31,371 nt of DNA. Origin: a virus. The notes under the pieces are model-generated. The model saw nothing but the letters and a program-made list of their open reading frames with translations. It had not been told where the DNA came from and ran no database searches. Within the stretch, counting starts at the first letter, position 1. The number at the start of each line of letters is the position of its first letter. Shown piece by piece: positions 1 through 31,371 of the stretch. The stretch lies in the IMG/VR virus record IMGVR_UViG_3300036943_000185, one strand, 5' to 3'. A program made the position numbers and the translations under genes.

Positions 1-654
1 GTTAAGTTCACGGTTAATATCTGAAAGATTCTTTAACAGTGGATGTGGTTTCTTATTCTTAAACGAACCACCTTTGTTATCGAACCCTACGATTTCTTCA
101 AGTACCATACCTTCATCTGCGATTGCTTTCTCTGCCCTATATCTTTTTATGAATAGGAAAGCGACAGATTCAAGCATACCACCTTGGAGTATGTCATCGT
201 CTATTTTATATTTCTCACGTAAAGCCATAACGTCATCGTAGATTTGCTTCTCGATTACACATTCGTCATTTTCACTGTCGTTGATACGATTTTTACATTC
301 GAAATCTTTACAACGTCTACATCTTACGAACATGTTTAGATTCATACCATAACCTACGTTTGGTGGATAAACATTATTTTTCACTTTGTCCTTAAGTTTC
401 TCTACCTTCTTAGGATTTCCTTGGTGTAACTTACATCGATGGTATCCTTCGATAGGTTGGTTACGACATGGTTGACCTGTACTTCTGTCAAGTGCACCAC
501 ATATCACATAACCTAAGGTCTTCTCCATTTGCTGTATACGTTCACGCCATTTAGTGTTAGTTCTGGTTTTGTCTATCCTACCTGTTAGTGGATGAGTTGC
601 CCTACGCATACGAATATTGAACGCACCCTTTTGGGACTCACCATTAGTCGTCAT
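1..654 (-). CDS. Putative terminase small subunit with N-terminal HGGxSTG-like Zn finger (partial, runs off window start; missing from ORF track)
   Basis: Manual translation from ATG 654 is open to position 1 (218 codons): MTTNGESQKGAFNIRMRR...ICGALDRSTGQPCRNQPIEGYHRCKLHQG...CRRCKDFEC...GGSFKNKKPHPLLKNLSDINRELN. The CGA..G.PC...RC.LH.G finger and the K.HPLL motif are typical of TerS-like proteins. Confidence 0.6.
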   Translation of the reverse strand, partial: MTTNGESQKGAFNIRMRRATHPLTGRIDKTRTNTKWRERIQQMEKTLGYVICGALDRSTGQPCRNQPIEGYHRCKLHQGNPKKVEKLKDKVKNNVYPPNVGYGMNLNMFVRCRRCKDFECKNRINDSENDECVIEKQIYDDVMALREKYKIDDDILQGGMLESVAFLFIKRYRAEKAIADEGMVLEEIVGFDNKGGSFKNKKPHPLLKNLSDINRELN

Positions 655-678
655 ATGCTACTATCTATGTTCTTAATA

Positions 679-697
679 CTATTTAAATGTTTCGGTT
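679..697 (-). promoter_or_regulatory. Putative archaeal BRE/TATA promoter for the minus-strand (late) gene
   Basis: Minus strand reads CCGAAACATTTAAATAG about 25-30 nt upstream of ATG 654. Confidence 0.45.
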
Positions 698-734
698 ATA
701 CTATCTAAATTTGATTGTAATGTTAACTATTTCT

Positions 735-779
735 AACGAAAGTTATTTATAGTATGAAGTCGTAGAGTAGTACTGACAA
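735..779 (+). promoter_or_regulatory. Putative archaeal promoter plus conserved downstream box (copy 1)
   Basis: AACGAAAGTTATTTATAGTATGA (BRE+TATA). Positions 744-779 match the minus strand of 12787-12822 at 32/36 nt. Confidence 0.55.
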
Positions 780-939
780 GTTTCGCACTACACACTACTA
801 TCTAAGATAGACATAAACATACTAAGACATACGTGCATAGACTCACACAATTCTGAACCGACCTTCGGTTTCGGTTCAAGTCGTGAACAGTCGCACACTA
901 CCTAAGTACAGTCGTGACTTAACATGAACAATCTTATAC

Positions 940-1086
940 ATGCTTGCAACTATTATCATTTTAATAACAATAGACGTTATATTAGCAATCGTAATAACGT
1001 ACAATACCGTTAACATGTATGAATATTTTTTAACTGTGATTATCTTAACGTATATAATTTTACTACGTAAATTAGATGAAATTTAA
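940..1086 (+). CDS. Small hydrophobic (two-TM) protein, 48 aa
   Basis: MLATIIILITIDVILAIVITYNTVNMYEYFLTVIILTYIILLRKLDEI; lies downstream of the 735-779 promoter; no clear RBS. Confidence 0.3.
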   Translation: MLATIIILITIDVILAIVITYNTVNMYEYFLTVIILTYIILLRKLDEI

Positions 1087-1494
1087 GTCTTTACATCGTT
1101 GCTTTTTCGATGTGTGTATATTTTGAAATAGACGTTTTATTTATAAATGTTTATATACTACGATAGTAAAATCGTTGTTCTCTGACTGTCTGGACAAAGA
1201 CTGTTCCTACACTGTTCGTACACTTCTTACGTTAACGTTTGTATAACAAAGCACGTCTACATTAGTGTACATATACTAACGTTTATGTTCACTTATGTTT
1301 GCTTACAATCGCTTATTATCGCTTTACAGTATCTTACTATTGCTTTATAGTCGCTTAGGTCGTTGTAACAAAATCAGACAATCGCTAACAACAAGTGTAA
1401 TGTTGAGTTCTTAAGTCGTTGTAAAATAGTACTACCATATTTATAAACTACCCCACCTATGAACACGACTATGTACTCTATCACTCCCTACCTA

Positions 1495-1946
1495 TGTACA
1501 TTATGTCACATCATACTATTACATATCTACATATACCTACATTAATGTACATGTATGTACAATGAACAATGACTATATGTCTACATTAGTGTACACATGT
1601 GTACATTAGTCTACATCTATGTACATGTATATTGTATCAAATATAACCAGTGGTAATATATGGTTATGTGTAATATTACTGACAGTAATAATTTGGTAAA
1701 TGTACACATATGTACATTGATGTAATGGTTATGTACATTTTTATTCTATTATGGTATTGTCATAATGTATCATTAAACAAATAACATAGTATCATTGAAT
1801 AGATAACATAAACCTACATAAGACTACATAAACCAACATCTACCTACATCATGATAACATTAACAGTTACATATTAAGACTACATCTATATTCTTATACT
1901 ATCTGTAATAAAAACCAATACCAACAAAAGACTACATAATTGTACA
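1495..1946. repeat. TGTACA / CTACAT-rich low-complexity non-coding repeat region
   Basis: TGTACA at 1495, 1546, 1556, 1590, 1600, 1620, 1701, 1711, 1732 and 1941; perfect 16-bp palindrome TGTACACATGTGTACA at 1590-1605; 17-bp direct repeat GTCTACATTAGTGTACA at 1255 and 1579. Confidence 0.75.
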
Positions 1947-2029
1947 ATAAGATAAAGGATAGATAAAACGACAACAACATAACCAATTACATTATTCCTA
2001 TATACATTAGTAACAACAAAAAACAGTCG

Positions 2030-2248
2030 ACTGCTATCGGTTTTAAATTAACCTAAAAGTATAATTTGTTATGGGTATCGGATTATGGTTACTGCTATCG
2101 ATTTTTAACCTATCGTTAACACATAGTCACTAATAGGTTAACGTATTTTATCCTAATTGTACTATCGTATTGTCTCAAATAGGATAAAAGTAAATTTTAA
2201 CATTTAAAACTAAAAGAACTTTAATTATCGTTACTGCTATCGTTTTTT
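2030..2248. repeat. Three ACTGCTATCG direct repeats, each followed by a T-tract
   Basis: Exact copies at 2030-2039, 2091-2100 and 2233-2242, upstream of the first plus-strand gene. Confidence 0.75.
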
Positions 2249-2353
2249 ACCAATAGTCTTTTATATATCGATGTGTTTATATGGTATACAATCGTATAGG
2301 GCAATGTTGATTTTTTAAAATCAGCATATCGTATAATGGAATAGGTGAATAAA

Positions 2354-3052
2354 ATGAATACAAAAGAATTGGTGGATAGTATAGGCATGTCTAAGACAGA
2401 TATCAGTAAAGCAATTGCAGACTCCAAAAACATGAAATCCTACCGTAGTGTCCTTAATTGGAGTAATGATAGGATATTCAATGAGTACAACCAATATGTT
2501 ATTGGTACTCAGCAACAGCAACAACAACAACCAGTAATGGAACAACAACAGCAACAACAACCAGTACAACATAACAAACCATTACAGGAAGGTGACATAA
2601 AAGAAGTGAATGGACAGCAATTCCTTTACACTAATGGTACATTAGTACCAATTGCCAGCAATCAGCCAGTACGCAACACTCAACAACAACAAACCGAACA
2701 ACAGCCAGTACCTAAATACCACCTTATCAATGGCTACTCCAGACATACTCCAGTGGGTGAGGCAATAGAGGAATTGAATGATAATTACGAATTAGTTGCT
2801 TATGGCATGCCTAAGCCAGACGGTGAACCGTCATCTTTCATAGTTGTTATGGAGAAAGACACTGGCTTTTATAGAACCGTATTCCTGAATGTCAGCATAG
2901 CGAGTGGAAGGGTAGTGGCTGGAGTAGGCAAAACACGTTTTACACGTGATGAACTACTCCAAAAACTATCTGGTTCTACTCGAAAAGGTGAACCATACCT
3001 AAAAGCAGATTATAGAAAGTATCTAAATTCCGCATTGCCTAAGAGTAGGTAA
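2354..3052 (+). CDS. Hypothetical protein with poly-Gln/QQPV low-complexity linker
   Basis: ATG 2354 follows GGTGA; contains Q7 and Q6 tracts and four (Q/N)QPV units; followed by an oligo-T tract. Confidence 0.8.
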   Translation: MNTKELVDSIGMSKTDISKAIADSKNMKSYRSVLNWSNDRIFNEYNQYVIGTQQQQQQQPVMEQQQQQQPVQHNKPLQEGDIKEVNGQQFLYTNGTLVPIASNQPVRNTQQQQTEQQPVPKYHLINGYSRHTPVGEAIEELNDNYELVAYGMPKPDGEPSSFIVVMEKDTGFYRTVFLNVSIASGRVVAGVGKTRFTRDELLQKLSGSTRKGEPYLKADYRKYLNSALPKSR

Positions 3053-3060
3053 TGCTACTA

Positions 3061-3068
3061 TTTTTTTT
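3061..3068 (+). terminator. Archaeal-type oligo-T terminator
   Basis: T8 run just after the stop at 3052; similar T-rich tracts follow 3299, 14042 and 22952. Confidence 0.5.
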
Positions 3069-3107
3069 ATCCAGATTAACTTATTTTAATATTTTAAGAG
3101 GTATAAA

Positions 3108-3299
3108 ATGAACACAAAAATCCAGATAAACGACAATTGCATAAGTACTTTTGATATGTGCTTAATCGGTGGTATAATCCATTATGTAGTTAGCATATAC
3201 GAATCGGATAATAACCAATATGTAAAAACTCGATATGGTATTAGTACACCAATACTGAGACATGCATTAGTTAAAATGCTTGATGCGGAATTTTATTAA
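3108..3299 (+). CDS. Hypothetical protein
   Basis: 63-aa ORF, GAGGT RBS, followed by T-tract. Confidence 0.65.
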   Translation: MNTKIQINDNCISTFDMCLIGGIIHYVVSIYESDNNQYVKTRYGISTPILRHALVKMLDAEFY

Positions 3300-3750
3300 C
3301 TATTTTTTTAATCACTCATACTTATTTTTATTTTTTAATAAGTATAATCTCATATATCCATTATATTAAGACTTTTTAATTTTTGAATGGTATAATACCT
3401 ATAATTAAAAAAATCCTCTTAGAATGGATATATGACACTATTAAGACTATATCCTTATTGTATTTCATCCTTCAATATGAGATATAGCATTTTATCATTT
3501 ATTGTTAGTATCAAATCGAATAAAATATTAACAATAAATGGATCTTAAATAATTGTTTGTATCCGAACTAACAATTACTGGATACATACACTTGAATGTA
3601 TACATTTGAATATATGTCCATAGATGACAAAAAAATAAAATTTGATATGAGGATGACCACAGGGTGCATGCAGAAATTTCTGCGGCAAAAATCATTTTTT
3701 AAGATTGTCATTATATCAATTTTACTTTAATTAATCATGGAGTGAATGAA

Positions 3751-4002
3751 ATGGAAAGCATACATAAAACACAAGTTATCTTGCATAGAGTTGTAAACAA
3801 TTATTTTAATATTAGGTGTGAATGTTTAGATTATGAACAGGAAATGCCTGAGAATGCTGTTGAAATAGCATTTAATCAAGCAAGAACATGGTTACACAAT
3901 CGTGTTCAAAAAAGTGAGCGTAATAATAAAGTATATAACGGTGAATTCAAATTTCACCAGAATACCCTATGGGGTATGATGATGTTTAATGAGGTGATTT
4001 AA
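3751..4002 (+). CDS. Hypothetical protein
   Basis: ORF-track frame; ATG 3751 follows GGAGTGA; first gene of a tightly packed run. Confidence 0.65.
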   Translation: MESIHKTQVILHRVVNNYFNIRCECLDYEQEMPENAVEIAFNQARTWLHNRVQKSERNNKVYNGEFKFHQNTLWGMMMFNEVI

Positions 4003-4251
4003 ATGGAATCAGAATATGTTGAAGGTAAAAGAGTAATTGCAATAAATCAAAGCAATTATCCTACAATAGTTGAAGTATACGGTGTTGATTATGACATTAC
4101 CGATTCAGTAGTTTTTGGTAGTAATGCTGACAAAGGTGAAGTAATGTCATCTACTATCAAAGCCGATGAACATAATCCATTTAGAGTGTATTTTGAATAC
4201 AATGGTGATAAATATTATCTTGATGAATGCATGACTATTGGATGTGATTGA
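4003..4251 (+). CDS. Hypothetical protein
   Basis: 82 aa, GAGGTGA RBS, abuts the upstream stop. Confidence 0.7.
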   Translation: MESEYVEGKRVIAINQSNYPTIVEVYGVDYDITDSVVFGSNADKGEVMSSTIKADEHNPFRVYFEYNGDKYYLDECMTIGCD

Positions 4252-4253
4252 GT

Positions 4254-4421
4254 ATGCCAATGTATAAACTGAAAACATTGAATGAACATGGTGAGTATGG
4301 TCATACATACATCATCGTTGCTTCAGATAGATTTGAAGCATGTAAAGAAGTTAGAAACAGAATAGGTAGTAATGATGTGATTAAGTCATGTATTATTGTC
4401 AATAACTGGGAAGGTGAATGA
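4254..4421 (+). CDS. Small hypothetical protein (55 aa, not in track)
   Basis: MPMYKLKTLNEHGEYG...NNWEGE; fills the gap and overlaps the next start as ATGA. Confidence 0.6.
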   Translation: MPMYKLKTLNEHGEYGHTYIIVASDRFEACKEVRNRIGSNDVIKSCIIVNNWEGE

Positions 4422-4684
4422 ACATGAATGAAACAGCAGAAGAAATATGGAAACGACATGTTAAAGGTGTCAATATCATGACACCAGATGCATTGGACTA
4501 CATAAGAACAGATGATGATTTGTTGATAGAACTTGCAGAGGGTACAGACTTCAGTGGCAATGCTATATATGGTGTATCAGTACGTAGATACAATGAAGAT
4601 GATGATAGCATTGAACATACTGGAAATTCAGATATGTTCAGAAGATATGATAAAGCAGTTGAATACATCGATGAATTGATGTGA
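4418..4684 (+). CDS. Acidic hypothetical protein
   Basis: 88 aa, GGTGA RBS. Confidence 0.7.
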   Translation: MNMNETAEEIWKRHVKGVNIMTPDALDYIRTDDDLLIELAEGTDFSGNAIYGVSVRRYNEDDDSIEHTGNSDMFRRYDKAVEYIDELM

Positions 4685-4689
4685 TTAAC

Positions 4690-4845
4690 ATGGGAAGAAG
4701 CACGTTATTTAAGTACAATGTACATGAAGAAAACGTTAATAGGAAACGTTATGAAATGCTTAAACAAGCGGATGAACAACAGTGTTCGAGACTGTCTGAA
4801 CAACGACAGTCCTTAATGGAACTTCAACATAACTTCTAGAAGTGA
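4690..4845 (+). CDS. Small hypothetical protein ending TAG-AAG-TGA
   Basis: MGRSTLFKY...LQHNF then TAG (4837-4839), AAG, TGA; a backup stop lies two codons after the TAG. Confidence 0.5.
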
Positions 4846-4850
4846 TAGCA

Positions 4851-5000
4851 ATGTCTAAGTATTGTCCAGCATGTATTGAGTGTACCGATTGTGATACACT
4901 TTTATGTGCTATATCAATGCGTAAATGTGAACACACTACTGGAACATGTAAGATTTGGCATGATAGTAAATTGAAATATCGTAAGCAGAATAGTGGGTGA
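4851..5000 (+). CDS. Small Cys-rich protein (49 aa)
   Basis: MSKYCPACIECTDCDTLLCAISMRKCEHTTGTC... Confidence 0.55.
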   Translation: MSKYCPACIECTDCDTLLCAISMRKCEHTTGTCKIWHDSKLKYRKQNSG

Positions 5001-5006
5001 TTAATT

Positions 5007-5174
5007 ATGAGATTAATAAGCAATGAAATGAGTTGGGTTGAACTATTGGTGTTTTTTATAATATCCGTAGTAATCTACATTTTATTCTATGGTATCATAA
5101 TATCTGGAATAATAATATTTGTAGGTTGGGTACTTGGTATTGATGTTATTGAGTTGGTGATGCAATGGCGTTAA
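5007..5174 (+). CDS. Small membrane protein (55 aa)
   Basis: Long hydrophobic stretch LLVFFIISVVIYILFYGIIISGIIIFVGWVLGI; GGTGA RBS. Confidence 0.6.
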   Translation: MRLISNEMSWVELLVFFIISVVIYILFYGIIISGIIIFVGWVLGIDVIELVMQWR

Positions 5175-5431
5175 CACATAATGATAGCATATCGTTTGCT
5201 ATAAAAGGTAACATTGGTTACGTGTACAGTGATAGAAGTAAGTATGGTAGCGATACACCTATTGCTACATATCCAAATTGTCGTAACATTGATGATGTAG
5301 CAAACAGATTTTATGAATACGACAAACGTACATTATGTATGGGACAGGAAGATATGCAGAAAGTTCGGCATAATAATTACAATGTGACTACATTGATTGA
5401 TGAATTGAATAAGAAGTACAACATGAGATGA
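5165..5431 (+). CDS. Hypothetical protein
   Basis: 88 aa, GGTGA RBS, part of the operon-like run. Confidence 0.7.
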   Translation: MALTHNDSISFAIKGNIGYVYSDRSKYGSDTPIATYPNCRNIDDVANRFYEYDKRTLCMGQEDMQKVRHNNYNVTTLIDELNKKYNMR

Positions 5432-5435
5432 TAAT

Positions 5436-5738
5436 ATGATGATTGAAATTTCAGAGCAAGACATTAAAGAAATCATACGTAACAACATGAAAGATGACAT
5501 TGAATTAATCATAGAAGAAGAAATGTATGAGGATGCTATCAGGAATGCAGTTAGGAAAGCGTTGATTGAACACATCAAATCAGATGAAGGACAAGAACAG
5601 ATTAAGAAATCATTCAAAGAATATTACATAGATGACGGTATTTGGACAGAATGTGATGATGTATATGAAGCAGTTAATGAAAGAATGGCAAAAATTGTTG
5701 AGAATATGTTTGACCAAGTGAAACTTGTACAGAAATAA
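5436..5738 (+). CDS. Helical hypothetical protein
   Basis: 100-aa ORF in the operon-like run. Confidence 0.7.
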   Translation: MMIEISEQDIKEIIRNNMKDDIELIIEEEMYEDAIRNAVRKALIEHIKSDEGQEQIKKSFKEYYIDDGIWTECDDVYEAVNERMAKIVENMFDQVKLVQK

Positions 5739-5750
5739 AGGTGATTAAAC

Positions 5751-6068
5751 ATGGATGAAGATGGATTCAGAGATTACATAACAGACAGAATGTCATTGAT
5801 ATTACGTAATAATTATGAAGTACAACAAGGGATAATCAATTCATTTAGGGAAGGTGATATAACATCACCTGATGACTTGCAATGTTACATTGAAACAACA
5901 TATTTTATAAACGAAATCAAACGTGATTATGGACAATATGTATACATCATTGATAAAGATGTGTACAGTCAGATTGACATGGACTATGTTGATTTTGCAG
6001 TTATATACGATGAATTCATGGAATATATAAAAGAGTTTGATGAGCAAGAAATTTCATTGTACGCCTAA
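5751..6068 (+). CDS. Acidic hypothetical protein
   Basis: 105 aa, AGGTGA RBS. Confidence 0.7.
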   Translation: MDEDGFRDYITDRMSLILRNNYEVQQGIINSFREGDITSPDDLQCYIETTYFINEIKRDYGQYVYIIDKDVYSQIDMDYVDFAVIYDEFMEYIKEFDEQEISLYA

Positions 6069-6221
6069 TGGAGGTGGAACAGGCAGAATTCAGAGGGGAA
6101 CAGAACTATGCGAAACAAAGGAACAGTGTGTAAAAAAAATCAAAGAAAAAGAAAAGGAAACTAATAATGAACAAACAAGGAATTGATGGATAGACTTTCT
6201 AAAACATGAGGATTTGATAAA

Positions 6222-6527
6222 ATGAACGATGATGATAGAAACAAACTGATAACTAAAAGTCAGTATTAGCATAGGATGAATAGACGTGCAGCAGATGAAG
6301 TGGGTGATTATGAAAGGTTTATGTACATTCGTGATACTGGATTGATGACTACACAGCATGACATAAATGAACAAGCAAGCGAAAATCCAAGTATAGTACG
6401 ATTACATTTAAATCCAGGGTTATGGTTTCCAATATGGGAAAACGGTGAGTACATCGGACAAGTAGCAATGAGTGAATACGAAATGTTTGGTAAAGGACAA
6501 TTGAGATTGGATGATTACCAGAATTAA
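6222..6527 (+). CDS. Hypothetical protein with probable in-frame TAG at codon 16
   Basis: ATG 6222 (GAGGA upstream) reads MNDDDRNKLITKSQY-TAG(6267)-HR and continues in frame into the track ORF 6276-6527, whose ATG lacks a properly spaced RBS. Confidence 0.55.
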
Positions 6528-6628
6528 TCATCATCTCTTTTATTTTTGTGAAAGGTATGTATGCATTGATTTTAGCACAGTTAATGCCAATGTATGCTAC
6601 CCATAAGAACTAAAGGAGAAATGAACAA

Positions 6629-6886
6629 ATGGCAACAGAAATTAGAGTAGGTATGGGTAACGAGAGAGAATTTGTAAACATGGATGAACTCAAAGAAGAA
6701 CTTGACAGAGTTGATGTAACATATGGCGATGTCATCTATGCAGCATTTGATGTAACTGCTGATTCAGTCAATACAAATCATGGTGTAAAGAATACATCTG
6801 ATATTGTATCTGATGAAACAGTAGCGGTGATGGTATCAGCACCTAAATCTGGTGGTGGTATGTCCACAAATGTTCACATGGTATAA
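6629..6886 (+). CDS. Ubiquitin-like (beta-grasp) protein precursor with G75-G76-G77 and a C-terminal extension
   Basis: 85 aa; beta-beta-alpha-beta pattern; ends ...SDETVAVMVSAPKSGG-GMSTNVHMV; strong AAAGGAG RBS; lies directly upstream of the E2, JAB and E1 genes. Confidence 0.7.
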   Translation: MATEIRVGMGNEREFVNMDELKEELDRVDVTYGDVIYAAFDVTADSVNTNHGVKNTSDIVSDETVAVMVSAPKSGGGMSTNVHMV

Positions 6887-6889
6887 ATA

Positions 6890-6924
6890 AAATGTGGGTA
6901 TAATTACCCACATTTAATATTTTT
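6890..6924 (+). terminator. Perfect 11-bp hairpin plus T-tract between the Ubl and E2 genes
   Basis: AAATGTGGGTA-TAAT-TACCCACATTT followed by AATATTTTT. Confidence 0.6.
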
Positions 6925-6940
6925 AAATGGAGATGATTAA

Positions 6941-7846
6941 ATGAAATTGGTAATTGATACGTTATGCACATATCATTTTGAAGATGATGATGGCAATGTC
7001 ATCGACAAAAAACAAATGCAAATGAACATACCCGAAAAGGATTTCAAACGTGAAGGACATGGTTCACTTGAAATTGAAATTAAAGTAGATTTCTATGAAT
7101 TATGTGATGAATTACAAATGCTTGATTTCGTGAATAGTGTTGATTATAATTTAGAGGATAAATGTTTTGAAATATATTGTACTGGAATTGAAGATGTACA
7201 TGAAGAACATGATGCATATGATTCAGATTGTAATATCAATATTGTTCCATATAAGGTATGCTTATTTGATGGTGGGCAATTATTAGTATTACCAACTGAT
7301 GGATTAAATTGTGGGTTTCATAGTGTACATCCAAACATAAGTAGTGATGGTGATATATGTTGGGGTGGTTCGTTTGGTATCATTGATGATTACGTAGAAA
7401 GCGGTGATATAATTATGTTTATGTTATCGTTACGTGATTTCATGAGCAAATGGTCAGCAGAAAATCCATTTTATAATCCAGTAAGTGTAAATCCATGTAG
7501 TCACTGTACACATGATGGATGCTTTGAGTTGTTATGTTGGTGCAGAGATTGTGCTGATTTCGATAGTTTCACATGTGTTGAGTGTAATCGTAGAGCAACT
7601 GTTGATATACCTTGGGCTAAATCAGAGATACATGATGTAGAAGAACGCTATGAAGGGCAATTGGATGATATACTTAATGACTTCAATTGCACAGATGGAG
7701 TAATTTGCCATGATACATACAACAAAACCATCGTGTTTGATGCAACGATTATGAACATAGTTGATTGGTTAGTAAACATAAATAAAAATGAAGTTGAATT
7801 ACATGAAGATGTACGTAATTTGATGGAAACACTTGAATTAATATAA
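6941..7846 (+). CDS. E2/UBC-like conjugating enzyme with C-terminal 8-Cys domain
   Basis: HPNISSDGDICWG matches the UBC HPN(I/V)xxxGxIC motif (Cys140); Cys at 186, 189, 194, 199, 201, 204, 212 and 215. Confidence 0.8.
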   Translation: MKLVIDTLCTYHFEDDDGNVIDKKQMQMNIPEKDFKREGHGSLEIEIKVDFYELCDELQMLDFVNSVDYNLEDKCFEIYCTGIEDVHEEHDAYDSDCNINIVPYKVCLFDGGQLLVLPTDGLNCGFHSVHPNISSDGDICWGGSFGIIDDYVESGDIIMFMLSLRDFMSKWSAENPFYNPVSVNPCSHCTHDGCFELLCWCRDCADFDSFTCVECNRRATVDIPWAKSEIHDVEERYEGQLDDILNDFNCTDGVICHDTYNKTIVFDATIMNIVDWLVNINKNEVELHEDVRNLMETLELI

Positions 7847-8629
7847 ATGGAGATGAATAAAATGGAAGTAGGAATATATATACCAAGAGATGTATGGACA
7901 GATATATGGACAATGATTAGTGTATGTAAACTTGAAGTAGGTGCACTAATGAGTTGTAGCATTGATAAAGATAATGGTATGATTACCGTAGATGAAATAT
8001 TTATACCATCACAGGAAGTAACTGGTGGTACATGTGATTTCGATAAGAACCAAGATGAAGGACTGTATGGTACAGATGATATATTAACGGAAGCGTTGAT
8101 GAGAGATGTTCATGTACCAATAAATGGTTGGGTACATAGCCATGTTAATATGAATACAAACTTTAGTTCAATCGATGATGACAACATTGAGAAATGGTTG
8201 GATTACAATAATGATTATTACGTTAGTATATGCGTAAATAAAAAGAAAGAAATTACTGGTAGAGTTGATATGCTGGTAGACACACCATTCACGTCTGAAC
8301 CTGAACATGTAACGATAGATGATGTAAATATCATGGTTGAAGAATGGTACAGTCCAAAAGTTATGGATTGGTTAAATACAGAAGGTGTGATACGTGAGAA
8401 GAAGTTTACTTACAAAAAGAAAGGTAAAAGTAAAGTTACAACTGTAACGTATAACAACGTTGAGTTGACATCAAGTAACAAACGTGAAGTACTTGAATGG
8501 GATGGTGTACAAGCACAATCAATGACAGATAAACAAATTGATGCATATTGGGATAAGCATAATTATAGTGAAGAAGATTACGATGAATATATTGAAAGTT
8601 TCGTTGAAATGTATTCACAGTTCAGGTGA
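7847..8629 (+). CDS. JAB/JAMM (MPN+) metalloprotease
   Basis: N-terminal Glu (KLEVGAL) and an exact HxHx7Sx2D motif, HSHVNMNTNFSSID (H97, H99, S107, D110). Confidence 0.9.
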   Translation: MEMNKMEVGIYIPRDVWTDIWTMISVCKLEVGALMSCSIDKDNGMITVDEIFIPSQEVTGGTCDFDKNQDEGLYGTDDILTEALMRDVHVPINGWVHSHVNMNTNFSSIDDDNIEKWLDYNNDYYVSICVNKKKEITGRVDMLVDTPFTSEPEHVTIDDVNIMVEEWYSPKVMDWLNTEGVIREKKFTYKKKGKSKVTTVTYNNVELTSSNKREVLEWDGVQAQSMTDKQIDAYWDKHNYSEEDYDEYIESFVEMYSQFR

Positions 8630-9210
8630 TTACAATGGATGATGTAATGGAACAATTCTTTCAATACCAGATAAGAGATGCTAAGAGTTATGCTAAAGCA
8701 TCTGCATTCACACATTCCGGTAGCAAATATACACCATGTGAACTGTTCAGTCCATGTATACACACCGATTGTTTAAATGGACTACAAACATATGGTTTTG
8801 ACATTGATACAAGATTGAAAGTGATATTTATTGGGTATAAAAATAATCTATCAACAGAGAATGGGTACATGGATATTGATTCTGATTACTTTAACCAATA
8901 TCCATTTAAATCAATTAATAGAAATTCGTTTAAAATGGGTGATATTATTGGTAATCCATTGATAAAATTCACATACAATAACTGTATTGATTTTATGGTT
9001 AAGACTGGTTCATCTATATTTGAATTCGATGTGTATCACTCATTTGATGTGAGTAAAGTATTCAATAGTATTTACAACAACAGAACAAAGGTAACACTTG
9101 ATGTAATGAAAGAATTATGTTACAGAATGACAGATTTTGTAGTGTTGAGTAACATACTTGAGGATAAGATTACAGGTGCATATAACATACTTGATAACAT
9201 GGAGGATTAA
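8626..9210 (+). CDS. Hypothetical protein within the Ubl cassette
   Basis: 194 aa; overlaps the JAB stop (GTGA); alternative ATG at 8635. Confidence 0.7.
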   Translation: MITMDDVMEQFFQYQIRDAKSYAKASAFTHSGSKYTPCELFSPCIHTDCLNGLQTYGFDIDTRLKVIFIGYKNNLSTENGYMDIDSDYFNQYPFKSINRNSFKMGDIIGNPLIKFTYNNCIDFMVKTGSSIFEFDVYHSFDVSKVFNSIYNNRTKVTLDVMKELCYRMTDFVVLSNILEDKITGAYNILDNMED

Positions 9211-9524
9211 TGATGGTAGTTGAAATAAACAGTGTTGATATAGATATGTCGTATTCAAATAATGATATGGCTGAGTTTCAGAATAACTACTTAGGCAAAC
9301 GATGTATAGGTAAGATAGGTGGTAACCCATTCAGAACAGGTGAATTCAATAAACTTGTTGAAATAGAACCAACAGAGATGACATCTGATGGTAAGTTTGT
9401 TAAAGCACGAATAAATGATTGTTTGCCAACATGGTTGAATTATTATGGTACAAATAAGGGTGGATTACACACTATCTTTGGAGACCATGTTGGTCTGTTT
9501 CATATAATTGAAGAAATAAAATGA
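9210..9524 (+). CDS. Hypothetical protein within the Ubl cassette
   Basis: 104 aa; TAATG overlap with the upstream gene. Confidence 0.7.
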   Translation: MMVVEINSVDIDMSYSNNDMAEFQNNYLGKRCIGKIGGNPFRTGEFNKLVEIEPTEMTSDGKFVKARINDCLPTWLNYYGTNKGGLHTIFGDHVGLFHIIEEIK

Positions 9525-9533
9525 AGTGATAAC

Positions 9534-10211
9534 ATGACAAACATAGAATATACACGACAAATGGAATGGTTTAATCCAGATAAGTATAGTGATACGAATG
9601 TTGCAGTAGTTGGTTGTGGTGGCATAGGTTCATTTTTGGTACTATACCTTGCACAAATGGGTATTAAGAATATCACGGTATATGATGATGATAAAGTTGA
9701 AGCACATAACCTACCTAACCAGAACTTTGATTTGAGACATATTGGTATGTTTAAGGTATGTGCTATGCAAGAAATTGTGAGAGAACGTACTGGTATCAAA
9801 ATCAATGCAGTTAATAAACGTGTAGGTAAGGATACAAAGTTTGATTGTGATGTATTGATGTTAGGTACAGATACCATTAGCAGTAGGGAGATGTGTCTAC
9901 GTAATGCTAAAAGTAGTGATGTGAAATGTATTATCGATGGTAGATTAGGTGGTCAATACTACCAAGTGTTTACGGTTGATATGCATAATTCTGATGAAGT
10001 ATACAAGTATCAACAATACTTCTTCCCACAATCTGAACAGGAACAACCAAGATGTACAGCAAAAGCAATTATATATATTGCATTGGATATTACATCTGAT
10101 ATGATTAGACATATGAGAGCATGGTTAATGGATTATGAATATCCTATTGTATATGAAGTTAACAGAGAACATAATGAGATAACAGCAGATGGAAACGTAT
10201 TTGTGTATTGA
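9534..10211 (+). CDS. E1/ThiF-MoeB family ubiquitin-like activating adenylyltransferase
   Basis: VAVVGCGGIGS, YDDDKVEAHNLPNQ, FKV, LGTD and IDGRLGG motifs; candidate thioester Cys174 (QPRCTAK); no CxxC Zn pairs. Confidence 0.92.
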   Translation: MTNIEYTRQMEWFNPDKYSDTNVAVVGCGGIGSFLVLYLAQMGIKNITVYDDDKVEAHNLPNQNFDLRHIGMFKVCAMQEIVRERTGIKINAVNKRVGKDTKFDCDVLMLGTDTISSREMCLRNAKSSDVKCIIDGRLGGQYYQVFTVDMHNSDEVYKYQQYFFPQSEQEQPRCTAKAIIYIALDITSDMIRHMRAWLMDYEYPIVYEVNREHNEITADGNVFVY

Positions 10212-10222
10212 GGTGATGAATA

Positions 10223-10378
10223 ATGGGTAAAGATGTATATTTAGATAGTCAGACTATTAACATACTCAAAGACTATGGATGTGATGATGATGGATTTGGA
10301 TGTAACGATGCTATAAAACAAATGAAGCAAGAGTTAGATAATCTGAAAGACAATAGAGGATATTACACAAGTGCATAA
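10223..10378 (+). CDS. Small protein, possibly ribbon-helix-helix-like (51 aa)
   Basis: MGKDVYLDSQTINILKDYG...NDAIKQMKQEL; GAGGTGA RBS. Confidence 0.5.
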   Translation: MGKDVYLDSQTINILKDYGCDDDGFGCNDAIKQMKQELDNLKDNRGYYTSA

Positions 10379-10401
10379 ATATTTTACAATAGAGGTATAA
10401 T

Positions 10402-11280
10402 ATGAGATATAAATACATAAAGATGAATCATTTGGATGATTTTGTACATGTTGATGACCATTCGGTGTTTGAAATAACAGAAAAAGTCGATGGTGCAAAT
10501 ATGTCATTCATGCTGGATGACGATGGTAACATTGTTTTTAGAAGTAGGAATAGAGTTATTACCAATTGGGATGACAAAATGTTTAGAGATGCTATCGGAT
10601 ATGTTCTGAACAAAGTAAACATGGATAAGATGTCACCAAATGAAATTTACTTTGGTGAATGTATGGTCAAACACACAATTGATTATGGAACTGTGAATCC
10701 ATTTCTGGCATTTGGTGTATTTAATAAAACAACTGAACATTATATGCATGATTGGAGACAGATATTCAAAAAAATTGGCATAAATGAATGTGTTAATGAT
10801 ATAGGTAATGTTCCAGCAATCGATTTAAATATTGATTTTATTAAATCATTGGCTAATAACAAAAGTGCACATGGTACAATAGGTGTAAATATGGAAGGTA
10901 TTGTTTTAAAGGATTATGACACACAAACATTCCTTAAATATGTAACACCTAAATTTAAAGAGAAAAACAAAGAAGTTTTTGGTGATAACAACCAAAAAAT
11001 GACAACAAGTGAGAAGATTGTTTATAATTACGTAACCGATGCACGTATAAACAAATCAATTTATGGATTGATAGAAGATGGTGAATTTGATACATTCTGT
11101 ATGGAGATGATGACACAACTTCCTAAACGTGTAAATAGAGATATGTGGGAAGAATGTAGTTATGAGATAATAAGTAAGTATAGCAAAATAGATAATAAGG
11201 ATATACATAAATTAACTTCAAAGAAGTGTGCAAGTAGATTACAAGATTTTATTATCGAATGGAAACTCAATAATCTCTGA
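10402..11280 (+). CDS. ATP-dependent RNA ligase, Rnl2 family
   Basis: Motifs I (EKVDGAN), Ia (RSRN), III (YFGE), IIIa (FLAFGV), IV (EGIVLK) and V (LKYVTPKFKE), plus a C-terminal YVTDARI segment. Confidence 0.85.
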   Translation: MRYKYIKMNHLDDFVHVDDHSVFEITEKVDGANMSFMLDDDGNIVFRSRNRVITNWDDKMFRDAIGYVLNKVNMDKMSPNEIYFGECMVKHTIDYGTVNPFLAFGVFNKTTEHYMHDWRQIFKKIGINECVNDIGNVPAIDLNIDFIKSLANNKSAHGTIGVNMEGIVLKDYDTQTFLKYVTPKFKEKNKEVFGDNNQKMTTSEKIVYNYVTDARINKSIYGLIEDGEFDTFCMEMMTQLPKRVNRDMWEECSYEIISKYSKIDNKDIHKLTSKKCASRLQDFIIEWKLNNL

Positions 11281-11300
11281 GGATTGTTCAGAATCGATTG

Positions 11301-11364
11301 TGTGAAGACTTTGTGTGTTATAGGCACTATCAGTCGTGTAACATGCCAAAGTCTTCACAGTGAG
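11301..11364. repeat. 13-bp perfect inverted repeat; right arm duplicated at 29179-29196
   Basis: TGTGAAGACTTTG (11301-11313) / CAAAGTCTTCACA (11347-11359); 11347-11364 is the exact reverse complement of 29179-29196. Confidence 0.75.
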
Positions 11365-11393
11365 GCTATATGACGTTATTAGAGGTAATTAAT

Positions 11394-11675
11394 ATGAAAT
11401 TAATGACAATAAATAAAGATGATGACATTGATTTAATCAATCAGGCTAATATTTTAGATATACTGGTCAATAATGGGTATATTGATACAGATAAAAATAT
11501 AATAGAGCCGTTTGAAATACATGTTAAAAAACCAACGGAAAGAAAACAGAGATATTGCTATGACTGTGGTTATAAATTTAGTAAAGGTGAACGTTCAGTT
11601 CCAATGCTTAAATGCATTGGTGATAGATATATAGATATAAACTATTGTAAAGAATGTTATGAACAGTTGCATTAA
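11394..11675 (+). CDS. Zn-ribbon protein
   Basis: CYDC...CKEC; ATG 11394 follows GAGGTAA. Confidence 0.65.
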   Translation: MKLMTINKDDDIDLINQANILDILVNNGYIDTDKNIIEPFEIHVKKPTERKQRYCYDCGYKFSKGERSVPMLKCIGDRYIDINYCKECYEQLH

Positions 11676-11701
11676 CCAAAGACTTGGCAGAGGTAATTGA
11701 T

Positions 11702-12274
11702 ATGAAATTAGTGGATATGTTTAAAGAATGTGTACATGATGCAGAGATGCCATATGGAACTGTATTGCTGGTGAACGATAATAAACCGTATCACCAATTG
11801 GAGATATACAAATCTGAAACATGGAATGAAACCATAGTAATTCTATACATAGAAGAAAGGGGATGTATACCCAAATGTAGAACATTAAATCATAGGGGTA
11901 TACCAGATGAAGGACTGACACGCTATCAATTAAATGGCATACTTATGAGTATGGGTATTAGTATTGAAGATGTATCAGTTAAACTTGATAGATGTAGCGT
12001 AGATGAATATTATAAAGGAATATCCAGTTACGTATCTCCAAATAAATACATAGAACCTACATCAATTGTAACATACAGAGACCAAACATTCATTATTACA
12101 TATAATAATTTACGGTTGGTAATAATGAATGTTGATAATGGTGAATACACACAATATGACACTAAATGTTCAAACAATAGAATAACATATAGGCATCTGC
12201 AAACTTGGTTATGGGGCAAAGATGTTGATAAAATAGAGTATCACGGAACACTCAATGAATGGCTCGACAAGTGA
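11702..12274 (+). CDS. Hypothetical protein
   Basis: Track ORF; the RBS (GAGGTAA) favours ATG 11702. Confidence 0.7.
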   Translation: MKLVDMFKECVHDAEMPYGTVLLVNDNKPYHQLEIYKSETWNETIVILYIEERGCIPKCRTLNHRGIPDEGLTRYQLNGILMSMGISIEDVSVKLDRCSVDEYYKGISSYVSPNKYIEPTSIVTYRDQTFIITYNNLRLVIMNVDNGEYTQYDTKCSNNRITYRHLQTWLWGKDVDKIEYHGTLNEWLDK

Positions 12275-12447
12275 AAGGAAAGGGAAGGGGATTATAGGGG
12301 TTAGGTTAGGATAGTCAATATTAGTTTAAGATAGTTTAAATCTGATTAAGTCCAGACAGAACAAAGACAGACTAAGGCTATTATTGATAGTCTTAATGTA
12401 TCTTTGATTTGTTTAAGTCTTCTTAAGTCTGTCTGGACTAAGATAGT
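12275..12447. repeat. G-tract followed by an inverted pair of GTCCAGACAG motifs around an AT-rich spacer
   Basis: G-runs at 12277-12310; AGTCCAGACAGA 12349-12360 / TCTGTCTGGACT 12428-12439. Confidence 0.7.
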
Positions 12448-12461
12448 ATGGAGATAATACA

Positions 12462-12590
12462 ATGAATAACAAAGATAACCGAATGATAATTAATGAATGT
12501 GTAAGCGATATACAAAGAGTACTTGAATTAGATGACGATGTAGATAGATATATCTATGATAAAACTATTGAAATATTAAGAAGGTGTTAA
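12462..12590 (+). CDS. Small hypothetical protein (42 aa)
   Basis: MNNKDNRMIINECVSDIQRVLEL...; GGAG RBS. Confidence 0.45.
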   Translation: MNNKDNRMIINECVSDIQRVLELDDDVDRYIYDKTIEILRRC

Positions 12591-12592
12591 CA

Positions 12593-12742
12593 ATGAGTAA
12601 ACATAGTTATGAATGTATAATAGAAGTAGATGAAACAGTTGATGCTGATAATATTGACGAAGCAATCGAAAGTATTAAATTCATATTAGAAAATGAGTAT
12701 CCAAACCAAGCAGTGTTAAAGAGTATTAAAGAGTGTCCTTAA
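12593..12742 (+). CDS. Small acidic hypothetical protein (49 aa)
   Basis: MSKHSYECIIEVDETVDADNIDEAIESIKFIL...; AAGGTG RBS. Confidence 0.55.
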   Translation: MSKHSYECIIEVDETVDADNIDEAIESIKFILENEYPNQAVLKSIKECP

Positions 12743-12786
12743 GTCTGTCTGGACAAACGTTGTTTTAGGGTGTTCAGTGCCAAACA

Positions 12787-12877
12787 TTGACAGTACTACT
12801 CTACGTTATCATACTATAAATACCTATCGCTTAACGTGCACAAATTTCAGACGAAGTTAAGCGATAGGTTTAAATAG
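12787..12877. promoter_or_regulatory. Back-to-back divergent archaeal promoters
   Basis: 14-bp perfect inverted repeat ACCTATCGCTTAAC (12822-12835) / GTTAAGCGATAGGT (12856-12869), each arm followed outward by a TATA element (ATTTATA on minus, TTAAATA on plus). The plus-strand promoter precedes the tRNA. Confidence 0.65.
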
Positions 12878-12911
12878 TTTTGAAGCATTCTTGGAATTAC
12901 GTCAACAGAGC

Positions 12912-12994
12912 ATGGGTGTAGCAAAGTGGTCAAATGCGTATGGCTTAAGACCATATCTGGTAGCAGTTCATGGGTTCGACTCCCATCACCCATA
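12912..12994 (+). tRNA. trnL: tRNA-Leu(UAA), no encoded CCA, no intron
   Basis: Acceptor ATGGGTG/CACCCAT + discriminator A; D arm GCA..TGG..TGC; anticodon arm TATGG-CTTAAGA-CCATA; variable arm CTG-GTAG-CAG; T arm ATGGG-TTCGACT-CCCAT. Confidence 0.93.
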
Positions 12995-13037
12995 TTACAT
13001 GTATAAACATGCTTAATTATAAGGAAGTGTAAATAAA

Positions 13038-13280
13038 ATGACAGAAGAAGAAACCACAGTAGATGAATTGACTGAACAGTTAAACAAAATGATGGATGGA
13101 CAGGATGTCAATGACATCATTGAGAGTTGCTTAACTATGGTTGCTGCAACCATATTTTACTCATCACATACAAAAGAAGACGCAAAAGAAGCACTTATTC
13201 GAGTATGTAATGAAGTAACTGGATGGAACATTGATGCAGCATTTGAAAGCGTACATGGAGACGGTGAAAACGATGAGTGA
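13038..13280 (+). CDS. Hypothetical protein
   Basis: 80-aa acidic helical ORF directly after the tRNA. Confidence 0.7.
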   Translation: MTEEETTVDELTEQLNKMMDGQDVNDIIESCLTMVAATIFYSSHTKEDAKEALIRVCNEVTGWNIDAAFESVHGDGENDE

Positions 13281-13385
13281 ACAGAGAAATTCGATGTTTA
13301 AAGATAACTTGATATTGTATACCAGAAAAGTAGCAGTAATGAATTATACATTACACCAGAGAAACCAGTAAAGGAGATGAAATAA

Positions 13386-14042
13386 ATGAGTGTAGAAGAA
13401 TTTGATATGAGCAATGTACAGACAAGCAAACCACTTTCCGAAGATGAGAAACTTCCAATTGTGAAACTTGGTGTAAACCAACGTCTACGTAACATAACTA
13501 TTGATACATTTAGAACAGGTGTAAGCGAAATGTATGGTAGTTATCTCAACGTGTTCTTCACTGACATTGATGAACAGCAACAGAAAATTATGAGAGTATC
13601 TCTACCAGATGAAGAAGGTAAAAATACTGTATTCAACAAACAGTTCCTTGACACATTCACTTATCAGGATGATGAGACAGGTTACTTTATGTTGAAACAT
13701 CAGTTTGAAGGTGTACCAATATGGATGGGTAAAGGTCAGCCAGCAGGTAAACGTTATCATGTACTTGCATGGGGATATGAAGAACAACCAGAACAACCTA
13801 TGCCAGAAGATGCAGAACCAACGACACAGGCTAACGAGAACTCATCTATTGATGCTACTGTAAACTACTCTAACCAGCAGGGTACAGCAGGTTATTACTT
13901 GCAGAATGCATACAATGATGGTACTGATAAATTCATGGCTGCAAAGATACTCGTTGATAATCTTGGATATACAACCAACGATGCAATGAGTACAGTTGAA
14001 GAATATTATCAGGCAAGAGATAAGCAAGCAGGGAACAAATAA
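13386..14042 (+). CDS. Acidic protein, candidate ssDNA-binding (OB-like) protein
   Basis: Beta-rich N-terminal region with aromatic residues, acidic Q/P/E linker, located directly before the helicase; strong AAGGAG RBS. Function inferred from position only. Confidence 0.35.
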   Translation: MSVEEFDMSNVQTSKPLSEDEKLPIVKLGVNQRLRNITIDTFRTGVSEMYGSYLNVFFTDIDEQQQKIMRVSLPDEEGKNTVFNKQFLDTFTYQDDETGYFMLKHQFEGVPIWMGKGQPAGKRYHVLAWGYEEQPEQPMPEDAEPTTQANENSSIDATVNYSNQQGTAGYYLQNAYNDGTDKFMAAKILVDNLGYTTNDAMSTVEEYYQARDKQAGNK

Positions 14043-14077
14043 ACGTTCCCTTATTTTTTAATGGAATGAGGTGAAAC

Positions 14078-15571
14078 ATGACACGTGATTTTTGTGAAGA
14101 CATCATTGAGTATGGTAGGCATAATATCATAGGAAATGAGCAACAATTCCTTGCATTTGTATTATCAATGCTAACGTGTTTTGCACCTTCACCCAAAGAA
14201 TATGTATCTACATTTTTAGTAGGTGAAAGTAGTGGTGGTAAAACACATTTGCAACGTACTGGTTTATATTTGCTACCCAATGAATGTATATTTAATATCA
14301 CAAGTAGTTCAGATAAAGCACCAATATACTCAGAAGACTTACGTAACGATGACAAAATCAAGTTTATACAGTTTGCAGAATATCAGAAACTACCACCAGC
14401 AGTTATTGAGTTTCTAAAATCACTGTCTGGTGATGATGATGATTTTGTATATGAAGTAACTAATGCTTCAAAAGGTAACACTATGAGGATTGAACATAAG
14501 AAAAGACCTTATAGTGCTACGTATGCACAGGTTGAGATTGACCATGAACTTGAAAGTCGTGTATTTGTTATACCAATAATGGATAACTATACAATCAATC
14601 GTTGTGTAGCAGCAATCAAATTTGGTGCAGATGAAGTAGAGTATTTGGGTGTTAAATATAAGTTAGTACCAGATGAAGAACTTGAAGCACGTATTATGGA
14701 TAACATACATTCACTAATGCAATCTGAAATGGAAGTAACCATACCATTTGCAACGGCATTAGTTGATATTGTTAACCATAGCAAGTCAGTGAGTAAACGA
14801 CATAGCAGTTTAATATCATCGTTGATTAAGAGTTCATGTCGTGCTAACTGGATTAATCGTAAATCAGTCGATGGTAAACTCGTAGCAAATGCACAGGATG
14901 TAACAAACGTATTGATTATGTTTGATTTGTTACGTGCTACAATGATGTCGATAGATATTATTGACTTGACTATATTTAAAAAGTTAAGTAAAGAACCTAA
15001 CCAGAACGCTGAAAGTTTAATTAGATTCTTACAGAACATGGGTTTAGCAGAACTTACAAAAACTGAACTCAGTCGTAGGTTAGACAAACTGTACAACGAA
15101 AACTACATTAAATGTAAAGGTGGTGAATCAGGTAATCTATACAGTGGTAACGATAAGAAACAGATACTAAAGGTACGTGTAGATTGGGATGAGATTTACA
15201 AACATGACAGTAGTCCAGTTAGAAACGTAATTACTGGTAAAGAATACAGTAACATCATTGAGTTTGGTAAGGATGCTGAAGTAGAATATGAGATACGTGA
15301 GTGTACAGAGGATGTGTCTGAACATAAACAGGTCAATATTAAAGAAGCGACTATACGTGAACTTGTGATTGATTGTATAAGTAATTCTGATAACGGTGGT
15401 TTAAATACCAGTGAGATTGCTTATAGTATCTTAAACAATCCAGATAATCAGGATAAACTTGATGGTATAGATTATTACGGTATATCATTTGATATTATAC
15501 CAGCGATGGTAGATGATGGTATAATTTATTATGATGACCAGAACAAAGTATATAAATTATTTGCAAAATGA
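14078..15571 (+). CDS. AAA+ ATPase, MCM-like replicative helicase candidate with C-terminal wHTH-like segments
   Basis: Walker A GESSGGKT, variant Walker B FIQFAE, Arg-finger-like HELESR; adjacent to primase. Confidence 0.65.
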   Translation: MTRDFCEDIIEYGRHNIIGNEQQFLAFVLSMLTCFAPSPKEYVSTFLVGESSGGKTHLQRTGLYLLPNECIFNITSSSDKAPIYSEDLRNDDKIKFIQFAEYQKLPPAVIEFLKSLSGDDDDFVYEVTNASKGNTMRIEHKKRPYSATYAQVEIDHELESRVFVIPIMDNYTINRCVAAIKFGADEVEYLGVKYKLVPDEELEARIMDNIHSLMQSEMEVTIPFATALVDIVNHSKSVSKRHSSLISSLIKSSCRANWINRKSVDGKLVANAQDVTNVLIMFDLLRATMMSIDIIDLTIFKKLSKEPNQNAESLIRFLQNMGLAELTKTELSRRLDKLYNENYIKCKGGESGNLYSGNDKKQILKVRVDWDEIYKHDSSPVRNVITGKEYSNIIEFGKDAEVEYEIRECTEDVSEHKQVNIKEATIRELVIDCISNSDNGGLNTSEIAYSILNNPDNQDKLDGIDYYGISFDIIPAMVDDGIIYYDDQNKVYKLFAK

Positions 15572-15580
15572 GGTAACAAA

Positions 15581-15934
15581 ATGGTAGATGATGAATCTTT
15601 GATTTTACAGAATAATGCAGTGAATGCAGAAGTAACGCTTAAACAAGATGACAGTAAATTTAGGATTAACTATGATTATAATTACACAGCAGGTAACGAA
15701 GATTGTAGTTACTTGATGAAATGTATGATATTACCAGATGGTAGAATGATTGATGTACCGTGGGATAATATAAAGTACATTGAATATAAGATAAGCATAT
15801 CTGAATATGCAGATTATTGTAATGACATGTATATAAAAAATCATGCTAAAATACCTGACGATGAAGATTGTATGGAAGTAGTTGAGTTTAGTATAAACGA
15901 TACTAAATCATGTGATAGTAGTATGTATCAGTGA
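15581..15934 (+). CDS. Hypothetical protein
   Basis: 117 aa, GAGGTAA RBS. Confidence 0.7.
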   Translation: MVDDESLILQNNAVNAEVTLKQDDSKFRINYDYNYTAGNEDCSYLMKCMILPDGRMIDVPWDNIKYIEYKISISEYADYCNDMYIKNHAKIPDDEDCMEVVEFSINDTKSCDSSMYQ

Positions 15935-15943
15935 AGTGTTAAC

Positions 15944-16390
15944 ATGGGATACGGTGAGTCTGATGTAGTTGATGCGTTGAATAATTATTTTGATAGTAAT
16001 TGTATCAATGCATTATCATATCGACATAAACAGGGTAGGTTTACTGACCAATGGTGTGACATTAATGTTGATAGTAGTGATAACCGATGGTATCTTGCAT
16101 TAGAGATAAAAAGCAAACGTGGTAAACGTGCTTTGAATTTCAACAACGATTTCACTACCAACAAAGATGGTGTACACCAGTTACAGAGATTAATTGATTA
16201 TTCTATGTTAACAGGTAGAAATCCAATGATAATAGTCTTTTGTAGAATGGGTAGAGGTAGACCAAACCAGATTTATACATTCGATGCATTGGACTTATGG
16301 ACACTCTGGAATAGCGGTAGTAAATCACTTAAGGCTAAAGAATACGATGAATATAACATAAGTTATTTTGATGAGGTGGAGTTCAAGTGA
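15944..16390 (+). CDS. PD-(D/E)XK nuclease, Holliday junction resolvase (Hjc/RecU-like), paralog 1
   Basis: GESDV...CDINVD...LALEIKSK...HQLQRL. Confidence 0.75.
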   Translation: MGYGESDVVDALNNYFDSNCINALSYRHKQGRFTDQWCDINVDSSDNRWYLALEIKSKRGKRALNFNNDFTTNKDGVHQLQRLIDYSMLTGRNPMIIVFCRMGRGRPNQIYTFDALDLWTLWNSGSKSLKAKEYDEYNISYFDEVEFK

Positions 16391-16394
16391 TAGT

Positions 16395-17393
16395 ATGGCA
16401 TTGATGTTTGAGTTATCTGATGATTGTATTAAGTTATCAGATAACAAACTAAACATGTTATACAAACATTTTGTTAATCGTTATGATGACTATGCTATAC
16501 AACAGGACAACGGTTCGTATCGTAGGTCAGACAGACCGTTGGATACTTACACACTACTTCAACACTTATCAGGTGAAATCACGATAGGTTCATACCAAAT
16601 AAGTTTAGACGGTAAGGTTAAGTGGATATGTCTTGATATAGACCATCATAACGATGAACAAAATGAGACAGATGTAGAGTTAGATACGTTAACAATCATT
16701 ACAAAACTTGAAGCGTTAGGTATAGATTACATATGTGAATCGTCTGGTTCAAGTGTGTCTAAACATATCTGGATATTCATGGATAACGTTAACGTATCAG
16801 ATGCATACAGTTTCGGTAGGGAAATAATAGGTGATACAGAGTGTGAAGTGTATCCTAAACAGAAGAAGTTAAGTGATGTTAAACCATACGGTAATTTAGT
16901 TAAGTTACCATTTGGTAAGAATAAGAAGAACGATAACTGGTCACATATCGTAACAAGTTCAGGTGATTGTATACATAAACTTAAGTTAGACAGATACATA
17001 CCGAGTGTGTACAAACGTAAGTGTAAGAGTGTCACAAAGCACTCTTCGAACTGTCTGAACATAGGTTGTTCTAATGGTGTACTACCGCTTACAATGAGAC
17101 CATGTTTAAAGAAAGTTTAGACTGGTGATATTAGTGCAGTCGGTACAGGTGGACATAACTTAAGATGTGCATTAGTACCTGAACTACGTGATTGTTGTGG
17201 TATGACTGAATCAGACATATTAAGTGTGTTTATGAATCAAATGGATTTTGATATTGAAGCAACCAGACGCAATGTTAAATCATTGATTCATTATAATAGG
17301 TATAGTTGTAGTAGAATTTTAGCAGAGTCTAAAAATATAGTAGAAGATATTTGTAAAGGATGTGTATTGAATGAAGACAAGAATCGATATTGA
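16395..17393 (+). CDS. Fused AEP primase (PriS-like) + PriL Fe-S domain, with in-frame TAG at 17118-17120
   Basis: AEP motifs CLDIDH, SSGSSVSKHIW, EVYPKQ and GNLVKLP. After RPCLKKV-TAG the frame stays open for 90 codons (TGDISAVGTGGHNLR...DFDIEATR...YSCSRI...ICKGC) and joins track ORF 17202-17393. Confidence 0.8.
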
Positions 17394-17946
17394 TTTGAAT
17401 AGAGATAACATAATTGAGATGTTACAGAATGTTAATAGAGATACAGATGCTATCATTGAGTTTCTTGATAACTCTGATTATTTTGTATCACCTGCAAGTA
17501 CAAGACACCATTTGAATTGTAAAGGTGGGTTAGCACAACATTCATTGAATGTAGCAGACATATTGGTGAAGTGGAATAATGATTACAAACTTGAACTTGA
17601 TAACGATTCACTCAGAGTAATTGGATTGTTACATGACATATGTAAGATTAATACATACAGTATTAATTATTTAAAAAATGGTAATGTAGGTAAGACACCA
17701 TTCAACAAGTTCGATAAGTTACCAATGGGTCATAGTGAGAAATCTGTGATACTTGCTAACAAATACATTGACTTAACAGAAGATGAAATGTTAGCAATAC
17801 GTTGGCATTCATTGAATTATGACCCTTCATATAGACTATATCAGAATGTACTTGACAAAAGCAGTGAATACATTATCATAACACATTTAGCAGATATGTT
17901 TGCATCTAAATACATTGATGACACATATGAAGGTGAGATAGAATGA
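17371..17946 (+). CDS. HD-domain phosphohydrolase
   Basis: PASTRHH, GGLAQHSLNV, LLHDICK, GHSEKS, AIRWH and LADMFAS motifs. Confidence 0.88.
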   Translation: MKTRIDIDLNRDNIIEMLQNVNRDTDAIIEFLDNSDYFVSPASTRHHLNCKGGLAQHSLNVADILVKWNNDYKLELDNDSLRVIGLLHDICKINTYSINYLKNGNVGKTPFNKFDKLPMGHSEKSVILANKYIDLTEDEMLAIRWHSLNYDPSYRLYQNVLDKSSEYIIITHLADMFASKYIDDTYEGEIE

Positions 17947-18077
17947 GTATAAGTGAAGAAGCACAATTGGATTATCTACAACAACGTAAATCTGAACTTA
18001 AACAACAGATAATTAATGCACAAGTAAGGATTGATGAAATAAACATGTTGATAGATACAATTAGGAAAGGGCGATAA
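17943..18077 (+). CDS. Small coiled-coil protein (44 aa)
   Basis: MSISEEAQLDYLQQRKSELKQQIINAQVRIDEI...; ATGA overlap. Confidence 0.55.
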   Translation: MSISEEAQLDYLQQRKSELKQQIINAQVRIDEINMLIDTIRKGR

Positions 18078-18080
18078 ATA

Positions 18081-18305
18081 ATGAAACTTGATATAAATAG
18101 TAAGGATATTGAAGAAGTACTTGAATCGTTTGATGATGATAACATTGACTTTGCTGAGTTTGTTAGGTCACTGGTTGGATATAAACTAAGTGAACAATAC
18201 GATGAACCAATAAAGTTAATATCAGTAACGTTTAATGAAGATAATACAATAGAATGTAGCGTTAGTAAGATAAGTTTAGATGAGAGGTTAGACAATGAAA
18301 GGTAA
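18081..18305 (+). CDS. Hypothetical protein
   Basis: 74-aa ORF in the operon run. Confidence 0.65.
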   Translation: MKLDINSKDIEEVLESFDDDNIDFAEFVRSLVGYKLSEQYDEPIKLISVTFNEDNTIECSVSKISLDERLDNER

Positions 18306-18519
18306 AATACAGAAGAATGGTGATGTAACCGTTAAGATGTCATTGGAAGAATCGTTACAATTGCTGCGTATACTTGATTGTGATTACAATAAAAGCAAAT
18401 CAGAGTATATCAGTATGCGTGGTTACACAATTGATAAAGAGACAGATAAACAATTGTTCAATGATTTGTATGAAATTGTAACTGAAGAAACAGAAATTGA
18501 TGATACAGACAAAGAGTGA
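18295..18519 (+). CDS. Hypothetical protein
   Basis: 74-aa ORF overlapping the upstream gene. Confidence 0.65.
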   Translation: MKGKIQKNGDVTVKMSLEESLQLLRILDCDYNKSKSEYISMRGYTIDKETDKQLFNDLYEIVTEETEIDDTDKE

Positions 18520-18520
18520 T

Positions 18521-18682
18521 ATGATGACACACACAACTACTGTGTGGGTTGAAGTACCAAGCACAAATGAAACGTATTCATTTGAAGATGTTAATAATGC
18601 TTACCTGTTCCAGCAAGACCTATTGAATGCTGGTATAGAAGCACATTTGTTTAGAATAGTAGAAGATAAAGATACGGAGTGA
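18521..18682 (+). CDS. Hypothetical protein
   Basis: Track frame; ATG 18521 follows GAGTGA. Confidence 0.55.
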   Translation: MMTHTTTVWVEVPSTNETYSFEDVNNAYLFQQDLLNAGIEAHLFRIVEDKDTE

Positions 18683-19101
18683 TTAATATGGGAAAGACAC
18701 CTAAGTACGCAAGAGAGAAAATGATTGAATTGATGAAAGACACAAGAGCACAGCAACGATGTGATTTAGTAAGGGAATTACTCAATGAACTCAAAGAAAA
18801 CAATAAAGATGTGTATGATGAGCGTGATGGTGTAACTAAAGAACTATCTGATGTACGTGAACAACTAAGTAAACTACGTAAGAAGGAACGTGAACTTGAG
18901 CGTAAGGAATCTGAAATTGGAAATAAGATAACGAAGGTGAAAAGAGAAGCACAATTGTATATAACATCACCATCTGAGTCAGGCACATGTAGAGCAGGTC
19001 ATCTACATCCAAAACTTGAGGAATTTGATATAGAAACAAAGAGAATTGAGATACAGATATTGACTGATGAAGAAGTTGATAAAAGTATCATTGGGTTGTA
19101 A
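18679..19101 (+). CDS. Coiled-coil protein
   Basis: Heptad-like K/E/R-rich central region; likely ATG at 18688. Confidence 0.65.
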   Translation: MINMGKTPKYAREKMIELMKDTRAQQRCDLVRELLNELKENNKDVYDERDGVTKELSDVREQLSKLRKKERELERKESEIGNKITKVKREAQLYITSPSESGTCRAGHLHPKLEEFDIETKRIEIQILTDEEVDKSIIGL

Positions 19102-19148
19102 CCACAACCCTATACCTTTTAGGGTCAAAAATGGGTAGAAACGCATAG

Positions 19149-19421
19149 GTGATATATATGAGAGTGTATATAGACAATACACAAGACGATGAAGACAATA
19201 AGTGGATAGGTAAAACAATTCGTATCGATGAAAGATTTTGTAAACATAACAATGTACCACATGTAAACAAAGTAATGTTGATAGAAGAAATACGAGGTGC
19301 AATAATATTAAGGTTTGTTGATGCAATGGGTATATGTCCACCAGTAGATGTTACGATACCTAACGATAGGTTTGAAATATTGAAGACGGATAATATGAGT
19401 CTGGATAGATATGAACAGTAA
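19149..19421 (+). CDS. Hypothetical protein
   Basis: 90 aa, AGGTGA RBS. Confidence 0.6.
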   Translation: MIYMRVYIDNTQDDEDNKWIGKTIRIDERFCKHNNVPHVNKVMLIEEIRGAIILRFVDAMGICPPVDVTIPNDRFEILKTDNMSLDRYEQ

Positions 19422-19995
19422 AACCAAACGTATTCAGAGACGTAGGTTGAACAGACAGGAAAAGAAAAATAATATTAGTAATGTTGATGTAGGTGAACAG
19501 TTTGAATGGTTCATGACAGAATATTTTAATGAGTATATGGATACATATAGTTTGAATGGACTTGCTTACATGTATCCAATACATCCTAACTATACACAAA
19601 AGATTGATGTGTTGATTGATAATTTTGATTCGATGTTTATAGGTATTGAATGTAAGAGTGTATATGAAGATGGACACCCACTTCATAATAAATGCAATCA
19701 CTTTAGAAACACAAGATTTTATTTCAGTAAGTTGTTTCGCATCAATAAAAATGGTGAATCACAATTACATAGACAACATCAATTTTTGGTATGCACAGAT
19801 AGACGTGGTTTGATTGCATTTGAGTTTAGATGTATGGATGAAGTGTTTTTAGTACCACATCAAATAGTTTATGATAAGTGGAAATCAGGCAACAAGTTTA
19901 TTACATCGTAGGACATAATAACAAATGCTTATCAAATTGGAAGTAAAGGCAGTTTAGTTAAGTTTATATCGAATAAATGTGAGGTAACAAAATGA
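19411..19995 (+). CDS. PD-(D/E)XK nuclease (Hjc/RecU-like), paralog 2, with in-frame TAG at 19909-19911
   Basis: QFEWF...IDVLID...IGIECKSV...SQLHRQ. After the TAG, 27 sense codons lead to a TGA that overlaps the next ATG (ATGA at 19992). Confidence 0.7.
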
Positions 19996-20150
19996 AATTA
20001 ATTAAGTTTATTGTTAATGGAGATGAGGTAAAATATTTTGAATTGTTCGGTAGATACATATTGGTAGGAAAGTCAGGTGATAGTCTAAGCAAAATGTTAA
20101 AAGATATGCCAACAGAAGTCAATCACATGATAAAGATATGTGATGATTAA
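19992..20150 (+). CDS. Small hypothetical protein (52 aa)
   Basis: MKLIKFIVNGDEVKYFEL...; GAGGTAA RBS. Confidence 0.55.
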   Translation: MKLIKFIVNGDEVKYFELFGRYILVGKSGDSLSKMLKDMPTEVNHMIKICDD

Positions 20151-20151
20151 T

Positions 20152-20262
20152 ATGATTGATATTCAAAATCCACTTTGGGGTGTTATTGTAGCGGTTGTTT
20201 ATATAGCAACAAATGTATTGGCATCAAAGTTAGCAGAACGGAGAAACAGTGATGAACAATGA
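20152..20262 (+). CDS. Small single-TM protein (36 aa)
   Basis: MIDIQNPLWGVIVAVVYIATNVLASKLAERR...; ATGA overlap with the next gene. Confidence 0.5.
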   Translation: MIDIQNPLWGVIVAVVYIATNVLASKLAERRNSDEQ

Positions 20263-20441
20263 AAGGACAGAAGTATTATGCAAAGGGCATAGTTGAACAT
20301 GTAGTAGACCCATTGAACGAAGATATGTTAGTAGATGCATTCATCGATGATTATGAAAGAGATGATGTTATTGCTAATATATGTAAACATTTACCAATAG
20401 GAACGAAAGTAAAGATAACAATAGAGGTATTAGATGATTGA
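20259..20441 (+). CDS. Hypothetical protein
   Basis: 60-aa ORF overlapping both neighbours. Confidence 0.6.
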   Translation: MKGQKYYAKGIVEHVVDPLNEDMLVDAFIDDYERDDVIANICKHLPIGTKVKITIEVLDD

Positions 20442-21066
20442 GATAAAAAGACCATCGATACCGTCTGCTTACGAAGCGTTATGGAAACGTGTGTGGCATT
20501 ACGGTAAGAAGGACATAGACGAACGTGGTGACGCTGTAAGAGTGCTACACTACGTATGGGTCGAGATAACCTCAGATGACCTCACATATCCGTCTGTGTG
20601 CTATGTAAATGAAGCAATAGGTGATTCGTTCGTAGACGGATTAACCGATTCAGACCTGTCACGGTGTGTTGGTTATGAGTTTGATTATGGTTATGGCGAT
20701 AGGTTACGTCAGAAATATGCACTTGCAACAGTTGTTGAGATGTTAAGAGAGAACCATAAGACCAGACGTGGGTGCATACCAATAACAGAATCAAACGATT
20801 TACGTGCATCACACATGTATAACATTGAGATACCGTGTGCTACACAGGTAGAGTTCGAGGTTGTCGATGATAAGTTAGATATGGTATTACATATGCGTAG
20901 TAATGATGTACTTAACGCATTTCCTTCGGATGTCTACGGATTCAGACATTTACAAATGATGGTATGTGATTACACTGGTATACCAATTGGTAACTACTAT
21001 CAGTATATAAAGAATGCACATATAATAGAACATGCAGCACAAGATTGGATAGAGGAACATTTATGA
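20434..21066 (+). CDS. thyA: Thymidylate synthase / dCMP hydroxymethylase family protein (archaeal ThyA-like)
   Basis: YGYGDRL, TRRG, IPC (catalytic Cys135), MRSNDVLNAFPSD and NAHI motifs. Confidence 0.85.
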   Translation: MIEIKRPSIPSAYEALWKRVWHYGKKDIDERGDAVRVLHYVWVEITSDDLTYPSVCYVNEAIGDSFVDGLTDSDLSRCVGYEFDYGYGDRLRQKYALATVVEMLRENHKTRRGCIPITESNDLRASHMYNIEIPCATQVEFEVVDDKLDMVLHMRSNDVLNAFPSDVYGFRHLQMMVCDYTGIPIGNYYQYIKNAHIIEHAAQDWIEEHL

Positions 21067-21206
21067 ACAATGAAGACATAGTAATAAAGGTAATCAGAGA
21101 AGAAACTAAAGAGGAACTAAGACAGATTATGATATTGGAAAATTTAAATTCATTTGATGAATGTATAAATTTCCTTGCAGACAAATATCATAATAAGGAG
21201 ATGTAA
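21063..21206 (+). CDS. Small ribbon-helix-helix-like DNA-binding protein (47 aa)
   Basis: IKVIREETKEELRQIM...SFDECINFL, a pattern typical of small archaeal RHH/antitoxin-like proteins. Confidence 0.55.
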   Translation: MNNEDIVIKVIREETKEELRQIMILENLNSFDECINFLADKYHNKEM

Positions 21207-21208
21207 TA

Positions 21209-21514
21209 ATGGATGTAATAGGCAATATGATACACTTTAAGAGTGACCCGATGAACTTTAAGAAAGAATTGATAGGTGTCAAACGTAATACTGTTAGAAT
21301 AATGAAACTATCAGAAAGGTTTAAGTTATATGAACTCATTGAGTCACATGAACATGACATTTGTATAGATGAGAAAACAGGATTACTTGAAGTTAATAGT
21401 GATGCATATATAACGATACACAACAGTGAAACAGGTGAATATTTCACAAGAAAACTTAAGGATATATCTACGTTGGATACAGGTATGAACACAGTATTTA
21501 TATTTTCATGGTGA
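21209..21514 (+). CDS. ASCH/PUA-like domain protein
   Basis: FKSDP..F..E..GVKRNTVR and a ITIHNSETGEYFTR pattern. Confidence 0.6.
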   Translation: MDVIGNMIHFKSDPMNFKKELIGVKRNTVRIMKLSERFKLYELIESHEHDICIDEKTGLLEVNSDAYITIHNSETGEYFTRKLKDISTLDTGMNTVFIFSW

Positions 21515-21519
21515 ATTTT

Positions 21520-21648
21520 ATGGAAGAAGATTATGAGTTATGGAAATCTATAAGTAAATTGAGAACAATGTCACATACAGAGAAGTGGCAGTTTTATCGT
21601 AGTATGATTAGAAACAGTGAGTTACATAGACGATTGGAGAGTAAATAA
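21520..21648 (+). CDS. Small hypothetical protein (42 aa)
   Basis: MEEDYELWKSISKLR...; GGTGA RBS. Confidence 0.5.
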   Translation: MEEDYELWKSISKLRTMSHTEKWQFYRSMIRNSELHRRLESK

Positions 21649-21765
21649 ATGATAGAAAACTTTTGGATAACATTTTGGTATACGTTTGGTATAGGTATGG
21701 GAATAGCAGCCGTAATGGTAGTGTATGGATTGATAGGTGCAATAGCAACTTTGATAAGCAGGTGA
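21649..21765 (+). CDS. Small membrane protein (38 aa)
   Basis: MIENFWITFWYTFGIGMGIAAVMVVYGLIGAIATLISR. Confidence 0.5.
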   Translation: MIENFWITFWYTFGIGMGIAAVMVVYGLIGAIATLISR

Positions 21766-21769
21766 TAAT

Positions 21770-22117
21770 ATGAACAGACAAGAAAAAATATTCCTATTGG
21801 ATAGGATACTTCATGATATACGTGGTGATTGGTCGGAGTTTAGTGATTTAGAATGGAGAGTGCGAAAAGCACGAGAACTCGCATACGAACTTGAACTTGA
21901 TACACATGTTGAAAGAATTGATATGTACAACAAAGAACGAGTGGAAACAGGAGATAACGATGGTCGGGTATTTCGTGCACATTATATATACGGTGGATAT
22001 GGAGGTATGAGTGAATTGCACGGAATGAATTACAGTAAAGAAGGCAAATCAGAAGAACTTATAGAGGAAATATATAACGTATGCTCTCATCCAGATATGA
22101 TGTTTGTGGATTCGTGA
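21770..22117 (+). CDS. Hypothetical protein
   Basis: 115 aa, AGGTGA RBS. Confidence 0.7.
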   Translation: MNRQEKIFLLDRILHDIRGDWSEFSDLEWRVRKARELAYELELDTHVERIDMYNKERVETGDNDGRVFRAHYIYGGYGGMSELHGMNYSKEGKSEELIEEIYNVCSHPDMMFVDS

Positions 22118-22129
22118 TAGGTGATATAA

Positions 22130-22333
22130 ATGAGAACTGTTGATACAACATTAATGAAAAGATTACTCGATTGTTTATGTGTAGATAAATTAGATATTAA
22201 AACGGATGGTGATAGTATATGTGTAACAGAACCAGATTTTATAAACCTTGAATTATCTCATGCTGGGTTTGGTGATACAATAGACGAAGCAATAAATGAT
22301 TTGATAGATAGAATTTATGAGGATGTGATATAA
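22130..22333 (+). CDS. Small protein with HicB-like N-terminal fold pattern
   Basis: DGDSICV...F...SHAGFGDTIDEAINDL resembles the G.T..EA motif. Confidence 0.45.
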   Translation: MRTVDTTLMKRLLDCLCVDKLDIKTDGDSICVTEPDFINLELSHAGFGDTIDEAINDLIDRIYEDVI

Positions 22334-22492
22334 ATGATAGATATATATTGTGATGATGAAGATTGTGAAGGTAAATGCAGAGTAGTAGGTGTACTTAATG
22401 TTAAAGAAGATGGCAAAATGAGATGTCTTGTACAGTGTAACGAATGTATGAATGTTTACACACGTAAAGGATTTACAAGTGACTTGAGGTGA
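22334..22492 (+). CDS. Small Zn-ribbon protein (52 aa)
   Basis: YCDDEDC...QCNEC. Confidence 0.55.
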   Translation: MIDIYCDDEDCEGKCRVVGVLNVKEDGKMRCLVQCNECMNVYTRKGFTSDLR

Positions 22493-22499
22493 TTTGAGA

Positions 22500-22952
22500 A
22501 TGCAGATATATGATATAGGATATAAAATAGTAGATGATGACGCAGTTAAACCTTACTACGACCATGTAGGTGACAGTGGATTTCCATTGATTTCAGTTGA
22601 AGATGATTTCATAATAGAACCAGAAGATATAGCATTGGTAGATACTGGAATACAGTTTGATATACCGGAAGGTTTAGAATTGTGTGTACGTTCACGTTCT
22701 GGAATGACTAAGAAACATGGCATCGTAGTAGCACAAGGTGTAGGTACAGTAGACCAGAATTATCGTGGTAACGTATTTGTATTACTCTATAACATATCTG
22801 ATTTACCAATGACTATAAATAAAGGTATGAAGATAGCACAGGGTATATGGAATGAGTTGCCAGATGTTGTATTCCATGAAGTAGATGAGTTATCTGAGAC
22901 AAGTCGTGGTTCAGACGCACTCAACAGTACAGGGTATTACAAACGTGAGTAA
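22500..22952 (+). CDS. dut: Trimeric dUTPase
   Basis: DSGFPL, RSRSG, GTVDQNYRG, KIAQ and RGSDALNSTG correspond to motifs 1-5. Confidence 0.9.
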   Translation: MQIYDIGYKIVDDDAVKPYYDHVGDSGFPLISVEDDFIIEPEDIALVDTGIQFDIPEGLELCVRSRSGMTKKHGIVVAQGVGTVDQNYRGNVFVLLYNISDLPMTINKGMKIAQGIWNELPDVVFHEVDELSETSRGSDALNSTGYYKRE

Positions 22953-22988
22953 TACCTTACTTTATTTATTTTTAATAGGTGATATTTA

Positions 22989-25253
22989 ATGAAAGCAGAA
23001 GATTATTTTGATAGTCAGTTAGGTATAGATATTTGGAATAACAAATACCGACAGAACAATGAATCATTCGATGAATGGTTAGATAGAGTTAGCGGTGGTA
23101 ACGAAAGTGTACGTATGCTAATCGAACAAAAGAAGTTCATGTTCGGTGGTAGAATACTTGCTAACAGAGGTATCACTGATAGAAATGTAAGTTTAAGCAA
23201 TTGTTATTATATGGATATACCAGATGATTCAATTGATGCAATATATGAAACATCACGTAAGTTAGCAAAAACATTTAGTTGGGGTGGTGGAGTAGGTATT
23301 GACATGAGTGTACTTGCACCAAGAGGGGCTAAAATAAATAATGCTGCTAATGAAACAACTGGTGCTGTATCGTTTATGAGTACATTTAATGAAGTAGCAA
23401 AAACTATTGGTGCTGAAGGTAGACGTGCAGCACTGTTGATGTCGTTGAAATCTGAACATCCAGATTTAGAAGAATTTATTACATGTAAATCAGAAGATGG
23501 TAAAATAAGTGGTGCTAACATTAGCATACAAGCATCTGATGATTTCATGTCAAGTATATATAATGAAGGTTCATATGAATTATCATATACCAGACACAAC
23601 GGTGATACAACATCCAAAGTAATTGATAGTACAAGAGTATTTAGAACATTTTCTGAAAACAATTGGAATTGGTCAGAACCGGGTATGCAATTCATTGACA
23701 GAATGCGTAGTTGGGGATTACTTAGTGAATATAATGATTACATAATCAATGGAACAAATGCTTGTAATGAACTCACTTTACCTGACGGTGGTGCATGTTT
23801 ATTAGGTAGTATTAATTTAGATGAACTTGATGTAAATGGATTATTAAGTGCTGTTCCGCAATGGAATGAGTTAGAGGAAACAGTTGATATAGCAGTTCGT
23901 GGAATGAACGAAGTGTTAATTGAAGCACTTGGGAGACATCCACTTGAATACCAACGTGATGTAGTTAATGATTGGAGACAGATAGGACTGGGTGTATTTG
24001 GATATGCAAGTCTATTAATAAAACTCGGATTGAAGTATGGCAGTCAGGAAGCATTGTTATTCACTGAACATATGTTCAGAAGAATACTGAAACAAGCAGT
24101 TCTAACAAGTGCTGACGTAGCCAGAATAAATGGTTCATTCCCAAAGTTTGACTTAGACAAAACACTTCAATCCAAATTTGTACAAGAGAATTTTGATGAT
24201 GAAATGGTTGATGCTATAACTAAGTATGGTTTAGCAAATGGTTCACTGTTATCAATTGCACCAACTGGTAGCATAAGTACAATGATGGGTCAAACATCGG
24301 GTGGAACTGAACCATACTTTGCATTGAGTTACAATAGAAGAACAGAAAGTCTACACGGTGAAAGAATTGTATATAAGGTTGATTCACCAATTGTGAAGTG
24401 GTACAAAGATAACCATGATGTACCCAAAGAAAACGATGAGTTACCACATTATTTTGTAACCACTATGGATGTTTCGGTTCATGATAGGATAAGAACGCAA
24501 TCAGTAATACAGCAATACATTGATACATCTATAAGCAGTACAATAAACTTACCAAACAGTGCAACAATTGAAGATGTAGAGGAAGTTTATATAAATGGTT
24601 GGATATATGGTCTTAAAGGCATTACTGTTCATAGACAAGGTAATAAACGTGAAGGAATACTTACAGTTGGTGATGCATCTGAAGATAAAGATATAGGTAT
24701 GGAATTAAAACGGGGTGATTGGGAACCAGAGCCAACAGATTTAGCAAGTACTGATAGAGATATTTATACTGGATGTGGTCAAATCAAAATGTTTATCAGA
24801 TATTCGAGAACAAATAACAAAATATTTGATTTTTGGATAAAACGTTCTGGTAAAGGCGGATGTGAACGATCTTTGGATGATATTGCAGTAGCAATGTCTG
24901 GAATGCTTAGACTTGGAGGGAGTATTAACAATATAAAAAAGGCATTTAAAGGTATAGGTGTATGTAACTCATTTAGCAATGCTCGTAAATCTGGACAAAT
25001 TGTCAGCAAAGGAAATAATTGTGGTGACTCTATGTTACGCAAATTACTCGAATTTAAAGAAGATGTTGATAATGATAATCTGGATATTAATGGACATCCT
25101 TTAGAGGACATTGACGGTACTCCATTGAATAAAACACAAAAACAACCACAACCCATAAAAAAAGGCACATTGTGCCCTGAATGTGGTGGTAATATAGCAT
25201 ACGCTGGTGGATGTATAGAATGTCGAACATGTGGTTATAGCAAATGTGATTAA
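22989..25253 (+). CDS. nrdJ: Class II (B12-dependent) ribonucleotide reductase with TSCPD-like and Zn-ribbon C-terminus
   Basis: SLSNC, GGGVG, TNACNE..L...GACLLGSIN, IAPTGSIS, SSTINLP and KGITVHR motifs; C-terminal CPECGG...GCIECRTCGYSKC. Confidence 0.93.
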   Translation: MKAEDYFDSQLGIDIWNNKYRQNNESFDEWLDRVSGGNESVRMLIEQKKFMFGGRILANRGITDRNVSLSNCYYMDIPDDSIDAIYETSRKLAKTFSWGGGVGIDMSVLAPRGAKINNAANETTGAVSFMSTFNEVAKTIGAEGRRAALLMSLKSEHPDLEEFITCKSEDGKISGANISIQASDDFMSSIYNEGSYELSYTRHNGDTTSKVIDSTRVFRTFSENNWNWSEPGMQFIDRMRSWGLLSEYNDYIINGTNACNELTLPDGGACLLGSINLDELDVNGLLSAVPQWNELEETVDIAVRGMNEVLIEALGRHPLEYQRDVVNDWRQIGLGVFGYASLLIKLGLKYGSQEALLFTEHMFRRILKQAVLTSADVARINGSFPKFDLDKTLQSKFVQENFDDEMVDAITKYGLANGSLLSIAPTGSISTMMGQTSGGTEPYFALSYNRRTESLHGERIVYKVDSPIVKWYKDNHDVPKENDELPHYFVTTMDVSVHDRIRTQSVIQQYIDTSISSTINLPNSATIEDVEEVYINGWIYGLKGITVHRQGNKREGILTVGDASEDKDIGMELKRGDWEPEPTDLASTDRDIYTGCGQIKMFIRYSRTNNKIFDFWIKRSGKGGCERSLDDIAVAMSGMLRLGGSINNIKKAFKGIGVCNSFSNARKSGQIVSKGNNCGDSMLRKLLEFKEDVDNDNLDINGHPLEDIDGTPLNKTQKQPQPIKKGTLCPECGGNIAYAGGCIECRTCGYSKCD

Positions 25254-25464
25254 AATGATGAATGGTGATAAATACGAACATACCGGTAGAATGACTGTTG
25301 GACAGTTAAAGAAAGTTCTGGGTGAATATAATGATAATGCGAAAGTAATAATCAGTGCATGTAATTCAAATATGTTAGGAAACGATAGATTTCCAGAACA
25401 TGTCATTGGTCATACTGAATCAGATAGAAAGGGTTATTTAGTATTGGTGACTACAATAAGGTGA
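25231..25464 (+). CDS. Hypothetical protein
   Basis: MTVGQLKKVLGEYNDNAKVII pattern common in viral small proteins; the true start is probably downstream of 25231. Confidence 0.6.
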   Translation: MVIANVIKMMNGDKYEHTGRMTVGQLKKVLGEYNDNAKVIISACNSNMLGNDRFPEHVIGHTESDRKGYLVLVTTIR

Positions 25465-25468
25465 TAAA

Positions 25469-25870
25469 ATGGTAACAAAAACTGAAGTATTGGATAGGCT
25501 CAATCATGTAACGGTTACAGACGATGGATTAGATTCTGATGATTTGGATGTGTTAGCATCCTTCATCAATAATTTATATCTGAATCAAAATACTGATAGT
25601 AGTACATGGGATATTGCAAGAGTATGTGTATCAATGCTTAACTTCCTTATGGTTAAGAACAAACGTTACGGTAACTCAGCGATAGAACCATTGAATGTGT
25701 TTAGTAAACTTGACGCAAACGAGCAGATTAATAATCGTATGGATGATAAGTTAATGAGAATTAAGAATAGCAGTATTGAGCGTAAAAATGATTACGTTGA
25801 CCTGTCTGGATATTTGCTGCTCAAATGTATAGCAAACGATTGGTTAGAATTTGATGACTTATTGGACTGA
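25469..25870 (+). CDS. Nucleotide modification-associated domain 1 (DUF1599/Nmad1-like, all-alpha NTP pyrophosphatase-like)
   Basis: KNKRYGNS...FS...INNRMDDKLMRI...NDYVDLSGYLLL. Confidence 0.65.
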   Translation: MVTKTEVLDRLNHVTVTDDGLDSDDLDVLASFINNLYLNQNTDSSTWDIARVCVSMLNFLMVKNKRYGNSAIEPLNVFSKLDANEQINNRMDDKLMRIKNSSIERKNDYVDLSGYLLLKCIANDWLEFDDLLD

Positions 25871-25876
25871 TTAAAC

Positions 25877-26032
25877 ATGTTTGAAAATAGTTGGATGATG
25901 TATACATTGGTTGATGATGAGTTTGTTGTTACATCGATAACTAAAAACATAGTGTTTAAACAAATATAGACACATGTCTTGATAAATAAATATTATGATG
26001 ATAGATTTGGTGAAGTAAGATGTCCATATTAA
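25877..26032 (+). CDS. Small protein with in-frame TAG at codon 31 (25967-25969)
   Basis: MFENSWMMYTL...VFKQI-TAG-THVLINKYYDDRFGEVRCPY-TAA; the extended form overlaps the next start (26020) like its neighbours. Confidence 0.5.
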
Positions 26033-26238
26033 GTATAGTTATGTGGATAGTAGTGTTTGGTAACATAATGGGTGCGTTAATGGTTGCTAAACACGATAGT
26101 ATGAAAGCCAATCAAATATGGTTTGTGACTAATCCAGTATTGATTGGTTACAATATTTATTTAGGTGCAATAGAACAAGCCGTAATGTTTTTAATATATT
26201 GGATACTATGTATACTTGGAATAAAGAGGATGATATAA
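26020..26238 (+). CDS. Small membrane protein, PnuC-like half-transporter pattern
   Basis: GALMVAK...IWFVTN...IGYNIYLG...LIYWILCILG. Confidence 0.5.
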   Translation: MSILSIVMWIVVFGNIMGALMVAKHDSMKANQIWFVTNPVLIGYNIYLGAIEQAVMFLIYWILCILGIKRMI

Positions 26239-26417
26239 TGAAAGATATGTATGTATTTAGATGTAATGAATGTGGTAAGACAATTGAATATTTTGGTGAT
26301 AACACTGGTGCTAAGAAAATGTGGCAAAGTCTAACTAAAAATGGATGTGAAGATTGTGATTGTCAACGCTTTTTAGTTAAAAAGCCAATATACGATTCAT
26401 CAGGTGATAGTAGATGA
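26199..26417 (+). CDS. Zn-ribbon protein
   Basis: FRCNECG...GCEDCDC; the true start is probably the internal ATG after GAGGA. Confidence 0.6.
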   Translation: MDTMYTWNKEDDIMKDMYVFRCNECGKTIEYFGDNTGAKKMWQSLTKNGCEDCDCQRFLVKKPIYDSSGDSR

Positions 26418-26617
26418 GTGAAAAGAAAACACGTAGAGTTGCTTGTGCTATATGTGGTGAACCAGTGGATGTACCGATAGAACTGTTTGAACATACTTTA
26501 AAAAGTGGTAGTAGACGTAAAGGTAAACGACATAAGTATGATAAGTTTTATTGTGAAACACATTTTGAAATGGGTATGAATAGAGATTTGGAGAATGAGA
26601 ATAATGAAGATAAATGA
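26414..26617 (+). CDS. Basic Zn-finger protein
   Basis: CAICGEP...FYCETH with an RRKGKRHK stretch. Confidence 0.65.
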   Translation: MSEKKTRRVACAICGEPVDVPIELFEHTLKSGSRRKGKRHKYDKFYCETHFEMGMNRDLENENNEDK

Positions 26618-27038
26618 AGATATGTTAGACGATGGTACTTTATATATAAAGAAAGAAGCAGATAAGATACCTTATATAAAACAGGGTGGTTATTTATGTA
26701 ACGTAACTGGTACTATATGTGCTATCGAAAGTAAAGATAAAATACTTGATATGTTTAATAACATTAGTTCAGTGAATAAACTGGATACTGATAAAATAAC
26801 TGAAAACAGTACATTCTTTGATTGGTTAAATAATCGGTATCCTGAACTTGTTGAACTTGAATATGAACTTGCATGTTTATATAACGTATCTGCTGATTCG
26901 ATAGCAAGCGATAGTGATATTGATAACTGGTATCTTGTAAGTGCTGATGATAAAGATTGGGAATTGTTATTAGCACATTACAATGGTAAAGTTAACTCAT
27001 GGTTTTTGATAGCACCTAATGTAGAGGATGATGAGTAA
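26595..27038 (+). CDS. Hypothetical protein
   Basis: 147-aa ORF. Confidence 0.7.
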   Translation: MRIMKINEDMLDDGTLYIKKEADKIPYIKQGGYLCNVTGTICAIESKDKILDMFNNISSVNKLDTDKITENSTFFDWLNNRYPELVELEYELACLYNVSADSIASDSDIDNWYLVSADDKDWELLLAHYNGKVNSWFLIAPNVEDDE

Positions 27039-27448
27039 TGGCTGACTACAATAAATCAAACAAAATGATGGTTAAGTATGCTGGATTAATCAGGGTTATC
27101 GCTGATGAAAACCTTGATTATGAAGATGTACTTTGGACATGTAAAGGCAAATGTTATGATGTTAAGAATCCTAAGAATAGTGCAACACCACATATGGTAT
27201 TTGGATTTCCTTCAGGTACTCTATGGTACATATGTACTAAATGTGGTGCAACCGTAATCTACGATAACGAAAGTGACATGAAAAAAGGTATGTTACCTAC
27301 ATGGTTAGAGATAGAAGCAAGGGATAAATATGATGATTTCGATAAGAGACTACGTAAAGCAATTAACAATTACAGAGCAGCGAATAGACGTGAAGTAAAA
27401 AAACATAATGAGAGGAAGAAGAATGCCAACAAAAAGACAGATGAGTGA
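27038..27448 (+). CDS. Zn-ribbon-containing protein
   Basis: CKGKC...ICTKCG, basic C-terminus. Confidence 0.65.
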   Translation: MADYNKSNKMMVKYAGLIRVIADENLDYEDVLWTCKGKCYDVKNPKNSATPHMVFGFPSGTLWYICTKCGATVIYDNESDMKKGMLPTWLEIEARDKYDDFDKRLRKAINNYRAANRREVKKHNERKKNANKKTDE

Positions 27449-27749
27449 TACTGAACTTAAGGTAATTGAAGACATACGTGAATACCAAGAGTTGCAAAAT
27501 TTTATATGGGGTGAACCATTTGATTATAGAAAGGCAGATGATTGGTTAGAATCTGTTAAACATATGTCAATGACAACACTATCATTTGCAGTAGCAGAAC
27601 AAATGAGACGTGAGGAAGAACAAGAGAAACATGATGAACTAAAGGGTGAACTTATGGATAACATGACAAAAATATTTAGTGGTAAGTTCATGACTTTAGA
27701 ACAGCGTAGATTAATGATGGATTCTCTTGCTATAATCGGAATGTTATGA
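27408..27749 (+). CDS. Helical hypothetical protein
   Basis: Track ORF; the real start is probably an internal ATG. Confidence 0.6.
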   Translation: MRGRRMPTKRQMSDTELKVIEDIREYQELQNFIWGEPFDYRKADDWLESVKHMSMTTLSFAVAEQMRREEEQEKHDELKGELMDNMTKIFSGKFMTLEQRRLMMDSLAIIGML

Positions 27750-27758
27750 GGTGATATT

Positions 27759-28595
27759 ATTAATGTGTTGAGTTTATTTGATGGAATATCATGTGGACAA
27801 GTTGCGTTAGAACGTGCTGGAATAGATGTGGATAATTACTTTGCATCTGAAATAGATAAACATGCTATAAAGGTGACACAATCAAATTATCCAGATACAA
27901 TACAATTGGGTGATGTTAGAGATATTGATTGTTCAGAGTTACCAAAAATAGATTTATTAATTGGCGGTAGTCCATGTCAAGGGTTTTCATATATCGGTAA
28001 ACATTTGAATTTTGAAGACCCTAAATCAAAATTATTTTTTGAGTATGCAAGAATATTAAACGAGTGCAACCCAACCTATTTCATGTTAGAGAATGTCAGA
28101 ATGAAAAAAGAATATATGGATGTGATAACAGAAACTATTGGTGTCGAACCAATTGAAATAAATTCATCACTTGTATCCGCACAGAGTAGACCAAGAATAT
28201 ATTGGACTAACATACCAAATGTTGAACAACCAACAGATTTAGGTATCAAACTCAATGATGTTTTGGAAGATAACCCAACCGATTGTTGGTTAACTGAATC
28301 ACATAAGAAGTGGTGGGATAAAAATAAAGATTATCAATTACAGAAATGTTATTCATCGTTGGATAAAGAAAAAGCAATATGTATGACAGCAAGACAGTAT
28401 GCATCATGGAATGGTAATTATATAAGTACAGATAATGGGATACGGAAATTGTCACCAATTGAATGTGAAAGACTACAAAATCTACCAGATGGTTACACAG
28501 ATATGGCAAGCACTACTCAGAGATATAAGATGTTAGGTAATGCATGGACAGTAGGTGTGATTGAGCATATATTTAAAAACATGGGGTGTATTTAA
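27759..28595 (+). CDS. C5-cytosine DNA methyltransferase
   Basis: Motifs I (VLSLFDGISCG), IV (GGSPCQGFS), VI (LENV), VIII (QSRPRIY) and IX-X (LSPIECERLQ, RYKMLGN). Start is ATT 27759 or GTG 27765. Confidence 0.92.
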   Translation: MNVLSLFDGISCGQVALERAGIDVDNYFASEIDKHAIKVTQSNYPDTIQLGDVRDIDCSELPKIDLLIGGSPCQGFSYIGKHLNFEDPKSKLFFEYARILNECNPTYFMLENVRMKKEYMDVITETIGVEPIEINSSLVSAQSRPRIYWTNIPNVEQPTDLGIKLNDVLEDNPTDCWLTESHKKWWDKNKDYQLQKCYSSLDKEKAICMTARQYASWNGNYISTDNGIRKLSPIECERLQNLPDGYTDMASTTQRYKMLGNAWTVGVIEHIFKNMGCI

Positions 28596-29086
28596 TGGAT
28601 ACACTTTTTATTTTTGATTTAGATGACACAATCGTTAGTCCAGACAGACAGAAGGATGCTTACTCAATGTATCTGAAACCAGTGCATAACGACATTAGCG
28701 TTATGATGTCACTGTTTAATGATATTAATACAGATAAGGTAATCGTTACAAATAGACATCCATTGTTACAGACACAGTTAGAACGTGAGTATGGTTGTCG
28801 TGTGTACTGTCGTGATTACTGCTTGACAATACAAGAGATGATGAATCACATAGGTGGTAGTAAATGGTTTTATCAAGAAATGGGTAGGTATAAAATAGAT
28901 ACTGTTAACAAACTTGCAAGAGATTATGATTATGTCATATTTTTTGATGACATGATGCATATATATGAACTTGAATATCTATTACCGAATGTATATATTA
29001 GATTACCATATCATCTACTTGAAAATGGACAATCTGAAATAGATGGTTTAATAGATACTTTAGTGAGGTGTAATTGTGATGGCTGA
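28586..29086 (+). CDS. HAD-superfamily phosphatase
   Basis: IFDLDDT (DxDxT), IVTNR, K and IFFDD motifs I-IV. Confidence 0.8.
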   Translation: MYLMDTLFIFDLDDTIVSPDRQKDAYSMYLKPVHNDISVMMSLFNDINTDKVIVTNRHPLLQTQLEREYGCRVYCRDYCLTIQEMMNHIGGSKWFYQEMGRYKIDTVNKLARDYDYVIFFDDMMHIYELEYLLPNVYIRLPYHLLENGQSEIDGLIDTLVRCNCDG

Positions 29087-29162
29087 ATTATACTTCATCT
29101 TTTTAACGTTAGGTATCTTTCTGTTTTTTGCTATACTTGCTATTAAACATAGATATTTCTGA
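29079..29162 (+). CDS. Tiny single-TM peptide (27 aa), last plus-strand ORF
   Basis: MAELYFIFLTLGIFLFFAILAIKHRYF; GAGGTG upstream. Confidence 0.4.
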   Translation: MAELYFIFLTLGIFLFFAILAIKHRYF

Positions 29163-29307
29163 AATATCCACACAGACGCTCACTGTGAAGACTTTGAGTG
29201 TCTACGTAACCTATACCATTCGTAAAGGGTAAAGTCCTCTTAGAATGGCTCTGTGTGGCTCTGAGAGGCATATACGCTTATGTTTACTATTGGTATTAAC
29301 GTATGCT

Positions 29308-29334
29308 CAAATTTCAGGCGACAGGTTTATATAG
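29308..29334 (+). promoter_or_regulatory. Promoter homologous to the tRNA promoter
   Basis: CAAATTTCAG-GCGACAGGTTTATATAG versus CAAATTTCAG-(10 nt)-GCGATAGGTTTAAATAG at 12841-12877. Confidence 0.55.
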
Positions 29335-29339
29335 AAATA

Positions 29340-29540
29340 GTGACAATAGGGTGGATGGGTGGGAATAAATAAGGTAATGTTAACGTAAGCATGGGAGAAG
29401 GCTTAGAATAGTTATCGTTAACATTACCATAAATTAGAACTATCTTAGTCCAGACAGCAGAACGATACCTTAAGACAATCATTTACTAATTATGAGTGTT
29501 CAAAAGGTGTCTTCGTTCTGTCTGGTCAAAGACAGATAAA
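29340..29540 (+). ncRNA. Candidate structured non-coding RNA or cis element
   Basis: No ORF; lies downstream of the 29308 promoter; hairpin 29373-29428 (13 bp + 5 bp) and hairpin 29450-29525. Confidence 0.3.
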
Positions 29541-29592
29541 CGTTATTATACACATTACTGAACGTTAATGTACATATATGTACACTAATCTA

Positions 29593-30168
29593 TCAGAAAT
29601 CTAATTTACTGTAAACTTTCCAGTTGTTAGGAAACTTAAATATACTATCGTTTTGTGGTTCTATTATATACACATCTTTATTTAAATCAACGAATATGTT
29701 GACAGCATGACCGCTTCCTTTTTCTGTTATAACGTATACTTCACCTGTACATAATTGACTATCCCATTTATCCAAATCACCTTTAAGTATCGTAGCAAAC
29801 GTGTTACAGTCATGCCATGTTGGTACATATTTACGTTTATTAACTGGATTTTTATACAACCATTGCTGTAAATGTTCTTTATTGACTAACTTAAACTTAC
29901 TGTCAGGAATTGTTGTTACACTCTTAACATTTTCACCAAGTTGTTCAACAAGTATTTGCTTAAGTTTGTCATTAGAAATTATGACATCTTCTTCTTGCTT
30001 TGGATAAGTTAACCATCTTAACAGTTCGTCATATTCTTCTATTACTTCGTTGTATCTATCAGTGATGTCACGATATTCTATGACACGTTTCTTGTAATGT
30101 TCTAAATCCTCAAATACTGTCGGATATAATATATATGCTAATTGCTTCTGGTATTCTTCTAAACTCAT
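29593..30168 (-). CDS. Papain/transglutaminase-like cysteine peptidase (agglutinin C-terminal-like domain) with N-terminal coiled coil
   Basis: HDCNTFA (Cys121), GHAVNIF (His154) and IIEPQND (Glu170); last gene of the minus-strand operon. Confidence 0.7.
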   Translation of the reverse strand: MSLEEYQKQLAYILYPTVFEDLEHYKKRVIEYRDITDRYNEVIEEYDELLRWLTYPKQEEDVIISNDKLKQILVEQLGENVKSVTTIPDSKFKLVNKEHLQQWLYKNPVNKRKYVPTWHDCNTFATILKGDLDKWDSQLCTGEVYVITEKGSGHAVNIFVDLNKDVYIIEPQNDSIFKFPNNWKVYSKLDF

Positions 30169-30181
30169 TGTATCACATTGT

Positions 30182-31370
30182 TTATATGTATGTTACAGCC
30201 ATCTGTAATTTTATATTAGCCCACGTTTTCTCATAATTAGACTTGTCGAACTCTACATCAGTGTTCCCTACATATAAAAATGAATCATTTGCATATGTTG
30301 ATTCGTTATCGAAATATAGAACCATGTTACCACTTATATCAACTATTTCTATACCGATAATATATCCACTATTCAACATCTGGCTTCCGGATATACCATT
30401 AACTTCAAGTTGACTATCATTTCCACCATATGTATAATGCCATTCAGATTTATAAATAGGCAAATATGTTGTACCATTATCTTGAAATATACATAACCTA
30501 TGATAAAAAGAATAATAGGTCGCAGTTCCCCTCCGTCCAACATTTATTTTATAACCAATTATGCTATTCATTGCTGACGTTGTTATAAAATTTTCATCTA
30601 TTATTGTACGGTTATAACTTGTGTAATCTGTATCATAAGGTGCATCACCATATACGTCACCAAATGATACATTATATAATTCAGTTATATTATCGCCTGT
30701 TATGGCTATTTTATTTGGTTCACTATAGGCAACAGTTGGGTAATAAATCCATGCATCTCGTGACCTATCACTATCATCTAATGTTATGTCACCATCAGTA
30801 CCTGGCACAAGACCTGTAAAATCATAGTAATCATACTGACATCGTTGTATACCCCAATTTGTTCCCGCACCTCTAACTGCTAAACCAACTACTTCACCAC
30901 CATTCACATTAATGTTTTCACTTGAAACATCTATTGTTTCAGTATTGTAGTTAGGAGATGATGTTGCTGATACATTATACCAATTGGTAGATTTTATATA
31001 TTTTAATTCTTTATCATTAGGGCTATCTACATCGTATAAATTCATTTTGACATCAAAGTTATAAGAATAAAATTTACTTAACGTAAAACTTTGTAATGTG
31101 CCTTTAGCAGGCATTCGTTGGTGTTTAGTTACAATAGTATAATCAAAACTTGATGATGTATGTGCTGTTGGAAGACTTGATGCACCCAATGCACCAACAG
31201 ATTGTTGCCCTGAACGTAATTCAAAGTTATAAGACTTACCATCAGGGAATGCATCTGATTCACTTGCGTATATTCCTTCATCAATGTTGACGAATTGCCC
31301 ATCGCTGACTTCGGAAACACCTTTTGTAATTGTTCTGTATGCATCATCCCAATAAGTACCGAAATTACTA
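30182..31370 (-). CDS. Tail fibre / adhesin-like protein (partial; N-terminus beyond window end)
   Basis: The frame is open from 31370 to the stop at 30182 (upstream part CNFGTYWDDAYRTITKGVSEVSDGQFVNIDEGIYASE, beta-helix/adhesin-like), so the track start at 31189 is not the real start. Y/S/T/N-rich beta domains follow. Confidence 0.6.
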   Translation of the reverse strand, partial: SNFGTYWDDAYRTITKGVSEVSDGQFVNIDEGIYASESDAFPDGKSYNFELRSGQQSVGALGASSLPTAHTSSSFDYTIVTKHQRMPAKGTLQSFTLSKFYSYNFDVKMNLYDVDSPNDKELKYIKSTNWYNVSATSSPNYNTETIDVSSENINVNGGEVVGLAVRGAGTNWGIQRCQYDYYDFTGLVPGTDGDITLDDSDRSRDAWIYYPTVAYSEPNKIAITGDNITELYNVSFGDVYGDAPYDTDYTSYNRTIIDENFITTSAMNSIIGYKINVGRRGTATYYSFYHRLCIFQDNGTTYLPIYKSEWHYTYGGNDSQLEVNGISGSQMLNSGYIIGIEIVDISGNMVLYFDNESTYANDSFLYVGNTDVEFDKSNYEKTWANIKLQMAVTYI

Positions 31371-31371
31371 T

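Follow-up and report, generated by a model that had tools for sequence, protein, structure and literature searches.

In-frame amber codons in the primase and nuclease genes of a predicted Methanohalophilus virus are probably decoded as pyrrolysine by the host

We analyzed a 31,371-nucleotide stretch of viral DNA (IMG/VR record IMGVR_UViG_3300036943_000185; hereafter the window) in which five genes carry an in-frame TAG codon, and found that in two of these, encoding a primase and a resolvase-like nuclease, the TAG lies inside a conserved protein. CRISPR spacers link the window to a genome of the Methanohalophilus type that encodes the complete pyrrolysine (Pyl) machinery. We consider it probable that the viral TAG codons are decoded as pyrrolysine by this host machinery, and host-dependent decoding of this kind is well supported by the computational evidence laid out below.

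Results

The original prediction had placed a TAG in five gene frames, and we located all five on the plus strand, at 4837, 6267, 17118, 19909 and 25967 (Table 1). When TAG is read as sense, the frames at 6267, 17118, 19909 and 25967 continue for 85, 90, 27 and 20 codons (to 6527, 17393, 19995 and 26032, respectively), while at 4837 a TGA follows two codons past the TAG; upon re-measurement, these extensions were the same as those first described. The extended frames overrun the next gene by 23, 4 and 13 nt, 23 nt being the maximum, and the frame at 4690-4845 stops short of the next ATG (4851), so that readthrough would not create long out-of-frame overlaps. Over positions 6371-31371 the window is matched at 100% or 99.98% identity by contigs assembled from several further samples (Logan and JGI), all probably drawn from a single virus population. 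The TAGs at 17118, 19909 and 25967 are kept in these separately assembled contigs, which argues against the assembly errors named beforehand as a possible refutation. Folding of the 100 nt after each TAG revealed no structure (z-scores of -1.47 to +0.49), and thus no stable conserved stem-loop of the PYLIS type, as in mtmB.

Table 1. Genes with in-frame TAG codons and CRISPR protospacers in the window
Feature	Position	Strand	Remarks
Small gene	4690..4845	+	Ends in TAG(4837)-AAG-TGA; back-up stop two codons on
Small gene of unknown function	6222..6527	+	TAG 6267-6269, codon 16 if the start is ATG 6222
Prim-Pol (AEP) primase gene	16371..17393	+	C-terminal domain helical, Cys-bearing; TAG 17118-17120
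Resolvase-like (Hjc/RecU-type) nuclease gene	19411..19995	+	TAG 19909-19911, residue 167, then 27 codons
Small ORF	25877..26032	+	30 codons, TAG 25967-25969, then 20 codons
Protospacers of G049 spacers (~20)	spread over 170..30120		Spacer matches
Perfect G049 protospacers (examples)	2133-2168, 2145-2180, 6954-6990, 7987-8022, 15997-16031, 25434-25469, 30085-30120		
G049 protospacer	4868-4905		One mismatch

For the primase, the TAG corresponds to residue 251 (counting from TTG 16368). The protein matches AEP-TOTE families in Pfam (E 1e-20), the best fold match of its N-terminal domain is the CAPP Prim-Pol domain (7nqe), and a weak match to PriL (PF04104) over residues 235-339 spans the TAG. Homologues of 330-341 aa (P0002-P0005), which are 39-46% identical over 93-96% of the length, cross the TAG column and run into a near-invariant GTGGHxLRCALVPEL motif, the motifs after the TAG being the best conserved part of the alignment. 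The residues at the TAG column itself are V/M/M/A/L in the homologues. The closest full-length relatives encoded in genomes come from Methanolobus and other Methanosarcinaceae, and PylS was found in all four of these genomes. No in-frame ATG, GTG or TTG lies between the TAG and the conserved motif, so reinitiation cannot yield the motif. In an AlphaFold2 model, the AEP core (residues 12-206) and, after a disordered linker, a confidently folded C-terminal domain are predicted; the first helix of this domain holds the TAG residue, 7 residues inside the domain, past its RPC motif and outside the linker.

A sister virus (L005) encodes a primase that is 46% identical and has a TAG at the same aligned column, and the two genes are sisters in the primase tree (support 98/95). 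The primase TAG has therefore survived a long divergence. Protein identity between the two is 54% across the 87 post-TAG codons and 45% before the TAG; in these post-TAG codons pN is 0.34 and pS 0.54, while the other two frames are full of stops. On these comparisons, the primase TAG is internal to a conserved protein and must be translated.

The same pattern was found for the resolvase-like gene, in which a match to phrog_843 (Holliday junction resolvase) over residues 122-186 spans the TAG. Of 11 aligned homologues (P0018-P0028, 163-194 aa; 31-58% identity, 58% being the best match), ten cross the TAG column, where F/V/L/I/M are found, and finish in a conserved GSLxxFIxNKC motif. When extended, the frame stops at an ATGA that it shares with the following gene (ATG 19992), whose start is preceded by a GAGGT Shine-Dalgarno site. 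Judging from the alignment, this TAG, too, is internal to a conserved protein and must be translated. Aligning homologues across each TAG had been proposed as a check, and in the primase and the resolvase-like gene, the only two with homologues to align, the homologues do not end there. Both genes correspond to “Category 1” of the framework for Pyl-decoding archaea with a proposed Genetic Code 34 (Kivenson et al., 10.1101/2024.09.30.615893), defined as more than 30% identity to known proteins before and after the TAG and an extension of more than 15 aa: the primase with 39-46% identity and a 90-codon extension, the resolvase-like gene with a 27-codon extension.

For the three small genes (TAGs 4837, 6267 and 25967), homology on both sides of the TAG was not found; readthrough is compatible with their sequences, and a stop equally possible. 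The gene with the TAG at 6267 could alternatively start at ATG 6276, 3' of the TAG, but ATG 6222 has a GAGGA upstream at a usable distance, whereas ATG 6276 has only an AGG directly against the start. In addition, the TAG is retained in a 91% identical relative (L138), which was deposited with genes called under TAG=Q; upstream of the TAG the two differ by a single 3-nt deletion that preserves the frame. Together, the start sites and this relative favor readthrough at 6267, although they are only suggestive. The ORF with the TAG at 25967 is preceded by a Shine-Dalgarno-like GGACTGAT upstream of ATG 25877 and overlaps the next gene (ATG 26020) by 13 nt; no homologues of it were found, save a weak PHROG match (E 0.008). 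The gene ending at 4845 had no family match among PHROG and Pfam profiles, and shows the short-extension “Category 2” pattern of the Code 34 preprint (10.1101/2024.09.30.615893), in which stop and sense are indistinguishable. The claim that all five TAGs act as sense codons thus holds for two demonstrably internal ones (17118 and 19909), while the other three are compatible with it.

All other genes had been said to end in TAA or TGA, and our counts bear this out: the 66 called plus-strand genes end in TGA (32), TAA (31) and, at most, TAG (3), and the four minus-strand ORFs checked end in TGA or TAA. Precomputed calls for an identical contig (46 genes: 24 TGA, 20 TAA, 2 TAG) have TAG ends only in the genes for the primase and the resolvase-like nuclease. 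In the two non-coding phases of the viral genes, TAG makes up 31% and 14% of stop triplets, so the trinucleotide itself is not depleted; three or fewer TAG stops among 66 genes have a binomial probability of 0.013 at p = 0.14 and of 0.0003 at p = 0.20. The spacer-linked genome G049 (see below) has the same stop-codon bias, with 107 TGA, 91 TAA and 5 TAG among 203 ORFs of at least 200 aa. TAG is a rare terminator in both virus and host and, with overlaps of 23 nt or less, no gene of the Code 34 framework's Category 4 was found.

Identifying the host by CRISPR spacers and then searching it for pyl genes had also been proposed. We searched for spacers using BLAST against 177 Methanosarcinaceae genomes and then against one of these, G049. 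Comparison of the full set of 105 G049 spacers with the window gave about 20 matches, eight of them perfect, from two arrays that were verified. G049 belongs to the same family set as a Methanosarcinaceae MAG, and was assigned to Methanohalophilus because its PylS is identical to a multispecies Methanohalophilus PylS entry. On one contig (C7), it carries pylT directly upstream of pylS, together with pylB, pylC and pylD; the profile scores of PylS (367 bits), PylB (521), PylC (442) and PylD (352) all exceed the curated cut-offs. In other words, tRNA-Pyl(CUA), PylRS and PylBCD are all encoded in the cell type that several spacers tie to the virus. These matches indicate that the window derives from a virus of Methanohalophilus; G049 itself has immunity to this virus and probably, though not certainly, belongs to the species in which the virus replicates productively. 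For eight genera, Methanohalophilus among them, it has been inferred that every TAG is translated as Pyl, and in two genera other than Methanohalophilus Pyl was the sole residue found at TAG by proteomics (10.1101/2024.09.30.615893). The window itself, which is only part of the viral genome, holds no pyl genes and no tRNA(CUA) within its 31 kb, as had been claimed, its only tRNA being tRNA-Leu(UAA).

Discussion

Our results are best explained by a model in which the window represents the part of a Methanohalophilus virus, probably tailed, that serves replication and nucleotide metabolism. Methanohalophilus, a methylotrophic methanogen, synthesizes pyrrolysine and has the amber-suppressor tRNA-Pyl. 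During infection, this host Pyl-tRNA(CUA) would compete with release factor at UAG, and insertion of Pyl at the TAGs at 17118 and 19909 would give the full-length primase (341 aa) and nuclease (194 aa), the extent of the homologues indicating that these are the functional forms. Like its host, the virus has nearly abandoned TAG as a terminator and uses TGA and TAA instead; the TAG at 4837 may still mark a gene end, backed by the TGA. The machinery for suppression would be the host's rather than supplied from within the window, although a viral suppressor tRNA or release factor may be encoded in the remainder of the genome, outside these 31 kb. That the virus borrows host Pyl machinery, as originally suggested, is supported by the homologues that continue past the TAG, by the spacers and by the pylT-pylSBCD genes of the host. 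From the host alone we infer that the inserted residue is Pyl; the homologues have hydrophobic residues opposite both TAGs (V/M/A/L and F/V/L/I/M), which give no pointer to a lysine derivative. Readthrough would presumably be efficient enough to supply the viral proteins, and would presumably extend to the TAGs of the small genes.

The mechanism is known for cells, as Genetic Code 34 or as ambiguous UAG, and we found no viral case described: the words “virus” and “viral” are absent from the Code 34 preprint (10.1101/2024.09.30.615893), which does not treat viruses, and we found no paper joining Code 34, pyrrolysine and a virus. As in the Category 1 genes of that preprint, homology to known proteins extends to either side of the two internal viral TAGs, TAG is a rare terminator, readthrough causes no large out-of-frame overlap and the host genus is among those listed. 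Pyl was predicted there in DNA polymerases, helicases, transposases, Cas proteins and a casposon. Unlike those cellular cases, however, the genes described here are viral and no Pyl machinery is present in the visible 31 kb, so that decoding would be wholly host-dependent. A second precedent is Methanosarcina acetivorans, in which UAG is ambiguous and is read both as stop and as Pyl, giving long and short protein forms (Shalvarjian et al., PNAS 2025, PMC12626013). Because of this dual reading, the viral “sense” TAGs may really reflect partial readthrough, and truncated isoforms of the viral proteins are likely also made. Pyl insertion needs no cis element (PMC12626013; 10.1101/2024.09.30.615893), with which the lack of downstream structure fits. 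Readthrough in M. acetivorans was shown experimentally, in host genes of another genus, whereas our case is built from sequence.

An unlikely reading, which extends the Pyl decoding proposed here rather than conflicting with it, is that the TAGs are selected regulatory switches, with ambiguous decoding yielding a short and a long isoform, which in the primase would be a 250-aa Prim-Pol core lacking the C-terminal domain and the complete 341-aa enzyme. The isoform ratio would track the host's Pyl-tRNA supply and tie viral replication to methylamine metabolism. Consistent with this, the shared TAG column persists between primases only 46% identical, the model places the TAG at the beginning of a domain that folds separately, shortly after a disordered linker, and both the dual stop/Pyl reading (PMC12626013) and a dependence of readthrough on Pyl supply and demand (PMC12626013 and PMC13663744) have been reported in M. 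acetivorans. However, common ancestry suffices to explain the shared TAG, given that the genes are sisters in which about half of all residues are also kept; the TAG lies 7 residues inside the domain, after the RPC motif, rather than in the linker; V, M or A suffices at this column in the four nearest homologues other than that of L005; and no structure follows the TAG (z-scores of -1.5 to +0.5). That the amber codon of the primase, and perhaps of the nuclease, is a selected sensor, yielding a priming-competent enzyme only when host Pyl-tRNA is plentiful, we regard as doubtful. If true, genome replication would be gated by methylamine-driven host physiology via the ratio of truncated to full-length protein, and an ambiguous codon for the 22nd amino acid would serve the virus as a regulatory device.

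As in bacteriophages with recoded stop codons (TAG=Gln, TGA=Trp), the standard code misreads genes of this virus, and gene callers truncate or split its proteins. Recoded phages frequently encode suppressor tRNAs and release factors themselves, with many codons recoded, and can use a code other than that of their host. Here, in contrast, TAG occurs very rarely, a non-canonical residue would be inserted and the code is that of the host. A phage-style reassignment to a standard amino acid (Code 15, TAG=Gln), with the suppressor tRNA encoded outside the window, is in our view very improbable. On this reading the window would represent an early part of the genome in which few codons are recoded; early genes of recoded phages do carry few recoded stops, the visible window is only part of the viral genome, and an automatic gene caller picked TAG=Q for a small related contig. 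Stop-codon recoding has also been reported in phages (cited in PMC12626013). Nevertheless, the archaeal host has its own tRNA-Pyl(CUA) and would need no extra tRNA, none with a CUA anticodon is found in the 31 kb, and the viral stop-codon bias copies that of the host. With an archaeal host and Gln under neither TAG in any homologue, we reject TAG=Gln recoding, which the original prediction had dismissed in its wholesale form on the grounds that TAG is far too rare.

Finally, the upstream parts do form complete domains under the standard code (AEP core 12-206) and ATG 17202 could start a 63-aa peptide, yet it is very unlikely that the TAGs are ordinary stops in truncated or split genes, pseudogenes or assembly errors, with downstream parts that are remnants or separately translated, since the same bases recur in separately assembled contigs from several samples, the post-TAG part of the primase is more conserved than the part before it (pN below pS) and has its most conserved motif ahead of the first codon at which translation could restart, the TAG shared with the sister virus excludes a recent lesion, and two “lesions” that are both TAG, never TAA or TGA, in a TAG-decoding host would be a remarkable coincidence. 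Conserved post-TAG coding and identical bases across assemblies led us to reject the pseudogene and assembly-error readings.

Standard pipelines would truncate the primase and nuclease of this virus, and for a relative one pipeline assumed TAG=Gln; TAG should therefore be treated as sense when viruses of Pyl-decoding methanogens are annotated. With core replication enzymes that need a host-made 22nd amino acid, replication would be limited to Pyl-decoding hosts, making in-frame TAG usable as a marker for host prediction. Viruses of Methanohalophilus matter in hypersaline and fractured-shale systems, where this genus is a main producer of methane. The persistence of a viral TAG over a long divergence is natural evidence for readthrough in Methanohalophilus at an efficiency sufficient for essential functions, which is relevant to the debate on whether UAG is fully reassigned or ambiguous in Methanosarcinaceae. 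More broadly, it bears on how a changed genetic code shapes exchange between viruses and their hosts.

In-frame TAG codons and stop-codon usage

The original prediction had placed in-frame TAG codons at 4837, 6267, 17118, 19909 and 25967, and all five are there, with in-frame extensions of the lengths it gave. Over 6371-31371, identity between the window and separately assembled contigs of several other samples is 99.98-100%, and these contigs keep the TAGs that lie there (17118, 19909 and 25967), which makes an assembly artefact very unlikely. Against three other assemblies only two differences were seen, at 30160 (T to A) and 30162 (A to G); both lie at the start of the - strand gene 29593-30168, within its second or third codon.

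As a terminator, TAG is scarce. In our own call of 66 + strand genes, the stops are TGA in 32, TAA in 31 and TAG in 3, while the precomputed gene calls of an identical contig end with TAG in 2 of 46 genes, namely the primase and the resolvase-like gene. In the other two phases, TAG accounts for 14-31% of stop triplets, and its scarcity as a terminator has a binomial P of 0.013 to 0.0003; we therefore attribute this rarity to selection and not to base composition.

TAG codons within the primase and nuclease genes

When its TAG (17118, residue 251) is read through, the primase gene yields a protein that matches the Pfam AEP-TOTE family, and whose residues 235-339, including that encoded by the TAG, resemble the primase large-subunit family (Pfam PriL) at a sub-threshold score. 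The alignment of homologs across this codon bears out the predicted readthrough: four homologs (330-341 aa, 39-45% identical) cover 93-96% of the read-through protein, and the best conserved block of the family sits just past the TAG column, with no in-frame start codon between the two. Residues at the column itself are V/M/M/A/L, and never Gln. In an AlphaFold model, residues 12-206 form an AEP domain, 210-237 a disordered linker and 240-333 a helical C-terminal domain, whose first helix contains residue 251. The N-terminal domain of the model matches a CAPP Prim-Pol structure, and a fold search with the whole model named only this Prim-Pol domain, leaving the C-terminal domain without a match.

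The primase of the sister virus L005 (46% identical) has a TAG at exactly the same aligned column, after which the frame continues; the two primases are sisters in the tree (support 98/95). Protein identity between them is 54% past the TAG versus 45% ahead of it, and the post-TAG part has a pN of 0.34 and a pS of 0.54, with the two other frames full of stops. The shared TAG and the conservation beyond it indicate that the codon has been kept across a long divergence and that the downstream sequence is under purifying selection. The C-terminal part of the primase also carries a largely conserved cysteine pattern (17103-17361), with RPC ahead of the TAG and Y-x-C and C-x-x-C past it. This pattern and the sub-threshold large-subunit match would fit a domain that binds a metal or an Fe-S cluster through ligands on both sides of the TAG.

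For the resolvase-like nuclease (19411-19995; TAG at 19909, residue 167), the alignment with a PHROG resolvase profile extends over the TAG, and the homolog alignment again agrees with the prediction, as 10 of 11 homologs (163-194 aa, 31-58% identical) pass the column and reach a conserved C-terminal motif. At its end, the extended frame shares an ATGA with the gene that follows, whose start is preceded by a good Shine-Dalgarno site. Homologs have F/V/L/I/M at the TAG column, and Gln in no case. The TAG does align opposite a Lys of the paralog 15944-16390, but we gave this no weight: identity is 23%, passing pyrrolysine to BLAST as K biases precisely such a column, and closer homologs are hydrophobic there.

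Link to a pyrrolysine-encoding host

The nearest full-length relatives of the primase in genomes belong to Methanolobus and other Methanosarcinaceae, one of them embedded in a 3.4-Mb Methanolobus contig, and PylS is encoded in all four genomes with the closest such relatives. Comparing the DNA of the window with 177 genomes of Methanosarcinaceae singled out one, G049, a Methanohalophilus-type genome with two CRISPR arrays (37-nt and 30-nt repeats). About 20 of its 105 extracted spacers match the window in full or almost in full, 8 of them without a mismatch. The host link based on spacers is firm. The check that had been proposed, of finding the host through CRISPR spacers and looking for pylTSBCD, thus has a positive outcome: contig C7 of this genome carries pylT(CUA), pylS, pylB, pylC and pylD in a row, and its PylS is identical to a multispecies Methanohalophilus protein (M. 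euhalobius included). Its stop codons (107 TGA, 91 TAA and 5 TAG, from 300 kb and ORFs of at least 200 aa) show the same pattern as those of the virus.

Genomic context of the window

The window has a G+C content of 32%, and about 66 tightly packed + strand genes span 2345-29086. Judged by these genes and by the weak likeness of the leftmost - strand gene to a small terminase subunit, the window represents the arm for replication and nucleotide metabolism of a larger virus, which is probably tailed.

Annotated features of the window
Feature	Position	Strand
Class II-like ribonucleotide reductase	22989-25253	+
Prim-Pol primase	16371-17393	+
Thymidylate-synthase homolog	gene array	+
dCTP deaminase/dUTPase	gene array	+
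RNA ligase	gene array	+
HD hydrolase	gene array	+
ThiF-type E1	gene array	+
C5 DNA methylase	gene array	+
Resolvase-like nucleases (n = 2)	gene array	+
Gene resembling small terminase subunit (weak)	left end	-
tRNA-Leu(UAA)	12912-12994	
ORF-poor region	654-2345	
Targets of host-type CRISPR spacers	1539-1576, 2133-2168, 2145-2180	

Neither a megablast search with 13 kb of the window nor tblastn with the primase found a close relative among isolated phages, the former giving no match and the latter distant Prim-Pol domains only. In exact-protein look-ups, contigs ended at most 84 nt from the right end of the window, and none extended it leftward; neither structural genes nor a viral tRNA(CUA) came into view in this way. 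The ORF-poor region (about 1.7 kb, no ORF of at least 50 aa in either code), which is targeted by host-type CRISPR spacers, may serve as an origin or for control. The window has a single tRNA, the virus-encoded tRNA-Leu(UAA), which is 72-81% identical to tRNA genes of many Methanosarcinaceae genomes. From the Ubl-E2-JAMM-E1 cassette that had been proposed for 6629-10211, we recovered only a ThiF (E1) Pfam match (9534-10211, a gene that also matches PHROG families lacking an assigned function) and a weak Prok-JAB match (7847-8629). Most + strand genes have a Shine-Dalgarno-like motif, GAGGTGAT or GGTGAT, 4-8 nt 5' of the start codon; for the first-start ORF calls at 4681, 4842, 8626 and 18679, the real start is probably an ATG further downstream with such a motif ahead of it.

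Remaining TAG codons and related loci

For the TAGs at 4837, 6267 and 25967, readthrough is neither contradicted nor proven, and they fall into Categories 2 and 3 of the gene scheme in the Code 34 preprint (10.1101/2024.09.30.615893); no TAG of the window is a Category 4 case, in which readthrough creates a large out-of-frame overlap. The TAG at 4837 is directly followed by AAG-TGA, a back-up stop, and that at 25967 lies inside a 51-codon frame. The TAG at 6267 is codon 16 of its frame, and the upstream ATG at 6222 has a better ribosome-binding site. A homolog search for 6222-6527 found only a near-identical relative (91%), in which the TAG is kept and an in-frame 3-nt deletion lies upstream; the search for 25877-26032 found none, and tblastn of the small TAG-bearing genes against related loci gave no match. 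In the intergenic gap 3299-3742, a TTG-started small ORF (3383-3523) encodes 34 aa up to a TAG, or 46 aa with both of its TAGs taken as sense codons; it is a candidate gene.

On the contig of the 91% identical relative (L138, ENA contig k141_611832), the gene called by the depositor at 442-744 could be reproduced only with TAG as Gln. Automated selection of a genetic code can thus wrongly assign Code 15 to archaeal viruses of this sort. Another related contig (C12 of the Methanosarcinaceae MAG G003, 46.7 kb, with TAG ending 8 of 71 ORFs) has one long frame with a TAG (19709-20779; locus L137 1713-2780, - strand), in which the TAG ends an HD-hydrolase gene and a DNA methyltransferase gene follows in the same frame. 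Readthrough would give a 356-aa fusion, but we set this case aside as uninformative, since most likely two genes share one frame.

Pyrrolysine decoding and its alternatives

Methanosarcinaceae use Pyl-tRNA(CUA) to place pyrrolysine at UAG, for which no cis element is required, and in M. acetivorans UAG serves as both stop and pyrrolysine codon (PMC12626013). For eight genera, including Methanohalophilus, full reassignment (Genetic Code 34) has been inferred, and proteomics in two other genera found pyrrolysine and no other residue at TAG (10.1101/2024.09.30.615893). Considering this known decoding, the conserved internal TAGs and the pyl genes of the host, the best reading is that host Pyl-tRNA would complete the viral primase and nuclease, and that viral stop-codon usage would be adapted to a host where TAG does not terminate reliably. 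We infer that the residue placed at the viral TAGs is pyrrolysine, and likewise how efficiently these codons are read through. No stable or PYLIS-like structure was found downstream of any of the five TAGs, which fits insertion independent of cis elements. Truncated isoforms are probably also made; that they serve a purpose is less likely.

Recoding of TAG to Gln through a viral suppressor tRNA is unlikely: the part of the genome beyond the window leaves it a small chance, but no tRNA(CUA) is encoded within the 31 kb, the archaeal host already has a CUA tRNA, and Gln occurs at neither TAG column. The earlier dismissal of wholesale recoding to Gln is upheld by the same host tRNA and columns. 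That the TAG genes are pseudogenes, split genes or sequencing errors is contradicted by the conserved sequence past the TAG, the same TAG in the sister virus and the identity of separately assembled contigs.

Decoding of TAG as pyrrolysine already has precedents in cellular genes and in mobile elements, transposases and a casposon among them (10.1101/2024.09.30.615893). Our literature search, of partial coverage and with many subscription-journal papers outside it, found no report of viral genes reliant on pyrrolysine decoding. The window offers two core replication genes with an internal TAG, a host link based on spacers, and a full pyl cluster in that host. If pyrrolysine does complete these proteins, replication of the virus would depend on a 22nd amino acid made by its host.

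Follow-up and report, generated by a model that had tools for sequence, protein, structure and literature searches.

What would a virus do with a complete set of ubiquitin-like conjugation genes? Prokaryotic cascades made up of a ubiquitin-like protein (Ubl), E1, E2 and a JAB protease are now viewed as cellular anti-phage immunity, examples being Bil and its relative, type II CBASS. A gene set of this composition was predicted in 31,371 nucleotides of viral DNA (IMG/VR record IMGVR_UViG_3300036943_000185, referred to in its entirety as the window), where six ORFs, all on the + strand, occupy positions 6629-10211. Every motif quoted in the original prediction was found in its expected place, and the residue positions of the motifs in the cassette proteins were verified by script. 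The features are, in order:

Ubl (pro-Ubl), 6629..6886, + strand: 85 aa; beta-grasp tag, with ..APKSGGG and then an 8-residue tail.
Hairpin, 6890..6915, + strand: 11-bp stem and T-run directly 3′ of the Ubl stop codon.
E2, 6941..7846, + strand: 301 aa; UBC core at aa ~46-178, 8-Cys zinc module, helical tail.
Zinc module of E2, nt 7496-7585 (aa 186-215), + strand: 8 Cys.
JAB (JAMM/MPN+ metalloprotease), 7847..8629, + strand: 260 aa; E30, H97-x-H99-x7-S107-xx-D110.
x1, 8626..9210, + strand: 194 aa; alternatively starts from the ATG at 8635.
x2, 9210..9524, + strand: 104 aa; no family assignment.
E1, 9534..10211, + strand: 225 aa; minimal ThiF-type adenylation domain.

The genes are as tightly packed and co-oriented as had been claimed, with spacings of 54 nt (Ubl-E2), 0 nt (E2-JAB), -4 nt (JAB-x1), -1 nt (x1-x2) and 9 nt (x2-E1). 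Neither x1 nor x2 belongs to a Pfam, PHROG, PADLOC or NCBIfam family. There was no usable ESM Atlas lead for x1 and no tblastn match to it in any related locus; x2 gave ESM Atlas scores at chance level (<=0.84) and likewise no match in related loci. These two ORFs are not conserved parts of the cassette system.

The AF2 model of the 85-aa protein is a confident beta-grasp (pLDDT 84.7), which was the outcome anticipated for this protein in the original prediction. Its VIA matches share this fold, beginning with BubA (Z 6.0), YukD (5.9) and a Bil Ubl (8tyz_B, 5.7), and continuing with ubiquitin, SUMO and SAMP1. At the sequence level, the Ubl has no match in Pfam, PHROGs, PADLOC or NCBIfam, its profile finds no meaningful match in the PDB, and there is no sequence similarity to ubiquitin. 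The AP-x-x-x-G-G motif is nevertheless kept in 11 homologous Ubl units. In the window, G75-G76-G77 are followed by 8 residues, in agreement with the predicted KSGG-G and tail, and exposure of a C-terminal glycine thus requires cleavage. The ends of the tags vary among relatives: one stops exactly at GG (L003) and another at G (L012), two carry 2-residue tails (L006 and L008), and some end not with GG but with ..EAG-N or ..EG-NN. Elsewhere the tag gene consists of two head-to-tail Ubl units (L010) or of three units with 17-aa linkers (L011), and these poly-Ubl forms suggest that processing is built into the system.

The likely processing enzyme is the JAB protein, in which the predicted HSHx7SxxD signature is intact; its E30, H97, H99, S107 and D110 are invariant in 9/9 JABs. 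Database models recognize it faintly (Pfam Prok-JAB, E 0.0021 and 18.4 bits, below the cut-off of 25; PADLOC generic JAB model, 1.2e-4). A profile of the family, compared with the PDB, matches Rpn11 (4e-11) and the Rpn11-like protein of Caldiarchaeum (CsRpn11, 1.4e-10), then AMSH and CSN5. CsRpn11 has been described as a pro-ubiquitin processing enzyme (PMC6043591). The viral JAB is predicted to be the Ubl maturase, and possibly serves as a deconjugase as well.

The hairpin that separates the tag gene from the enzyme genes has a folding energy of -15.5 kcal/mol (z -3.8; 0/200 shuffles fold as well) and is scored as terminator-like by a terminator scan. A strong hairpin resides at the same place in all six of the relatives that were folded (L012, L006, L008, L010, L003 and L002). 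It is likely to act as an attenuator or 3′ stabilizer that sets the ratio of Ubl to enzymes.

In the E2, the predicted HPNISSDGDIC segment is present, with H130-P131-N132 and C140, and H130, P131, C140 and G142 are invariant in 16/16 family members. Residues ~50-175 of its AF2 model reach a pLDDT of about 80 (56 for the whole model), and the top ~30 VIA matches among 48,161 chains are almost all UBC, UEV or RWD folds, the best being UBE2E1 (Z 7.6), UbcH5c (7.2) and Ube2W (7.0). The E2-fold matches have moderate scores, from Z 7.6 to 6.0, and superimpose 105-115 residues at 3.2-4.5 Å over model residues 46-178. Foldseek searches of the PDB with the E2 and Ubl models gave weak E-values only (at least 0.04 for E2), and VIA-align was the more informative of the two methods for both models.

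Sequence searches with the E2 were largely unproductive: the Pfam UQ_con and Prok-E2 families gave no match even at E <= 1, PHROGs, PADLOC and NCBIfam gave none, a single-sequence phmmer search of the PDB returned nothing relevant, and tblastn found no match in 50,697 phage records. A word-indexed search of 5.8 billion proteins yielded only one protein, 93% identical, and a full HMMER scan was needed to recover 11 remote relatives. With the family profile, the best 60 PDB matches listed are all eukaryotic E2s, at E-values of only 0.002-0.05 (best 0.0024), and the alignment covers HPN, the catalytic Cys and, further along, an N-x-x-S-P stretch. The protein thus appears to represent a sequence-divergent UBC-fold family with a canonical HPN-x7-Cys140 site, the evidence for the fold being moderate. 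Downstream of the UBC core, 13-14 of 16 relatives retain the Cys ligands of the 8-Cys zinc module. A RING reading of this module was not adopted, as the ligand spacing is non-canonical and the region is modeled without confidence (pLDDT below 50).

The E1 is readily recognized by Pfam (ThiF, 4.6e-27; score 95.1 bits, cut-off 28.1). The anticipated motifs are in place (GCGGIGS at 27-33, NLPNQ at 59-63, and C174), and all 8 E1s compared share R8, Q9, G27/29/32, D51, K74, D113, C174 and T175. Profile matches in the PDB comprise Uba6, MccB, Uba5, Uba1, ThiF, MoeB, BubCD and Cap2, while the best single-sequence matches are ThiF and MoeB. Scores against the NCBIfam equivalog models for ThiF and MoeB all fall far below the cut-offs. 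The Arg of the NLxRQ motif is absent: where ThiF and Uba6 have this Arg in the alignment, the window has N62 and the clade has Asn or Ser, so the adenylation chemistry may differ. C174-T175 lie 61 residues after D113; ThiF C184 and MoeB C187 lie ~57 residues past the equivalent Asp. Because the alignment to solved E1s ends before Cys174, its tentative assignment to the crossover loop is based on this spacing only. Each part of the Ubl, E2, JAMM and E1 set is thus backed by fold or profile evidence, and the set is complete, as had been proposed.

The arrangement extends beyond this virus. The same succession of Ubl, hairpin, E2, JAB, (0-4 variable ORFs) and E1 is seen in 8-9 related metagenomic loci (L002, L003, L004, L006, L007, L008, L010, L011 and L012), and the same E2-JAB-E1 block is found in contigs binned with Bacteroidota, Ignavibacteriota, CPR bacteria and others. 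Archaeal viruses are not its only carriers: the cassette belongs to a broad E2-JAB-E1 family on viruses and mobile elements. FpV4-type Flavobacterium phages, considered as full counterparts, were set aside: they have a JAB-ThiF pair but no recognizable HPN E2. In the window, the cassette sits in the viral replication module, surrounded by genes for RNR, a ThyA-like protein, dUTPase, AEP primase and RNA ligase. A functional tie to the neighboring RNA ligase was dropped, since this gene is near the cassette in just 3-4 loci.

A close architectural parallel, to which the original prediction had pointed, is Bil (BilABCD, Types I and II). Like Bil, the cassette comprises four separate proteins in the order Ubl, E2, JAB, E1, its JAB is predicted to pre-process a Ubl with a short C-terminal overhang, and some Ubls contain two beta-grasp domains. 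Unlike Bil, which is encoded in cellular defense islands, it is virus-encoded, its E2 combines a canonical HPN with a fused 8-Cys module, and its E1 is a minimal 225-aa protein. It could be that the virus carries a Bil-type immune system as cargo and tags the structural proteins of rival viruses, resulting in superinfection exclusion. The four components do occur in BilA-B-C-D order (10.1101/2023.09.26.559546), Bil is known to tag a phage tail protein (10.1101/2023.09.04.556158), and related cassettes reside in integrated elements such as that of L015, where the genes have a serine recombinase, a methylase and a TraG-like gene as neighbors within a chromosome of 4.5 Mb. However, in PADLOC-DB 2.0.0, a release whose content of Bil models is unconfirmed, none of the four proteins matched a Bil-type model (Ubl and E2 had no match, E1 matched CBASS E1-E2 models only and JAB the generic model only); thus, the likeness in architecture stands, whereas the cassette does not appear to be a Bil member. 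In addition, the location in the replication module is the same across related viruses, and in L002 the cassette lies between sbcD and sbcC; such fixed placement suggests an early function at the core of infection and not an accessory gene free to move. Viral carriage of a Bil-type immune system is, on balance, unlikely.

Comparisons can also be made with other systems. The operon of Caldiarchaeum subterraneum and Asgard archaea encodes Ub, E1, E2, a small RING protein and Rpn11 (PMC3082918, PMC5654768, PMC6043591). It shares with the cassette an archaeal setting, an HPN-type E2 accompanied by a Cys-rich zinc module, and an Rpn11-like JAMM that in the cellular system trims the pro-Ub tail, consistent with the match of the viral JAB profile to CsRpn11. 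The cassette differs in that its tag does not resemble ubiquitin in sequence, its E1 is a minimal enzyme of ThiF size, its zinc module forms part of the E2 polypeptide and departs from canonical RING spacing, and its setting is viral, with an E2-less euryarchaeon as the likely host. Iyer, Burroughs and Aravind (2006) described mobile E1/E2(UBC)/JAB/(poly-)Ubl operons (PMC1779556, Table 1 rows 6a-6e) with the same domain set, carriage on mobile elements and two or three tandem Ubls "reminiscent of polyubiquitin." Those operons belong to bacterial chromosomes, plasmids and ICEs, the sole phage case being the lambda/T1 tail-assembly Ubl-JAB pair, which has neither E1 nor E2, and the viral E2, for its part, matched no Pfam prokaryotic-E2 family. 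Archaeal sampylation by SAMP and UbaA likewise pairs a ThiF-type E1 with a beta-grasp tag that ends in di-glycine, and a JAMM protease can reverse the modification (PMC4443979), but sampylation proceeds without an E2, and the viral E1 scores 37.9 bits against the NCBIfam model SAMPActivE1UbaA, for which the cut-off is 450. Finally, ThiF-family E1 genes have been reported in Nidhogg viruses (10.1101/2021.07.29.454249), the RaFAH set (PMC8276007) and Methanoperedens extrachromosomal elements (PMC13444090); in these reports the E1 stands alone and is suggested to exploit host Ubl systems, whereas the present virus also supplies tag, E2 and protease.

The assignment of the virus to archaea, also part of the original prediction, gains support that is indirect. 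The window is syntenic throughout with a contig of a tailed virus; this contig bears TerL and portal genes and is binned in a Methanosarcinaceae MAG encoding PylS. The best matches of this contig's TerL, out of 2,138 matching records, are haloarchaeal tailed viruses, and a 497-aa protein of the window matches haloarchaeal tailed viruses only among 50,697 phage records. The nearest E1 clade includes a contig from a Thermoplasmata MAG. From MAG binning and similarity to archaeal viruses, the most likely assignment is to a tailed archaeal virus with a Methanosarcinales-like methanogen as host. The E2 family was not found in the other 283 genomes of the MAG's order (Methanosarcinales), and the likely host order therefore appears to be without it. 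That the virus instead infects a bacterium is rather improbable given this synteny, the TerL and 497-aa protein matches and the Thermoplasmata contig, even though many bacterial phyla have contigs binned with them that carry the cassette family, a locus binned with Bacteroides (L013) falls inside the window's E1 clade, E1 relatives are present in Flavobacterium and crAss-like phages, and Shine-Dalgarno-like sequences precede the window's genes. In-frame TAG recoding, moreover, occurs in phages too, which counts toward a bacterial host.

It is highly improbable that the genes form a ThiS/MoaD-ThiF-type sulfur-carrier or cofactor pathway, with the Ubl thiocarboxylated for tRNA or nucleotide thiolation and no protein conjugation: although the single-sequence matches of the E1 lean this way, and ThiF genes of archaeal viruses and extrachromosomal elements have been interpreted in print as helpers of metabolism (PMC8276007, PMC13444090), the E2, whose HPN and Cys are invariant, shows strict linkage to the E1, there is neither a rhodanese domain nor a sulfurtransferase partner, the E1 falls far short of the ThiF and MoeB equivalogs, and a sulfur carrier would have no need of poly-Ubl precursors or an Rpn11-like protease.

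The cassette is, with good probability, a self-contained, virus-encoded ubiquitin-like conjugation cascade. Its gene content, folds, catalytic motifs and conserved order, the precursor and poly-Ubl forms of the tag in relatives, the viral setting and the lack of this E2 family in the likely host order are observed; the role of the zinc module, the targets and every chemical step are inferred. The 85-aa tag would be made as a precursor, probably in amounts exceeding those of the enzymes, owing to the proposed action of the hairpin and T-run after its gene. The Rpn11-like JAMM protease would then cut off the 8-residue tail to expose a C-terminal glycine, which the minimal ThiF-type E1 would adenylate before loading the tag onto Cys174. 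From there the tag would move to Cys140 of the UBC-fold E2, whose 8-Cys zinc module and helical tail probably select the target as a built-in E3-like part, and it would finally be joined to lysines of target proteins. Conceivably, the JAMM protease may also undo the tagging.

Several roles could be served by such a cascade. Those suggested in the original prediction, namely the tagging of host defense proteins, redirection of the host proteasome and the blocking of competing viruses, gained no support from the present analysis. About one third of our confidence goes to host takeover, in which host proteins would be tagged in an E2-less methanogen, about one quarter to self-tagging, with viral proteins of replication or assembly as substrates, about one fifth to exclusion of competing viruses, as by Bil, and the rest to counter-defense or something else. 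To our knowledge, archaeal viruses and mobile elements have so far been credited with lone E1-like genes only, and our literature search found no paper on a complete Ubl/E1/E2/protease kit in any bacterial or archaeal virus. A whole cascade supplied by a virus would reverse the immunity picture and make tagging a viral tool, for takeover, self-regulation or rivalry among viruses.

The occurrence of the family across viruses of both prokaryotic domains, together with the eukaryotic-type proteins that are the best PDB matches of E2 and JAB, bears on the origin of ubiquitin signaling. A bolder and doubtful extension is that archaeal tailed viruses bring a complete E2-dependent cascade, with the E2 and its zinc module as an E2/E3 hybrid and with E2 and protease closest to eukaryotic-type proteins, into methanogens that otherwise have only sampylation, there marking host proteins, possibly for the proteasome. 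If this were true, viruses would be both reservoir and vehicle of E2-type machinery in bacteria and archaea, and this reservoir would bear on the assembly of the eukaryotic ubiquitin system. Since the E2 family has a canonical HPN-Cys site yet evades Pfam, its profile would be expected to uncover many more members in viromes. The system is also small (85, 301, 260 and 225 aa) and suited to in vitro reconstitution, and genetic tools exist for Methanosarcina.

The window carries six closely packed open reading frames on the + strand that lie where they had been placed from the sequence, and the original prediction that they encode a complete, E2-dependent Ubl cascade of an archaeal virus is largely supported.

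Open reading frames of the cassette
6629-6886, +, Ubl (tag)
6941-7846, +, E2
7847-8629, +, JAB (JAMM protease)
8626-9210, +, x1
9210-9524, +, x2
9534-10211, +, E1

The predicted motifs are likewise present, with residue numbering checked by script: G75-G77 followed by a short tail in Ubl, H130-P131-N132 and C140 in E2, E30 and H97-x-H99-x7-S107-xx-D110 in JAB, and GCGGIGS (27-33), NLPNQ (59-63) and C174 in E1. Around the cassette lie viral genes of replication and nucleotide functions, which encode a class II RNR, a thymidylate-synthase-like protein, a dUTPase, an HD protein, an AEP primase, an RNA ligase and a C5 methylase.

The E2 protein has no match in Pfam, PHROGs, PADLOC or NCBIfam. A word-indexed protein search returned one near-identical relative and nothing else; 11 remote relatives emerged when 1.84 billion representatives were scanned in full with HMMER. 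In the resulting 16-member family, which includes these remote relatives and three proteins of related viral loci, H130, P131, C140 and G142 are invariant. The AlphaFold model of E2 is poor overall (pLDDT 56) and good over residues ~50-175; when it was searched against 48,161 chains, ubiquitin-conjugating enzymes ranked at the top (UBE2E1, Z 7.6; UbcH5c, 7.2; Ube2W, 7.0), with UEV and RWD domains and bacterial Cap2 lower. When the family profile was compared with the PDB, each of the top 60 matches listed was a eukaryotic E2, aligned at HPN, at the catalytic cysteine and then at an N-x-x-S-P stretch. C-terminal to the UBC core is an eight-cysteine, putative zinc module, seven of whose cysteines are retained in 13-14 of the 16 family members. 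One contig of a remote relative, L006, contains two paralogous HPN-type E2 genes, at L006:1840-3216 and L006:4821-6173, one upstream of JAB and the other downstream of E1.

E1 is a ThiF-family adenylating enzyme (Pfam 4.6e-27, 95.1 bits versus a cut-off of 28.1), and it falls below every NCBIfam equivalog cut-off for ThiF, MoeB and UbaA. A profile of eight relatives matches the adenylation domains of Uba6, MccB, Uba5, Uba1, ThiF, MoeB, BubCD and Cap2. Among the residues invariant in the eight E1s are R8-Q9, the glycine loop, K74, D113 and C174-T175. The arginine of the NLxRQ motif of ThiF, MoeB and ubiquitin E1s, which corresponds to residue 62 of the window E1, is replaced by Asn or Ser throughout the viral E1 clade (all E1s of its alignment).

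A PDB sequence search gave no relatives for Ubl. As anticipated, the 85-aa protein is predicted to be a beta-grasp fold in a confident model (pLDDT 84.7), whose best structural matches are BubA, YukD, the Ubl of the bacterial anti-phage Bil operons, ubiquitin, SUMO, ISG15 and SAMP1. The tags of related loci have in common an AP-x-x-x-G-G end, the exact termini of which vary, and two loci encode tags in tandem.

Tag termini and tandem tags in the window and related loci
Window: eight residues after the glycines
L003: exactly GG
L012: a single terminal G
L002, L006, L008: one or two extra residues
L010:7456-7917: two head-to-tail units, both ending APKIDGG
L011:1639-2391: three units ending APKIEAG, with 17-residue linkers between them

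The tandem arrangement resembles polyubiquitin. At some tag ends, EG-NN or EAG-N stands in place of GG (L007:1-183, L011:1639-2391).

Tailed and tandem precursors need an endoprotease, and the adjoining JAB is a fitting candidate; the same kind of trimming is described for pro-ubiquitin by Caldiarchaeum Rpn11 (PMC6043591) and for the Bil tag BilA by the JAB protein BilC (10.1101/2023.09.26.559546). The window JAB has a weak Pfam Prok-JAB match and a PADLOC JAB match. A profile of nine members, in which the zinc motif is fully invariant, finds Rpn11 (4e-11), the Caldiarchaeum Rpn11-like enzyme (1.4e-10) and then AMSH and CSN5, while Pyrococcus JAMM1 reaches just 0.28. Directly 3′ of the Ubl stop codon is an 11-bp hairpin followed by a T-run (6890-6915, -15.5 kcal/mol, z -3.8), and a strong hairpin of dissimilar sequence occupies the equivalent site in all six relatives folded. 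We infer that the hairpin raises tag levels compared with those of the enzymes.

The order Ubl, E2, JAB, E1 is a feature shared by three IMG/VR contigs (L002, L003 and L004), by contigs of the remote E2 relatives (L006, L007, L008/L009, L010 and L011) and by the related locus L012. The interval between JAB and E1 holds zero to four unrelated small ORFs across these loci; x1 and x2 have no counterpart in any related locus and are therefore treated as passengers. In the 85.6-kb contig L002, the cassette (L002:2698-10046) sits between SbcD/Mre11-like and SbcC/Rad50-like genes, which are usually neighbours.

Of 48 loci taken from bacterial MAGs, about a dozen have the same E2-JAB-E1 block, with the E2 motif HP[HN][IV]..G..C.G, and some of the others have E2-E1 or JAB-E1 alone. 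A same-family E2-JAB-E1 cassette also resides in a complete 4.5-Mb Bacteroidetes chromosome (OY969888.1, 1368108-1384701), where its neighbours (a serine recombinase, an N6/N4 methylase, a TraG/TrwB-like ATPase, DUF932 and a nucleoside diphosphate kinase) suggest that it belongs to an integrated mobile element. Related E1s are found in cultured Flavobacterium phages and crAss-like phages, and FpV4 has a JAB-ThiF pair with no recognisable E2.

The cassette probably works much as do Bil and the Caldiarchaeum system, yet the tests run place it in neither. The Bil papers describe a system of host immunity (10.1101/2023.09.26.559546; 10.1101/2023.09.04.556158), and Iyer et al. (2006) describe bacterial operons and, in phage tails, just a Ubl-JAB pair (PMC1779556). 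Lone ThiF/E1-like genes appear in the Nidhogg virus preprint (10.1101/2021.07.29.454249), RaFAH (PMC8276007) and the Methanoperedens element paper (PMC13444090). No paper turned up in our literature search that describes a full cassette in a bacterial or archaeal virus.

Several lines of evidence bear on the host. Among genomes sampled at one per GTDB species, the best match to the E1 profile (46% identity, full length) comes from a Methanosarcinaceae MAG, on a contig of 46.7 kb. Synteny of this contig with the window extends over the cassette, a 497-aa protein (51%), nuclease, primase, RNR, ThyA, RNA ligase and others, and the contig also carries large terminase and portal genes; among 2,138 matching phage records, the best matches to the terminase are haloarchaeal tailed viruses. 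The 497-aa protein of the window (14078-15571) matches only the haloarchaeal tailed viruses HGTV-1 and HATV-2 among 50,697 phage records; its sole Pfam match is weak, and it shares 51-63% identity with its copies in L012 and L008. The L008 copy weakly matches the Pfam family MTBMA_p00010_2nd, a name that we take to be a Methanothermobacter plasmid locus tag. Within the Methanosarcinaceae MAG, which encodes PylS, the E2 family is confined to the viral contig, and among the 284 genomes of this MAG's order no other has it, one marginal zinc-module match excepted.

The AEP primase gene of the window (16368-17393) has an in-frame TAG at 17118, and the 90 codons downstream are conserved relative to a related contig, L062, in which the primase (L062:14912-15949, - strand) is a single 346-aa ORF with Ala at the TAG position. 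The MAG that contains L062 encodes PylS, and TAG serves as the stop in just two of the 42 long + strand ORFs of the window.

The E1 tree places the window together with L006, L008 and the Methanosarcinaceae contig; L007, L010 and a Bacteroides-binned contig come after these, followed by a contig of a Thermoplasmata MAG. This group is separate from a Bacteroidota/Ignavibacteriota clade and a candidate phyla radiation (CPR) clade. The host of the window virus is most probably an archaeon, with binning errors and the Bacteroides-labelled contig as caveats to this assignment. The Bacteroides-binned contig (NZ_JAQVBV010000050.1, 24 kb), which lies inside an otherwise archaeal-looking E1 clade and has an RNA ligase in common with the window, may be mis-binned or a cross-domain relative. 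The window also contains a tRNA-Leu gene (anticodon TAA) at 12912-12994.

What the first reader, a model, noticed from the sequence alone, without database searches (positions are those of the whole stretch)
16395..17393. Amber codon splits the primase Fe-S domain: possible replication checkpoint tied to host readthrough
One candidate PriL-type cluster Cys (RPC, 17103) lies before the TAG at 17118. The H..R motif (GHNLR), DFD...T, YSC (17307) and CKGC (17352/17361) lie after it. Termination would give a PriS-only protein; readthrough gives a 332-aa PriS-PriL fusion. Established: the PriL Fe-S domain supports primer initiation, and UAG decoding in Pyl methanogens competes with termination. Inference: full primase output, and so viral replication, may depend on host Pyl supply, for example during methylamine growth.
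Basis: partly seen in the sequence, partly recalled or inferred. Interest (0 to 1): 0.82.

Follow-up and report, generated by a model that had tools for sequence, protein, structure and literature searches.

The report
Amber codon inside a methanogen-virus primase
A tailed virus that CRISPR spacers tie to a pyrrolysine-using methanogen carries an in-frame UAG inside its primase gene (and one in a second gene), so full-length protein most likely needs the host's pyrrolysine tRNA; I found no earlier report of a virus gene that depends on this 22nd amino acid.

Summary
TAG at 17118-17120 lies in frame in ORF 16395..17393, and all motif coordinates are right. The gene encodes a Prim-Pol (AEP) domain plus a C-terminal helical domain with four conserved Cys, whose best fold match is PriX, followed by photolyase-type and PriL Fe-S domains. 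The TAG sits in the first helix of that domain, between Cys237 and Cys305/320/323.

Eleven close full-length homologues read straight through with an aliphatic residue. Only this lineage and its sister (47% identity, same codon TAG) are interrupted. The frame after the TAG is under purifying selection.

A Methanosarcinaceae genome (G154) has a 117-repeat CRISPR array with about 16 spacers matching the window. [quoted passage not shown] Virus and host both avoid TAG as a stop.

A second viral gene (19411..19995) also needs TAG readthrough; its homologue has Lys AAG there.

Best reading: UAG is decoded as pyrrolysine in competition with termination. The "replication checkpoint" idea is untested and weakened, because a second gene is affected and the closest solved relative (CAPP) primes without its C-terminal domain. 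The scan's other notes on these TAGs are on this same window.

The parts
16395..17393 (+). Primase gene: 332 codons, in-frame TAG at codon 242, TGA stop at 17391-17393. GAGGTGGAG (16373-16381) is a likely ribosome-binding site.
   Evidence: The ATG at 16395 matches the N-termini of the homologues.
16395..16994 (+). Prim-Pol (AEP) catalytic domain, residues about 1-200, with invariant D81, D83, S117, G118 and H124.
   Evidence: PF22548 E 4.5e-21, 76 bits against a cut-off of 27. PDB CAPP 7nqd/7p9j: profile E 3e-33, Foldseek E 3e-11. pLDDT is above 87 over most of the domain.
17010..17084 (+). Variable, probably disordered linker (residues 206-230).
   Evidence: pLDDT below 50. Most non-synonymous differences among close variants fall here.
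17085..17369 (+). C-terminal helical four-Cys domain (residues about 231-325), PriX/PriL-CTD-like.
   Evidence: Model pLDDT 80. Best fold match is PriX 5of3_C, Z 8.1 over 94 residues, followed by photolyase and PriL Fe-S domains. Weak PF04104 match over residues 226-330.
17118..17120 (+). In-frame TAG (codon 242), inside the first helix (residues 236-243) of the C-terminal domain.
   Evidence: The sister lineage has TAG at the same alignment column (L001 6362-6364). Other homologues have L, I, V, M, A or G there.
17103..17105 (+). Cys237, the first putative metal ligand, upstream of the TAG.
   Evidence: Conserved in 37 of 37 representatives.
17307..17363 (+). Cys305 (17307), Cys320 (17352) and Cys323 (17361), the other three putative ligands, downstream of the TAG.
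   Evidence: Conserved in 36-37 of 37 representatives.
19411..19995 (+). [quoted passage not shown]
   Evidence: The uninterrupted homologue P0171 (67% identity) aligns end to end and has Lys AAG at the TAG column. The paralogue alignment also runs across the TAG.
14078..15571 (+). 497-aa Walker-A protein of the same replication module, likely a helicase/ATPase.
   Evidence: A GESSGGKT motif is seen in the translation. It is syntenic in all relatives. No firm family was assigned.

Best explanation
The gene encodes a one-chain viral primase: a Prim-Pol catalytic domain joined by a flexible linker to a helical four-Cys (probably Fe-S) accessory domain of the PriX/PriL-CTD type.

Codon 242, inside that accessory domain, is UAG. 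The virus infects a Methanosarcinaceae methanogen that makes pyrrolysine and tRNA-Pyl(CUA). There UAG is ambiguous. Pyl-tRNA reads it and gives the 332-aa two-domain enzyme. Release factor reads it and gives a 241-aa protein with the catalytic domain, the linker and a stub of the accessory domain.

No special RNA signal is needed or seen.

Shown: the TAG, its conservation, the domain anatomy, selection on the downstream frame, and the host link with its pyl genes.

Inferred: that the inserted residue is Pyl, that both forms are made, and that the long form is the working primase.
For: - Anatomy.
- Eleven close full-length homologues are uninterrupted. In the top 150 of 1.84 billion representatives, only this lineage and its sister stop at profile position 241.
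- The two TAG lineages are sisters (support 100/98, 1.28 substitutions per site apart), so there was one origin and the downstream domain stayed intact afterwards.
- Purifying selection acts after the TAG.
- Host: G154 has a 117-repeat CRISPR array with about 16 spacers matching the window, 7 of them perfect over their full length.
- G154 carries tRNA-Pyl, PylS, PylB, PylC and PylD in one cluster, and an MttB gene with one in-frame TAG.
- TAG is avoided as a stop in the virus (2 of 44 ORFs, and both read on), in its relatives (8 of 149 called genes) and in the host (4 of 163 ORFs).
- A second viral gene has a validated TAG.
- Both long and short forms of a UAG-containing non-methyltransferase protein (RdmS) were shown in M. 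acetivorans (PMC12626013).
Against: - There is no protein-level evidence that Pyl, or any residue, is inserted.
- The host link rests on CRISPR spacers in one representative genome. The sister lineage has no spacer hit in 177 Methanosarcinaceae genomes.
- The site is aliphatic in homologues, so Pyl has no obvious chemical role there.
- The window is only part of the viral genome, so a virus-encoded suppressor tRNA elsewhere is not excluded.
- The Fe-S assignment rests on Cys conservation and a moderate fold match (Z 8.1, helical).
Confidence: 0.75

Rival explanations
1. Selected switch. The TAG is kept because the ratio of short to long primase, set by the host's charged tRNA-Pyl pool, gates or tunes viral replication to the host's methylotrophic state. 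Alternatively, the two isoforms have distinct jobs, polymerase-only versus primase.
For: - TAG is kept in two lineages 1.28 substitutions per site apart, although a one-step change to Leu (TTG) gives a residue that other homologues carry at this site.
- At equally variable columns the two lineages share a codon in only 6% of cases.
- UAG decoding in Methanosarcina depends on growth condition (PMC12626013, PMC13663744).
- The TAG separates Cys237 from the other three Cys, so the short form lacks a foldable accessory domain.
Against: - The retention argument is a single observation with a chance baseline of 6-21%.
- A second, unrelated gene also carries a TAG.
- The CAPP core primes without its CTD in vitro (PMC10345425).
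- No TAG-specific RNA element exists: the downstream hairpin is also present in TAG-less homologues.
- Pyl at non-essential sites arising by neutral drift is a known precedent (Thg1 of M. acetivorans; from my own knowledge, not checked here).
Confidence: 0.2
2. Readthrough without pyrrolysine: a near-cognate tRNA or a virus-encoded suppressor tRNA inserts a standard residue, as in TAG-recoded bacteriophages.
For: - The window covers only part of the genome.
- TAG-to-Gln recoding with suppressor tRNAs is known in phages (own knowledge).
- ARAGORN calls an odd tRNA with a 4-nt anticodon in the relative L092.
Against: - No CUA tRNA was found in the window or in about 110 kb of related viral DNA.
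- Only 2 validated in-frame TAGs exist (up to 5 candidates) in 31 kb, and they are in replication genes rather than late genes.
- The host supplies tRNA-Pyl.
Confidence: 0.07
3. Split gene: the two parts are made as separate polypeptides that assemble, like PriS with PriL or PriX.
For: Gene callers list a 63-aa ORF from ATG 17202 and a 75-aa ORF from a GTG in the sister lineage.
Against: - The TAG lies inside a helix, not at a domain border.
- Invariant Cys237 would be on the other chain.
- The called starts differ between the two lineages, would delete the invariant GGH..R motif (window) or part of it, and have no ribosome-binding site.
- All other relatives are fused.
Confidence: 0.04
4. Dead gene or sequencing artefact.
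For: On its own, a premature stop is the simplest reading.
Against: - The TAG is identical in at least 8 assemblies of this lineage and at least 5 of the sister lineage.
- The downstream frame has been open and under purifying selection since the two lineages split.
Confidence: 0.01

Closest known systems
Pyrrolysine at in-frame UAG in non-methyltransferase proteins of Methanosarcina (e.g. the sensor kinase RdmS, PMC12626013; Thg1, from my own knowledge)
   Same: A single in-frame UAG inside a domain, no dedicated insertion element, and long and short products expected from competition between Pyl-tRNA and release factor. The genome strongly avoids TAG stops.
   Different: Here the gene belongs to a virus, not to the cell, and it is a core replication gene. 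The Pyl machinery is supplied entirely by the host.
Stop-codon recoding in bacteriophages (TAG to Gln or TGA to Trp, with phage suppressor tRNAs)
   Same: A virus whose genes cannot be read correctly by the standard code, which ties expression to a particular decoding state.
   Different: Those phages have many recoded stops, mainly in late genes, and often carry their own suppressor tRNA or release-factor genes. Here there are only 2 validated sites, both in replication/recombination genes, no suppressor tRNA was seen, and decoding is borrowed from the host's natural code expansion.
CRISPR-associated Prim-Pol (CAPP) of Marinitoga, PDB 7nqd/7p9j
   Same: The catalytic Prim-Pol domain is the closest solved relative (profile E 3e-33, about 30% identity), and it also carries a C-terminal accessory domain.
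   Different: CAPP has TPR and CTD modules and is CRISPR-associated and bacterial. Here the accessory domain is a four-Cys PriX/PriL-CTD-like bundle in an archaeal virus.
PriX and the PriL C-terminal Fe-S domain of archaeal and eukaryotic primases
   Same: The C-terminal domain model's best fold match is PriX (5of3_C, Z 8.1), with Fe-S photolyase PhrB, PriL Fe-S domains and the pRN1 helix-bundle domain lower in the list. It has one N-terminal Cys plus three C-terminal Cys, as PriL-CTD does.
   Different: It is fused in cis to the catalytic domain. The Pfam PriL score is below threshold and matched in only 1 of 13 members. PriX itself has no Fe-S cluster. The Cys spacing differs from PriL's (C-x67-C-x14-C-x2-C).

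Membership tests
AEP / Prim-Pol superfamily | Family HMM above the curated threshold | tested here: met
   PF22548: 76 bits against a cut-off of 27, matched by 13 of 13 homologues.
AEP / Prim-Pol superfamily | Catalytic motifs (DxD, SGxGxH-type, third acidic residue) and the fold | tested here: met
   D81, D83, S117, G118, H124 and E151 are invariant. Foldseek to CAPP: E 3e-11, TM-score 0.66-0.71 normalised to the target.
PriL-CTD / PriX-type primase accessory domain | Helical-bundle fold shared with PriX and PriL-CTD | tested here: inconclusive
   The top hit is PriX (Z 8.1, 94 of 107 residues, 2.4 Z above the next). Photolyases (Z 5-5.7), PriL Fe-S domains (Z 4.0, 3.3) and the pRN1 helix-bundle domain (Z 3.8-3.9) follow. 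The set is coherent, but Z below 13 for a helical domain is not decisive. Foldseek E was 1.0.
PriL-CTD / PriX-type primase accessory domain | Pfam PF04104 above the gathering score | tested here: not met
   18.8 bits against 22.4, and only 1 of 13 family members matches.
PriL-CTD / PriX-type primase accessory domain | Four Cys ligands of a 4Fe-4S cluster | tested here: inconclusive
   The four Cys are conserved in 36-37 of 37 representatives. Their geometry in the model and the identity of the metal could not be examined.
Pyrrolysine-containing protein | In-frame UAG with a conserved, selected downstream reading frame | tested here: met
Pyrrolysine-containing protein | Expressed in a cell with pylT, pylS and pylBCD | tested here: met
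   [quoted passage not shown] The link is through spacers, not a cultured virus-host pair.
Pyrrolysine-containing protein | Pyl detected at the site in the protein | not testable with these tools
   Needs mass spectrometry.
Phage-type whole-genome TAG reassignment (code 15-like) | Many in-frame TAGs and a suppressor tRNA(CUA) | tested here: not met
   Reading TAG as sense extends only two of the + strand ORFs of 80 aa or more past a TAG stop. No CUA tRNA was found in the window or its relatives. The window is not the whole genome.

The most novel reading that the evidence does not exclude
This is a natural virus whose core replication enzyme, and at least one more gene, can only be made full-length in cells with an expanded genetic code. 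The UAG is maintained by selection as a lock that ties replication to Pyl-decoding hosts, and possibly to their methylamine physiology. That would make these the first virus-encoded pyrrolysine proteins and a natural counterpart of the synthetic-biology genetic firewall.
Probability: 0.2. Interest if true: 0.85.

Novelty: new variant of a known kind. Interest (0 to 1): 0.66.

Why it matters
Pyrrolysine decoding has been studied almost only in cellular genes. A virus that has taken host UAG=Pyl decoding into an essential replication gene would show several things.
- Code expansion shapes virus genomes, both in stop-codon usage and in sense UAG.
- It offers a host-range determinant that can be read from sequence: the virus should fail in Pyl-free methanogens or in pyl deletion mutants.
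- It gives a natural reporter for UAG readthrough during infection.

It also matters for annotation. Standard gene calling splits this primase and the nuclease-like gene into fragments, as every public gene call I retrieved did.

The family itself, a Prim-Pol fused to a four-Cys PriX/PriL-CTD-like domain, is large (281 representatives at E below 1e-30) and has no solved member with its C-terminal domain.

Tried and rejected
- PYLIS-like element: the hairpin 22-62 nt after the TAG folds with z -1.5 to -2.3, but it is equally present in TAG-less homologues. It is not TAG-specific.
- Sequence search of the C-terminal domain against PDB gave nothing meaningful. Foldseek on the domain alone was not significant. 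Only the exhaustive structural search gave PriX.
- The phage database held only distant AEP hits, none covering the C-terminal domain.
- No whole genome is held for the window.
- A protein search of 284 genomes of that order (Methanosarcinales) with the 497-aa neighbour found only the related viral contig in MAG G001. That contig looks wholly viral, so its binning is weak host evidence.
- A spacer search for the sister lineage found nothing.
- Literature searches for pyrrolysine in viral proteins found none. One search was wasted on loose terms. The 2023 compendium of methanogen viruses is not held, so I could not check it.

Full report
**1. The observation**

ORF 16395..17393 on the + strand has an in-frame TAG at 17118-17120, which is codon 242.
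- RPC Cys at 17103.
- GHNLR and DFD after the TAG.
- YSC Cys at 17307.
- CKGC Cys at 17352 and 17361.

The TAG is not an assembly error. Four other assemblies carry the gene at 100% identity (L006-L009). Three variants with 98% amino-acid identity from other metagenome projects also keep it (L108-L110).

From the strand's base composition, 90 further codons without any stop have a probability of 2.6e-4.

**2. What the gene is**

The N-terminal 200 residues are a Prim-Pol type archaeo-eukaryotic primase domain.
- Pfam PF22548 scores 76 bits against a cut-off of 27.
- The closest solved structure is the Prim-Pol domain of the CRISPR-associated Prim-Pol of Marinitoga (profile E 3e-33; Foldseek E 3e-11).
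- The catalytic residues are invariant.

A low-confidence linker (residues 206-230) leads to a helical domain of about 95 residues.

That helical domain has four Cys: 237, 305, 320 and 323. They are conserved in 36-37 of 37 stand-alone representatives. A GH..R motif and a Q.D motif are nearly invariant as well.

Its fold evidence is as follows.
- In an exhaustive search the best match is PriX of the Sulfolobus PriSLX primase (Z 8.1, 94 of 107 residues).
- Next come photolyase and cryptochrome helical domains, including the Fe-S photolyase PhrB.
- Eukaryotic PriL Fe-S domains and the pRN1 helix-bundle domain follow.
- This is a coherent set of primase accessory folds, but Z 8 for a helical domain is moderate.
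- Foldseek was not significant.
- The Pfam PriL match is below threshold and found in only one of 13 members.

I therefore call the domain PriX/PriL-CTD-like and probably metal-binding. I do not call it a demonstrated PriL Fe-S domain.

The TAG lies inside the first helix of this domain (residues 236-243), five residues after Cys237. It is not at a domain boundary.

**3. Relatives**

Eleven close full-length homologues (29-46% identity) are uninterrupted two-domain proteins. At the TAG column they have V, I, M, G, A or L. Across 37 representatives the counts are L 13, I 8, V 6 and M 3.

A profile search of 1.84 billion representatives found 281 at E below 1e-30. Among the top 150, only two proteins end at profile position 241: this lineage (P0002) and P0013.

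P0013 comes from a syntenic virus (L001-L005). Its DNA has TAG at exactly the same alignment column, followed by 87 open codons that are 52% identical and include all invariant residues.

In a maximum-likelihood tree the two TAG lineages are sisters (support 100/98), separated by 1.28 substitutions per site. The TAG therefore arose once, and the downstream domain has been kept intact ever since.

Selection on the downstream frame shows at both time scales.
- Deep: dN/dS is about 0.43.
- Recent: the unique differences are 4 synonymous and 1 non-synonymous, P = 0.007.

The region after the TAG must therefore be translated in this frame.

**4. The host and its code**

No genome is held for the window. 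The window is a piece of a tailed virus, with a TerS-like gene at one end and a methyltransferase.

A DNA search of 177 Methanosarcinaceae genomes found short perfect matches clustered in one contig of genome G154.
- That 290-kb contig carries a 117-repeat CRISPR array.
- About 16 of its 116 spacers match the window along its whole length.
- Seven of them match perfectly over their full length.

G154 has the full pyrrolysine system in one cluster on contig C7:
- tRNA-Pyl(CUA).
- PylS, 367 bits.
- PylB, 521 bits.
- PylC, 442 bits.
- PylD, 352 bits.

It also has an MttB homologue with one in-frame TAG.

In a 200-kb sample of G154, 4 of 163 long ORFs end in TAG, and GC is 42.5%.

The virus mirrors this stop usage.
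- Of 44 + strand ORFs, 2 end in TAG, and both read on into conserved sequence.
- This has P = 2e-4 against the composition expectation, or 6e-3 against the 19% seen in spurious minus-strand ORFs.
- Related viruses show 8 TAG stops among 149 called genes.

The nearest relative in a named genome lies in a Methanosarcinaceae MAG that also has PylS. That contig looks wholly viral, so it adds little.

No tRNA with a CUA anticodon occurs in the window or in the related viral DNA held.

**5. A second case in the same virus**

ORF 19411..19911 also ends in TAG and reads on for 27 codons. A 67%-identical, uninterrupted homologue aligns end to end and has Lys (AAG) at the TAG column. The paralogue at 15944..16390 also has Lys there.

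So at least two genes of this virus need UAG readthrough.

**6. Mechanism**

The best-supported reading is ordinary Methanosarcina-type ambiguous UAG decoding. Host Pyl-tRNA competes with release factor, which gives a 332-aa primase with Pyl at position 242 and a 241-aa truncated form.

That both forms of a UAG-containing non-methyltransferase protein coexist was shown for RdmS in M. acetivorans (PMC12626013). No insertion element is required there (PMC13663744).

Consistent with that, the hairpin predicted after the TAG is also present in TAG-less homologues.

Not shown here: that the residue is Pyl, what the ratio of the two forms is, and what the short form does.

**7. The checkpoint hypothesis**

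It remains possible but is not supported beyond plausibility.

For it:
- TAG has been kept in both lineages, although a one-step change to Leu gives a residue that other homologues carry at this site.
- At equally variable columns the two lineages share a codon in only 6% of cases, and a residue in 21%.
- This is a single observation.

Against it:
- A second gene is affected.
- The CAPP core primes efficiently without its C-terminal domain in vitro (PMC10345425), so termination need not abolish priming.
- The two recent papers disagree on direction. PMC12626013 models readthrough as about twofold higher on methanol. PMC13663744 infers more charged tRNA-Pyl and more efficient readthrough on trimethylamine.

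A neutral origin in a host that reads UAG well is the simpler alternative.

**8. Novelty**

Searches of the held literature for pyrrolysine in viral or phage proteins found nothing. The main compendium of methanogen viruses is not held.

Pyl at incidental sites in cellular proteins, and stop-codon recoding in phages, are both known. A virus replication gene that depends on host Pyl decoding appears to be a new variant of these.

The other notes of this scan on these TAGs concern this same window. A note on another genome proposes an unrelated amber readthrough.

Noticed in passing
window 19411-19995 (TAG at 19909-19911): A second in-frame TAG, in a nuclease-like protein paralogous to 15944..16390. 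An uninterrupted homologue with 67% identity (P0171) has Lys AAG at that codon and matches the 27 residues after it.
   Followed up: yes
window 1539-30120 (15 protospacer sites, e.g. 2133-2168, 6954-6990, 7987-8022, 15997-16031, 25434-25469, 30085-30120): About 16 spacers of one 117-repeat CRISPR array (repeat GTTATAATCAGACCTTAGAGGGATTGAAAT) in Methanosarcinaceae genome G154 match the window along its whole length. The whole window is therefore viral and has been met repeatedly by this host lineage.
   Followed up: yes
At 4837 the TAG is followed by one codon and then TGA, a tandem stop. No homologue evidence was obtained.
   Followed up: partly
window 17140-17182 and the same place in L092, L094, L010: A hairpin (GGUAC..GGUGGACAU / AUGUGCA..GUACC) over the codons for TG.GGH.LRCALVP is predicted in both TAG-bearing and TAG-less homologues. 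It could be a coding-sequence coincidence or a conserved RNA structure.
   Followed up: partly
window 6629-10211: A ubiquitin-like conjugation cassette. The ThiF/E1 match is firm (9534..10211, Pfam E 4.6e-27). The JAB match is weak (7847..8629, E 0.002). The cassette is syntenic in relatives L006, L092, L094 and G001:C12.
   Followed up: partly
G001:C12 23817-26876 (loci L106/L107), against window 22989-25253: In the related virus the class II ribonucleotide reductase matches in two blocks separated by about 870 bp, which suggests an intein or another insertion that the window lacks.
   Followed up: no
L092 8638-8712: ARAGORN reports a tRNA with a four-base anticodon (ataa) next to tRNA-Lys and tRNA-Pro in a related virus. 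It may be a miscall or a frameshift-type tRNA.
   Followed up: no
window 12912-12994: A virus-encoded tRNA-Leu(UAA), also present in the sister lineage (L001 319-404). UUA is a common codon in this 33% GC virus, whereas the host has 42.5% GC.
   Followed up: partly
window 20434-21066: A thymidylate-synthase-like gene (Pfam E 8e-14).
   Followed up: no
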